Positions 1 through 64,000 of a stretch of 64,000 bases of DNA are shown one piece after another. Position numbers and translations under genes: made by a program. Source of the DNA: Nemertoderma westbladi (Eukaryota > Animalia > Xenacoelomorpha); assembly GCA_032718475.1 (NCBI GenBank), contig JAUCBJ010007002.1:1-64000 (forward strand), given 5' to 3'. The notes beneath the pieces were generated by a model that had not been told where the DNA came from, searched no databases, and saw only the letters and a program-made list of their open reading frames with translations. Positions within the stretch are counted from its first letter, which is position 1; the number at the start of each line of letters is the position of its first letter.

Positions 1-1381
1 TTTCTTCAGCCGCTCTCCGTTCTGCTTCTACCACTGCCTCCGCCACTTTTCTTTCCGCTTCGGCCGCTGCCTTTGCCTCTGCCGCTGCCACTTTTGCCTC
101 TGCCGCTGCCTCTGCCGCTGCCGCTTTTGCCTCTGCCGCTGCCTCTGCCGCTGCCGCTTTTCTTTCTGCTTCTGCAGCTGCCACTGCTGCTGCTACTGCC
201 GCTGCCTTTCTGTCTTCTATACGTTTTTTCTTTACTTGTTCTTCTTGGACTCTGGTGATGCGGAGTTGTTCATCAAATTTAGCCTGGTTCGCAGCCCTCA
301 TTTCCACATCGATGGCATCCAACACAAGCTTGGTTCCTTCACTATTAGGGCTAAGTCCCTCTAACCTTCTCCTCAACTCGTCATCACCTAAAAAACGTTG
401 ATAGTCTGACAGATAGATGTCAATGGCATCCCTCTTATGCGGTTTCTCTGCCGTCGCTTCACTTTCCACTTGGGAAAAAGTAGCGTCTGTTGATTCTCCA
501 TGGGTTGAGCGCTCCTCTAGCTGAGCTTTCCACTGAGCTGTTCCTTGAACCTGGAGACTCACCCTTTGAAACCAAGTCTTTACGGCAACTTGCAACGACG
601 TGTCTTGCCTTCGTTTAGAAGCCTCCTCAAAGGCCGATAATATTAGCCTGATTCGTAGAACTCTTTCTCTAACTTGATAAAGCAGCAATCCCTGCTCTTG
701 AGGTCCTTGAGGTTGTTGAAACAGTTGTTCTTTTAATCGCTCTATGGAGCTGAAGAATCCCTGTGCGTATCCGGCTGCGGACCTCTTCCACACAGCTGGA
801 TCGATGGTTTCCTTGGCTACTCCCATCCGGTGTATGTCTTCCCAGGCAGCTTCTGATAAATCAAACGGGAGTCCGGGTCCGGGGAAGTTCCATTGCGACT
901 CGACAATAGACTTCAGTTCTTCACTCGTGTATCCCGCATAACTATCTCTAGTTGAACGCTGGCTTCTCGCCCAATCGATCTGATGTTCTTCCACAGCGAT
1001 CAATAACCTAGTGAGTACGGCTGCAGGAAGGATGAGAAGGGGATCTGAATAAGCCTCATCCATCATCCTTGCTCCGCGTTCGGGTGTCAGTTCTACCGTA
1101 TCTTCACTACTGGAGCTATCGGGCCATTGAGAAGTAAGTTCTTGGCTCGCGGGTTGTTGCTGTTCCGCTGCTTCTTGGTCCCGTTTGACCTGAGCTCGAG
1201 TGCCTATGATAGACCTACGATGTTGGACCAGCCTAGGTTCTTTTATTACTACTGGAGGGATGACTTTCCTCACAGTGGGAGGTGAACTGAACTTACGACT
1301 AGAAGGTTCTACGCCTCTATCTGAGTCGCAGATAGTTACATCTAATATACTGTCTGACAGGTTCTGCTTAGTATCAGACAT
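1..1381 (-). CDS. gag: N-terminal part of family A Gag-Pol (coiled-coil/AEAERK-repeat extension), truncated by the window edge
   Basis: ATG at 1381-1379 (MSDTKQNLSD) matches the A1 start MADTKQNLSD at 10333. It has sense codons where A1 has a stop and a 1-bp deletion. Absent from the ORF track, probably because no stop falls inside the window. Confidence 0.75.
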   Translation of the reverse strand, partial: MSDTKQNLSDSILDVTICDSDRGVEPSSRKFSSPPTVRKVIPPVVIKEPRLVQHRRSIIGTRAQVKRDQEAAEQQQPASQELTSQWPDSSSSEDTVELTPERGARMMDEAYSDPLLILPAAVLTRLLIAVEEHQIDWARSQRSTRDSYAGYTSEELKSIVESQWNFPGPGLPFDLSEAAWEDIHRMGVAKETIDPAVWKRSAAGYAQGFFSSIERLKEQLFQQPQGPQEQGLLLYQVRERVLRIRLILSAFEEASKRRQDTSLQVAVKTWFQRVSLQVQGTAQWKAQLEERSTHGESTDATFSQVESEATAEKPHKRDAIDIYLSDYQRFLGDDELRRRLEGLSPNSEGTKLVLDAIDVEMRAANQAKFDEQLRITRVQEEQVKKKRIEDRKAAAVAAAVAAAEAERKAAAAEAAAEAKAAAAEAAAEAKVAAAEAKAAAEAERKVAEAVVEAERRAAEE

Positions 1382-2859
1382 GTTTATGTATACAGTTGAA
1401 TGTCTACTGCTGTATTACAGTCTGAGCAAGTCTAGTAACTCAGTATTAACTGCTAGCCTAGTAATTAATTACCGGTACTGCTACTCAGTGTAGCGTGATA
1501 TATAATATATTAGAACACCGGTATGCTTATGGTATATATAACTATATAAGTATTATTACAGACTAGGTTTATCACAGAATACCGGTATAATTTTAGCACA
1601 AATATATATAAATATATAATAGGCCTATCGGGAATACCGGTATACAGCTTACAGTTTGTAGTATATATAATTCTAGACTAGAATTAATTACAAGTACCGG
1701 TATAATTTCAGCCTAAATTTATAGAAATAAAGATAATAGGCCTATCGTAAATACCGGTATGCAGTTTACACTTATAGTGTATATATATAAGTATAATTAC
1801 AAACTAGAATTAATTACAGAATACCGGTATGATTTCAACCTAAAATTTATAGAAATAAATATAATAAGCCTATTGTAAATACCGGTATATCAATTATTTT
1901 AAATAACTGAATTTCTGAATTTCAAGGGTTACTTGGTTACCTTACTTACTTTATTACCGTTATTTGAGCAGTAATCCAACTGATATTGAGACCTAATGGT
2001 TGTATGGCAGGCCTACTATTTATAAATCGTTAGATTTGATTTATAATATATATATATACCCGTTTTAATGGGTTTTGTCAATGTTGAAATAAATGTTATT
2101 ATTTCTGGGGGTAATCACTACACAAAGCGGTATGCTTTCAGTGAAGTGTTACGTATAAGACACTAAAACAAATAATTCTAATTTACCTAAGTTACTTAAT
2201 ACTACAAATTACGTACAATTCGGGTTGAGATTACAATCTCTAAATAAACACAAAAATTTACAAAAACACAAAACACGAAATTTTTAGGGTAATTTTACAA
2301 GAAGTCTACAAACCAGCCTAACAAAGGGTTAGAATTCTGGTTATTACAACGGACAGGGTACTACGGTATTTGAAATAATAAGGAGTAGTAAATACACTGC
2401 GTTGTCCAGATAGAAAAATACCACCGCCTGACGACCTATAGCCGTATCGCTATAGGTTCTACGTTATGTATCACGGAGTGTTCCTACCTAGAAGTTAATA
2501 GAGCTAATCGAACGTGCCTATTAACCACTTTACAACACAAATATAATGCCTACACTAATTACCTTCGGAAAGCACTGTACACTAAACCCTAATTAGGTAC
2601 GAGTACTTGTACAACAGATAATCATTAGTTAAATATACTTGAACAGCTAAAAGAACCACGGCATCTGCTGGAGTGACCGATGCACAAAATCACCAGTCTT
2701 TACCTACGCCAAACAGCCCGTGTAGTACCGGGGTTAATTTAACTATAGCGGTATGTATAACAAACACAATTACTGTAGGAACAAACTTGGGGAATGAATG
2801 TTGCGAATAATCGCATAAACTCTGAATAATAAATATTACGCTACGCGTACAAACTACTC

Positions 2860-3420
2860 AAACAAAATGCAGACCGAACACTGACAGACTACTATCAAGC
2901 CTAAACAAACTACGGTATATGCAGACTCCGAAATAATTAGGTAGTATGCGTTCTAACCCAGTAGTACGACTTATTCTTTAATTGGGGGTTTACCTTACAG
3001 CATTCGCTGCCCCTACTTCCTAACCGTTCTTTATCGGACAAGTGATCTACACACGCTGCAATCCGCTCAGGCCTAATAACAGCCAGACAACTATCCAGCC
3101 TACAAATTATCTAAATAAAATTATACGCTACCCGTACAGACTTACACAAACAAAGTACAGACTAAACGATGGCAGACTACTCTCAAGCCTAAATAAACTA
3201 CAGGACATGCAGACTCCGAAATGATTAGGGAGTATGCGTTCTAACCCAGTAGTACGACTTATTCTTTAGTTGGGGGTTTACCTTACAGCATTCGCTGCCC
3301 CTACTTCCTAACCGTACTTAATCGGACAGGTGATCTACACACACTGCAATTCGTTCGGACTTAACAGCAATCAGACAACAGCTCAGCCTACAAATCGTCT
3401 GTACAATCTGATCAGGTTTA
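2860..3420 (-). repeat. ~300-bp tandem duplication in the family A leader (also in A2 at ~28740-29290; single copy in A1)
   Basis: Block 'gcagactccgaaa...atgcgttctaacccagtagtacgacttattcttt' occurs twice. Confidence 0.8.
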
Positions 3421-3566
3421 CACGCCTTCTGTTCAATACTGGCCTACTAACAAATAAAACTGACAGAAATAAGTAAGCTCCAAAAGAAACAAGGGGTGTA
3501 CAGTCCCTAATCTCTTAAACAGCCTACCGGTATACAACAATCAAATCGAATAATACTAATGTACTT

Positions 3567-3720
3567 ATACGGAAGTACCGGTTAGGACAGTTGGGCCTAC
3601 GGACCTACAGAAGTACCGGTTCTGGCAGTTGGACCTACGGGCCTACGGCAGTACCGGTTCTGGCAGTTGGGCCTACTGACCTACAGATGTACCGTTCAGG
3701 TTTACCGGTTGACCGGTACT
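3567..3720 (-). repeat. ~38-bp minisatellite, ~3.5 copies, in the A0 leader just after the primer site
   Basis: Repeated 'agtaccggtt..g.cagttgg.cctac.g.cctac'; fewer copies in A2. Confidence 0.8.
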
Positions 3721-3764
3721 TTCAACTTTATTGCTTACTGCAATAAAGAAGCTATATCCTTTAA

Positions 3765-4980
3765 TGTTCGCGCTTTTAGACCTTTGGCAGTTTAACCCGC
3801 CAAATTAGGATGTCTTCTAGATAATAAATCACCTTTTAGTCTATGACAAGTATTTGATTCACTACACTAGTCGAAACCAATCTGTGCGCGATCATTCACC
3901 CGCTGGATATTCCCGGGAGATTGGGTTCGACGGTTTAATTTTATTGCTATGTAAGCCTAATGTATTATTCGACTGACAGTATTATATAATCTCTGACAAT
4001 ATTATTCACCTTCGGGAATATTAACAGTTCCTTTAGGACGTGGCGCTTTATCTATATAAACAGAGTTATGACTTAAACTACTCATAACGATATGGCTTAA
4101 TTATAATTCACATATATGGCGCATTCTTTAGGAATTGCTTCTTTAACAGACTCACTCATACACAATGCTGCACAATACTGCACACTAATCTGCCAATCTT
4201 CACTGATTTTAGTCACATATAAAAGGAACACAGACTGACTCATGTAGGGTCTATCAAATAACATTAGATTCACTTCAAACCACTTTAACATAAGTCACAA
4301 TCTTTATTGGTAACCTTTCTCTCTTACCTTCGGTATATCAAGAATATTGGGTTTTCGGGGTTATTTCTCGTTATTCCAATATAATAATTCATCAACCAAT
4401 ATAATGAATAACCGACAACAAATAGCAGTATACAGTATCGATTGAGCAGGTAATTTTAGCAGTTTCAGCAGTTATTAAAAGCCGTGTGTCAGCAGTCAGT
4501 GTATTCCCAGATCAGTGATTCCATGAGTTAAAGGATATATGCCCTTATAATTAAACCTACTAGTGTAAGACTAAAAACTGAAAACACGGAGGTGCCAAAA
4601 GCCGGTTCTTAGGCTCTGGGCAAAAACATAACACTGAACTACTGAGTTTCTGTATATACCTCCAACACAGAGACAACAAACGCTCTGATTGGTCAACCTG
4701 AACAACGAGAGAACAAAGAAACAAAGAAACGTCGACGTGGCAATATCAGCTGCTAGCCGTCGTCATGGTAGCGACACTGTTTTCAAAGTATCCAGCTATT
4801 GCGTCACGAGATTGTGGATTATGTCCTCTAAAGTACAAATACAGTACAAATACATAAGAAATGACTTTTATGTCCTCTAAAACACCAGTACAGCAAGGAC
4901 ACGGCCTTTTTATGCCTGGCAAACCAACTACAGAGTACTTTAAGGGAAAATAACCGGCTAATTACGCAAAAGCTTTTACA
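3765..4980 (-). repeat. 5' LTR of A0 (~1216 bp)
   Basis: TG...CA termini. Very similar to the A2 LTRs over the U5 part and diverged in the middle and U3. Confidence 0.9.
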
Positions 4981-5305
4981 GTTCTCGAGTTACAACGTAA
5001 TCAGTATTTTTCAACGAAAAATGCCAAATTTTCACGTTTTTCGACTATAAAATCATCAATAACTTTTTTTCAACACAATATCTCAAAATTTCCCCAACTC
5101 ATTTTTAAGCCTACACGTATAGCTGCTACCTGAAACAAAAAACAGAATTGAAATTGGTTGAGAAATACCAAAGTAGATACAGATTATGTGAAAATAAGTG
5201 ACATTTTGAGAAAAATGGATGTTAAGTAAAAAATTTAAAAAATTTGAATACATCAAGAGCGAGTTTGATTCTGAAGGTAGAAATGGTATCTATACCCGAT
5301 ATGTC

Positions 5306-5518
5306 TGTAAAGTAGCTTGATTTAATACTACCTAGGATATTCATCCGCAGATAAGTATAACACTGATTGCAGTACTGTAGTGTGCATACATTTTGAGTTC
5401 CATATTCAACTACCGGTACTCGACTGTAATACTGAACACAGAATTACAAAGGTTAAATAAAAATATACAAAGATACATTTGGTGACTGTTTTCAGCAGTA
5501 TCAATATAGATACTTACA
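5306..5518 (+). repeat. 5' LTR of Gypsy G
   Basis: Direct repeat of 46688-46898 with ~3 differences. Confidence 0.95.
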
Positions 5519-5519
5519 T

Positions 5520-5533
5520 TGGTGACCCAGACG
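5520..5533 (+). promoter_or_regulatory. tRNA-Trp-like primer binding site of Gypsy G
   Basis: TGGTGACCCAGACG starts 1 nt after the LTR end. Confidence 0.75.
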
Positions 5534-5572
5534 ACTGAACTGAACCTTATCTACAAACCGTATATCTGCAGG

Positions 5573-5747
5573 ATGCCGTTGTATACCGATTGCAAAAAAG
5601 CTGCATTGTCTGACATTTTAAAAGCCCTAAATAGCCATGATCCAGATTTTGTCCTTCCAAAAACGAAGGCTGAAATAATAGTTTATCTGGATAAGGAAAA
5701 TCCATCCGCAGTGAAACTATTGCTCGAAAATTATCAAGCAAGAGTGA
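5573..5747 (+). pseudogene. gag: 5' end of Gypsy G gag, interrupted by A1
   Basis: Removing A1 and one TSD joins ...ENYQARV to MQTDASN in frame. Confidence 0.8.
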
Positions 5748-6894
5748 TGTAAAAGCTTTTGCGGCTATAACTAGTCATTTTTCCCGCAAAGTACTCTGTA
5801 GTTGTTTTAGAGGACATAAAAAGCCATTTTTCTGTATGTGTCCTTTGGCGGACATAACAAGCCATTTTAAGCCGCAATGCGTCAAAATACTCTTAATACA
5901 GTGTAGTTCCAATGACGAAATCTGTCAGCTGATTTGCTGACGTGGAACTTTCCCTTGTGCTCTGGGTTCTTTGTTCGGCTCAGCTAGGCTCAGCCAATCA
6001 GAGCGATTTTTATTTTTCTTGGAAAAGAGCTATGTAAGCCGGGCAAGTCTGTGTATGTGGCAGTAGTTGTGTTTACCTTTCCTGAGCCCAGAACATCGGC
6101 TTTGGAATTATCCTTAGTTTCAGACTTTAGCCAAACATTCGACGGCTTTGATTATAGAAGCGTATAACTGTTATCAAACCACACAGCAGACCCACCGCAT
6201 TATTTTACTGCTATTTACTGTCGGTTATTAATCATTATATGTGTTGATGGATATGTTGTTATATTTGGAGAATATCGATGAATAATCATAAAACCCCAAT
6301 CTTCTTGATATACTGAAGGTTAGAGAGACCGGTTACCTGTAGCAACTGCAACTTACATTACAATGGTTTTGGAGTGAATTAAATGCTATTTCACAGTCCC
6401 TACAGGTGTCAGTTGTTATTCTCTTTATATATGATCAAATTCAGTGACGGTCAGCAGGTCAGTGTGCAGTATTGTGCGGTGGTGTGCATGAGTGTGACAG
6501 ATAACAAAGCATCTCCTAAAGAATGCGCTTTATATGACAATCATTAGCCATCCCGTTGTGTTTAGTGTAAGCCATAACTCTGTTTATATACTTAGAGCGC
6601 CACGTCCTAAAGGAACTGTTAATATTTCCCGAAAGTAAATAATATTTGTCAGAGATTATATTAATGACCAATCGAATAGTACAGTAGGCCTACACCGCAA
6701 TAAGGTCAGAGCCTCTGAATCCAGTCTCCCTTAACAGTGGGTGAATGGTCGCGCATAGGCTGGTTTCAGCTAGTGTAACTTTATATCGTACATGTAACAA
6801 ATACTTGTTATATGCTAAAGTCGATTTATAAACTAAGACTAGAAGACACCTAAAATTAGCGGGTTAAACTGCTAAGAGTCTAAAAGTGCGAACA
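5748..6894 (+). repeat. 5' LTR of A1 (1147 bp); CCAAT box at 5994-5998; candidate self-primer at 6163-6174
   Basis: Direct repeat of 41060-42213 (~7 substitutions and one 7-bp indel by eye). Confidence 0.95.
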
Positions 6895-8263
6895 AGTGAT
6901 GCAAACCGATGCCAGTAACTCTACCGGTACCGGTACAATGCCGGTACCCCAAAAGTTCAGACTACCCGAATTTTATGCAAAAGATGCTAGAATCTGGTTT
7001 CATGCTTCTAAAAAGTCCAATCTTCTAGCCGCTCTGCCGACGGAAACTATTTTAGATGCTGGCGTTAACGTGCTAGATTCGTTTGAGACAATTAAGCAAA
7101 ATATAATATCTCATCTTGCTGATAGTGATGACCGCCGACTGCGTCAGTTGCTTGCGGCCCAGGAGTTGGGTGATAGAAAACCATCTGCAGCACTCCGACA
7201 GATGACTCGACTGGCACCGGGTAACGAACAAATTGTGCGATTACGTTTTTTGGAAATTCTACCCCAAACTGTGGGAATAGTTCTCAGTTCGCTCGATAAA
7301 CTCTCGTTGGACGATCTTGCAGAAGTGGCTGACAAGATGGTAGAACAGCAGCAGTTTCAAAACACTGCGAGTTTCTCAACATCATCCTCTACTAACTCAA
7401 ACCCAATTTCTCGAGTTTCTGATTCGACGATTCCAGATTCGCAGCGTCTACTGTGGCAATCTCAACAGGCGCTGACAGAACAGGTCGCACAAATTGCTAG
7501 CCAACTTTGCGATTTGACAAATCAAAGTCGTAGTAGATCGCGTTTGCGTTCGCGTCCGGGATATAGGAGCCGGAGTTATTCTCAACATCGGGGGTCGGAC
7601 TTGCGGACAAGTCGGTCGAGAGAGAGAAACCCGCAACCCCGACAATACGATACGAGAGGACCGTGGTGTGAGCAACATTTCCTTCATCGTTCGGAAGCCC
7701 CAAGTTGCATACCACCATGCTCATTCCGCCAGTCCTCATCGCGACGACATCCGATCAGAGGCGATAATAATGGAGATTCGGGATCGGTTAACGCAGTCCA
7801 CATTTCGGCGTCGCCTGTAGGTCAGTTCCTAGTAGATTCTGGTAGTGACTTCTCCATACTTCCCCAGATGTATGGAAAATATTTAAGCGATAAGTGGCCC
7901 TCAATGAATATAAATTTAACAGCCGCAAATTTGTCTAAAATCCCAACTTTTGGGGAAGGTTTATTGCGTTTTGAGTTGCCATGTTTAGGCAATAAAGAGT
8001 TCTCTTGGCGGCTTATTTTAGCAGAAGTTAGCCAACCTATTTTGGGTCTTGATTTTCTGCAAGCCCATAATATTAGTATCGATTGTAGATCCAAACAAAT
8101 TTATGTGCAAGTAACTTCAGATAATGGTTTACAAAGTGGTAGTATCAATTCTATATCCAATTCTCAATGTTCAGCAGACAATTTCTGGTTTGAAACTGTC
8201 TTTAAATTAGGCAGCAAAACATTGGTTTTGTGTTTATTGACAGTATTATCCATATTGTTGAAT
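6895..8263 (+). repeat. gag: Ectopic duplicate of Gypsy G gag-protease (copy of ~42214-43592), open reading frame 6896-8275
   Basis: Near-identical sequence. Encodes LPEFYAKDARIWF, DRKPS, the CHCC motif and the FLVDSGS protease. Followed by filler DNA and a 124-bp repeat of the LTR end (8306-8429). Confidence 0.92.
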
Positions 8264-8429
8264 CGTATTTGTTGAATAGTGTAACTTTATTGTTGAATTG
8301 TTGAATAGTGTAACTTTATATCGTACATGTAACAAATACTTGTTATAAGCTAAAGTCGATTTATAAACTAAGACTAGAAGACACCTAAAATTAGCGGGTT
8401 AAACTGCTAAGAGTCTAAAAGCGCGAACA

Positions 8430-8441
8430 ATAACAGTTATA
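8430..8441 (+). promoter_or_regulatory. Non-tRNA primer binding site of A1 (ATAACAGTTATA), complementary to LTR 6163-6174
   Basis: Directly after LTR end GAACA; no TGG; perfect 12-nt reverse complement within its own LTR. Confidence 0.75.
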
Positions 8442-9944
8442 TCTTTTCTTTATTGCAACGTAGGCAGTAAAGTCGAAAAGTACCGGTCGACCGGTAACCA
8501 GTAGGCCTAACTACCTAACCACCCGAACCGGTACTTACAGCAGTACAGGTACATCAGTATTATTCGATTTTGATAATTATATACCGGTAGGTCTTGATAT
8601 TAATCAGGGATGCCTGGTTTTTATTGGGATTTTACTTATTTCTGTCAGTTTTATTTATCTGTAAGTGTAATATTGAGCAGAGGTCGTGTAAGCCTGCTCA
8701 GATTGTATAGATAATTGTAGGCTGGACTGTTGTCTGACTGTTGTTGGGTCTGGAGAGATTGCGGCGTGTGTGGAGTTTGTCCGATAAAGTGCCAGTTAGT
8801 AAGTTGGGGCAGCCAGAGCTGTAAGGTAAATCCCCCCCGAAAGAATAAGTCGTACTACTCGGTTAGAACGCATACTAACTAACCATTTCGGAGTCTGCAT
8901 ATACTGTAGTTTATTTAGGCTTGACAGTAGTCTGCCATCGTTTGGTCTGTATTTTGTTTGTGTAGTCTGTACGGGTAGCGTAATATTTATTATTCAGAGT
9001 TTATGCAAGTATTCGCAACCTTCAAACTCCCCAAGTTTATTCCTACAGTAATTGTGCTTGTTATACATACCGTTATAGTTAAATTAACCCCGGTACTACA
9101 TCAGGGCTGCTCGGCGTAGGTAAAGACCGGCGATTTTATGCGCTAGTCACTCCAGCAGATGCCGTGGTTCTTTTAGCTGTTCAAGTATATTTAACTGCTG
9201 GTTATTTGTTATACAAGTACTTGTACCTAATCTAGGGTTTAGTTTACAATACTTTCCGAGAGTAATTAGTTTGTGGGCAGTATATTTGTGTTGTAAAGTG
9301 GTTAATAGGCACGTTAGCTCTGGTAGGCTGCGGTAATTAACTTCTAGGTAGGGACACTCCGGGTACATAACGTATTACTTTTAGTGCTGTAAAGCAAAAG
9401 GCTATAAGTCGTCAGACGGTGGTATTTTCTTATCTGGACAACACAGTGTATTTACTACTGCTTAATTATTTTCAAATACCGTAGTATCCTGTCCGTTAGT
9501 AATAACCAGAAATTCTAACTCCCTGTTAGACTGGTTTGTAGATTCCCTGTAAAATTACCCTAAAATTTGTACGTGTAATTTGTTATTGTTTATTTAGAGA
9601 TTGTAATCTCACCCAATAATTGGAAGTAATTAGTAGTGATAAGTAACTTAGTAAAGTACAATTATTTGTTTTAGTGTCCAACAGGTAGCACTCCACTGAG
9701 AGCGTTTAGCTTCTGTGTAGTGAACCCTTAACCAGAAACAATAACATTTGTTTCAAATATTGGCAAATCCCATTGTACGGGTATATATATTATAAATCAA
9801 CTCAAACCGATTTTTTAAATAGTAGGCCTGTCATCCATCAATTAGGTCTTAATATCAGTTGGACTACTGCTTAAATAACGGTAATAAAGTAACGTAAAGT
9901 AACCAAGTAACCCTAAAATTCAGAAATTCAATTATTCTAAAATA

Positions 9945-10245
9945 ATTGATATACCGGTATTTACGATAGGCTTATTATATTTATTTCTATAAACTTATGC
10001 TGAAATCATATACCGGTATTCTGTAATTAATTTAGTCTATAATCATACTTATATATACTATAAGTGTAAACTGTATACCGGTATTCACGGTAGGCTTATT
10101 ATATATTAATATATTTACGCTGAATTATATACCGGTATTTTTGTGACAAACCCTAGTCTGTAATAATACTTATACTATAAGTGTATACCGGTATTTTAAT
10201 ATATTGTATATATATCACGTTACACTGAGTAACGATATCGGTAAT
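9945..10245 (+). repeat. Degenerate ~60-65-bp AT-rich minisatellite with a TACCGGTA core, upstream of gag (homologues at 1470-1890 and 27450-27750)
   Basis: Recurring ataccggtat units. Confidence 0.7.
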
Positions 10246-10332
10246 TAATTACTAGGCTTTTAGTTGATACTGAATTACTGGACTTGCTTTAACTGTAGTT
10301 CTAGCAGTAGGCATTCAACTGTACAAACAAAC

Positions 10333-13300
10333 ATGGCTGACACAAAGCAAAACCTGTCAGACAGTCTCCTGGATACAACCATCTATGACCCAGATAGGAG
10401 TGTGGAACGTTTGAGACCAAAGTTCAACTCCCCTCCTACTGTAAGAAAAGTCATCCCTCCAGTAATAGTATCAGACCCTAGGCTAGTCAAACACCGTAGG
10501 TCTATTATAGGCACTCGGGCTCAAGTCAAGCGGGACCAAGAGGCAGCTGTTAAACAGCAGCAACACTCGAGCTGAGAACTTATTTCTCAGCGGCCCGATA
10601 GCTCCAGTAGTTCAGATACTGTAGAGCTGACACCCGAGCGCGGAGCAGGGATGGCAGAAGCGGTTTATTCGGATCCACTTCTCATTCTCCCAGAAGCCGT
10701 ACTCACTAGAGTATTGATTGCGGTAGAGGAACATCAAATGGATTGGGCGAGAGGTCAGCGATCGACCAAGGACAGTTATGCGGGATACACAAAGGAGGAA
10801 CTGAAATCTATTGTCGAGACGCATGGAATTTCCCCGGATCTGGACTCCCGTTTAACTTATCAGAAGCTGCCTGGGAAGATCTATACCGGATGGGAGTGTT
10901 AATGGACACTAGAGATCCAGCTGTGTGGAAGAGGTCGGCAGCAGGATATGTGCAGAGATTCTTCAGCTCTCTGGAGCGATTAGAGGAACAACTGTTTCAA
11001 CAACCCCAAGGACCTCAAGAGCAGGGAGAGCTGCTTTATCAAGTTCGCGAACGAGTTCTGCGGATCAGACTAATTCTTTCAGCCTTTGAGGAGGCCTCGA
11101 AGAGAATCCAAGATACGTCGTTGCAAGTTGCTGTGAAGACTTGGTTCCAGCGCGTAGATCTCAAAGTTCAAGGAATGGCCCAGTGGAAATTTCAGCTGGC
11201 TGAGCGCTCGACTCAAGGAGAATCAACCGACGCTGTCTTTTCTCAAGTGGAAAGCAAAGTGACGGCAGAAAAACCACAGAGGGATGCAATTGACATCTAT
11301 CTGTCGGACTATCAACGATTTATAGGTGACGAAGAGTTAAGGAGACATTTAGATGGACTTCGTCCTAATAGTGAAGGAGCCAAGTTGGTGTTGGACGCAA
11401 TAGATGCGGAAATGTTAGCTGCGATCCAAGCTAAATTTGATGAAAGCATCCGCATCGCTAGGGTTCAAGAAGAACAAGTAAAGAAAAAACGTCTAGAAGA
11501 CAGAAAGATAGCAGCAGCGGCAGCGGCAGAGGCAGAAGCGGAAAGAAAAGCGGCAGAAGTGGAAAGAAAAGCGGCAGTGGCAGCGGCAGAGGCAGAAGCG
11601 GAAAGAAAGGTGGCAGAAGCAGAAAGAAAAACGGCAGCAGCGGAAAGAAAGGCAGCGGCAGAAGCGGATAGAAAAACGGCAGAAGCGGAAAGAAAGGTAG
11701 CAATAGCAGAAGCAGAACGGAGGGCGTCTGAAGAGACCGCCCAACTTGAGTTGGAAAATCTTCAAGAGAAGCAAGACTTCATCGATAAACAGAGAACAGC
11801 GAGTCAGTGGCAGATGATAAGTAAATCTACTCCCAAAAGACAAGGATTTACATCATCCGATGAAGGCGACACCACTGATCCTGAAGGTGGAGGAAATAGA
11901 TCTCGTTCCAGTAGGCGTAGAAGAACGCCCCATCGTCAGAAATTGCCTAATTTGCCACCAGCTGTGAGAAGGCAACTATCTAGCATAGACTTAGGTAGTA
12001 CAGAACCCACAGACCAAATTATTAGAATAAAAAGACTCCCTACTATAATAGATGAGCCTGAAATAATTAGGCCTGTTCTCGAAGACACCCCTTTGGTGAT
12101 AGAGACACCTGTACTTCCAGAACCTACCTCTAAATTCCCTTTGCACAGTACTAAACTACCTGTGCCCAGTAGGACTGTTCCCGAGTCCGAACCCGTCCTG
12201 GACGCCGAGCGAGATATCAAGAATTTATCGCCCGTCGTCTCTCGCTCGCCCGCTACTATGTTGGCGACTCCCGCTTCGGCAGTCGAGTGGGTAGCTGAGG
12301 GACGGCGGGAGATGGGTCTCTTGCTCAGGAAGCTGAGGGAACACCAGGTATGTTCATCACAGCAAGTCCGAGAGATGGAAGGGACTGTTCAGCAGTTGAA
12401 GGGAACAGTGAGAGAAAGTAGGTTAGAGTTGCAAGAAGTGCAGCAGAGTATCGCGTTAGAACGCGATAAATTGGTAAATATACAAAAGGGTATATCACCA
12501 CCCTCTGTAACAATGTGTCAACCTGTTAGGTCTGAAGTATTGCATGCGCAAGGTGTGGAACCTACACGCATCTATACTGCTAGTGAAGTAGAAACTCCTA
12601 TAGTAAACCCTATTAAGGGTAATTATAAACCTGTTGACAATGATATTCCATATAGACCTGATCATAATCCGAGAAATTTATATACCGATAACTCGATATT
12701 AAATAACACGATGGCCCAAGAAAGTTTTACGCGTCAAATGGCTAGAACCGAAGCCCGTCAAGCGGTAAAGGTGGGAGAAATCGTCAAGTTCAATGGAGAT
12801 GAGATGAAATGGTTACCTTTTAATGAATATTACAAAGATAACATACAAAACTCTGTATTATCTAATGGAGAGAAACTTAGATTCCTCATCGAGTGTTTGG
12901 AAGGACCTCCCAAGTTAATGGCGTTAAAGTTTATTGGACACCCAGATGGATTAAGACAAGTTTGGAATACGCTAAACATCAGGTATCGTAATAGGACAAA
13001 CATAGCTAGGTATTTGTATGCTAAATTGGTAGCGCCCCGAAAGTTCCTTAGTAGCGGGATTATCGAGTTTTCCAATGAGATTCAGGAGAACTGTAGACAA
13101 CTAGATTGGTTAGGTAAGTCTCATGAATATCAGAGTTCCATGGTTATTGGAGCCGTAGCCTCTACTTTGCCCAAGGGTGGAGTAGGTACTCACTGGGACA
13201 AGAAAGTGCTCTATATGATGGACCAGCAACAAAGAGACCCTACCATGGCTGATCTCATGTCATTCTTAGATGGAGAGGTAAGATTACAACTCCTAAAACA

Positions 13301-16270
13301 GTCCAGAGAGAAGACACCGGAAAATAAGGTAATTGAGAAACCCGTCTCTAGGAGAAAAGTAACACCAGTGTTTTATACAGACGATGGCAAAAGCCAAACC
13401 TCTCAGGAGGAGAGCAATGGGCGAGACACTGAAAGATCTTACTATGTCAACAAAGCACCAAAAGACGTAAGTAAATTAAAGTCTCGAACCAGTGACAGGA
13501 GAGAATATACAACAAAAACTCCTCCCACATCTCCTAAAAGAATTCATGGAAAAAAGCCCAAGGAAAGAACGAGTGTGCATAACATTACCCAAGGTAAAGT
13601 AAGTAACATCAAACCAAAATGTGTGTTGTGCGACGGGCCCCATCGTTTAAGTGTGTGTGAGGAGTTCCTAAAGAAATCCCTAAAAGATAGACGCGAAGTC
13701 ATGTGGGATAAGCGGTTGTGTTATAATTGTCTCAGACAAGGACACCAACGGCGAACCTGTTACTCCGACGCAAGGTGTGCAAAGTGCGGCGCGAAACATC
13801 ATATTTTGTTGCACACCGAATTCGAAAGAAACAGCCCGAGTCAGGTAAGTGAGCCTGAACTACATGTCCAATTCAGTGATGTGAACGACACTGACCTCAG
13901 TTCTGAGATGGAAGGATTCTACACAGATGAATTCTCCGATGAAAACGAATCCTGTTATCTAATAAACACCGCAGTGTATCGAGCACTTACGTATGAGACA
14001 GAAACTGAGAGTGAGCTTCCCCTCACTATTCCAGACCTACAACCATCTTGGAAAATGCCAACTTCCAACGTAGGAATCCGAGAATTTCCCGTAGTGCAGT
14101 TGAGAGTCCACGGCGTAAGCAAAAGTTATATAGTGAACGCCCTTCTCGACTCCGGCAGCACAGGAACATTCATCGATAAAGAACTAGCCGAAGATATCTT
14201 TGCTGGACAACCTAAGTTCCGAACTAAGTTGAACCTTTCAGGAATTATGCAGGTTTGGAAATCTACAGTAGCTACGGACTACTATGTAGGCGCTTTGTCC
14301 ACCCCCCAGGACGAACTAGGAGAACACAATATAAGGTCAGTAAAAATGGTGGCTATAAATAACTTCGCTACCAGCCAAGTGGAACCTTATAACTGGGATG
14401 AAGACGATTTCACCCAACAGTATGACATACCTAGATTCAACACAGACTACCCTGGGGTACAAATACTCATCGGCCAAAATGCGCATGAGGCGCTGGAGAC
14501 ATTAGAAAAATGGCCTACTCAACCGCAACCACTACAAACTTATGCGGGAAGAACTAGAGTAGGTTGGTACTTTACTGGCCCCTCCCGTAGGACACTCATG
14601 GAAAGGCTACCAAAGGAGCAAATTTACCAGGTGAGTGAATGGGAAGGGGAAACCAGTGAGGGAGACGACTCACTTGAGGGAATACCATACTCCTCGGATA
14701 ATGATGATATTCAACAACTATTCGACGAGGAGAATACCATCGACCTCCTTACGGAAAGTGAAACTTGGCAAAACCAAGTGAACCTGTGTCAACTCGTCCA
14801 TCCATCGAGACACGTCGATTACAACGATGAACTAAATGAAGTAATCGACCGTTACAATGCGAAGGTTCGCGATGAACACGCCGTACGATTCTTTACTCAA
14901 GAGGCTATAGAGCCCAATTCCTACGATAAGGCCCTATTGGTAGAAGAAGAAAGAGCCAAGCAGATACAGGAGACGACTACACGTTTTCTTAAGGATCAAG
15001 GTAGGTATGAGATTGGTCTGCCTTTCCGACGGCGAGAACCCAATTTTATAAACAACCGACCCTTATCAGAGAAGAGAATTGCGCAACTACATCGACGCCT
15101 TACGGCAAATACTTCAGCTAAGGAAATGTACAAGACCCAGTTGAATAAATTCATTGACAAGGGATACGCGGAGCGAGTACCGGAAAGAACACCCATAACT
15201 GAGAGAACGTACTATTTGACACATCATTACGTTCCTAAACCTGGTAAACCCAACGAAGTCCGTGTAGTATTTGATGGTTCCGCTCTCTACATGGGCCAAT
15301 CCCTTAACTCCGAGTTATTGCCAGGACCCAACTTACTCCAATCCTTGTTGGGAATACTCTTAAGATTACGACAATATTCGATTGCTTTTGCTTCGGATAT
15401 AGAAGGCATGTTCTTACAAGTTAAGGCGCTGGAAAGGGATCGCGACAGCCTACGATTTCTGTGGTGGCCTGAAGGGGACCTCAACCAGAAACCGGTGGAG
15501 TACTGGATGACCATCCAGGCTTTTGGGATCATCTCGAGCCCTTCAAACGCCTGCTCAGTAGTGCGCACCACTGCTGATGACAACCGGGACACCTTCTCCA
15601 AAGAAGTTATAGACAACATCAAACGGGATATATACATGGACGATAATTTAAAGTCCCTCCCATCGGTGGAAGAAGCCATTGATGTCGCCAAAGGAACGGT
15701 AGAGTGCTTGAAAAGAGGTGGATTTAGATTAACTAAATTCACGAGTAACTCCCGGGAATTTCTGGAATCAATCCCGGTAGAAGACCGAGGAACTAAAGAT
15801 CTAGACCTTATCAAGGACGATCTACCAGAAACTAAGACGCTTGGTTTGAAGTGGGACACGGGGAGAGATATCCTGTTTTTCCAACTAAAATAGCGAGATA
15901 ATCCCGTTCGCACCAAACGGATTTGTCTAAGTATCCTGAGCAATTATTTCGATCCATTGGGATTTATTAGCAAAGTTATATTGATTGCTCGGAGTTTAGT
16001 ACAACAAATGTGGCTTGAAAACCACTCGTGGGACGATCCACTTAAGGGAGAACTATTAAAGAAGTGGATTAAATGGGAAGATTCGCTACCTTCCATCGAG
16101 AACTTTAGTATTTCCCGTTCATATTTTGGTCATGTTCTTCCCACGTATTCCTATCAACTCCATGTGTTTGGAGATGCCAGCGACATGGGAATAGGCATAG
16201 TAGCCTACCTGAGAGTTGAAACTCCGGATGGAATTAAGGTCGACTTGGTTACCTCTAAGGCCTTGATAAA
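10333..16270 (+). pseudogene. gag-pol: A1 gag-pol part 1: N-terminal extension, Gag (DUF1759-like, zinc knuckles), aspartic protease, RT, start of RNase H
   Basis: ORFs 10264-10575, 10651-10902, 10743-15893 and 15957-16292 join through stops at 10573 and 15891 and a 1-bp deletion near 10823. Motifs CVLCDGPHRLSVC, CYNCLRQGH, LLDSGSTGTFI, DIEGMFLQV, YMDD, LHVFGDAS. Confidence 0.93.
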
Positions 16271-16541
16271 TGTAATAAAGTTATTACAGTAGATTTATAC
16301 TATTTTATACTGTATACTTCTTTTGGTGAAGGTTTGCTACCGGTACAGTGCTGATAGATGATTTATTGATTGAGAGACAAGCCAGCAAGCAGATTATTAT
16401 ATATTTAGTATTGTCTGACAGCTGACCCCTTTTCTTGTTGCTTTAGCTGACTGCCGGATGCAGTCAGCATTATGTTCGACTGAAGGCTGACTGTTGGATA
16501 CAGTCAGCACTGATATATTTGGTGTGTGTATATTCCGCACA
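16271..16541 (+). repeat. 5' LTR of B
   Basis: TGT...ACA; direct repeat of 34168-34438. Confidence 0.95.
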
Positions 16542-16939
16542 TTTTGGTGCCTGGACCCGGATCCTGTTGAATGAAGGAATATAAACGGTGTTTGGGAATA
16601 CTGTTTGGCAGTTTGGTGAATACTGCATGTTCCTTACTGCAGTACTGGACTGGAGTAATTAATCAGATAGGCTCAAACAGCAAACTGTTATATTTGGATA
16701 CGGTGAACTGCGTATTCGACGGACGTACCTGTATCTACGGTCAGACGGTTAGGCCTAACGAGCCTATTGGCCTACCTATATTCATATTGCTGTATTAGTC
16801 AGTACGGTATATAACGGTACCGGTACTGCATTTCTGCATTCGGAAATAAACTGGAACTGTGACACAACGCAAATTACGAAGTCAATCCGGCCAGAAATAT
16901 TTGTAATTTAATCTACCTAACCTAGGCCTTGTAGATAGA

Positions 16940-19270
16940 ATGGCTGAACCGTTGGGTAAGTTAAGGAAACGGAGAGCAGGTCATAAAGCAACCGCTACTC
17001 GTTTAATGGGAGATCTCCATGGCGAAATGTACTCAGATCTCGCCAACCGTACATTACATGATGATGTCAATGTTGAAACTATAGAGGATTTATCCGAGGG
17101 ATTGCGAAATCAGAGGGCGAAAATAGCTGAGTTGACTGAGGAGATTCAACATCTTGTAGAAGATGAAGATCAGTTAGTTACCGAAATCAATTCATCTGCT
17201 AAGGATGACATGCAGATAGGTTCCTTATTGCGTCGAATAGATAAATTATTAGGTTTAAGTAATTCTGTAAGTCAGCATGGCCAAATCCACCCTTCTGATC
17301 ACATCGGTTTTAATCCGGAAAATACTGGGTTAGATAGAACCCAGATAGGAAATACGAGGCCTATGGGATTAACCCCTCAGAAGCTTCCAAACCTTAAACT
17401 CCCAAAATTTAGTGGCGATCCGATAGAATGGCCCAATTTCTGGGATCGATTTGAGGATGCAATACATAAGAGAACTGATCTAGCTGGAGCCACTAAATTT
17501 ACGTATCTAGAAGGCCAACTCTCTGGTGAGGCTTCTTCTTTAGTAAAAAACTTCCAGAGAAGTAATGATGATTATATTGCGGCCATTGAACTTCTTAGGA
17601 CTACTTATGGTCAGAAAAAGTTAATTATGAGGGCTCGTCTCAATACTGTGTTCGATATGGAGTCTCCTAAAGCGACTTCGAAGGATTTAGCTTCATTTCG
17701 AGCAAATTATGAAGCGCAACTGCCTGGAATCAAACAGCTAGGAGGTAATGTGGAGGAATCTGGCTACGTATACGCCGAACTAATTCTTCGTAAGCTTCCT
17801 GCTTCAGTTCGTAGTAACATAAATAGGGCCGCTCGCTCCACTTATTGGACGCTTGAGGAGTTACGGGTAGCTCTAAATGATGAAATCGAACAGTTAAGGT
17901 CTACTGAGTCACAAAGTACTTACCTAAAACCTCAGAATAACTATGGTAGTAAATTTAAAAGCGATAGTAGAAATTCATCAGCCAATTCTGTGGGTTCTGA
18001 AACTGGAGGAACACTTGGCTCTTTCAGCACGACAGCAAGTACACCATTCGATAGGAAACGCAGACCGGTTTCTTGTTATCTATGTAAAGCAGATCATCCT
18101 GCCCGATTGTGTGACCAGTATAAGACTCCAAATCTTAAATTAGCTCGAGTTAGAGAATTGCGTTTATGTACAAGATGTCTTAGACATAAACATTCAGAAG
18201 GTAAACCATGTCTCAGTGAGGAAGGTTGTCAAGTATGTAGGAAGGGTCACCATACCATTCTCCATTTGGATTCTAAACCTAATCCTAGTACAGTTGCAGC
18301 TATTACATCTGATACAGGGGATGTTTGTTTGGCAACTTCGGGTGGATCTACATTACTTCCTACCGCAATCTGTCCTATAAGATTCCTAAATGATGGGAAG
18401 GAAGATGATTACTCTGTTCGTACAATTCTCGATCAAGCTGCACAACGTACTTTTATACTCCGTCGAATTGTCAAGGCATTAGGATTGAAGACAATTAATA
18501 AGGTTTCATCTTCTATATACGGATTTAATAAGGAAGGACCAAGGAAGGTTTATGATGAAGTTCGTTTCCGAATTTCAACTTCGGATGGTTTAATTGAGAC
18601 TTGGGCGTTAGTTGTAGATAAGTTGCCTCTTAGATTATCTTCCCCGGGTCGTACCAAGATGGTCTCTCAACTACAGCTGCGTGGATTTAAGTTAGCAGAT
18701 CCTCGTACCGGAGATGATTTATCTGACATTGGGTTGTTGATAGGAGTCGACCAGTACTTTAACTTCGTTTATGGGGAATGTATTCAAGGTGGTATTTATC
18801 GGCTTCCTTCTAATCTTGGTGATGTCATTACTGGTACATTGCCTTTATGTGATTCCCAATCAAACTCAATTCAATCAAATGTTATTACGGCTCTCCTTAT
18901 TGGTTGTGTTGAAGAGTCGGATAATCTTGATGATGCCCTCGAACGACTTTGGAGATTAGATACAATCGGTATCTCACCTGATGACACCAACCCTATTGAT
19001 GAAGTTGTTATGAAGGAATTTGAAGAAAACACTAAGTATGTTGATGGAAGATATGTTGTTCGTCTACCTTGGAAACCGGATTTTCCAAGTCTACCATCCA
19101 ATTACGGATTAACGATAAAGCGACTTCAGTCGACATTGACGAAGTTGTCAAAGAATCCTTTGTTATTGGAATGTTATAATAGTATTATTCTTCAACAGTT
19201 AGAACGTGGATTTATAGAACTAGCACCCCCCTATATTGCTACGGGTTCTAAAATACACTACCTAGCCCAC
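16940..19270 (+). pseudogene. gag-pol: B gag-protease-start of RT, interrupted by A2
   Basis: KLPKFSGDPIEWPNFWDRF (DUF1759-like), three Cys-His knuckles, ILDQAAQRTFI protease. HYLAH continues as HGVEK...LRIVFDCS at 30791. Confidence 0.93.
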
Positions 19271-20483
19271 TGTTCGCGCTTTCAGACCTTTGGCAGTTTA
19301 ACCCGCCAAATTAGGATGTCTTCTAGATAATAAATCGCTTTTAGCCTCTGACAAGTATTTGATTCACTACACTAGTTGAAACCAATCTGTGCGCGATCAT
19401 TCACCCGCTGGATATACCCGGGAGATTGACTTCGACGGCTTAATCTTATTGCTATGATAACCTAATGTATTATTCGACTGACAGTATTATATAATCTCTG
19501 ACAATATTATTCACCTTCGGGGAATATTAACAGTTCCTTTTGGATGTGGCGCTCTATCTATATAAACAGAGCTATGACTTAAACTACATGCAACGATATG
19601 GCTTAGTTACAATTCACATATATGGCGCATTCTTTAGGAAATGCTTCGTTATCAGTCTCACTCATACACAATGCTGCACAATACTGCACACTGATCTGCC
19701 GATCTTCACTGATTTTAGTCACATATAAAAGGAACACAGACCGACTCATGTAGGGTCTATCAGATAACATTAGATTCACTTCAAACCACTTTAACATAAG
19801 TCACAATCGTTATATGTAACCTGTCTCTCTTACCTTCGGTATATCAAGAATATTGGGTTTTCGGGGTTATTTCTCGTTATTCCAAATATAATATTTCATC
19901 AACCATATAATGAATAACCGACAGTAAATAGCAGTATAACGTTATAAAAGTATGCACGACAAGACCAGCCAAGCATTGAGTAAGTTGTTAACCATTGAGT
20001 TACCCAGATAACGGATATATGTCCTTATAATTAAGCCTACTAGTGTTAGGCTAAAAGCAGAAAAGCACAAATATTCCAAAAGCCGTTCTTTCTTGGCTCA
20101 GGACTGAATGATAACACTGCCCATAAAGCATTGCGTGATTTCTAGGAAATTTCTGTACAAGAACAGTAAAAACGCTCTGATTGGTTGACTGAACTGAGAG
20201 GCACCGTAGAACAAAGAAAATTGACACGTATACAGCTCAGCTGTTAACCGTCGTCATAGTAACTACTGTTTCAAGAGGGTCTAGCTATTTTGCGTCATAG
20301 AATTGCCATAGAATCACCAACCATGTCCCCCAAAGTACACATACGGAAGAAATAGCTCTTAGGTCCTCTAAAAAACACCGATACAGCAATAATACGGCCT
20401 CTTACGCCTACTAAACCAACTACAGAGTATTTTACGGGAAAAATAAGGAAAAATAACCGGGCAATTCCGCAAAAGCTTTTACA
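19271..20483 (-). repeat. 3' LTR of A2
   Basis: Direct repeat of 29573-30785; PPT adjacent at 20484-20492. Confidence 0.95.
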
Positions 20484-21121
20484 CCGCTCCCAGAAAATGG
20501 GATTTTCAGTCTATAAAATATAAAAATCACAGTTTCTAAAACATAAAGATACTCTAAACAGTTAGTTTTTCTTGCGCGGACGGCGTTCACGCAGTTTCCC
20601 GAGGCTAGCAAGAGTCCTTTTCTCTTTGGGGCGAGCCACTTTACTAGAAAGGCTATAACTCCTGGGTAAAGGGTGCAATACAATTGCATTAGAAGGTTTG
20701 GGTTTACGGTCGGTGTCTCGTCCATTTCGATATGCTTCTCCTCGAGCTGATTTTCCTCCGCTTGTCATGGGATACGTTCGTCCAAAACTCTCGCAGAGAA
20801 TAGGGTTTTCTAAGCTTGATATCTTCTTAGAGATTCGAGATTTCCCGATCGAACTGAGATAAGGCCAATTCGTTTATCGATTGGACTTACTGTTATAACT
20901 TACGTTTATCTGAACAAACGCAGGTTTCTTTTTTGATCTTTATAGAATAGCGTTTAATTCGTTTCGTACAACGCTCTCCTTCACCTTGATGAAGGGTTGT
21001 ATCGCGTTAAACGGGGACGACCATACGGTTGGATAGTGATATTAGGTGTCCGCGTCACAATCCGGCTAGGTAAGATGGGCGGCTAGCTAGAAATCACTGT
21101 CGGAGTGTTACCGATTAATTG

Positions 21122-22018
21122 TTAGGGTAGCACTAGATCTTTGAACAGTGAATACAGTCCGCGAGGATCCGCGACACCACCAGGATCGCAGGTCTGAGGT
21201 CCAACTAAGGAATGAGGAGGTTTGACTGAGTATTCCGGGACTCTGATCGTAGGTTTACTCCAGGATCGTTCGAGCCGAGTGAGCATAGGTGACAACGTTT
21301 CCGTGGATGTTTATGTCTTTCCGTTTATTGGCTGGGTCTAGGGCATTTATCGTAATAATACCAAAGACGCACGTCTTGAAGGGGAAACGCGGGTGATCGC
21401 TCTCCAGTTTTACAATATTCCTCCATCTGTTCGAAGCTATCTGGAACGACAGGTAGCGGTCGATCGGCGGTAAGATACATCATCGTAAAATAGAGCCGTT
21501 TGAGTTCCATCATAGAGTCTGGATGTATACCTTGAGGATATCGAGTTTCGAGGTTTTGTTGACTGGCAATATTGAGATAGGTCTCTCTTAGGAATTCTAG
21601 ATAGTCGTTGAAGTCGCGACGTTTATCAGGTTCTTCAACGTCTTCCCTCTCGAGTCTGTTTCAAATAGAGTTCTCGTGTTCTATTCTCGATTTATCGTTT
21701 CGACTCCGCTGGGTATGATATTTAAATAAAACCATTTCCCTTTCGGTGTCTATATCGTCGGTGTCGTGTAAATCAATAGGATGACCAGTAGTCAAGAAGT
21801 CCATATACGTACCATAACGATGCGTATAGCGAGCGGTGAATTTTCCATAGTCCAACTCACGCGTAAGTTACTTCCAGGAAATCGTAGGTTCGATATAACG
21901 ACCATCATCCTCCGTAGTAGTTGGACTAGTATCACCGCGTATCAAGCTATCAACAAACGCTTGAAAGTAGAGTATATCGCTCCCTGATACCAAGACCATC
22001 TTCTATCAACTCCGTCAT
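21122..22018 (-). pseudogene. A2 copy of the extra 3' ORF (stops, indels)
   Basis: ORF fragments 21661-21855 and 21325-21513 translate to near-identical peptides to A1 39594-40271. Confidence 0.65.
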
Positions 22019-23668
22019 ATCTGCTATATATGAGTTTATTAATATTATAATGAGTTTATATTTAGGCTAGCGAGCGTCGCTGCCTACCCCAATCAGCCCC
22101 CGGACAGTGCGAGATCCTCAGCGCCGATGTGTCGTCGCCGCTGTACTTTCGCCAACGACGTAGCCACACAACGACAACGACAACCGGCACAAGTCACTCG
22201 ACTGTCCGTCCCAAAGGCTTAGATACACCTCAGGTTCTTACTGGAGAGTTAGGGTTACTTTCACAATTGCGACTCGCTACTGTAAACACACCTTAGTAGT
22301 AACATTCGCCTATAAACTCACAAATACCACACACACAACTTGTCACAAATTACACACTCGGGTCACTTGTCCGTTAGTCAGTGCCTTCCAGAATGTCACG
22401 TTATTATCATGTATCCTTGGATACTAGCAGTGCGCTATTTATTCCCTATGCTATTCAATGGGACAAGCTTTCTATTGTTCTTTTAACTCAATTCTAATTC
22501 TAGCGTGGTTGTTGCTATGGTGACATTATGCAAAGCTAGCGGTAGAATTAGGGTAATTCCAAAGCATACAGATCTGGGATGTTATTTAATAGTAATTCTT
22601 TAATGGTCAATGTCCTGTTTTATACATGGCTTTATGAATTTTATCGGCTATTGACTATGTTTGGGAGACTTTCGCACACTCATACGCATAAGAAGATAAA
22701 TCTCCGCTCCCTTGATCTATTAATTAATGGAATTTTGGGAATGTTATAAATTGCGTAAAAATGGCAATTTATTAAATTCATTAAAAGGCATGAATTTAAA
22801 TTTATTCCCTGAAATTTTATTATTTGATAATTAAATTGACATGTTTTGATTCTAGAACATGTCTGGGGACACAAGATCCTTAATTCTATGAAAATTGTCT
22901 TTTTAAGAATATCGGTAAATGCTACGATGTCTTAATTGACTAGAATTGTTGAAGGATCTGAATTTTACAGATTTTGATTTATTAGATTTGCAAATATTAA
23001 ATAATTAATATTTGAGATGGGCACCGATTTATTCCAGAACTTGTCTGGGGACGTTAACCACTGATTCTAGAATTTGTCTTTCAAGTATATCGGTGGGTGC
23101 CGCGATATCTTAATCGACTAGAATTACAGATGGTCAAAAGGTTTAACAGATTTATTTGCGTTTCACGCTACTGTTAGAGGGACATCACGCTACTATATGT
23201 ATTATTTAATATACGGTATGAGAGCAATATCGCACGAAGCAATGTCAGTGTGAAGAGGCAAGTCGTTTCCAAGGTCTACCCAGAGCTTGGTTTAGCCGAG
23301 ACACGAGGATCTGAACTTTGCATTCCTAATACTCTGCCTACCAATAATACTTGAATATAGTAGTGGCTTTATTGTACTTTAATAAGTACGGACATTTCAT
23401 CTTACTGTAGTTACGTATTTATAATATAACACGGACAGTAAGGAAAGAGAAAAATACTTGTTTCTCACCGTCACACTAAATATAATATAAGTAATTACGT
23501 ACGCAATAAACACGAATATATTGCACTATTCTACTAAATAATCGCTAAATAATATTCTACTAAATTAAATAAAACGATTATAATAAAATTACATAGTAAT
23601 ACATACAGAAATATAAAAATAATAAAATAATATAAAATAATAGAGTCACACACCCACTCCATATGTTG

Positions 23669-25030
23669 TTACGTTATGGAGTCCCTAGATGTTTGAAGGA
23701 TTAGGGAGGTGGTCGTGGGAAGAGAATCTTGCCTTCCACAGTTTCCGGAGAGTCCTCCATTCCCTTCCGGTAAACACAAACGACCGACTGGGTGATTGAG
23801 TCGCTGCATCCCGAATACAATTCCAGGTTTCCTCTTCGTCCTGGAATAGTGACGATAGAAACATCGCTCTAGGTACACGACGGCCTTACAAAGCCGATTC
23901 CAGGAGCTATAGTGGTCCGTCGCTCCCTGCAGGAGAGGTGAGAGTCCCTGCGAGACGTCTGATGTTCCAGAGCTCCAATCGCTCTCTCTGATCTTCATGA
24001 AGGATCCACTCGCGGTGGGGAGGTCCAGATCCACGGCGTCGTCCCTGGCAATATGTAATACCGACAGATCTATCCCGGGTTCAAATAACTCCGATCCACC
24101 CGTCCGGGTTTTAGGTTTGACTTTCTCCGCTCCCTTGGCTGGTCTAATCTCAGTCGGAGTAAGATGGGGAGGCCATTCATCCTCCTTACTCAGGAAGTCG
24201 GGTTCACCTAACCGGTCTGTAGTATCTGTCAGTTCTTGAGGAGTTGCTCCTCTGGAAGCGATGTCAGTTGGATTAAACTTCTTGGGGCAATATCTCCATT
24301 GATCTACATTGGAGCTAATATCGTCATTATCTGAGGAGTATGGTGTTCCCTCAGTTGGGTCGTCTCCCTCACTAGTATCATCTTCCCATTCACTCACCTG
24401 GCAGACGCGATCTTGAAGCAGTCTTTCTCTGAGCGTTCTTCGGGAAGGTCCAGTAAGGTACCAACCTACTCTAGTTCTTACCGCATAGGTCTGAAGTGGT
24501 TGCGGTTGAGCAGGTCGTTTCTCCAATGTCTCCAGCGCCTCATGCGCGTTTTGACCGATTAATATTTGTACTCCAGGATAATCGGTGTCGAATCTAGGAA
24601 TGTTAAGTTGTTGGGCATGATCATCTTCGTCCCAATTATAAGGTTCCACTTGGGTGGTAGCGAAGTTCTTTATTGCCACCATTTTGACTGACCTTATACT
24701 GTGTTCTCCTAGTTTATCCTGTGGAGTGGACAACTCACCTATATAATAGTCGGCAGCCACAGCAGATTTCCAAACCTGCATGATCCCTGACATGTTTAGC
24801 TTGGTTCGGAACTTGGGTTGTCCAGCAAAGATGTCTTCGGCTAGTTCTTTATCGATGAATGTTCCTGTGCTGCCGGAGTCCAGGAGGGCGTTCACTATAT
24901 AGCTCTTCTGAGGTCCGTGGACCCGTAACTGGACTACAGGAAATTCTCGGATTCCTACATTTGAAGTTGGCGCTTTCCAAGATTGTTGTTGATCTGAAGT
25001 AGTTAGAGTGAGGTCACTTTCTGTATCTTT
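23669..25030 (-). pseudogene. pol: A2 protease fused through deletions to an RNase H/linker remnant and the integrase C-terminal tail
   Basis: ALLDSGSTGTFI. SSDNDDI jumps to DQWRYCP..NPTDIASRG. RKPGI..LNHPVGRLCL matches A1 37650-37809. Confidence 0.88.
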
Positions 25031-25031
25031 T

Positions 25032-27361
25032 TCATACAGTGAGTGCTCGATACACTGCGGTATTTATCATGTAACAGGATTCGTTTTCGTCGGAGAACTC
25101 GTCCGTATAGAATCCTTCCATCTCAGATTGATCAGTGTCGTTCACATCACTGAATTGGACATGTAGTTCGGAATCACTCAACTGACTCGGACTATTTCGC
25201 TCGAATTCAGTGTGCAACAAGATATGATGTTTCGCACCGCACTTTGCACACCTTGCGTCGGAGTAACAGGTTCGCCGTTGGTGTCCTCGTCTGAGGCAAT
25301 TATAACACAACCGCTTATCCCACATGACTTCCCGTCTCTCTTTTAATGATTTCTTTAAGAATTCATCGCACATATTCAAGCGGTGGGGCCCGTCGCACAG
25401 CACACATTTGGGTTTGATGTTACTTACTTTAACCTGTGCTGTGTGGTGCACACTTGTTCTTTCCTCGGGCTTTCTTACATGAATTCTCTTGGGAGACGTA
25501 GGAGGGGTTTTTCTTACCGGTTCTCTTCTGTCATTGGGTCGAGACTTGAATTTACTTACCTGTTCTATAGGCGCTTTATTGCCATAATAAGATCTTTCAG
25601 TGTCTTTTCCGCTGTCCTCTCCTTGAGAAGTCTGGCTTTCGCCATCGTCGGTATAACACACTGGTGTTACCTTTCTCCTGGAAAGGGGTTTCTCACTTAC
25701 CTTATTTTCCGGTGTCTTCTCTCTGGACTGCTTGAGGAGTTGTAATTTCACTTCTCCGTCCAAGAATGACATGAGATCAGCCATGGTAGGGTCTCTTCGT
25801 TGTTGTTCCATCATATATAACACTGTCTTGTCCCAGCGTGTACCTACTCCACCCTTTGGCAGAGTTGATGCTAAGGCTCCTACAACCATAGAATTCTGGT
25901 ATTCATGAGACTTACCTAACCAATCTAGCTGTCTACAGATCTCCTGAATTTCGTCGGAAAACTCTATAATCCCGCTGCTAAGAAACTTTCGGGGCACCAT
26001 TAATTTTGCATACAAATACCTAGCTATGTTAGTCCTATTACCATACCTGATGTTTATTGTATCCCAAACTTGTCTTAATCCATCTGGATGTCCAATAAAC
26101 TTTAACGCCATTAACTTGGGAGATCCTTCCAAGCACTCGATGAGGAATCTAAGCTTTTCTCCGTTAGATAACATGGAGTTCTGTATGTTATCTTTGTAAT
26201 ATTCATTAAAAGGTAACCATTTCATCTCATCTCCATTGAACTTGACGATCTCTCCCATCTTTACCGCTTGACGGGCTTCGGTTCTAGCCATTTGACGCGT
26301 AAAACTTTCTTGGGCCATCGTATTATTTAATATCGAGTTATCGGTATATAAATTTCTCGGATTATTATCAAGTCTATATGGAATATCACTGTCAACAGGT
26401 TTATAATTACCCTTAATAGGGTTCACTATAGGAGTTTCTACTTCACTAACACTAACAGTATAGATGCGTGTAGGCTCCACACCTTGCGCATGAAATACTT
26501 CAGACCTAACAGGTTGACACATTGTTACAGAGGGTGGTGGTATACCCTTTTGTAAATTTACTAACTTATCGCGTTCTAACGCGATACTTTGCTGCACTTC
26601 TTGCAACGCTAACCTACCCTCTCTTACTGCTCCCTTTAACTGCTGAACAGTCCCTTCCAACTCCCGGACCTGCTGGGAGGAACATTTACAATGTTCCCTC
26701 AGCTGCCCGAGCAGGAGACCCATCTCCCATCGTCCCTCAGCTACCCACTCGACCGCCGAAGCGGGAGTCGCCAACGTAGTAGCGGGCAAGCGAGAGATGA
26801 CGGGCGATAAATTCTTAATATCTCGCTCGGCGTCCAGGATGGGTTCGGACTCGGGAACAGTCCTACTGGGCACAGGTAGTTTCGTGCTGTGCAAAGGGAA
26901 TTTAGAGGTAGGTTCTGGGAGTACAGGTGTCTCTATCACCGCAGGGGTGGCTTTGAGAACAGGCCTAATTATTTCAGGCTCATCTACTATAGTAGGGAGT
27001 CTTTCTACTGTAATAATTTGGTCTGTGGGTTCTGTACTACCTAAGTCTGTGCTAGCTAGTCTCACCGCAGGAGGCAAATTAGGTAACTTCGGACAGTGTG
27101 GCATTCTTCTACGCCTGCTTGAACGAGATTTATTACCTCTACTTTCGGGATCTCTTATATCACCTTCATCGGAGGAGGCAAATAACTGTCTTCCGATTTG
27201 TCTCCTCAAGTCTGCTTCTGCCACTGCCTCTGCCGCTTTTCTTTCTGCTTCTGCCGCTACTACTTTTCTTTCTTCTATCCTTTCAAGACACTGTCCAAGT
27301 CGAAGACTCATTCTAACACTTTTCAAAAGACTATCTGACAGTGCCCGTTTTGTGTCAGATA
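25032..27361 (-). pseudogene. gag: A2 gag with a shortened N-terminal extension; start codon position reads ATA
   Basis: 764-aa ORF highly similar to A1 Gag from RSRSSRRRR through the zinc knuckles. Confidence 0.9.
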
Positions 27362-29572
27362 TGTTTGATTGTACAGTTGAATGCCTACTGCTATATTACA
27401 GTCTAAGCAAGTCTAGTAATTCAGCATTAACTGCTAGCCTAGTAATTAATTACCGATACTGCTACTCAGTGGAGCGTGATATATATATAATATATTAGAA
27501 TACCGGTATGCTTATAGTATATATAAGTATTATTACAGACTAGGTTTGTCACAGAATGCCGGTAGGTACTTTCAGCACAAATATAAAAATATATAATAGG
27601 CCTATCGTGAATACCGGTATGCAGTTTACACTTATAGTGTATATATATAAGTATAATTACAGACTAGAATTAATTACAGAATACCGGTATAATTTCAGCT
27701 TATATTTATAAAAATAAAGATAATAAGCCTATTGTAAATACCGGTATATCAATTATTTTAGAATAATTGAATTTCTGAATTTTAAGGGCTACTTGATTAC
27801 TTTAACTTACTTTATTACCGTTATTTAAGCAGTAGTCCAACTGATATTGAGACCTAATTGTTGTATGGCAGGCCTACTATTTATAAATCATTTGAGTTGA
27901 TTTATAATATATATATACCCGTTTAATGGGTTTTGTCAATGTTTGAAATAAATGTTATTATTTCTGGGGGAGTCACTACACATAAGCTGTGCGCTCTCAG
28001 TGGAGTGCTACTTGTTAGACACTAAAACAAATAATTCTAATTTACCTAAGTTACTTAATACTACAAATTACGTACAATTCGGGTTGAGATTACAATCTCT
28101 AAATAAACACAAAAATTTAATTACAAATATACAAATACGAATTTTTAGGGTAATTTTACAAGAAGTCTACTAACCAGCCTAACAAAGGGTTAGAATATCT
28201 GGTTATTACAACGGACAGGTTACTACGGTATTTGAAAATAATAAGTAGTAGTAAATATACTGCGTTGTCCAGATAGGAAAATACCACCGCCTGACGACCT
28301 ATAACCGTATCGCTATAGGTACTACGTTATGTATCACGGAGTGTCCCTACCTAGAAGTTAATTACCGCGGTCTACCAGAACCAACGTGCCTATTAACCAC
28401 TTTACAACACAAATACACTGCCTACACACTCATAACTTTCGGAAAGCACTGTACACTAAACCCTAAATTAGGTACAAGTACTTGTATAACAAATAATTAG
28501 TAGTTAAAAATACTTGAACAGCCAAAAGAACCACGTTATCTGCCGGAGTGACCAAAGCACAAAATCTCCAGTCTTTACCTATGCCGAGCAGCCCTGATGT
28601 AGTACCGGGGTTAGTTTAACTATAACGGTATGTATAACAAACACAATTACTGTAGGAATAAACTTGGGGATATGAATGTTGCGAATAATCGCATAAACTC
28701 TGAATAATAAATATTACGCTACGCGTACAAACTACTCAAACAAAATGCAGACCAAACACTGACAGACTACTATCAAGCCTAAACAAACTACGGTATATGC
28801 AGACTCCAAAATGATTAGTTAGTATGCGTTCTAACCCAGTAGTACGACTTATTCTTTCACAGGGGGTTTACCTCACAGCACTTGAAGCCCCTACTTTCCT
28901 AACTTAGCACTTTATCGGACAGATGCTCTACACACACCGAAATTTCCTCAAACCCAACAACAGCCAGACAACTATCCAGCCTACAAATTATCTAAATAAA
29001 ATTATACGCTACCCGTACAGACTACAAACAAAGTACAGACCAAACGCTGGCGGACTCCTATCAGGCCTAAATAAACCACAGGACATGCAGACTCCGAAAT
29101 GGTTAAGTAGCATGCGTTCTAACCCAGTAGTACGACTTATTCTTTAGATGGGGGTTTACCTTACAGCTATGGCTGCCCCTACTTCCTAACCGTTCTTTAT
29201 CGGACATACACTCTGCATGCACTGCAATCCGTTCAGACCTAATCAACAGTTAGCCAACAGTCAAGCCTACAAATTATCTGTACAATCTGAGCAGCCTTAC
29301 ACGCCTTCTGCTCAATACTGGCCTACAAATAAATAAAACTGACAGAAATAAGTAAAATCTCAATAAAAAACCAGGGCGGGCCCTCCCTGATTAATTATTA
29401 AGGCCTACTGGTATATAACAATCAAAATCGAATAATACTGCTATACCTGTACTGGAAGTACCGGTTAGGACAGTTGAGCCTACGGGCCTACAGCAGTACC
29501 GGTTCAGGTTTACCGGTTGACCGGTACTTTCAACTTTATTGCTTACTGCAATAAAGAAGCTATATCCGTTAT

Positions 29573-30785
29573 TGTTCGCGCTTTCAGACCTTTGGCAGGT
29601 TAACCCGCCAAATTAGGATGTCTTCTAGATAATAAATCGCTTTTAGCCTCTGACAAGTATTTGATTCACTACACTAGTTGAAACCAATCTGTGCGCGATC
29701 ATTCACCCGCTGGATATACCCGGGAGATTGACTTCGACGGCTTAATCTTATTGCTATGATAACCTAATGTATTATTCGACTGACAGTATTATATAATCTC
29801 TGACAATATTATTCACCTTCGGGGAATATTAACAGTTCCTTTTGGACGTGGCGCTCTATCTATATAAACAGAGCTATGACTTAAACTACATGCAACGATA
29901 TGGCTTAGTTACAATTCACATATATGGCGCATTCTTTAGGAAATGCTTCGTTATCAGTCTCACTCATACACAATGCTGCACAATACTGCACACTGATCTG
30001 CCGATCTTCACTGATTTTAGTCACATATAAAAGGAACACAGACCGACTCATGTAGGGTCTATCAGATAACATTAGATTCACTTCAAACCACTTTAACATA
30101 AGTCACAATCGTTATATGTAACCTGTCTCTCTTACCTTCGGTATATCAAGAATATTGGGTTTTCGGGGTTATTTCTCGTTATTCCAAATATAATATTTCA
30201 TCAACCATATAATGAATAACCGACAGTAAATAGCAGTATAACGTTATAAAAGTATGCACGACAAGACCAGCCAAGCATTGAGTAAGTTGTTAACCATTGA
30301 GTTACCCAGATAACGGATATATGTCCTTATAATTAAGCCTACTAGTGTTAGGCTAAAAGCAGAAAAGCACAAATATTCCAAAAGCCGTTCTTTCTTGGCT
30401 CAGGACTGAATGATAACACTGCCCATAAAGCATTGCGTGATTTCTAGGAAATTTCTGTACAAGAACAGTAAAAACGCTCTTATTGGTTGACTGAACTGAG
30501 AGGCACCGTAGAACAAAGAAAATCGACACGTATACAGCTCAGCTGTTAACCGTCGTCATAGCAACTACTGTTTCAAGAGGGTCTAGCTATTTTGCGTCAT
30601 AGAATTGCCATAGAATCACCAACCATGTCCCCCAAAGTACACATACGGAAGAAATAGCTCTTAGGTCCTCTAAAAAACACCGATACAGCAATAATACGGC
30701 GTCTTACGCCTACTAAACCAACTACAGAGTATTTTACGGGAAAAATAAGGAAAAATAACCGGGCAATTCCGCAAAAGCTTTTACA
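29573..30785 (-). repeat. 5' LTR of A2
   Basis: Direct repeat of 19271-20483. Confidence 0.95.
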
Positions 30786-30790
30786 CCCAC

Positions 30791-33700
30791 CATGGAGTTG
30801 AAAAACAATCGATAACAACTCCATTACGAATCGTATTCGATTGTTCGGCACGGGCTGGTCGCGGGTTACCGAGTCTCAACGATTGTTTGTATTCGGGACC
30901 GAGTTTAATCTCACAAGATCTCATTGAAATGCTACTGCGTTTTCGTCTGAACCTGTATTGCGCATTGGCGGATATCGAGAAGGCTTACTTACAGGTGATA
31001 TTAGATGAAAACGATCGTGACGTCACACGCTTCATGTGGCCAGAGGATCCAACCAATCCTCACAGTCCTTGGGTCACATATCGATTTCGAGTAGTCCTTT
31101 TTGGTGCTACTTGTTCCCAATTCCTTCTCAATGCTACTGTGCGTCATCATGTCCGCAAACTAAACCCTCCATGCGCTCAACGTATTCTCAATGGTTTGTA
31201 CGTAGGCAATTTACAAGCTAATGATAATTCTGAGCATTGTTTAATTAATTTTTATAACGAAAGTCGCGGTATTTTAGCCGCTGGTGGGTTTCCTTTAAGG
31301 GAGTGGGTTACTAATTCACCAGAATTAGCTGAGTTGATAAAAGTAAACCATGACGGACCTAAAGTAACTAATAATGAACAAAAGGTTTTGGGATTATGTT
31401 GGAACATGTCTGATGACGCCATAGGATTCCAAGATAGGAACATGACATCATCAGCGGTTATTTTAACAAAACGTAAGGTTGTTAGTTTGGCATCAAGGGT
31501 TTTTGATCCATTGGGATTCATAAATCCAGTGACAATACGATCTCGTTTATTAATACGGGATATATGGGCTCTCGGTATTAAATGGGACGCCCCACTCCCA
31601 GACAACATTGTAAAAGAGTGGCATAACATTCTTTCTGATCTTATTTTGTGCTTTAGTTTTTGTCTGCCTAGGCAATTATGTGTAACTCCTGAAGCATCTA
31701 TACACGCTTTTTGTGATGCATCAGGAAAAGCTTTCGGTGCTGTTATTTATATTGTTTTAGATAATATTTCTAAACTTGTGATTTCCAAGTGTAAACTTGC
31801 TCCAATCAAGGGTGGTAAAACCACGCCTTCATTACCGCAGCTAGAATTGACAGCTGCTGCTATTGGATCAAAACTTCTAAAGTTTGTAACAAACGTTTAT
31901 AAAGTTGAAACTGATAATAGTAATAAATTATTTTTGTGGACTGATAGTAAAATAACATTGGCCTGGATTAATTCTGACAAAATACAAAAACCGTATATCC
32001 AACGCCGTGTTCTAGAAATAAGAGAAAACTTACCCAATGGTACATTTCTTTATGTACCAACAGACGACAATCCAGCTGATTGTTTATCTCGTGGTATTTC
32101 GGCCAAGAAATTTCTTAAATTTAATTTATGGATTTCTGGTCCAACCTGGCTCACATCTGATAATTGGCCAAATCAAAGTGATATTTCTGTTGACCAAATG
32201 GAGCCAGGTGAACAGCCAATTGTATCTATTGCAACAATGTCTGTTAATGAGACTGTTATTTGTACTCCCCCTGTTATATGTCCAATCGATATTAAACGTT
32301 TTGGGAATTTCAATAAGTTGATAACTATAACAGCTTTAGTATTTCGTTTTATTAGAAATTTAAAGTATGCAATAAATTGTTGATAAATCTCGTACTCGTA
32401 CTATAGTTGATATTGTGCCAAGTAATGTGCATTTTAATATTTTTCCATTGTTACGAGTGAGTGAAGTGCGCGATGCTGAAATTTGGTTAGTCCAACAGGC
32501 ACAGCGTGAATCTTATCCGGAGGTTTGGGATTACTTGATTACTTCTAAAGGTCGTATGCCAACTATTGTGCGTCAATTACGTCTTACTATGATGGATGGT
32601 GTGATACGTAGTGTGGGAAGAATCGACAATGCCAATCTGCCATGGGAAACTAAATACCCCTTGTTTCTGCCATCCCACCATTGGTTAACACATTTAATCA
32701 TTAAGTACACGCATGAACATTTAGTTAAGCACTCGGGTATTGCAGATACAGTAGTTTTCTTAAGACAGAGGTGGTGGATTCCAGCTATCCGTCAACGAGT
32801 TCGATCTCTGTGCAGACAGTGTACAACATGTCGTAAAATTCAAGGACCCCATTATCAAGTACCGCCTCCTCCCCCATTACCTAACATTCGAGTACAGGAA
32901 TGTCATCCATTTAAGTGTAGTGGTGTAGATTACACCGGCAGTTTATTAGTGAAAGACAACGACTACAAATTCAAAGTGTATATAGCATTATTTACTTGTG
33001 CTGCGAGTCGTGCGGTCCATTTAGAAATAGTGCGTGATAATAGTACTGATGCTTTCCTACTGGCTCTGCGACGATTTGTTGGGCGGCGAGGGTGTCCTTC
33101 GAGATTGTTAAGTGATAATTCGTCGACATTCACCTCAGCAGATGGTTGTTTAAGGCAGGCCAAAGAAGACCCTAGTGTCAGTAAGTTCTTATTGTCACAT
33201 CGAATTACATGGGATTTTATCCCCCCAGCAGCACCATGGTTTGGCGGGATATGGGAACGCCTGGTGCGAATGATGAAGACTAGTTTGAAGAAGGTGTTAG
33301 GTTGCGCGTTAATATCTCTAGAAGAGTTGCAAACGCTTATTGTTGAGGTTGAGTGTATAATGAATGACAGACCTCTTACCTATGTTTCGGGAGATAATAA
33401 TGATCCACAGCCACTAACTCCATCAATGTTAATATCAGGTCACCGCATTAATACATTGTATAATCCCAATAGCCTCGATAGTGATGTGTGGCGTGATCCC
33501 GATTATTGTCCAACTGTATCTAGAGATAGTCTAACTCGTGGTCATCTTCGTTTGCTAAAGTTATTGAGTGATCTGTGGACCCGGTGGTCCAAGGAATATT
33601 TAACAACATTGCGGGAGCACCATCGTTGGGATTCTCGTGACCCTAGTAATGTTGTGAGTGTTGGAGACGTAGTTCTCATCCATGATAATGTCCTACCGCG

Positions 33701-34037
33701 TGGGCGTTGGAATCTAGGCAAGGTGATAGACTTACATCCGGGTAATGACGGTTGGGTTCGATTCGTAACCTTACGTACTGCTACGGGAATATACAAGAGA
33801 CCAATTAAGAAACTCTATCCAATAGAATTAGCGTCTCCCGCCTCCGACGATCCTATTGGTAACAACCCTGTGGTTTCTGCACGCCCCCAAGCGGTGGTTA
33901 AGTTCGACAATCCCTCAGAACGCCAGCCCTCACAGCGTAAGGCGGCTCAATCGGCTAGAGAGAGAGTTTCATCTTATTATGACGATATTAGTGACTCTTC
34001 AAAGTCTGAGTGCAGTTCTGGAAGTGAAAGTTTTTAG
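30791..34037 (+). pseudogene. pol: B RT, RNase H and integrase (frame break near 32383-32415; RT catalytic motif reads YVGN)
   Basis: ADIEKAYLQV, AFCDAS, LPQLEL, NPADCLSRG, HHCC zinc domain, GVDYTG, SDNSSTF, GGIWERL. Confidence 0.93.
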
Positions 34038-34167
34038 TAACAAATGACGGATTTGTAGTTAGTTAATATGTATTGTTCAGTAATTATTATTCACGAAAGA
34101 TGTTTGTAATAATTTTAGTGTATATTATTTGCAACTGTACCCAATTGATTATTTTTAGGCGGGAGAA

Positions 34168-34438
34168 TGTAATAAAGTTATTACAGTAGATTTATACTAT
34201 TTTATACTGTATACTTCTTTTGGTGAAGGTTTGCTACCGGTACAGTGCTGATAGATGATTTATTGATTGAGAGACAAGCCAGCAAGCAGATTATTATATA
34301 TTTAGTATTGTCTGACAGCTGACCCCTTTTCTTGTTGCTTTAGCTGATTGCCGGATGCAGTCAGCATTATGTTCGACTGAAGGCTGACTGTTGGATACAG
34401 TCAGCACTGATATATTTGGTGTGTGTATATTCCGCACA
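34168..34438 (+). repeat. 3' LTR of B
   Basis: Direct repeat of 16271-16541. Confidence 0.95.
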
Positions 34439-35674
34439 ATAAACAACAAGTTGAAAGTTCCTCGAGCGGAGTTAAAGGCGGCTCTATACGCTACAGCCAT
34501 CGTCCGGAATGTAACAGAACAGATCGACTATCCACTGGAGAAAACTGTCTATTGGACTGATGCTTTACTCGTGTTGGAGTATCTAACCAATGAAGTCTGT
34601 CAGTTCAGCGTCTTTGTTACCAACCGAGTAGCCATTATACTTAGTCGCACGAAGATAGATCAATGGAGACATTGCCCTGGGACGATTAATCCAGCCGACA
34701 TCGCCTCCAGGGGAGCAACTCCACAAGAACTAATAGATACTCCAGACTGGTTAGGTGGACCTGACTTCCTAAGTAAGGAAGAGGATGAATGGCCTCCTCA
34801 TCTTACCACGACGGAAATTAGACAAGCCAAGGGAGCGGAGAAAGTCAAACCTAAAACCCGGGCGAGTAAATCGAAGTTATTTAAACCCGTGATAGATCTG
34901 TCTGTACTACACACTTCCGGAGACGACGTTTTGGATCCAAAATTTCCCACCACAAACAAGTCTGTTGTGGAAATCAGAGAGAGAGATTGGAAATCTGGAA
35001 CACCAGACGTCTCGCAAGGACTCTCACCTCTCCTGCAGAGAGCGATCTTTACCATGCTGGTAGAGAACGAGTTCTTAGCGAAATTCGAACTCGCTATTAT
35101 TTTCATAAACCCCGTAGAGCTCTGAACCAAGTCCTTAGGAACTGCATACCCTGTAGGAAAGCATTCAGTAGACCTTTAACACAGCAAGAGGCAGAATTAC
35201 CTAGGGAATGAGTAAGCTTCTATGAACCACCCTTCACAAATACCGGTGTAGATTTATTTGGCCCTATTGAAGTATATCGTGCTAGGACTATGGTCAAGAG
35301 ATGGTGTGTCATCTTTGTCTGTATGACTTGTAGAGCTATCCATCTCGATATGGTGAACGATTTATCTACCAATAGCTTCATATTGAGCTTACGCCGACAG
35401 ATCGCTCGCTTTGGAACTAGTAACACGATGAGATCTGATAAAGGAACGAACTTCATTGGTGCCAACAATGAAATCAAAGCTTACGTCAGAGATTGGAATC
35501 AAAGACAGGTGGACGATCAGCTAAGGATAACCGCTTCTAGCTGGACCTTCAACGCCACCGACGCCCCTTGGTGGGGAGGAAGTTGGGAGAGATTAATCAG
35601 AAGCGTGAAGACCGCATTTCACTTTATAGTGCCGTGCCGAGCGTATCTCACCGACGAACTTTTGCGGACGTTAA

Positions 35675-37236
35675 CCCTATTAGTACCGGGCTATAAAATG
35701 TTGTACAAATACCGGGAGGGGGTCATATTGACCACCCCCTCTAAAATCTACAAATATTTACGAAAACGTCTGATTTTTTGTTTGTACGTAGGTATCACTT
35801 GTCTGGATCCGACCGAAAAAAAAAATTTTCGAAAAAATGTACTGGGGTGGTTATATTGCAGCACCAAACTTACAAGTAGTGCACAATTTTCACCAAATTT
35901 GAAAGTTACATTTTCGGCTAATTATTTTTCAATACAGGTTTTCTGGGGCGCAAAATACATTGGAGAATATTAAAAAATGATATGATTACTATAAATGGCT
36001 GTTTAGTCCTCTCTGCGTAGGAAAAAAATGAAAAAAACAAGTAACCAGCACTTTTCAGTTAGAACACAAAATTTTTAATTCACTTATACGATGCTATAAA
36101 TTCACATTTTTAGGTTTTCGAGGGCGCTGATTCTAATGGAATACATTTCTAATATGCCAGATCATTGCTACTTGTATTTTTCGGCGAAATTTGGCAAATT
36201 TTGGTGCTAGCACCAAATTTCGTACCCATCACCAAAAAGTACAAGTTTGCGATGTCCAGTGCTGTTTTTATTGATTCCATCGGATTCAGGACCCTCATAA
36301 ACCCGTATAACGCAAGAAACAAGGTGATACTATCTACTTATCAATTTGCATATTTTCCAAAATTTGGTGCTGGCACAACAATTTTCACCCACCGGCGAAA
36401 AATAAAAGTTTGAGAACTCTTATGAAATTTTTACTGATTCCATTGAATTCAGAACCATCACAAACCCGTATAACGCAAGAAATAAGGTGACACAATCAAT
36501 TGATATATCTGATGGTTTTCAAAATTTGGTGCTTGCACCACATTTTGCACCCACATCCGAAAAATACAAGTTTGAGATGTCTAGTTCAATAATTATATTT
36601 TCCATTGAATTCAGAACAGCCATAAACCTCTAAAACGCAAGAAATAAATTGACACAAGCAATTTTATCTATTGAATGGATTTTCAAAATTTCGTGCTAGC
36701 ACCAAAATTTGCACACAGCACCGAAAAATACAAGTTTGATACGCTTGGTGCAACTCGTATATATTTCATCGAATCCAGAAACCCAAAAAACCCCAATTGC
36801 GTAAAAAACAAGTTTCAAACGATCAATTTACAAAATTGACTTATTTCAAAATTTGGTGCTGGCACCAAAATTTGGCACCCACCGAAAAAAACAAGTTTGA
36901 AATTTCTAAATCAATTTATATGAATTCCATCAAATTTCTAACACCAAAAAACCGGTGTAAATCAAAAATAGAGATGTTACAATTCATATTTAATGAAATG
37001 TAATTTTCAAAAAACGTCTCAAAAAAAGTGCCAAAAGTAGGGTTAAAAAATGGTGCTATAACTCGAAAAGTACCCAATATTTACGTACCCAACGGTTTTC
37101 ACTACTAGGAAGACAATAGATTTTTAGGAAAAGTCATACAATTTCAGATTCCCAACTGCGTTTGTTTCAGAATTATAATAAAAAAACCACGGAGGGGGTC
37201 ATATTGACCCCCCCCTCCCCCCCGGGTTTAATAGGG
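35675..37236. mobile_element. Non-autonomous piggyBac-like DNA transposon (1562 bp) in the A1 integrase
   Basis: TTAA TSD at 35671-35674 and 37237-37240. Imperfect 16-bp TIR CCCTATTAnnnCCGGG. Subterminal GGGGTCATATTGACC palindrome near both ends. No transposase. Confidence 0.9.
36190..36960. repeat. Five diverged ~163-bp tandem units inside the piggyBac-like element
   Basis: Palindromic core TTTGGTGCTAGCACCAAA near 36200, 36363, 36525, 36689 and 36852. Confidence 0.8.
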
Positions 37237-39455
37237 TTAATGGAGGAAATCGCCGCCTATATCAACGAGAGACCGCTTATGCCAGTCTCATCGAGTCCCG
37301 ATTCCCTGGAAGCGCTAACACCTGCGCACTTCCTACTGAAGAAACCTGTAGCCATGCTCCCACGATCGGAAATCACGGACGGAGACGAATACTGCCGGCA
37401 AACTTGGCAACTTATGCAGTTGTTATCCCGTCGTTTCGCTGACCATTTCGAAAAACATTATCTGCCTACGCTACAACTTCGAACTAAGTGGTTTGCGCAG
37501 CAAGAAAACGTCAGCGCCGGAGACATGGTCCTTATTGTGGAGTCAGATCTTCCACGTAAGCGGTGGCAGACGGGTCGTATCATCGAGACTCATATCTCAG
37601 ATGACGGTTTGGTGTGATCGGTAGAACTCGTCGTCATGCGACGTAACTTCAAGAAACCGGGAATCGAGACGCAGCAACTCAATCGCCCAGTTGGTCGTTT
37701 ATGTTTACTGGAAAGAGACAGAGAACTCTCCGGAAACTATGGAAGGCAAGATACTCTTCCCACGACCACTTCTCTAATCCAACAAACATCTAGGGACTCC
37801 CCAACGTGACAGCGTCTGGAGTGGGTGTGTGACTATATTATTTTATATTTTATTTTTATATTTATGTATGTATTATTACGTAATTTTTATTATAATCGTT
37901 TTATTTAATTTTCTTTAGTAGAATGTTATTTTAGCGATTATTTAGTAGATTAGTGCCATATATATATTAGTTAATTATTACTTAATTTACTCATAATATA
38001 TATTTAGTGCGACGGCGAGAAATAATTCTTTTTCTCTTTCCTTACTGTCCGTATCATATTATAAATACGTGACTACAGTAAGATGAAATCTCCGAACTTA
38101 TTAAAGTACAATAAAGCTCCTACTATATTCAAGTATTATTGGTAGGCAGAGTATTAGGAATGCAAATTTCAGATCCTCGTGTCTCGGCTAAACCAAGCTC
38201 TGGGTAGACCTTGGAAACGACTTGCCTCTTCTCACTGACATTGCTTCGTGCGATATTGCTCTCATACCGTATATTAAATAATACATATAGTAGCGTGATG
38301 TCCCTTTAACAGTAGCGTGAAACGCAAAATAAATCTGTTAAACCCTTTGACCATCTGTAATTCTAGTCGATTAAGATATCGCGGCACCCACCGATATACT
38401 TGAAAGACAAAATTCTAGAATCAGTGGTTAACGTCCCCAGACAAGTTCTGGAATAATTCGGTGCCCATCTTAAATATTGATTATTTAATATTTATAAAAA
38501 TCTGTCAAAATTCCGATCCTTTAAAAATTCTAGTCGATTAAGATATCGTAGCACTTACCGGTATTCTTAAAAAGACAAATTTCCTAGAATTAAGGATCCT
38601 AGTTCCCAGACATGCTCTGGAATAAAATTGCGTCAATTTAATATTAAATAATAAAATCTACGGGAATAAATTAAATTCATATCCTTTCATGAATTTGATA
38701 AATTGTCATTTATACAATTTATAACATTCCCAAAATTCCATTAATTAATAGATCATGGGAGCGGTGATTCACCCTATTAAGAGTATTAGTGTGCGAGAAT
38801 CTCCAATATATAGTCAATAGCCGATAAAATTCATAAAATCATATATAAAGGGGAATATTGACAATTAAAGAATTACTATTAAATAGCATTCCAGATCTGT
38901 ATGCATGAGAATTACCCTAATTCTATTGCTAGCTTTCCATAATGTCACCATAGCAACAACCACGCTAGAATTAGAAGCGAGTTAAAAGAACAATAAAAAA
39001 CTGGCCCATTGAATAACATACGGAATAGATAGCACACTGCTAGTATCCAGAGATACATAATAATAACATGACATTCTGGAAGGCACTTGACTAACGGACA
39101 AATGACCCGAATGTGTGACAGAATGTGTACAATTTGTGACAGTTGCGTGGAATTTGTGCGTTTGTAGGTGAATGTTACTACTAAGGTGTGTTTACAGTAG
39201 CGAGTCGCAGTTGTGAAAGTAGCCCTACCTCTGTAGCAAGAACCTGAAGTAAATCTTGGCCCTTGGGACGGACAGTGGAGTGACTCGCGCTGAGTATTGT
39301 TGTCGTTGTGTAGCTACTACGTTGGCGATAGACACGGCGGCGACAGTACATCAGCGCTGAGGATCTTGCACTGTCCGGGGGCAGTGAGGGGTAGGCAGCA
39401 ACGCCCGCTAGCCTAATATAATTAATTATAATATTGATAAACTCATATAGCAACG

Positions 39456-40414
39456 ATGACTGAGTTGATAGAAGATGATCTTGGTATCAGGGAGTGATAT
39501 ACCTTACCGTTACAAGCGTTTGTTGATAGCTTCATACGCGGCGATGCTAGTCCAGCTACTACGGAGGACGATGGTCGTTATATCGAACCGCCAATGTCCA
39601 AGGAACAACTCCCGCGTGAATTGGACTATAGAAAATTCACCGCTCGATATACGCAGCGTAATGGTACGTATATGGACCTCTTAACTACTGGTCATCCTAT
39701 CGATTTACACGATATGGACGATATAGACACCAAAGGGGAAATGGTTCTATTTAAATATCATACCCAGCGGAGTCGGAACGATAAACCGAGAATCGAACAT
39801 GAGAATTCTATTCGAAACCGACTCGAAAGAGAAGACGTTGAAGAGCCAGATAAACGGAGTAACTTCAGCGAATATCGGGAATTCTTGAGAGAAACCTATC
39901 TCAATATTGCCAGTCAACAAAATCTAGAAACTCGATATCCTCAAGGTATACATCATGACCCTATGATAGAACTCAAACAACTCTATTTCACTATGATGTA
40001 TCTTACCGCCGATCGACCGCTACCTGTTGTACCGGATAGCTTCGAACAGATGGAGGAATATTGTAAAACTGGAGAAAGATCACTCGCGTTTCCCCTACAA
40101 GACGTGCATCTTTGGTATTATTGCGATGAATGCCCTAGACCCAACCAACAAACGGAAAGACATAAACATCCGCGGAAACGTTGCGCTAAACACAGTTTTA
40201 CTCACTATACTTACGGGAGTTTCGAGCGAAACTTGTTTGACGTATCACCTATGCTCGTTCGACTCAGATGATCCTTAAATAAACCGATGATCAGAGTTCC
40301 GGAATACTCGATCAGACCTCCTCATTCCCTAATGAGACCTCAGACTCTTGATCCTAATAGTATGACGGATCCTCCCGAGCTGTACTCACTGTTCAAAGAT
40401 CTAGTGTTACCCTA
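39456..40414 (+). pseudogene. Extra ORF downstream of pol in family A (~320 codons, unknown function), two in-frame TGA stops
   Basis: ATG 39456 is in frame with ORF 39594-40271. Both TGA stops are CGA in A2. Homologous decayed frame in A2 at ~21122-22018 (-). Confidence 0.65.
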
Positions 40415-41059
40415 ACAATTAGTCGGTGGCACTCCGGTTGTGGGCTCCCTAGATATTCGCCCATCCCACCTAGCTGGACTGGGACGCGGACATTTAATAT
40501 TGCCGTTTAACCCGTATAATCGTCCCGGTTTAACACCGATACAACCTGTCACCCAGGTGGAGGAGAGCGTTGTACGAAACGCGTTAGACGCTATTCTACA
40601 AAAGATCAGAAAAGGAACCTACATTTGTTCAGATAAATGTAAATTGCAGCAGCAAGTCCAAGCGGTAAACGAATTAGCTTTATCTCAGTTCGATCAGGAA
40701 ATCCAGAATCTCTAAGAAGTTATCGAACTTGGACGACCCTATTCTCCTCGAGAGTTTTCGGACGAATGCATCCAACGACCAGCGGAGGAAAATCAGCTCG
40801 AGGAGAAGCATATCGAATTGGATGAGACACAGACCGTAACCCTAAACCTTCTGATGCAATTGTATTGCACCCTTCACCCAGGAGTTGTGGCCCTCCTAGT
40901 AAAGTGGCTCGCCCCAAAGAGAAAGGGACTCTTGCTAGCCTCAAAAAACTGCGTAAACGCCGTCCGCGCAAGAAAGACTAACTGTTTAGAGTATTTTTAT
41001 ATTTTAGAAACTGTGATTTTTTATATTTTATAGAATCAAATCCCATTTTCTGGGAGCGG

Positions 41060-42213
41060 TGTAAAAGCTTTTGCGGCTATAACTAGTCATTTTTCCCGCA
41101 AAGTACTCTGTAGTTGTTTTAGAGGACATAAAAAGCCATTTTTCTGTATGTGTCCTTTGGCGGACATAACAAGCCATTTTAAGCCGCAATGCGTCAAAAT
41201 ACTCTTAATACAGTGTAGTTCCAATGACGAAATCTGTCAGCTGATTTGCTGACGTGGAACTTTCCCTTGTGCTCTGGGTTCTTTGTTCGGCTCAGCTAGG
41301 CTCAGCCAATCAGAGCAATTTTCATTTTTCTTGGAAAAGAGCTATGTAAGCCGGGCAAGTCTGTGTATGTGGCAGTAGTTGTGTTTACCTTTCCTGAGCC
41401 CAGAACATCGGCTTTGGAATTATCCTTAGTTTCAGACTTTAGCCAAACATTCGACGGCTTTGATTATAGAAGCGTATAACTGTTATCAAACCACACAGCA
41501 GACCCACCGCATTATTTTACTATTTACTGCTATTTACTGTCGGTTATTAATCATTATATGTGTTGATGGATATGTTGTTATATTTAGAGAATATCGATGA
41601 ATAATCATAAAACCCCAATCTTCTTGATATACTGAAGGTTAGAGAGACTGGTTACCTGTAGCAACTGCAACTTACATTACAATGGTTTTGGAGTGAATTA
41701 AATGCTATTTCACAGTCCCTACAGGTGTCAGTTGTTATTCTCTTTATATATGATCAAATTCAGTGACGGTCGGCAGGTCAGTGTGCAGTATTGTGCGGTG
41801 GTGTGCATGAGTGTGACAGATAACAAAGCATCTCCTAAAGAATGCGCTTTATATGACAATCATTAGCCATCCCATTGTGTTTAGTGTAAGCCATAACTCT
41901 GTTTATATACTTAGAGCGCCACGTCCTAAAGGAACTGTTAATATTTCCCGAAAGTAAATAATATTTGTCAGAGATTATATTAATGACCAATCGAATAGTA
42001 CAGTAGGCCTACACCGCAATAAGGTCAGAGCCTCTGAATCCAGTCTCCCTTAACAGTGGGTGAATGGTCGCGCATAGGCTGGTTTCAGCTAGTGTAACTT
42101 TATATCGTACATGTAACAAATACTTGTTATATGCTAAAGTCGATTTATAAACTAAGACTAGAAGACACCTAAAATTAGCGGGTTAAACTGCTAAGAGTCT
42201 AAAAGCGCGAACA
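41060..42213 (+). repeat. 3' LTR of A1
   Basis: Preceded by the short purine tract TGGGAGCGG (same in A2) and followed by TSD AGTGA. Confidence 0.95.
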
Positions 42214-42214
42214 A

Positions 42215-45200
42215 GTGATGCAAACCGATGCCAGTAACTCTACCGGTACCGGTACAACGCCGGTACCCCAAAAGTTCAGACTACCCGAATTTTATGCAAA
42301 AGATGCTAGAATCTGGTTTCATGCTTCTAAAAAGTCCAATCTTCTAGCCGCTCTGCCGACGGAAACTATTTTAGATGCTGGCGTTAACGTGCTAGATTCG
42401 TTTGAGACAATTAAGCAAAATATAATATCTCATCTTGCTGATAGTGATGACTGCCGACTGCGTCAGTTGCTTGCGGCCCAGGAGTTGGGTGATAGAAAAC
42501 CATCTGCAGCACTCCGACAGATGACTCGACTGGCACCGGGTAACGAACAAATTGTGCGATTACGTTTTTTGGAAATTCTACCCCAAACTGTGGGAATAGT
42601 TCTCAGTTCGCTCGATAAACTCTCGTTGGACGATCTTGCAGAAGTGGCTGACAAGATGGTAGAACAGCAGCAGTTTCAAAACACTGCGAGTTTCTCAACA
42701 TCATCCTCTACTAACTCAATTCTCCAATAAGCCAATTTCTCGAGTTTCTGATTCGACGATTCCAGATTCGCAGCGTCTACTGTGGCAATCTCAACAGGCG
42801 CTGACAGAACAGGTCGCACAAATTGCTAGCCAACTTCGCGATTTGACAAATCAAAGTCGTAGTAGATCGCGTTTGCGTTCGCGTCCGGGATATAGGAGCC
42901 GGAGTTATTCTCAACATCGGGGGTCGGACTTGCGGACAAGTCGGTCGAGAGAGAGAAACCCGCAACCCCGACAATACGATACGAGAGGACCGTGGTGTGA
43001 GCAACATTTCCTTCATCGTTCGGAAGCCCCAAGTTGCATACCACCATGCTCATTCCGCCAGTCCTCATCGCGACGACATCCGATCAGAGGCGATAATAAT
43101 GGAGATTCGGGATCGGTTAACGCAGTCCACATTTCGGCGTCGCCTGTAGGTCAGTTCCTAGTAGATTCTGGTAGTGACTTCTCCATACTTCCCCAGATGT
43201 ATGGAAAATATTTAAGCGATAAGCGGCCCTCAATGAATATAAATTTAACAGCCGCAAAATTTGTCTAAAATCCCAACTTTTGGGGAAGGTTTATTGCGTT
43301 TTGAGTTGCCATGTTTAGGCAATAAAGAGTTCTCTTGGCGGTTTATTTTAGCAGAAGTTAGCCAACCTATTTTGGGTCTTGATTTTCTGCAAGCCCATAA
43401 TATTAGTATCGATTGTAGATCCAAACAAATTTATGTGCAAGTAACTTCAGATAACGGTGTACAAAGTGGTAGTATCAATTCTATATCCAATTCTCAATGT
43501 TCAGCAGACAATTTCTGGTTTGAAACTGTCTTTAAATTAGGCAGTAAAACATTGGTTTTGTGTTTATTGACAGTATTATCCATATTGTTGAATTGTTTAA
43601 CTAAACCCATATTTTCACGCGGTTTATTTGGTGTATGTTTCATATTATTAATGTTCAATGTGTTTGGTGTAGCACACGCAGTCTCCCATACAGTAGCTAA
43701 TGGTATTTCTTCCGGTACCACAAACCTTAGCTCGTCAATCAGTTTCCCACCCATGCAAAGTGGTAATATCTTATTGGTAAATGATAAAAACCGGTTGAAT
43801 TCTTTGCTGGAACAGTACAGTATGGTATTTAAGGATAAACTAGCTAGTGAACCAGTGAGGCATTCGGTAGAGCACCACATTCAAACTACAGGCCCTCCAT
43901 GTTTTTCTCGTCCCCGTCGTTTATTTGGCAAAAAGTTAGTAGCTGCACAGGATGAGTTTGATTGGTTACTGAAACAGGGTGTAATATCTCGTGCAGAGTC
44001 GCCTTGGTCTACTCCATTGCATATAGCAGACAAACCAGGTGGAGGACATAGACCTTGTGGAGATTACCGTGCACTAAATAAACAGACCATACCAGACACA
44101 TATCCGATGACATTGCAAATCGTTTTAATGGATGTAAACTTTTTTAGTAAAATAGACCTAAAGAAAGCTTTTCACCAAATACCTGTGGCAGAGGACGATA
44201 TTGTCAAAACATCCATAGTGACACCGTTTGGACTTTTTAAATTTAATAGAATGCCTTTCGGCTTACGAAATGCGAGTCAAACCTTCAGAGATTGCTTGAT
44301 ATGACGTTAAGTGATTTGCCGTGTGCTGTAGGATACGTCGATGATGTGTTAATCGGTAGTCCCAATGAGGAACAGCACTATCGAGATCTGAAGAGCATCT
44401 TGGAGCGTTTAAAGGCAAAGGGATTAACAGCCAATAAAAGTAAATGTGCATTTCTGGTTTCTGAAGTGAAATTTTTAGGATATTTCATTTCGAATGATGG
44501 TATAAAACCAAACCCTGGTAAGCTAGAAGCTATTGACCAGTTTAACAAACCTGACAGCGTGTATTCTTTACGGAGATTTCTCGGTATGTGTGGTTTTTAT
44601 CACCGATTTGTGCCTAATTTCTCTAAGATTGCAGCACCCCTTACAGATCTCACTCGAAACAAAAAGAAGAAAGATTCTTTAGAGTGGAATGAATCTGCAA
44701 ATAATTCATTTATTGAAATGAAATTAGCATTAAAAGCAGCAGTAACTTTATCATTTCCAGTTCCCAATGCTAAAGTTTCGTTAACCACAGATGCTTCTAA
44801 TGTTGCATTGGGCGCTGTAGTGCATCAAGAAGTTGATAATAATCTAGAACCACTGTGTTTCTATTCACGAAAACTAACATCTAGCGAGAGTAAAAAATCT
44901 GCCTTCGATAAGGAATTATTAGCTATTTATTCGGCGTTAAAGCACCATGAATGGCTTTTAGGTCAGGAGCTCACGATTTATACGGATCACAAACCCCTAC
45001 TAAGGTGTCTAGAAATGAAAAATCCCACACCGCAACAGGCTCGCTGGATATCCTAAATATCGGAATTTAACGCACAGATAGAACACGTAGCAGGTGCAGA
45101 AAACATTGTAGCCGATGCACTGTCAAGGACATGTTCAGTTATTAACTTTGATAATGAAACTTATGTGGAGTTGGCAAAGGCACAGTTGGTTGATGAAAAG

Positions 45201-46376
45201 TTACAAAAATTCTTCACTCAAACAACTATCCCTTTGAAATGCATAGTTGTATATAATGGAATGCAACTTTTTTGTGATGAGAGTTGTTCAAGTATGAGAC
45301 CATATTTACCTGAAAAATTTCGAAAGCAATTATTCCATAAATTTCATGATGTATCCCATCCCGGATTTAGAGCATCATTGAAATTAATTGCCGAACGATA
45401 CATTTGGCCGAGTATGAACAAGGATGTGAAAGAATGGTCTCGAAATTGCCAAAATTGTCAAATTTCAAAAACGACACTACATACGAAAACACCGATTGGA
45501 AGCATTCCAACCGATGGCCGATTTGAAACAGTACATATTGATTTAGTCGGTCCGTTGCCACCATCCTGTGGTTATCGGTATTTGCTGACAATAATTGACC
45601 GTTTTACTAGATGGCCAGAGGTGGTGCCCATTAGGGATATAACAACAGATTCAGTAGCAAAAGGATTTCTTTTCCATTGGATTAGTCGATTTGGTGTGCC
45701 TAGAACAATAGTTACGGATAGAGGGTCACAGTTTGAGTCAGGACTGTGGAGTAGTTTGATGAAAGAATTGGGAATAAAACGGCGTCGGACTACTGCATAT
45801 CACCCTGCATGTAATGGAGCCATAGAGAGGTTCCACAGACAGCTAAAGGCTTCCTTAAGGGCAAAGTGTAACTCATCTGGCTGGTTCAATGAACTGCCGT
45901 TAGTATTGTTAGGATTGCGCTCTGTAACCGGAATTCATAAATATTCTCCTGCTCAGTTAACATATGGAGCTGAGTTGTGTTTACCTGGAAGATTTTTTGA
46001 AGAAACTTCAGGGAATAATTCCCCGGATATTCCTAATTTTGTTGATAGGTTGTTCCTAAAAATGGATTCTTTTTCTCCACCAATCAGGAAACATTCTGGA
46101 AAGGACCATATTCCGAGCCAATTAAAAAACTCGTCGCATGTCTGGATAAAAGATGCTATCAAAAGGTCATCACTTGCACCTTTGTACATGGGGCCTTATA
46201 AGGTTGTTTCGATGACTGACAAAACCGTGACAGTATTGCGTCATAACGTGGAACAAGTCATCTCTCTGGATAGAGTAAAGCCCGCGTGTATTTCTGGGGA
46301 AAATTTAACTGTGTTAATCAAACCCATGAAACGTGTGCGATTTAATTTACTAATAAACGTGTTTGAAAAACGTTAA
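42215..46376 (+). pseudogene. gag-pol: Gypsy G gag-pol (Gag, PR, RT, RNase H, IN) with frameshifts and stops
   Basis: FLVDSGS, PCGDYRALN, IDLKKAFHQI, MPFGLRNA, YVDD, TTDAS, ELLAIY, TDHKPL, HHCC, HIDLVGP, TDRGSQF, GAIERFH, GPY. Confidence 0.95.
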
Positions 46377-46687
46377 TTAAGATAATATTTGTATTATAAT
46401 AATACTTAATTTCGACTCCTTATATAATTATAATAGTTGTGTGTATCAATTAACATTTGTTTTTGTGCTTTTGACTTACGTTAATTATATATTTGTATTA
46501 TAATGCGTAATTACTAATTTCATAATGTAACCTTTAGGATACACAAAATTATGTGTATATAGTAGTATTGGTTTATATTAGTATTAGTTTATATTAGTAT
46601 TAAGTAGTACATGTAATAATGTGTGCACTGTAATTAACATTTATTTTTTGTGAACTACTGCGCTCCGCTTATTTTTGGAGGGTGTAG

Positions 46688-46898
46688 TGTAAAGTAGCTT
46701 GATTTAATACTACCTAGGATATTCATCCCAATAAGTATAACACTGACTGCAGTACTGTAGTGTGCATACATTTTGAGTTCCATATTCAACTACCGGTACT
46801 CGACTGTAATACTGAACACAGAATTACAAAGGTTAAATAAAAATATACAAAGATACATTTGGTGACTGTTTTCAGCAGTATCAATATAGATACTTACA
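46688..46898 (+). repeat. 3' LTR of Gypsy G
   Basis: Direct repeat of 5306-5518, preceded by a purine tract and followed by the TSD. Confidence 0.95.
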
Positions 46899-46903
46899 AT
46901 GTC

Positions 46904-49278
46904 GGCTACTGCGGTTTCAAAAAATTACTATTAACTTTATATTACTTTTATATTACAATTATAATTGGCAAACTGAAAGTAAATACCGGTATATACACTA
47001 TACAGTATATATCGGTAATTAAAATCCGCCAGCATTATAGGATGATTTGTCTTGTGAGACTTTGGGTTTTTTAGAAGCTTTCAGAGACAGGCTCTTCCTA
47101 GCTCGTTTATAGTCCCTTCGTCGGCATCCTGTGGCCATTTGAGGCCCAGGTTTTAGCTTCAGTTTCCTTGATATAAGCTGGGTAGCCGACGTGCCCCTAT
47201 TGTGGACTAACGCTGTATAGTATGTATGGAATGATAGAGTTGCTTTACCCTGGAACTTATCCTTTCCCAGCCTACCCCATAGTCGTGAATGGATCGATTC
47301 GTTCTGGTTCTGCGTCATAGCAGGGAGACACCGCATTATCAGTTCACGATTCGTGAGCCTCTCATAGACTGGCATAATATATTTATGCCATTCTTCCTTT
47401 ATGAAGGGTTTGTTTTTATATTCCGGAATATCCTTTATATACTTGCACCATGATATGGGACAGTCCTTGTGCTGCTTTTTTGGGTCTTTGTAGGCTGTAT
47501 AATGATGGACTGCTGCTTTTACCTCAATAATTATTGTATCCAGGAGTGCTTCCAACTCTTTGCTTGATAAAGTTTTGTAGTCAATATCGGCAACATGGGA
47601 GACGATAGTGTTCCTGTAGAAACTACTGAGCTGGTAGATCTTTTTTTGGGTCATTCCACCGATGCCGCCAAGCTTGTGGGCTTTTCTCACGTTTTCGAGT
47701 CCATGAGTCATTCGTTTGGCCACATGGTTTATGCATTCTAGCTTCTCCACAGGATAGTCGGGGCCATATGGAGGGTTGTCTCTCAACTCAGCAAATACTG
47801 AACTATCTCCATCACTGAGGAGCTCTTTGTATCTAAGTTGGTGTCTCTCAACTGAACGGCCCCACATCTGCTTTGCTGCAAATGTCTCCATGGCAGCACT
47901 ACTGCCAGAATAATTCATATCACATTTATGATCGGGAACATTCCTTAGTTTGCTGTACTTCCTACAAATATTGCAGGACTTAGACACAATAAACACATCT
48001 AACACAGAGCCAGTTGTTGCGGACATCACAAAGCAGATACAGTACAGAGAGGTATGACCACGTTTCTGCCATGTACCGTCAAACGTAACTGCCACATTAT
48101 ATATAGAGTCAACATTGGTATCTGAATCATCGGCCGCCATGGTAGTCCATAGTTTCTGACCCTCGTTCGACGCATTTCCAAGAAATAACTTTTCGACAAC
48201 ATCGCTAATTGTCGAGATATAGCTGGACCACCTTATCCTTGAGACTGGCATTGACGATTCAAAAACTTCAGAATAGATTTCAGCGCTATTATGACTTCCC
48301 CCCATCACAAGGAATGCGAGAACAGTTCGCATATTTATCAACCGGGCACCTTCGTTGGAATTGGCTTGAGAAACATTTTGAAGGTTGTATTGAAAGGAAC
48401 AGTTATTACAGGACAGTTTTAGTGAGAAGAAATATCCCCGTGTAATATTCCGAGATATGTCCAAATGTCCAGAACACAGGTGGTTGTGTACCGCATCCAA
48501 ACTGTTCTTCAGTGAAGAAAACTCCATCACACAATGCCCCTCATAGTCATCCACAATGGGAGCGATCAGGTTATCTCCCCGTAATCCGATTCGATCCGTG
48601 GTTAAACTCCGTGGTCTCTTTTTCTGTTCCCGTAAGGAGTTGGTTACCTGCTCAGCTCCAGTCTGTTGGCTGCTAGTTCCACATTCCGGCACCACTTCTC
48701 CCCCTGTTGTGTCCCGCAGTGGTTGCTCACTTCTAATGGAACCGGTACCAGTACCTGTTTCCGAACCCAACACCACCAGTGATCCTGATTCCGAAAACAT
48801 CCTGAGTGCTTCGATTTTGGTACTGAACTCCGCCAAATCTTCCCTTCCTCGATCGTTTAGGTATTTTCGGCATATTATCACAAATTTACATTACAATACT
48901 TGCAGTAGGTCTACCTGCAGGTTTGATCAGATATTTTACACATAGGCCTACCAACTGCCCTATATACAGTAGAATAGCCTAGCCCTGCCTAGCCTTTCTC
49001 AACAACATTTCAAAATTCCCGCCGGATTATATAGCTATTAATATTGGTATGGTTTTACGTTTTCAATGTCAAAATGGAGAATTTGTGCAAAAAATGAAAA
49101 TTTGCACATAATTAGGCCGATTTAGCTCCAATTAAACGCTTATATCTTTTGAACTAGAAAAGATACAGAAAAAACGAAGGCAGCTCTGGATCCGCCTTGA
49201 AATTTTGAGCCAGAATCGGTAAAAAAATTATTTTTGAATATTTGAACCACAAGGGGTTAACCCCCCCCCCCCCCCCCC
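46904..49278 (-). mobile_element. DNA transposon carrying the transposase; probable 5' end at the TTAA|GGGG boundary. 4981-5305 is its likely continuation beyond the Gypsy insertion
   Basis: C-run 49261-49278 is followed by TTAA. The Gypsy TSD shows 5305 and 46904 were contiguous. Other terminus not in the window. Confidence 0.5.
47019..48881 (-). CDS. DDE transposase of the invertebrate 'Mutator-like' type (possibly Kolobok superfamily)
   Basis: Uninterrupted 620-aa frame with VTFDGTWQKRGHTS, GSSAAME, LSDGDSS, KLECINHVAKR, TQNQNES and Cys/His motifs. True start or upstream exon unclear. Confidence 0.8.
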   Translation of the reverse strand: MIICRKYLNDRGREDLAEFSTKIEALRMFSESGSLVVLGSETGTGTGSIRSEQPLRDTTGGEVVPECGTSSQQTGAEQVTNSLREQKKRPRSLTTDRIGLRGDNLIAPIVDDYEGHCVMEFSSLKNSLDAVHNHLCSGHLDISRNITRGYFFSLKLSCNNCSFQYNLQNVSQANSNEGARLINMRTVLAFLVMGGSHNSAEIYSEVFESSMPVSRIRWSSYISTISDVVEKLFLGNASNEGQKLWTTMAADDSDTNVDSIYNVAVTFDGTWQKRGHTSLYCICFVMSATTGSVLDVFIVSKSCNICRKYSKLRNVPDHKCDMNYSGSSAAMETFAAKQMWGRSVERHQLRYKELLSDGDSSVFAELRDNPPYGPDYPVEKLECINHVAKRMTHGLENVRKAHKLGGIGGMTQKKIYQLSSFYRNTIVSHVADIDYKTLSSKELEALLDTIIIEVKAAVHHYTAYKDPKKQHKDCPISWCKYIKDIPEYKNKPFIKEEWHKYIMPVYERLTNRELIMRCLPAMTQNQNESIHSRLWGRLGKDKFQGKATLSFHTYYTALVHNRGTSATQLISRKLKLKPGPQMATGCRRRDYKRARKSLSLKASKKPKVSQDKSSYNAGGF

Positions 49279-50123
49279 TTAAGTAAACAAGAAACTGGTC
49301 TGACTGGAGTTTATTATCAAAAATATGGAAAGTCATCTACATAGCGCCTGTAAAGTTTCGGTTTAAAGGATGGGGGGGGGGGGGGGGCATTCATTAATCA
49401 AGTTCCTAGTGAGCTAAAAATGCAATTTAGAGATGGCCGGCCATGGCTATAGAGCCCATAGCTACAAAATCCTTCTGGTAATATCAATATTAATTAAATA
49501 AACGAATTGTAGTTGAGCTGTTAATGAAACTAATTAATGATATTGTAAGTTGTTCAGAAATGGACATGAAATGAACACATTGTTACTATCAATAAATCAG
49601 AAATGGGCAGTTCGTATACAAAATTTTTGACGTTTGGCAAAATTTTTACACTGCCGAATACCAGGCAAGGCAGTGTAGCCACTACGTTGTAATATTAATT
49701 AAGATATTAAGCATAACAAATGGACACCGGTGCTAATAAAGATAAAAAAAAATATTAAAGATTAATTCGGTGTCCTTGAAATCCTTTTAAAGGTGAGTTT
49801 TGTTTACCTGTTGTACTGAATTTCACATAAAATCTTTTCAGCCCTCATAGATGAAATGTACCATTCGTATCTCAGCCATTCTTCACATTATTCATAGAAA
49901 CAATGTGTTGGCAAGCTGTCTTTTTCGAGGTATTTGTTATTATACATTTATTATAGGAAGGGATCTAGGGGTCTTAACCTCGAATGATAAGTTTATTTAA
50001 CGAAAATAACTTATATTTTATTGGCGCAATTGTAGGACTAATCCATCACATGCGTACTTTTTAACCGGGTAGTGTACAAAATTTAGGAGTCAAAGTTGAA
50101 ATTAAAATCTCACATCTCTCCAA

Positions 50124-50166
50124 ACCACGTACGCGTTTCGATCTTTCTGGGTCTCATAAGCGTGGT
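50124..50166 (-). ncRNA. Degenerate hammerhead ribozyme (mirror copy)
   Basis: ACCACG-CTTATGA-GACC(CAGAAA)GATC-GAAA-CGCG-TA-CGTGGT; core G>T change and a stem II mismatch. Confidence 0.65.
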
Positions 50167-50228
50167 GTCGGATTCGAACGAAAATGGCAGCTGTCTTTGA
50201 AATTAATACTCCATATCTCAAGAACGTG

Positions 50229-50281
50229 TGGCCTAGTGGTTGTAGTCTCGGCTTCCACTCGATGTCCCAGGTTCAAATCCG
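50229..50281 (+). promoter_or_regulatory. tRNA-derived Pol III A and B boxes (SINE-head-like)
   Basis: A box TGGCCTAGTGG and B box GGTTCAAATCC at tRNA-like spacing; no convincing cloverleaf. Confidence 0.55.
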
Positions 50282-50374
50282 ACACCTACCCACTACAACC
50301 ACTAGGCCACAGGTTCTTGAGATAATATGGAGTATTAATCTCAAAGCCAGCTGCCATTTTCGTTCGAGTCCGAC

Positions 50375-50417
50375 ACCATGCTGATGAGACCCAGTAAGGT
50401 CGAAACGCGTACATGGT
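50375..50417 (+). ncRNA. Minimal type I hammerhead ribozyme
   Basis: ACCATG-CTGATGA-GACC(CAGTAA)GGTC-GAAA-CGCG-TA-CATGGT: stem I, catalytic core, stem II, short palindromic stem III, GUA cleavage triplet. Confidence 0.85.
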
Positions 50418-51404
50418 TTGGAGAGATATGAGATATTAATTTCAATAAAAATTACGCGATTCCTAAATTTGTACAATACCCGGTTAAAAAGTACGCATGT
50501 GAAGGGATTAGTCCTACAATTGCGCCAATAAAAGATAAGTTATTTTCGGTAAAATAAACTTATCATTCGAGGTTAAGACCCCTAGATCCCTTCCTGTAAT
50601 AAATTCTTCACATTGGTCGTGATTTTATATTATTATTACAAAGCTTGCGTTGCAAGGATTCCAAATATGTAACAATGTCTGAATTTTGTAGATAAACAGC
50701 TGAGATATAGGCGTTATTTTTAAAGATTGCAAAGATTATCGTTTGCTGGAATGTAACAGGCCAGTGTAAATTTCATTAATTCCTCATTAAATCGCCACAT
50801 TTTCTCCAATTAATTAATTATACTGGATCATCACTAATTTGCTGCTTACTATAGTCTGCTACTCTTCTATGATCCGCAAAATATACAGTATTTTCAGACA
50901 TTTTCTGAGCATTAACAAGGAAATATAAATCCAACAAATATGTTTCAGAATGACTGAGAACTAGAGACGGCGTCAAGACGCCGTTAAGCAAGTCGGAAGT
51001 CATCAATCAAATGTAAATTCCATCAACAAGCTCTCATTGGTGTTATTTTACCATTGCGCCTATGGCGTTTATTCGTTTATCTCTATTTTTCGAGCCCAGA
51101 GGCTATGGACGGAGTAGCCGATCATTACAGGGACCTTAGAATCGCGGTATCTAGATGCTGTGAAAATTTCATCAAAATCGTTAGAGTAGTTTAGGCTGTA
51201 GATCAGCCAGCCAGTCAGCCAGCCAGTCAGCCAACAATTCTTACAGTAATCAAGTCCTATGACTTGCTAACTAGTGACGGGCCTAGCGGCCCGATAAGGA
51301 ACCGACTTTTTATTTCAAATAAAAGAGACAACGAGCTCGGCTCGGTCTTGCACGATTGGGCACGATTAAGTTCGACTTGGCTTGATCGGCTCGGTTTGGC
51401 TCGA

Positions 51405-52112
51405 TTAGGCTCGGCTCAGCTCGGCTCGGCTTGGCTTGGTTCGGCACGGCTCGGCTCGGCTCGGCTCGGCTCGGCTCGGCTCGGCTCGGCTCGGCTCGGC
51501 TCGGCTCGGCTCGGCTCGGCTCGGCTCGGCTCGGCTCGGCTCGGCTCGGCTCGGCTCGGCTCGGCTCGGCTCGGCTCGGCTCGGCTCGGCTCGGCTCGGC
51601 TCGGCTCGGCTCGGCTCGGCTCGGCTCGGCTCGGCTCGGCTCGGCTCGGCTCGGCTCGGCTCGGCTCGGCTCGGCTCGGCTCGGCTCGGCTCGGCTCGAT
51701 TAGGCTCGGCTCGGCCTGGCTCGGCTCGGCTCGGCTCGGCTCGGCTCGGCTCGGCTCGGCTCGGCTCGGCTCGGCTCGGCTCGGCTCGGCTCGGCTCGGC
51801 TCGGCTCGGCTCGGCTCGGCTCGGCTCGGCTCGGCTCGGCTCGGCTCGGCACGGCTCGGTTCGGCTCGGCTCGGCTGGGCTCGGCTCGGCTCGGCTCGGC
51901 TCGGCTCGGCTCGGCTCGGCTCGGCTCGGCTCGGCTCGGCACGGCTCGGCTCGGCTCGGCTCGGCTCGGCTCGGCTCGGCTCGGCTCGGCTCGGCTCGGC
52001 TCGGCTCGGCTCGGCTCGGCTCGGCTCGGCTCGGCTCGGCTCGGCTCGGCTCGGCTCGGCTCGCCTCGGCTCGGCTCGGCTCGGCTCGGCTTGGCTTGGC
52101 TCGGCTTAGCTC
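51405..52112. repeat. (GGCTC)n pentanucleotide microsatellite, ~700 bp
   Basis: Directly visible; degenerate copies extend left to ~51335. Confidence 0.99.
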
Positions 52113-52127
52113 GGTCTGAGTCGACTC

Positions 52128-52380
52128 CCCGTGCTGCTCAAAGGGCGCAAATACATATATCGAAGGGTCAAAGCAAAACTCACGTGCTGCTCGAAGGGAC
52201 AAAGTCAAACAATGTGTCTATTGTTTGATGTAATTCACGTGCTGCTCGAAGGGCGCAAATACATATATCGAAGGGTCAAAGCAAAACTCACGTGCTGCTC
52301 GAAGGGACAAAGTCAAACATTGTGTCTATTATTTGATTATCTCACGTGCTGCTAGAAGGGCGCAACTACATATATCGAAA
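52128..52380. repeat. Short tandem repeat (~108-bp higher-order unit) with a CACGTGCTGCTCGAAGGG core
   Basis: Core recurs five times, alternating two subunit types. Confidence 0.85.
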
Positions 52381-55300
52381 CAAGCCCCTGTCTTGTATTT
52401 TAATTATATCAGAAATCGTTGCCTTCAGTACAAATATCTAAAAATTCATTCACCTGAAGTATGGGTAACATTATAAATTCGTTTTTCGCACAGTAGAGTT
52501 AACTAAGCAAATACCCTCCAGGTTGACTGAATGATTTTATTAATGTTTGCTATGCATAATGTACTATATTTGGGTCCCATGACCCACCCCATTGAACAGC
52601 TTTGCTTACATCTGATAGAAAGTAATCCCAAATTAACTTCCCTCTACGAAAATTATTTTAATTAAATACATACAACATAGCAGTCAACTCTGCTATCAAC
52701 AGTACACAATAACTAAAATGGCATTCAGCTTACCAGCTATTCGCATTAAGCTAATAGATATTCGATTTCATTGGATTCAGTGAGTGAGAATCCCACAGCT
52801 TTTGTTTGCTTACTGTCTGAGTTGTAGAGTGAGGATAATAGTTGGCAGAGAAAGCATTTCCTTGTTAGGTGGCCATTCCTATAGAATAGCATTACTAGGC
52901 TATCTCTATGCATTTTTCATGAGTGCCAGCTGGTGTTTTTATCATTGCGCCTATGGCGTTTTTTCGTTTATGTCTATTTTTCGAGCCCACGGCTCATGGA
53001 CAAAATAGCGGAACATTCCAGGGACCTTAGAATCGCGGTATCCAGCCGCTGTGAAAATTTCATCAAAATCGTTAGAGTAGTTTTGGCTGTAGATCAGCCA
53101 GCCAGCCAGTCAGTCAGTCAGTCACGAGCAATTCTTACAGTAATAATGAACCTCTCGGTTCCTAACTAGTGACGGGCCTAGCGGCCCGATAAGGAACCGA
53201 CTTTTTATTTCAAATAAAAGAGACAACGAGAATTATTATAGAACTAATAATTATGTAAAAATACAATCATATTTCATACAATAATTATTAATAAATTCGA
53301 TCTATTATTAGTTACTCAATTCTAGAACAAAATCGACCTTCAACTAGTGAAGACCTCGTTTTGGAATTTTGAAACCACGCTGGTGCGATGCGCGATATCG
53401 TGTTTAGTTAATAAATTGAAAACTCCATCAATTCATGTGCAACCAGTAATAAGAAATCGCGATAAATGTAATTAAATAAAAATTATTCTAGAAAAATTTT
53501 CCTCAAAAAGTATGAAGTCTTGGCGTTGGTGACGCGAAACTAGGCTAGTGAGATTCAGGATATTGCGTTTAATATAAAAATCGAAAACGCTATCGAATTC
53601 CGTAAAGGCGTTAATAAAATACTGAAACTTTTTTGAAATTTGTAAAATTCTAGAACTGGAAAAAATTATTTTTTGAACGGCGCTGTTTGGGGTTTGGAAA
53701 CATGGATAGGCTGAAAGAGGACATCTAATTAAGTTGAAAAATGAAAACCCCATCGAATTTGGACAAAGCGTTCCGGAGTTATAGCGGATCGAAAAAAATT
53801 GACCCCCCCCCCCAGTCGCCAAAAATTTACAGTAATTTAAAATTTTGCAAAAAAAATTTTTTGCGTTATTTTTGATGGCGAATCGATTGGCAGTACTGGC
53901 TACGAAAAATTTTTTTTTGAAATTTTTGGTCAGGAAAAAAAACATGGAAAAAGTATATTTTTAAAAAGATTTGATGTCTTTGCCTATGGTCAGAGAATGA
54001 TCCAACTCTGTAACTTGGCAATCGCTCAAATCCATTCAGCTGAATGGCACAGTAGAGTAAACTAAAGTAAATTCCCTATACAATGTTCAGAAGGGGTGAC
54101 TGACAGAGAGTAATCCAACAATAAAACATTTTGCAATAATGTTGGCATTAATGTAGCCAACTCACTGTGTACGTAACAGTCATTCAGCTTACATTAGCAG
54201 AGTGAGATATTCCCATAGATTGCATTGGGAAGAGTAATTCAGCTGAGGCGATATTAGATTTCAAACTAAACCAACCAGTTAATAATGTTTGCTTTGACAG
54301 AGAGTGGTGGCCTATACAAACAGTATGGGTGTACTGAGTATAATAATCTTGGCAACCTCATCGATTTATTACTAAGCCTTCTGTAGAAATGCATTACATA
54401 AGCCATTTTTCATCACGACACCAGCTGTCGTGGGTGTTATTTTACCATTGCGCCTATGGCGTTTTTTCGTTTATCTCTATTTTTCGAGCCCAGAGGCTAT
54501 GGACGGAGTAGCCGATCATGCCAGGGACCTTAGAATCGCGGTATCTAGATGCTGTGAAAATTTCATCAAAATCGTTAGAGTAGTTTTGGCTGTAGATCAG
54601 CCAGTCAGCCAGCCAGCCAGCCAGCCAGTCAGCTAACAATTCTTACAGTAATGAACCTCTCGGTTCCTAACTAGTGACGGGCCTAGCGGCCCGATAAGGA
54701 ACCGACTTTTTATTTTAAATAAAAGAGACAACGAGAATTAGTATAGAACTAATAATTATGTAAAAATACAATCACATTTCATACAATAATTATTAATAAA
54801 TTCGATCTATTATTAGTTGCTCAATTCTAGAACAAAATCGACCTGCAACTAGTGAAGAACTCGTTTTGGAATTTCGAAACCACGCTGGTGCGATGCGCGA
54901 TATCGTGTTTAGTTAATAAATTGATAACTCCATCAATTCATGTGCAACCAGTAATAAGAAATCGCGATAAATGTAATTAAATAAAAATTATTCTAGAAAA
55001 ATTTTCCTCAAAAAGTATGAAGTCTTGGCATTGGTGACGCGAAACTAGGCTAGTGAGATTCAGGATATTGCGTTTAATATAAAAATCGAAAACGCTATCA
55101 AATTTCGTAAAGGCGTTAATAAAATACTGCAACTTTTTTGAAATTTGTAAAATTCTAGAACTGGAAAAAATTAATTTTTGAACGGCGCTGTTTGGGGTTT
55201 GGAAACATGGATAGGCTGAAAGAGGACATCGAATTAAGTTGAAAAATGAAAACCCCATCGAATTTGGACAAAGCGTTCCGGAGTTATAGCGGATCGAAAA

Positions 55301-58300
55301 AAATGGACCCCCCCCAGTCGCCAAAAATTTACAGTAATTTAAAATTTTGCAAAATAAATTTTTTGCGTTATTTTTGATGGCGAATCGATTGGCAGTACTG
55401 GCTACGAAAAAATTTTTTTTGAAATTTTTGGTCAGAAAAAAAAACAAAAAGTATATTTTTAAAAAGATTTGATGTCTTTGCCTATGGTCAGAGAATGATC
55501 CAACTCTGTAACTTGGCAATCGCTCAAATCCATTCAGCTGAATGGCACATTAGAGTAAACTAAAGTAAATTCCCTATACAATGTTCTGAAGGGGAGACTG
55601 ACAGAGAGTAATCCAACCAATAAAACATTTTGCAATAATGTTGGCATTAATGTAGCCAACTCACTGTCTACGTAACTGTCATTCAGCTTACATTAGCAGA
55701 GTGAGATATTCCCATAGGTGGCATTGGGAAGAGTAATTCAGCTGAGGCGATATTAGATTTCAAACTAAACCAACCAGTTAATATTTGCTTTGACAGAGAG
55801 TGCAGGGCCTAAACAAACAGTATGGGTGTACTAAGTACATAAGTACAATAATCTTGGCAACCTCATCGATTTATACTAAGCCTTGTGTAGAAATGCATTA
55901 CATAAGCCATTTTTCATCAGGACACCAGCTGTCATGGGTGTTATTTTACCATTGCGCCTATGGCGTTTTTTCGTTTATCTCTATTTTTCGAGCCCAGAGG
56001 CTATGGACGGAGTAGCCGATCATGCCAGGGACCTTAGAATCGCGGTATCTAGATGCTGTGAAAATTTCATCAAAATCGTTAGAGTAGTTTTGGCTATAGA
56101 TTAACCAGCCAGCCAGCCAGTCAATCAGCCAACAATTCTTACAGTAATGAACCTCTCGGTTCCTAACTAGTGACGGGCCTAGCGGCCCGATAAGGAACCG
56201 ACTTTTTATTTTATTAAATAAAAGAGACACCGAGAATTAGTATAGAACTAATAATTATCTAAAAATACAATCATATTTCATACAATAATTATTAATAAAT
56301 TCGATCTATTATTAGTTTCTCAATTCTAGAACAAAATCGACCTGCAACTAGTGAAGACCTCGTTTTAGAATTTCGAAACCACGCTGGTGCGATGCGCGAT
56401 ATCGTGTTTAGTTAATAAATTGAAAACTCCATCAATTCATGTGCAATCAGTAATAAGAAATCGCTATAAATGTAATTAAATAAAAATTATTCTAGAAAAA
56501 TTTTCCTCAAAAAATATGAAATCTTGGCATTGGTGACGCGAAACTAGGCTAGTGAGATTCAGGATATTGCGTTTAATATAAAAATCGAAAACGCTATCGA
56601 ATTCCGTAAAGGCGTTAATAAAATACTGCAACTTTTTTGAAATTTGTAAAATTCTAGAACTAGAAAAAAATAATTTTTGGACGGCGCTGTTTGGGGTTTC
56701 GAAACATGGATAGGCTGAAAGAGGACATCGAATTAAGTTGAAAAATGAAAACCCCATCGAATTTGGACAAAGCGTTCCGGAGTTATAGCGGATCGAAAAA
56801 AATTGACCCCCCCCAGTCGCCAAAAATTTACAGTAATTTAAAATTTTGTAAAAAAAATTTTTTGCGTTATTTTTGATGGCGAATCGATTGGCAGTACTGG
56901 CTACGAAAAATTTTTTTTTTAATTTTTGGTCAGAAAAAAAAACATCGAAAAAGTATATTTTTAAAAAGATTTGATGTCTTTGCCTATGGTCAGAGAATGA
57001 TCCAACTCTGTACTTGGCAATCGCTCAAATCCATTCAGCTGAATGGCACAGTAGAGTAAACTAAAGTATATTTCATACAATAATTATTAATAAATTATTC
57101 TAGAAAAATGTTCCTCAAAAAGTATGAAGTCTTGGCATTGGTGACGCGAAACTAGGCTAGTGAGATTCAGGATATTGCGTTTAATATAAAAATCGAAAAC
57201 GCTATCGAATTCCGTAAAGGCGTTAATAAAATACTGCAACTTTTTTGAAATTTGTAAAATTCTAGAACTAGAAAAAATTAATTTTTGAACGGCGCTGTTT
57301 GGGGTTTCGAAACATGGATAGGCTGAAAGAGGACATCGAATTAAGTTGAAAAATAAAAACCCCATCGAATTTGGACAAAGCGTTCCGGAGTTATAGCGGA
57401 TCGAAAAAAATTGACCCCCCCCAGTCGCCAAAAATTTACAGTAATTTAAAATTTTGCAAAAAAAATTTTTTGCGTTATTTTTGATGGCAAATCGATTGAC
57501 AGTACTGGCTATGAAAAAATCTTTTTGAAATTTTTGGTCAGAAAAAAAACATGGAAAAAGTATCTTTTTAAAAAGATTTGCTGTCTTTGCCTATGGTCAG
57601 AGAATGATCCAACTCTGTTACTTGGCAATCGCTCAAATCCATTCAGCTGAATGGCACAGTAGAGTAAACTAAAGTATATTCCCTATACAATGTTCTGAAG
57701 GGGAGACTGACAGAGAGTCCAACAATAAAACATTTTGCAAAAATGTTGACATTAATGTAGCCAACTCACTGTGTACTTAAGTCATTCAGCTTACATTAGC
57801 AGAGGGAGATATTCCCATAGAGTGCGCATTGGGAAGAGTAATTCAGCTGAGGCAATAATAGATTTCAAACTAAACCAACCAGTTAACAGAGTGTCCTAAG
57901 GCCTAAACAAACAGTATTGGTGTACTAAGTGAATAATCTTGGCAACCTCATCGATTTATACTAAGCCTTGTGTAGAAATCCATTACGTAAGCCATTTTTC
58001 ATCACGACACCAGCTGTTATTGGTGATATTTTACCATTGCGCCTATGGCGTTTTTTCGTTTATGTCTATTTTTCGAGCCCACGGCTCATGGACGAAATAG
58101 CGGAACATATCAGGGACCTTAGAATCGCGGTATCCAGCCGCTGTGAAAATTTCATCAAAATCGTTAGAGTAGTTTTGGCTATAGATTAGCCAGCCAGCCA
58201 GTCAATCAATCAGCCAACAATTCTTACAGTAATGAACCTCTCGGTTCCTAACTAGTGACGGGCCTAGCGGCCCGATAAGGAACCGACTTTTTATTTTAAA

Positions 58301-61300
58301 TAAAAGAGACAACGAGAATTAGTATAGAACTAATAATTATGTAAAAATTAAATCATATTTCATACAATAATTATTAATAAATTCGATCTATTATTAGTTG
58401 CTCAATTCTAGAACAAAATCGACCTGCAACTAGTGAAGACCTCGTTTTGGAATTTCGAAACCACGCTGGTGCGATGCGCGATATCGTGTTTAGTTAATAA
58501 ATTGAAAACTCCACCAATTCATGTGCAACCAGTAATAAGAAATCGCGATAAATGTAATTAAATAAAAATTATTCTAGAAAAATTTTCTTCAAAAAGTATG
58601 AAGTCTTGGCGTTGGTGACGCGAAACTAGGCTAGTGAGATTCAGAATATTGCGTTTAATATAAGAATCGAAAACGCTATCGAATTCCGTAAAGGCGTTAA
58701 TAACAACTTTTTTGAAATTTGTAAAATTCTAGAACTAGAAAAAATTAATTTTTGAACGGTGCTGTTTGGGGTTTCGAAAAATGGATAGGCTGAAAGAGGA
58801 CGTCGAATTAAGTTGAAAAATAAAAACCCCATCGAATTTGGACAAAGCGTTCCGGAGTTATAGCGGATCGAAAAAAATTTACCCCCCCCCCAGTCGCCAA
58901 AAATTTACAGTAATTTAAAATTTTGCAAAAAAAATTTTTTGCGTTATTTTTGATGGCGAATCGATTGGCAGTACTGGCTACAAAAATTTTTTTTTGAAAT
59001 TTTTGGTCAGAAAAAAAAACATGGAAAAAGTATCTTTTTAAAAAGATTTGATGTCTTTGCCTATGGTCAGAGAATGATCCAACTCTGTAACTTGGCAATT
59101 GCTCAAATCCATTCCGCTGAATGGCACAGTAGAGTAAACTAAAGTAATAAACTAAAGTAAATTCCCTATAGAATGTTCTGAAGGGGAGACTGACAGAGAG
59201 TAATCCAACAATAAAACATTTTGCAATAATGTTGGCATTAATGTAGCCAACACACTGTGTACTAAACCGTCATTCACCTTACATTAGCAGAGGGAGAAAC
59301 TTGGATACTCAACTAGAATGGATTGGGAAGAGTTGTTCAGCTGAGGCAATAATAGATTTCAAACTAAACCAACCATTTTATATTTGCTTTGACAAGGTTA
59401 TTAACCAAATACAGATAATAAGAAGTGATTTTTATATTTCAAACTATAAATGTTAGTCTTAGCCTTACAGAGTATCAGTATAAGGCTGAGTAAACATTCC
59501 ACCTTATAAGCATACAGCCTCCACAGTATTAATGTTGGCATTAATGTAGCCGATACACTGTATACCTAATAGTCATTCAGCAGGGGGAAGAGTTATTCAG
59601 CTGAGGCGGTAATAGATTGCAAACTAAACCAACCAGTTGGCAGCCTCATCGATTTATACTAAATCAACCAGTTAATATTTGCTTTGACAAAGAGTGCAGG
59701 GCCTAAACAAACAGTATGGGTGTACTAAGTACAATAATCTTGGCAACCTCATCGATTTATACTAAGCCTTGTGTAGAAATGCATTACATAAGCCATTTTT
59801 CATCAGGACACCAGCTGTCATGGGTGTTATTTTACCATTGCGCCTATGGCGTTTTTTCGTTTATCTCTATTTTTCGAGCCCAGAGGCCATGGACGGAGTA
59901 GCCGATCATGCCAGGGACCTTAGAATCGCGGTATCTAGATGCTGTGAAAATTTCATCAAAATCGTTAGAGTAGTTTTGGCTGTAGATTAGCCAGTCAGCC
60001 AGCCAGTCAGCTAACAATTCTTACAGTAATGAACCTCTCGGTTCCTAACTAGTGACGGGCCTAGCGGCCCGATAAGGAACCGACTTTTTATTTTAAATAA
60101 AAGAGACAATGAAAATTAGTATAGAACTAATAATTATGTAAAAATACAATCACATTTCAAACAATAATTATTAATAAGTCGATCTATTATTAGTTGCTCA
60201 ATCTCAATTCTAGAACAAAATGTAAATTGTGTTATTTATTTTATAAGTATTTACACAATATATATAAACAAACTTTATCATGTATAGCATCCATCATTAA
60301 TAATTGAGCTAAGATAGTTGATTCGAATAGTTGCAACGTTACTATCAGCACCGAATGCCATCCAAACTAATTAACCGACAATTATCACCTTAATCAACCT
60401 CCGATAAAACACAACCAAACTCGCTCACAACTAATTCCCATCTCTGTACCGAGAACCAAAGTTTTCTTTGATCAGAGACTCACAAATTGAGTCGCGTTTT
60501 CCGTTCTGCATCTCCGCTACATGATGCCAAAATCGACAGGACAGAACAGAACAAAATCGACCTGCAACTAGTGAAGACCTCGTTTTGGAATTTCGAAACC
60601 ATGCTGGTGCGATGCGCAATATCGTGTTTAGTTAATAAATTGAAAACTCCATCAATTCATGTGCAACCAGTAATAAGAAATCGCTATAAATGTAATTAAA
60701 TAAAAATTATTCTAGAAAAATTTTCCTCAAAAAGTATGAAGTCTTGGCGTTGGTGACGCGAAACTAGGCTAGTGAGATTCAGGATATTGCATTTAATATA
60801 AGAATCGAAAACGCTATCGAATTCCGTAAAGGCGTTAATAAAATACTGCAACTTTTTTGAAATTTGTAAAATTCTAAAACTAGAAAAAATTAAATTTTGA
60901 ACGGCGCTGTTTGGGGTTTCGAAACATGGATAGACTGAAAGAGGACATCGAATTAAGTTGAAAAATAAAAACCCCATCGAATTTGGACAAAGCGTTCCGG
61001 AGTTATAGCGGATCGAAAAAAATTGACCCCCCCCCCCCAGTTGCCAAAAATTTACAGTAATTTAAAATTTTGCAAAAAAAATTTTTTGCGTTATTTTTGA
61101 TGGCGAATCGATTGGCAGTACTGGCTACGAAAAAATTTTTTTGAAATTTTTGGTCAGAAAAAAAAACATGGAAAAATTATATTTTTAAAAAGATTTGTCT
61201 TTGCCTACAGTATGGTCAGAGAATGATCCAACTCTGTAACTTGGCAATCGCTCAAATCCATTCAGCTGAATGGCACAGTAGAGTAAACTAAAGTAAATTC

Positions 61301-64000
61301 CCTATACAATGTTCTGAAGGGGAGACTGACAGAGAGTAATCCAACAATAAAACATTTTGCAATAATGTTGGCATTAATGTAGCCAACACACTGTGTACTT
61401 AAGTCATTCAGCTTACATTAGCAGAGTGAGATACTTACATAGAATGCATTGTGAAGAGTAATTCAGCTGAGGCGATAATAGATTTCAAACTAAACCAACC
61501 AGTTAATATTTGCTTTGACAGAGTGTCCTAGGGCCTAAACAAACAGTATGGGTGTACAGAGTACAATAATCATGGCAACCTCATCGATTTATACTAAGCC
61601 TTGTGTAGAAATCCATTACATAAGCCATTTTTCATCACGACACCAGCTGTTATTGGTGTTATTTTACCATTGCGCCTATGGCGTTTTTTCGTTTATGTCT
61701 ATTTTTCGAGCCCAGAGGCTATGGACGGAGTAGCCGATCATGCCAGGGACCTTAGAATCGCGGTATCTAGCCGCTGTGAAAATTTCATCAAAATCGTTAG
61801 AGTAGTTTTGGCTGTAGATCAGCCAGCCAGCCAGTCAGCCACGAGCAATTCTTACAGTAATGAACCTCTCGGTTCCTAACTAGTGACGGGCCTAGCGGCC
61901 CGATAAGGAACCGACTTTTTATTTTAAATAAAAGAGACAACGAGAATTAGTATAGAACTAATAATTATCTAAAAATACAATCATATTTCATACAATAATT
62001 ATTAATAAATTCGATCCATTATTAGTTGCTCAATTCTAGAACAAAATCGACCTGCAACTAGTGAAGACCTCGTTTTGGAATTTCGAAACCACGCTGGTGC
62101 GATGCGCAATATCGTGTTTAGTTAATAAATTGAAAACTCCATCAATTCATGTGCAATCAGTAATAAGAAATCGCGATAAATGTAATTAAATAAAAATTAT
62201 TCTAGAAAAATTTCCTCAAAAAGTATGAAATCTTGGCATTGGTGACGCGAAACTAGGCTAGTGCGATTCAGGATATTGCGTTTAATATAAAAATCGAAAA
62301 CGCTATCGAATTCCGTAAAGGCGTTAATAAAATACTGCAACTTTTTTGAAATTTGTAAAATTCTAGAACTAGAAAAAAATAATTTTTGAACGGCGCTGTT
62401 TGGGGTTTCGAAACATGGATAGGCTGAAAGAGGACATCGAATTAAGTTGAAAAATGAAAACCCCATCGAATTTGGACAAAGCGTTCCGGAGTTATAGCGG
62501 ATCGAAAAAAATTGACCCCCCCCAGTCGCCAAAAATTTACAGTAATTTAAAATTTTGCAAAAAAAATTTTTTGCGTTATTTTTGATGGCGAATCGATTGG
62601 CAGTACTGGCTACGAAAAATTTTTTTTGAAATTTTTGGTCAGAAAAAAAAACATGGAAAAAGTATATTCATAAAAAGATTTGATGTCTTTGCCTTATGGT
62701 CAGAGAATGATCCAACTCTGTACTTGCCAATCGCTCAAATCCATTCAGCTGAATGGCACAGTAGAGTAAACTAAAGTAAATTCCCTATACAATGTTCTGA
62801 AGGGGAGACTGACAGAGAGTAATCCAACAATAAAACATTTTGCAATAATGTTGGCATTAATGTAGCCAACACACTGTGTACTTAAATCATTCAGCTTACA
62901 TTAGCAGAGTGAGATATTCCCATAGTATGCATTGGGAAGAGTAATTCAGCTGAGGCGATAATAGATTTCAAACTAAACCAACCAGTTAATATTTGCTTTG
63001 ACAGAGTGTCCTAGGGCCTAAACAAACAGTATGGGTGTACTGAGTACAATAATCTTGGCAACCTCATCGATTTATACTAAGCCTTGTGTAGAAATCCATT
63101 ACATAAGCCATTTTTCATCACGACACCAGCTGTTATTGGTGTTATTTTACCATTGCGCCTATGGCGTTTTTTCGTTTATGTCTATTTTTCAAGCCCACGG
63201 CTCATGGACGAAATAGCGGAACATACCAGGGACCTTAGAATCGCGGTATCTAGCCGCTGTGAAAATTTCATCAAAATCGTTAGAGTAGTTTTGGCTGTAG
63301 ATCAGTCAGCCAGCCAGTCAGTCAGCCACGAGCAATTCTTACAGTAATGAACCTCTCGGTTCCTAACTAGTGACGGGCCTAGCGGCCCGATAAGGAACCG
63401 ACTTTTTATTTTAATTTAAAAGAGACAACGAGAATTAGTATAGAACTAATAATTATGTAAAAATACAATCATATTTCATACAATAATTATTAATAAATTT
63501 GATCTATTATTATTTGCTCAATTCTAGAACAAAATCGACCTGCAACTAGTGAAGACCTCGTTTTGGAATTTCGAAACCACGCTGGTGCGATGCGCGATAT
63601 CGTGTTTAGTTAATAAATTGAAAACTCCATCAGTTCATGTGCAACCAGTAATAAGAAATCGCGATAAATGTAATTAAATAAAAATTATTCTAGAAAAATT
63701 TTCCTCAAAAAGTATGAAGTCTTGGCATTGGTGACGCGAAACTAGGCTAGTGAGATTCAGGATATTGCGTTTAATATAAAAATCGAAAACGCTATCGAAT
63801 TCCGTAAAGGCGTTAATAAAATACTGCAACTTTTTTGAAATTTGTAAAATTCTAGAACTAGGAAAAATTAATTTTTGAACGGCGCTGTTTGGGGTTTCCA
63901 AACATGGATAGGCTGAAAGAGGACATCGAATTAAGTTGAAAAATGAAAACCCCATCGAATTTGGACAAAGCGTTCCGGAGTTATAGCGGATCGAAAAAAA

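Follow-up and report, generated by a model that had tools for sequence, protein, structure and literature searches.

Probable self-priming of reverse transcription from LTR sequence in a BEL/Pao retrotransposon family of Nemertoderma westbladi

Organization of the locus

The window, a stretch of 64,000 nucleotides of Nemertoderma westbladi contig JAUCBJ010007002.1, carries three copies (A0, A1 and A2) of a retrotransposon family called family A here, together with an unrelated BEL/Pao element and the Gypsy element that hosts A1 (Table 1). The family A LTRs end (..GAACA) at 8429 in A1, 29573 in A2 and 3765 in A0. In A1 the full LTR is parted from the LTR tail and its primer-binding site (PBS) by 1.37 kb of duplicated host Gypsy sequence, so that primer and PBS are natively contiguous in A2 and A0 only. 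The first-pass annotation had placed the PBS straight after the 5' LTR in each copy; this is the case for A2 and A0, but in A1 only the 124-nt LTR tail precedes it. Despite its missing RT, A2 has LTRs that are 99.5% identical and a match to its own primer.

Table 1. Features of family A and of the control elements in the window
Feature	Position	Strand	Remarks
A0 primer-binding site	3753..3764	-	offset 0 to LTR end
A0 5' LTR	3765..4980	-	1216 nt, TGT..ACA; A0 extends past left edge of window
A0 candidate self-primer	4528..4539	-	LTR position 442-453
Gypsy element hosting A1 (control)	5306..46898	+	TGG site at 5520; no self-match
A1 full LTR copy	5748..6894	+	7 mismatches and a 7-nt indel against 3' LTR; target duplication AGTGA
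A1 candidate self-primer	6163..6174	+	LTR position 416-427
Duplicated host Gypsy sequence	6895..8266	+	copy of 42214-43596, the stretch after the A1 3' LTR; post-insertion rearrangement
A1 LTR tail	8306..8429	+	final 124 nt; abuts A1 PBS
A1 primer-binding site	8430..8441	+	offset 0
Leader hairpin, predicted	8448..8472	+	just 3' of A1 PBS; shared by A0, A1 and A2, with one G-U in A1
A1 gag (DUF1759, CCHC knuckles), protease (DSG), RT (YMDD)	10710..15893	+	closes at in-frame stop
Unrelated BEL/Pao element (control)	16270..34438	+	tRNA-type TGG site 16545-16562; no self-match
A2 3' LTR	19271..20483	-	holds primer copy at 20008-20019
A2 gag and protease	23669..27395	-	then internal deletions: RT, most of RNase H and integrase gone; non-autonomous
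A2 primer-binding site	29561..29572	-	offset 0
U5 stem, predicted	29573..29701	-	encloses last ~126 nt of A2 LTR and terminal hairpin, directly 5' of PBS; equivalents in A1, A0
A2 5' LTR	29573..30785	-	1213 nt; 6 mismatches against A2 3' LTR; target duplication GTGGG
A2 candidate self-primer	30310..30321	-	LTR position 465-476
A1 RNase H remainder, integrase, DUF5641	34439..37806	+	interrupted: stops, frameshifts, tandem-repeat insert
A1 polypurine tract	41052..41059	+	spacer 0 to 3' LTR; A2 tract identical
A1 3' LTR	41060..42213	+	1154 nt; holds primer copy at 41475-41486

Classification of family A

Profile matches for family A include DUF1759 (E 3.7e-10) and DUF5641 (E 2.6e-17), with a weak Peptidase_A17 match below cut-off (E 7e-4); Pfam RVT_1 gave no match to the A1 RT at E 0.001, and no chromodomain profile matched. 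The domain order, gag-PR-RT-RH-INT, follows from motifs read in translation. Among the matches listed for the A1 RT, 118/120 carry PF05380, at 38-48% identity, and those with a named source belong to corals, sea urchins, molluscs and fish. With Belpaoviridae/Semotivirus (BEL, Pao, Tas, Sinbad, Suzu) family A shares the order gag DUF1759, protease, RT, RNase H, integrase, DUF5641, and also the BEL/Pao marks of TG..CA LTRs (~1.2 kb), a 5-bp target-site duplication and a polypurine tract (PPT). The ICTV Belpaoviridae profile gives an 18-nt PBS for tRNA-Arg or tRNA-Gly and genomes of 4.2-10 kb, with replication that is little understood and taken to be tRNA-primed (PMC8742986). Family A, in contrast, has no 18-nt tRNA PBS, and A2 is 11.5 kb even as a deleted copy. 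Because the tRNA PBS of the ICTV description is missing in 3/3 copies, family A is placed, on protein evidence, as a variant of BEL/Pao (Belpaoviridae).

In a quick RT tree of 80 relatives, built without named reference elements (Sinbad, Suzu, Sailor), the A1 RT has a long branch (1.48) and an uncertain place, adjoining both a family with a tRNA-type TGG site and a family of the splice-primer type described below. Viral contigs queried with a single RT and with an alignment yielded no relatives, and the LTR-end pattern of family A had 0 matches in metagenome contigs.

Primer-binding sites and their LTR partners

No TGG site follows the LTR in any of the three family A copies, as had been annotated. 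In A1, A2 and A0 alike, the 12 nt that begin at the first base past the LTR are exactly reverse-complementary to a 12-mer in the same copy's LTR; all six 12-mers were recovered at the positions first assigned to them, and the three in the LTRs fall in homologous alignment columns. Polarity and offset in the sequence are correct for a primer, and a CCAAT motif lies 169 (A1), 165 (A2) and 153 nt (A0) upstream, again as annotated. Across the window each 12-mer is found only at LTR or PBS positions. The match between a PBS and its own LTR is 12 nt long, against 5-6 nt with either of the other two LTRs. By comparison, the longest self-match in the two tRNA-type elements of the window, which include the other BEL/Pao element, correctly described at the outset as tRNA-type, is 3 nt.

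Four of the 12 positions (columns 1, 5, 6 and 8) differ between copies with mirrored changes, leaving 36/36 pairs Watson-Crick; this covariation is based on the three family A copies with both sites, the four changes falling on few branches. Pair counting on the 3-row alignment was uninformative (166/500 shuffles), its second helix having been set one column off. The pairing has no conserved extension past 12 nt among the three copies (there is a single G-U, in A1 only). The description of the LTR flanks as poorly conserved fits the downstream side, which is hypervariable (0.12-0.44 identity), but not the upstream side, since identity is 0.66-0.88 in a 50-column window comprising the 12-mer and its upstream flank.

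Several features might be taken to indicate chance, AT-rich low-complexity matching or an assembly artefact: the family A 12-mers are AT-rich, that of A1, unlike the other two, is near-palindromic, other leader offsets give matches of 9-11 nt, and the 5' end of A1 is rearranged. Such an origin is nevertheless very improbable, as three distinct sequences would have to match by accident at the same homologous position, with a Markov expectation of ~3e-4 per copy (of 3000 dinucleotide shuffles, 2, 1 and 1 gave a match of at least 12 nt), and chance is largely refuted by the relatives, which repeat the pattern against shuffled and swapped controls. Among the variants listed (40 of 183) in the A2 contig pile-up, none falls within the PBS or the 12-mer; among the joints listed for sequencing-run contigs, 4/8 depart from the A2 sequence 1-3 nt from the 3' end of the 12-mer.

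Splice-junction primers in related elements

Ten related elements were taken from public contigs, with LTR ends defined by repeats. Nine of the ten loci have no TGG and all nine show a self-match; the remaining one has TGG. In 1/10 the PBS matches a contiguous LTR stretch (0 of 300 shuffles), and in 8/10 it matches, over 10-15 nt, an exon-exon junction within the LTR (0-3 of 300 shuffles), the donor being GTAAG in 7/8 with any GT permitted. Two members of one family, L030 and L033, differ in that one of them precisely lacks the 168-nt intron. A blind scan found own-locus matches in 20/66 cases (18 with possible geometry) versus 14/792 swapped pairs; an open-ended scan, which returned many chance matches of 11-13 nt, is superseded by these shuffle- and swap-controlled tests. 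Self-matching is spread across the tree of 80 relatives, the splice-junction form being the usual one.

A splice-junction primer was also considered for family A and rejected, the match there being contiguous and the best spliced matches being no longer and at non-canonical sites. An intron ending at TTTAG ~30 nt upstream of the 12-mer lacks support, as only A1 has an upstream GTAAG donor in range.

With PPT ends placed by eye, the offset of the PBS from the LTR end equals the spacer from the PPT to the LTR start in 9/13 families (permutation p 0.0004), which fits a true primer junction, since such a junction predicts this symmetry. In family A both values are zero.

Predicted RNA structure and the start of transcription

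For A2 and A0, minimum-energy folding predicts the helix between 12-mer and PBS; its pairs have probabilities of 0.85-1.0, except for a single terminal one at 0.42. All three copies are predicted to form a U5-side duplex (-12.8 to -17.5 kcal/mol). A leader-side duplex of 8-9 bp occurs at a homologous LTR position in the three copies; it is one of 6-7 similar matches per copy, no better than chance, and a local hairpin competes with it.

Other conserved helices that flank the PBS would also suit a structural or regulatory role for the pairing (packaging, dimerisation, a translation switch or site masking), with priming left to a host tRNA fragment or other RNA; Ty1/copia lineages offer known examples of half-tRNA primers (PMC6317226). 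Rfam and ARAGORN gave no matches on the window. This reading is improbable: the PBS differs at 4/12 positions in the three copies and is unrelated between related families, so one host RNA cannot fit, a helix kept by selection alone should allow G-U pairs or mismatches, of which the 36 pairs have 0, and the paired block starts where the end symmetry puts the primer junction.

The odds that the 12-mer forms the capped 5' terminus of the RNA, the start site proposed in the first-pass annotation, are about even. No canonical TATA box is found at -30 of the family A 12-mers; the transcription start could be set downstream, either by a TTATA motif at -11 or by the 12-mer's own TATA-like beginning. 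A TATA box near -30 is present in 1 of 20 related families, and a pyrimidine-purine start precisely at the boundary in 6. The primer 3' ends are AT, AT and AA in family A and AC in 18/20 of the related families.

The lack of support for a start site from these motifs would suit a primer that comes from the LTR yet acts in trans, or is excised from within a longer RNA (solo-LTR transcripts, either short and capped or processed, co-packaged RNA or a small-RNA pathway), rather than a fold-back of the 5' end as in Tf1. So does the contribution of exon 1 to the match in spliced relatives, just 4-9 nt, an extremely short first exon if started at the cap. LTR transcripts could moreover be plentiful: with 11086, 4728 and 2421 contigs aligned from three DNA runs, the family is both diverse and abundant in the genome. 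We consider such a source unlikely, though less so than a host primer, given that each PBS matches its own LTR and not those of sister subfamilies, where trans-priming between subfamilies would yield mismatched pairs, and that a stable helix is predicted in cis.

A model for self-priming and its known counterparts

We therefore favor self-priming: reverse transcription of family A is likely primed, in the manner of Tf1, by 12 nt of the element's own LTR RNA in place of a host tRNA. The first-pass proposal that this lineage self-primes is well supported in sequence by the own-copy-only match, the mirrored changes, polarity, offset, PPT symmetry and the relatives; it needs amending in that the trait is not peculiar to the lineage, being spread over the tree of 80 relatives. 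The 12-mer is predicted to pair with the PBS across about 750 nt of folded R/U5. By analogy with Tf1, the RNA would be cut at the 3' end of the helix, probably by the element's RNase H, the cut would free a 3'-OH directed into U5, and plus-strand synthesis would copy the primer into the new PBS, so that changes in the LTR would be handed on to the PBS.

In Tf1 the PBS pairs with the first 11 bases and RNase H cleaves between bases 11 and 12 (PMC7175516, PMC4600332). Tf1/Tf2 of S. pombe, Tj1, Tosmo and the Tf1/sushi Ty3/gypsy chromoviruses are, like family A, devoid of a tRNA site, with a PBS that abuts the LTR and complements 11-12 nt of it. The Tf1/sushi elements have a Ty3/gypsy chromovirus polyprotein, whereas family A has BEL/Pao domains; the primer-to-PBS distance of family A is unlike that of the Tf1 group, and the Tf1 pretzel of three duplexes, as given in bioRxiv 2022.12.06.519325, is matched only in part by the family A predictions. 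Most family A relatives, unlike the Tf1 group, need splicing to form the primer, and the start site and cleavage of family A are putative. Convergence with Tf1 is plausible. For the TAR lineage (Houba, Osr-1) of plant Ty1/copia and the Tcn1 clade, self-priming has been predicted from an LTR match of at least 10 bp to the region 0-5 bp past the LTR (PMC6317226). That evidence is of the same type as for family A, but comes from plant Copia or moss Gypsy elements rather than animal BEL/Pao. Our literature search found no report of BEL/Pao self-priming, and no relevant paper on priming of C. elegans Cer7.

More broadly, we lean slightly towards the view that a large, widespread BEL/Pao branch of aquatic animals gave up tRNA priming and takes its primer from its own RNA. 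Most members would need an LTR intron spliced out, the host spliceosome joining two LTR pieces into a primer of 11-15 nt; family A would be the intron-less end state of this clade-wide system, its contiguous primer being copied into the PBS in each cycle. Self-priming would then occur in all three LTR superfamilies.

Significance

A tRNA-independent branch, if real, would revise the description of BEL/Pao as tRNA-primed and make self-priming common to Gypsy, Copia and BEL. Many BEL elements would then probably escape PBS finders based on tRNAs, and such elements may lie beyond the reach of control by tRNA fragments. The splice-built primers of the relatives would link reverse transcription to host splicing, and the precise primer boundaries make the idea of self-priming directly testable.

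The primer-binding site and its LTR counterpart

The six 12-mers reported by the first-pass annotation in the three copies of family A, a BEL/Pao LTR retrotransposon, lie exactly where claimed, with further occurrences in the window only in the second LTR copies. The LTRs (TGTAAAAGC..GCGAACA; 1154 nt in A1, 1213 in A2, 1216 in A0) belong to copies flanked by 5-bp target duplications wherever both ends are present. As also claimed, no tRNA site is found in family A; in all three copies the site directly follows the terminal CA of the LTR, with no spacer, and is complementary in the correct polarity to 12 nt of its own LTR, as against 5-6 nt of the sister LTRs. The proposed covariation holds: columns 1, 5, 6 and 8 vary, all changes are mirrored and 36 of 36 pairs are Watson-Crick. 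A 12-nt match is reached in 2, 1 and 1 of 3000 dinucleotide shuffles for the three copies, and a chance match is nearly excluded; the relation between each site and its own LTR is a real feature. One BEL and one Gypsy element of the window, both with tRNA-type TGG sites, serve as internal controls and have no self-match (longest 3 nt).

The CCAAT box described upstream of the 12-mer, a candidate transcription start, was found at 153-169 nt. C plus a purine immediately precede the 12-mer, and no canonical TATA is present at -30 in family A. The R/U5 region of all three copies conserves a donor-like AAG|GTWAGA motif (LTR +579 in A1, +651 in A2, +654 in A0), at which a subgenomic RNA may be spliced.

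Features of the window
Feature	Coordinates	Strand	Remarks
A0 12-mer / site	4528-4539 / 3753-3764	-	
A1 12-mer / site	6163-6174 / 8430-8441	+	
A2 12-mer / site	30310-30321 / 29561-29572	-	
Gypsy	5306-46898		nest level 1, contains A1
A1	5748-42213	+	nest level 2, contains tRNA-primed BEL
tRNA-primed BEL	16270-34438		nest level 3, contains A2
A2	19271-30785	-	nest level 4, innermost
A1 5' end	5748-8429	+	full LTR, 1.37 kb Gypsy sequence also found after 3' LTR, 124-nt tail
Family A leader	8442-10710 and equivalents		~2.3 kb
A0 tandem duplication	2821-3395		288 bp, in leader
A1 tandem array	36195-36930		163 bp, 4.5 copies, interrupts integrase region
A1 extra ORF-like region	39498-40271	+	between integrase and 3' LTR
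A2 extra ORF-like region	21328-21867	-	as in A1
Mutator-like transposase ORF	47019-48890	-	PF20700, E 1e-51
Inverted repeat	49946-50604		660 bp
(TCGGC)n array	51386-52114		146 copies
Tandem array	52911-64000		unit ~1.5 kb, runs off right end

The LTR pairs of the four-level nest differ by ~0.4-1.4%. No Rfam match was found to the inverted repeat or the two arrays to its right.

Coding content and copy structure

A1 codes for gag (DUF1759, CCHC knuckles), protease, RT, RNase H, integrase and DUF5641, in a region broken by one stop, nested insertions and frameshifts. Its RT region matched 525 proteins; among the top-scoring 120, 118 carry the Pao peptidase/RNase H family (38-48% identity), the named sources among these 120 being corals, echinoderms, molluscs and fish. 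The extra ORF-like region common to A1 and A2 has no Pfam match. The leader is unusually long, with repeated ACCGGT-centred palindromes and a 115-bp repeat.

The A1 site is preceded only by a 124-nt LTR tail, a 1.37-kb duplicate of the host Gypsy separating it from the full upstream LTR; native contiguity of primer and site is thus confined to A2 and A0. Since the tail equals the 3' LTR at the single informative site, the first LTR may derive from a duplicated solo-LTR allele. A2 is without RT and retains little of RNase H and integrase, while its LTRs differ at just 6 of 1213 positions, which suggests that it moved recently using enzymes supplied in trans.

Predicted structure and mechanism

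A2 and A0 were folded as RNA over a segment that starts one base ahead of the 12-mer and extends 80 nt beyond the site. Both predicted minimum-energy structures contain the 12-bp primer-site helix, closing a ~750-nt domain, with predicted pair probabilities of 0.85-1.0 for all but one terminal pair. In each of the three copies the site is predicted to be flanked immediately by a U5 stem on its 5' side and a 9-bp hairpin on its 3' side; the counterpart of the second flanking duplex of Tf1, the self-priming Gypsy element of S. pombe, is no better than chance level. In Tf1, bases 1-11 form the duplex with the PBS, and RNase H cleaves between bases 11 and 12 (PMC7175516).

Judged from sequence, reverse transcription of family A is probably primed in cis by the element's own RNA: the 12-mer would pair with the site, a cut at the helix end would, as in Tf1, release the primer, and plus-strand synthesis would copy it, regenerating the site -- which would explain why the covariation is exact rather than wobble-tolerant. 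The main rival, rather unlikely, is an LTR-derived primer that is supplied in trans or cut internally; less likely again is a structural helix alongside a host primer.

Thousands of short contigs from three DNA runs of the organism fall on the A2 LTR. Of the eight joints listed, four (one contig each) depart from the A2 sequence 1-3 nt beyond the 12-mer's 3' end, so that the point of divergence of other subfamilies coincides with the predicted cut.

With symmetrical integrase ends, a complementary block that lies at the true primer junction should be as far from the LTR end as the polypurine tract is from the LTR start. A tract was found in 18 of 27 loci, leaving, after removal of 2 duplicates and 4 ambiguous tract ends, 12 families plus family A, whose distances are 0 and 0. 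The two distances are equal in 9 of the 13 (permutation p 0.0004; Spearman 0.71), supporting rather than decisive evidence because tract ends were set by eye.

Related elements

A search of metagenome contigs with an RT alignment confirmed at least 532 loci, of which the best 80 were retrieved. A direct repeat is present in 38, of which 10 (9 families), with the repeat ending at a CA/TA LTR end, were kept and 28 excluded as truncated by contig ends, assembly overlaps or unclear in their ends. Spliced matches were permitted, with any GT as donor. The complementarity extends to these relatives: 9 of 10 match their own LTR, eight at an exon-exon junction (10-15 nt; 0-3 of 300 shuffles each) and one contiguously (11 nt; 0 of 300); the tenth has a TGG site without self-match. 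Although any GT was allowed, seven of the eight spliced matches use a GTAAG donor. In a blind scan, 20 of the 66 loci that could be tested matched themselves, 2 of these with a geometry that is impossible, as against 14 matches among 792 swapped locus pairs (4 between close kin); the loci are not all independent.

By their RT, loci L033 and L030 belong to a single family; the L033 primer is interrupted by a 168-nt GT-AG intron, and L030 lacks exactly that intron, its primer being contiguous. L030 may be an RNA-derived or an intron-less genomic copy, and either origin means that the intron was removed at the predicted sites. Spliced and contiguous types occur dispersed throughout the clade in a quick RT tree, and A1 is a long branch inside this clade, its position unsure. 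Loci L036 and L068, one family with a TGG site, fall among self-matching families, a hint that elements switch from one primer type to another.

Of 20 related families, 1 has a TATA at -31 to -29 and 6 have a pyrimidine-purine step at the primer boundary. In 18 of the 20 the predicted primer ends in AC, versus AT, AT and AA in family A; the next base is C or G in 18 and A stands at -2 in 16, a pattern possibly reflecting a cleavage or start-site preference.

Relation to known systems

Tf1/sushi Gypsy elements are established self-primers (PMC4600332, PMC5341516, bioRxiv 2022.12.06.519325), and self-priming has been predicted for the TAR Copia elements of plants and for Tcn1 elements (PMC6317226). 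Term searches of the text of four BEL/Pao surveys (PMC554778, PMC8556966, PMC6238403, PMC3118150) turned up nothing on PBS, tRNA or priming of the elements; no report of BEL/Pao self-priming was found in passages of PMC3601003, PMC5443660, PMC12451622 and PMC13524379, nor in the literature searched, which covered few subscription journals or Repbase reports. By its sequence relation family A would work like Tf1 self-priming, yet it lies outside the Tf1/sushi group; its proteins are those of BEL/Pao, but it departs from the tRNA-Arg/Gly priming given in the ICTV profile of Belpaoviridae (PMC8742986).
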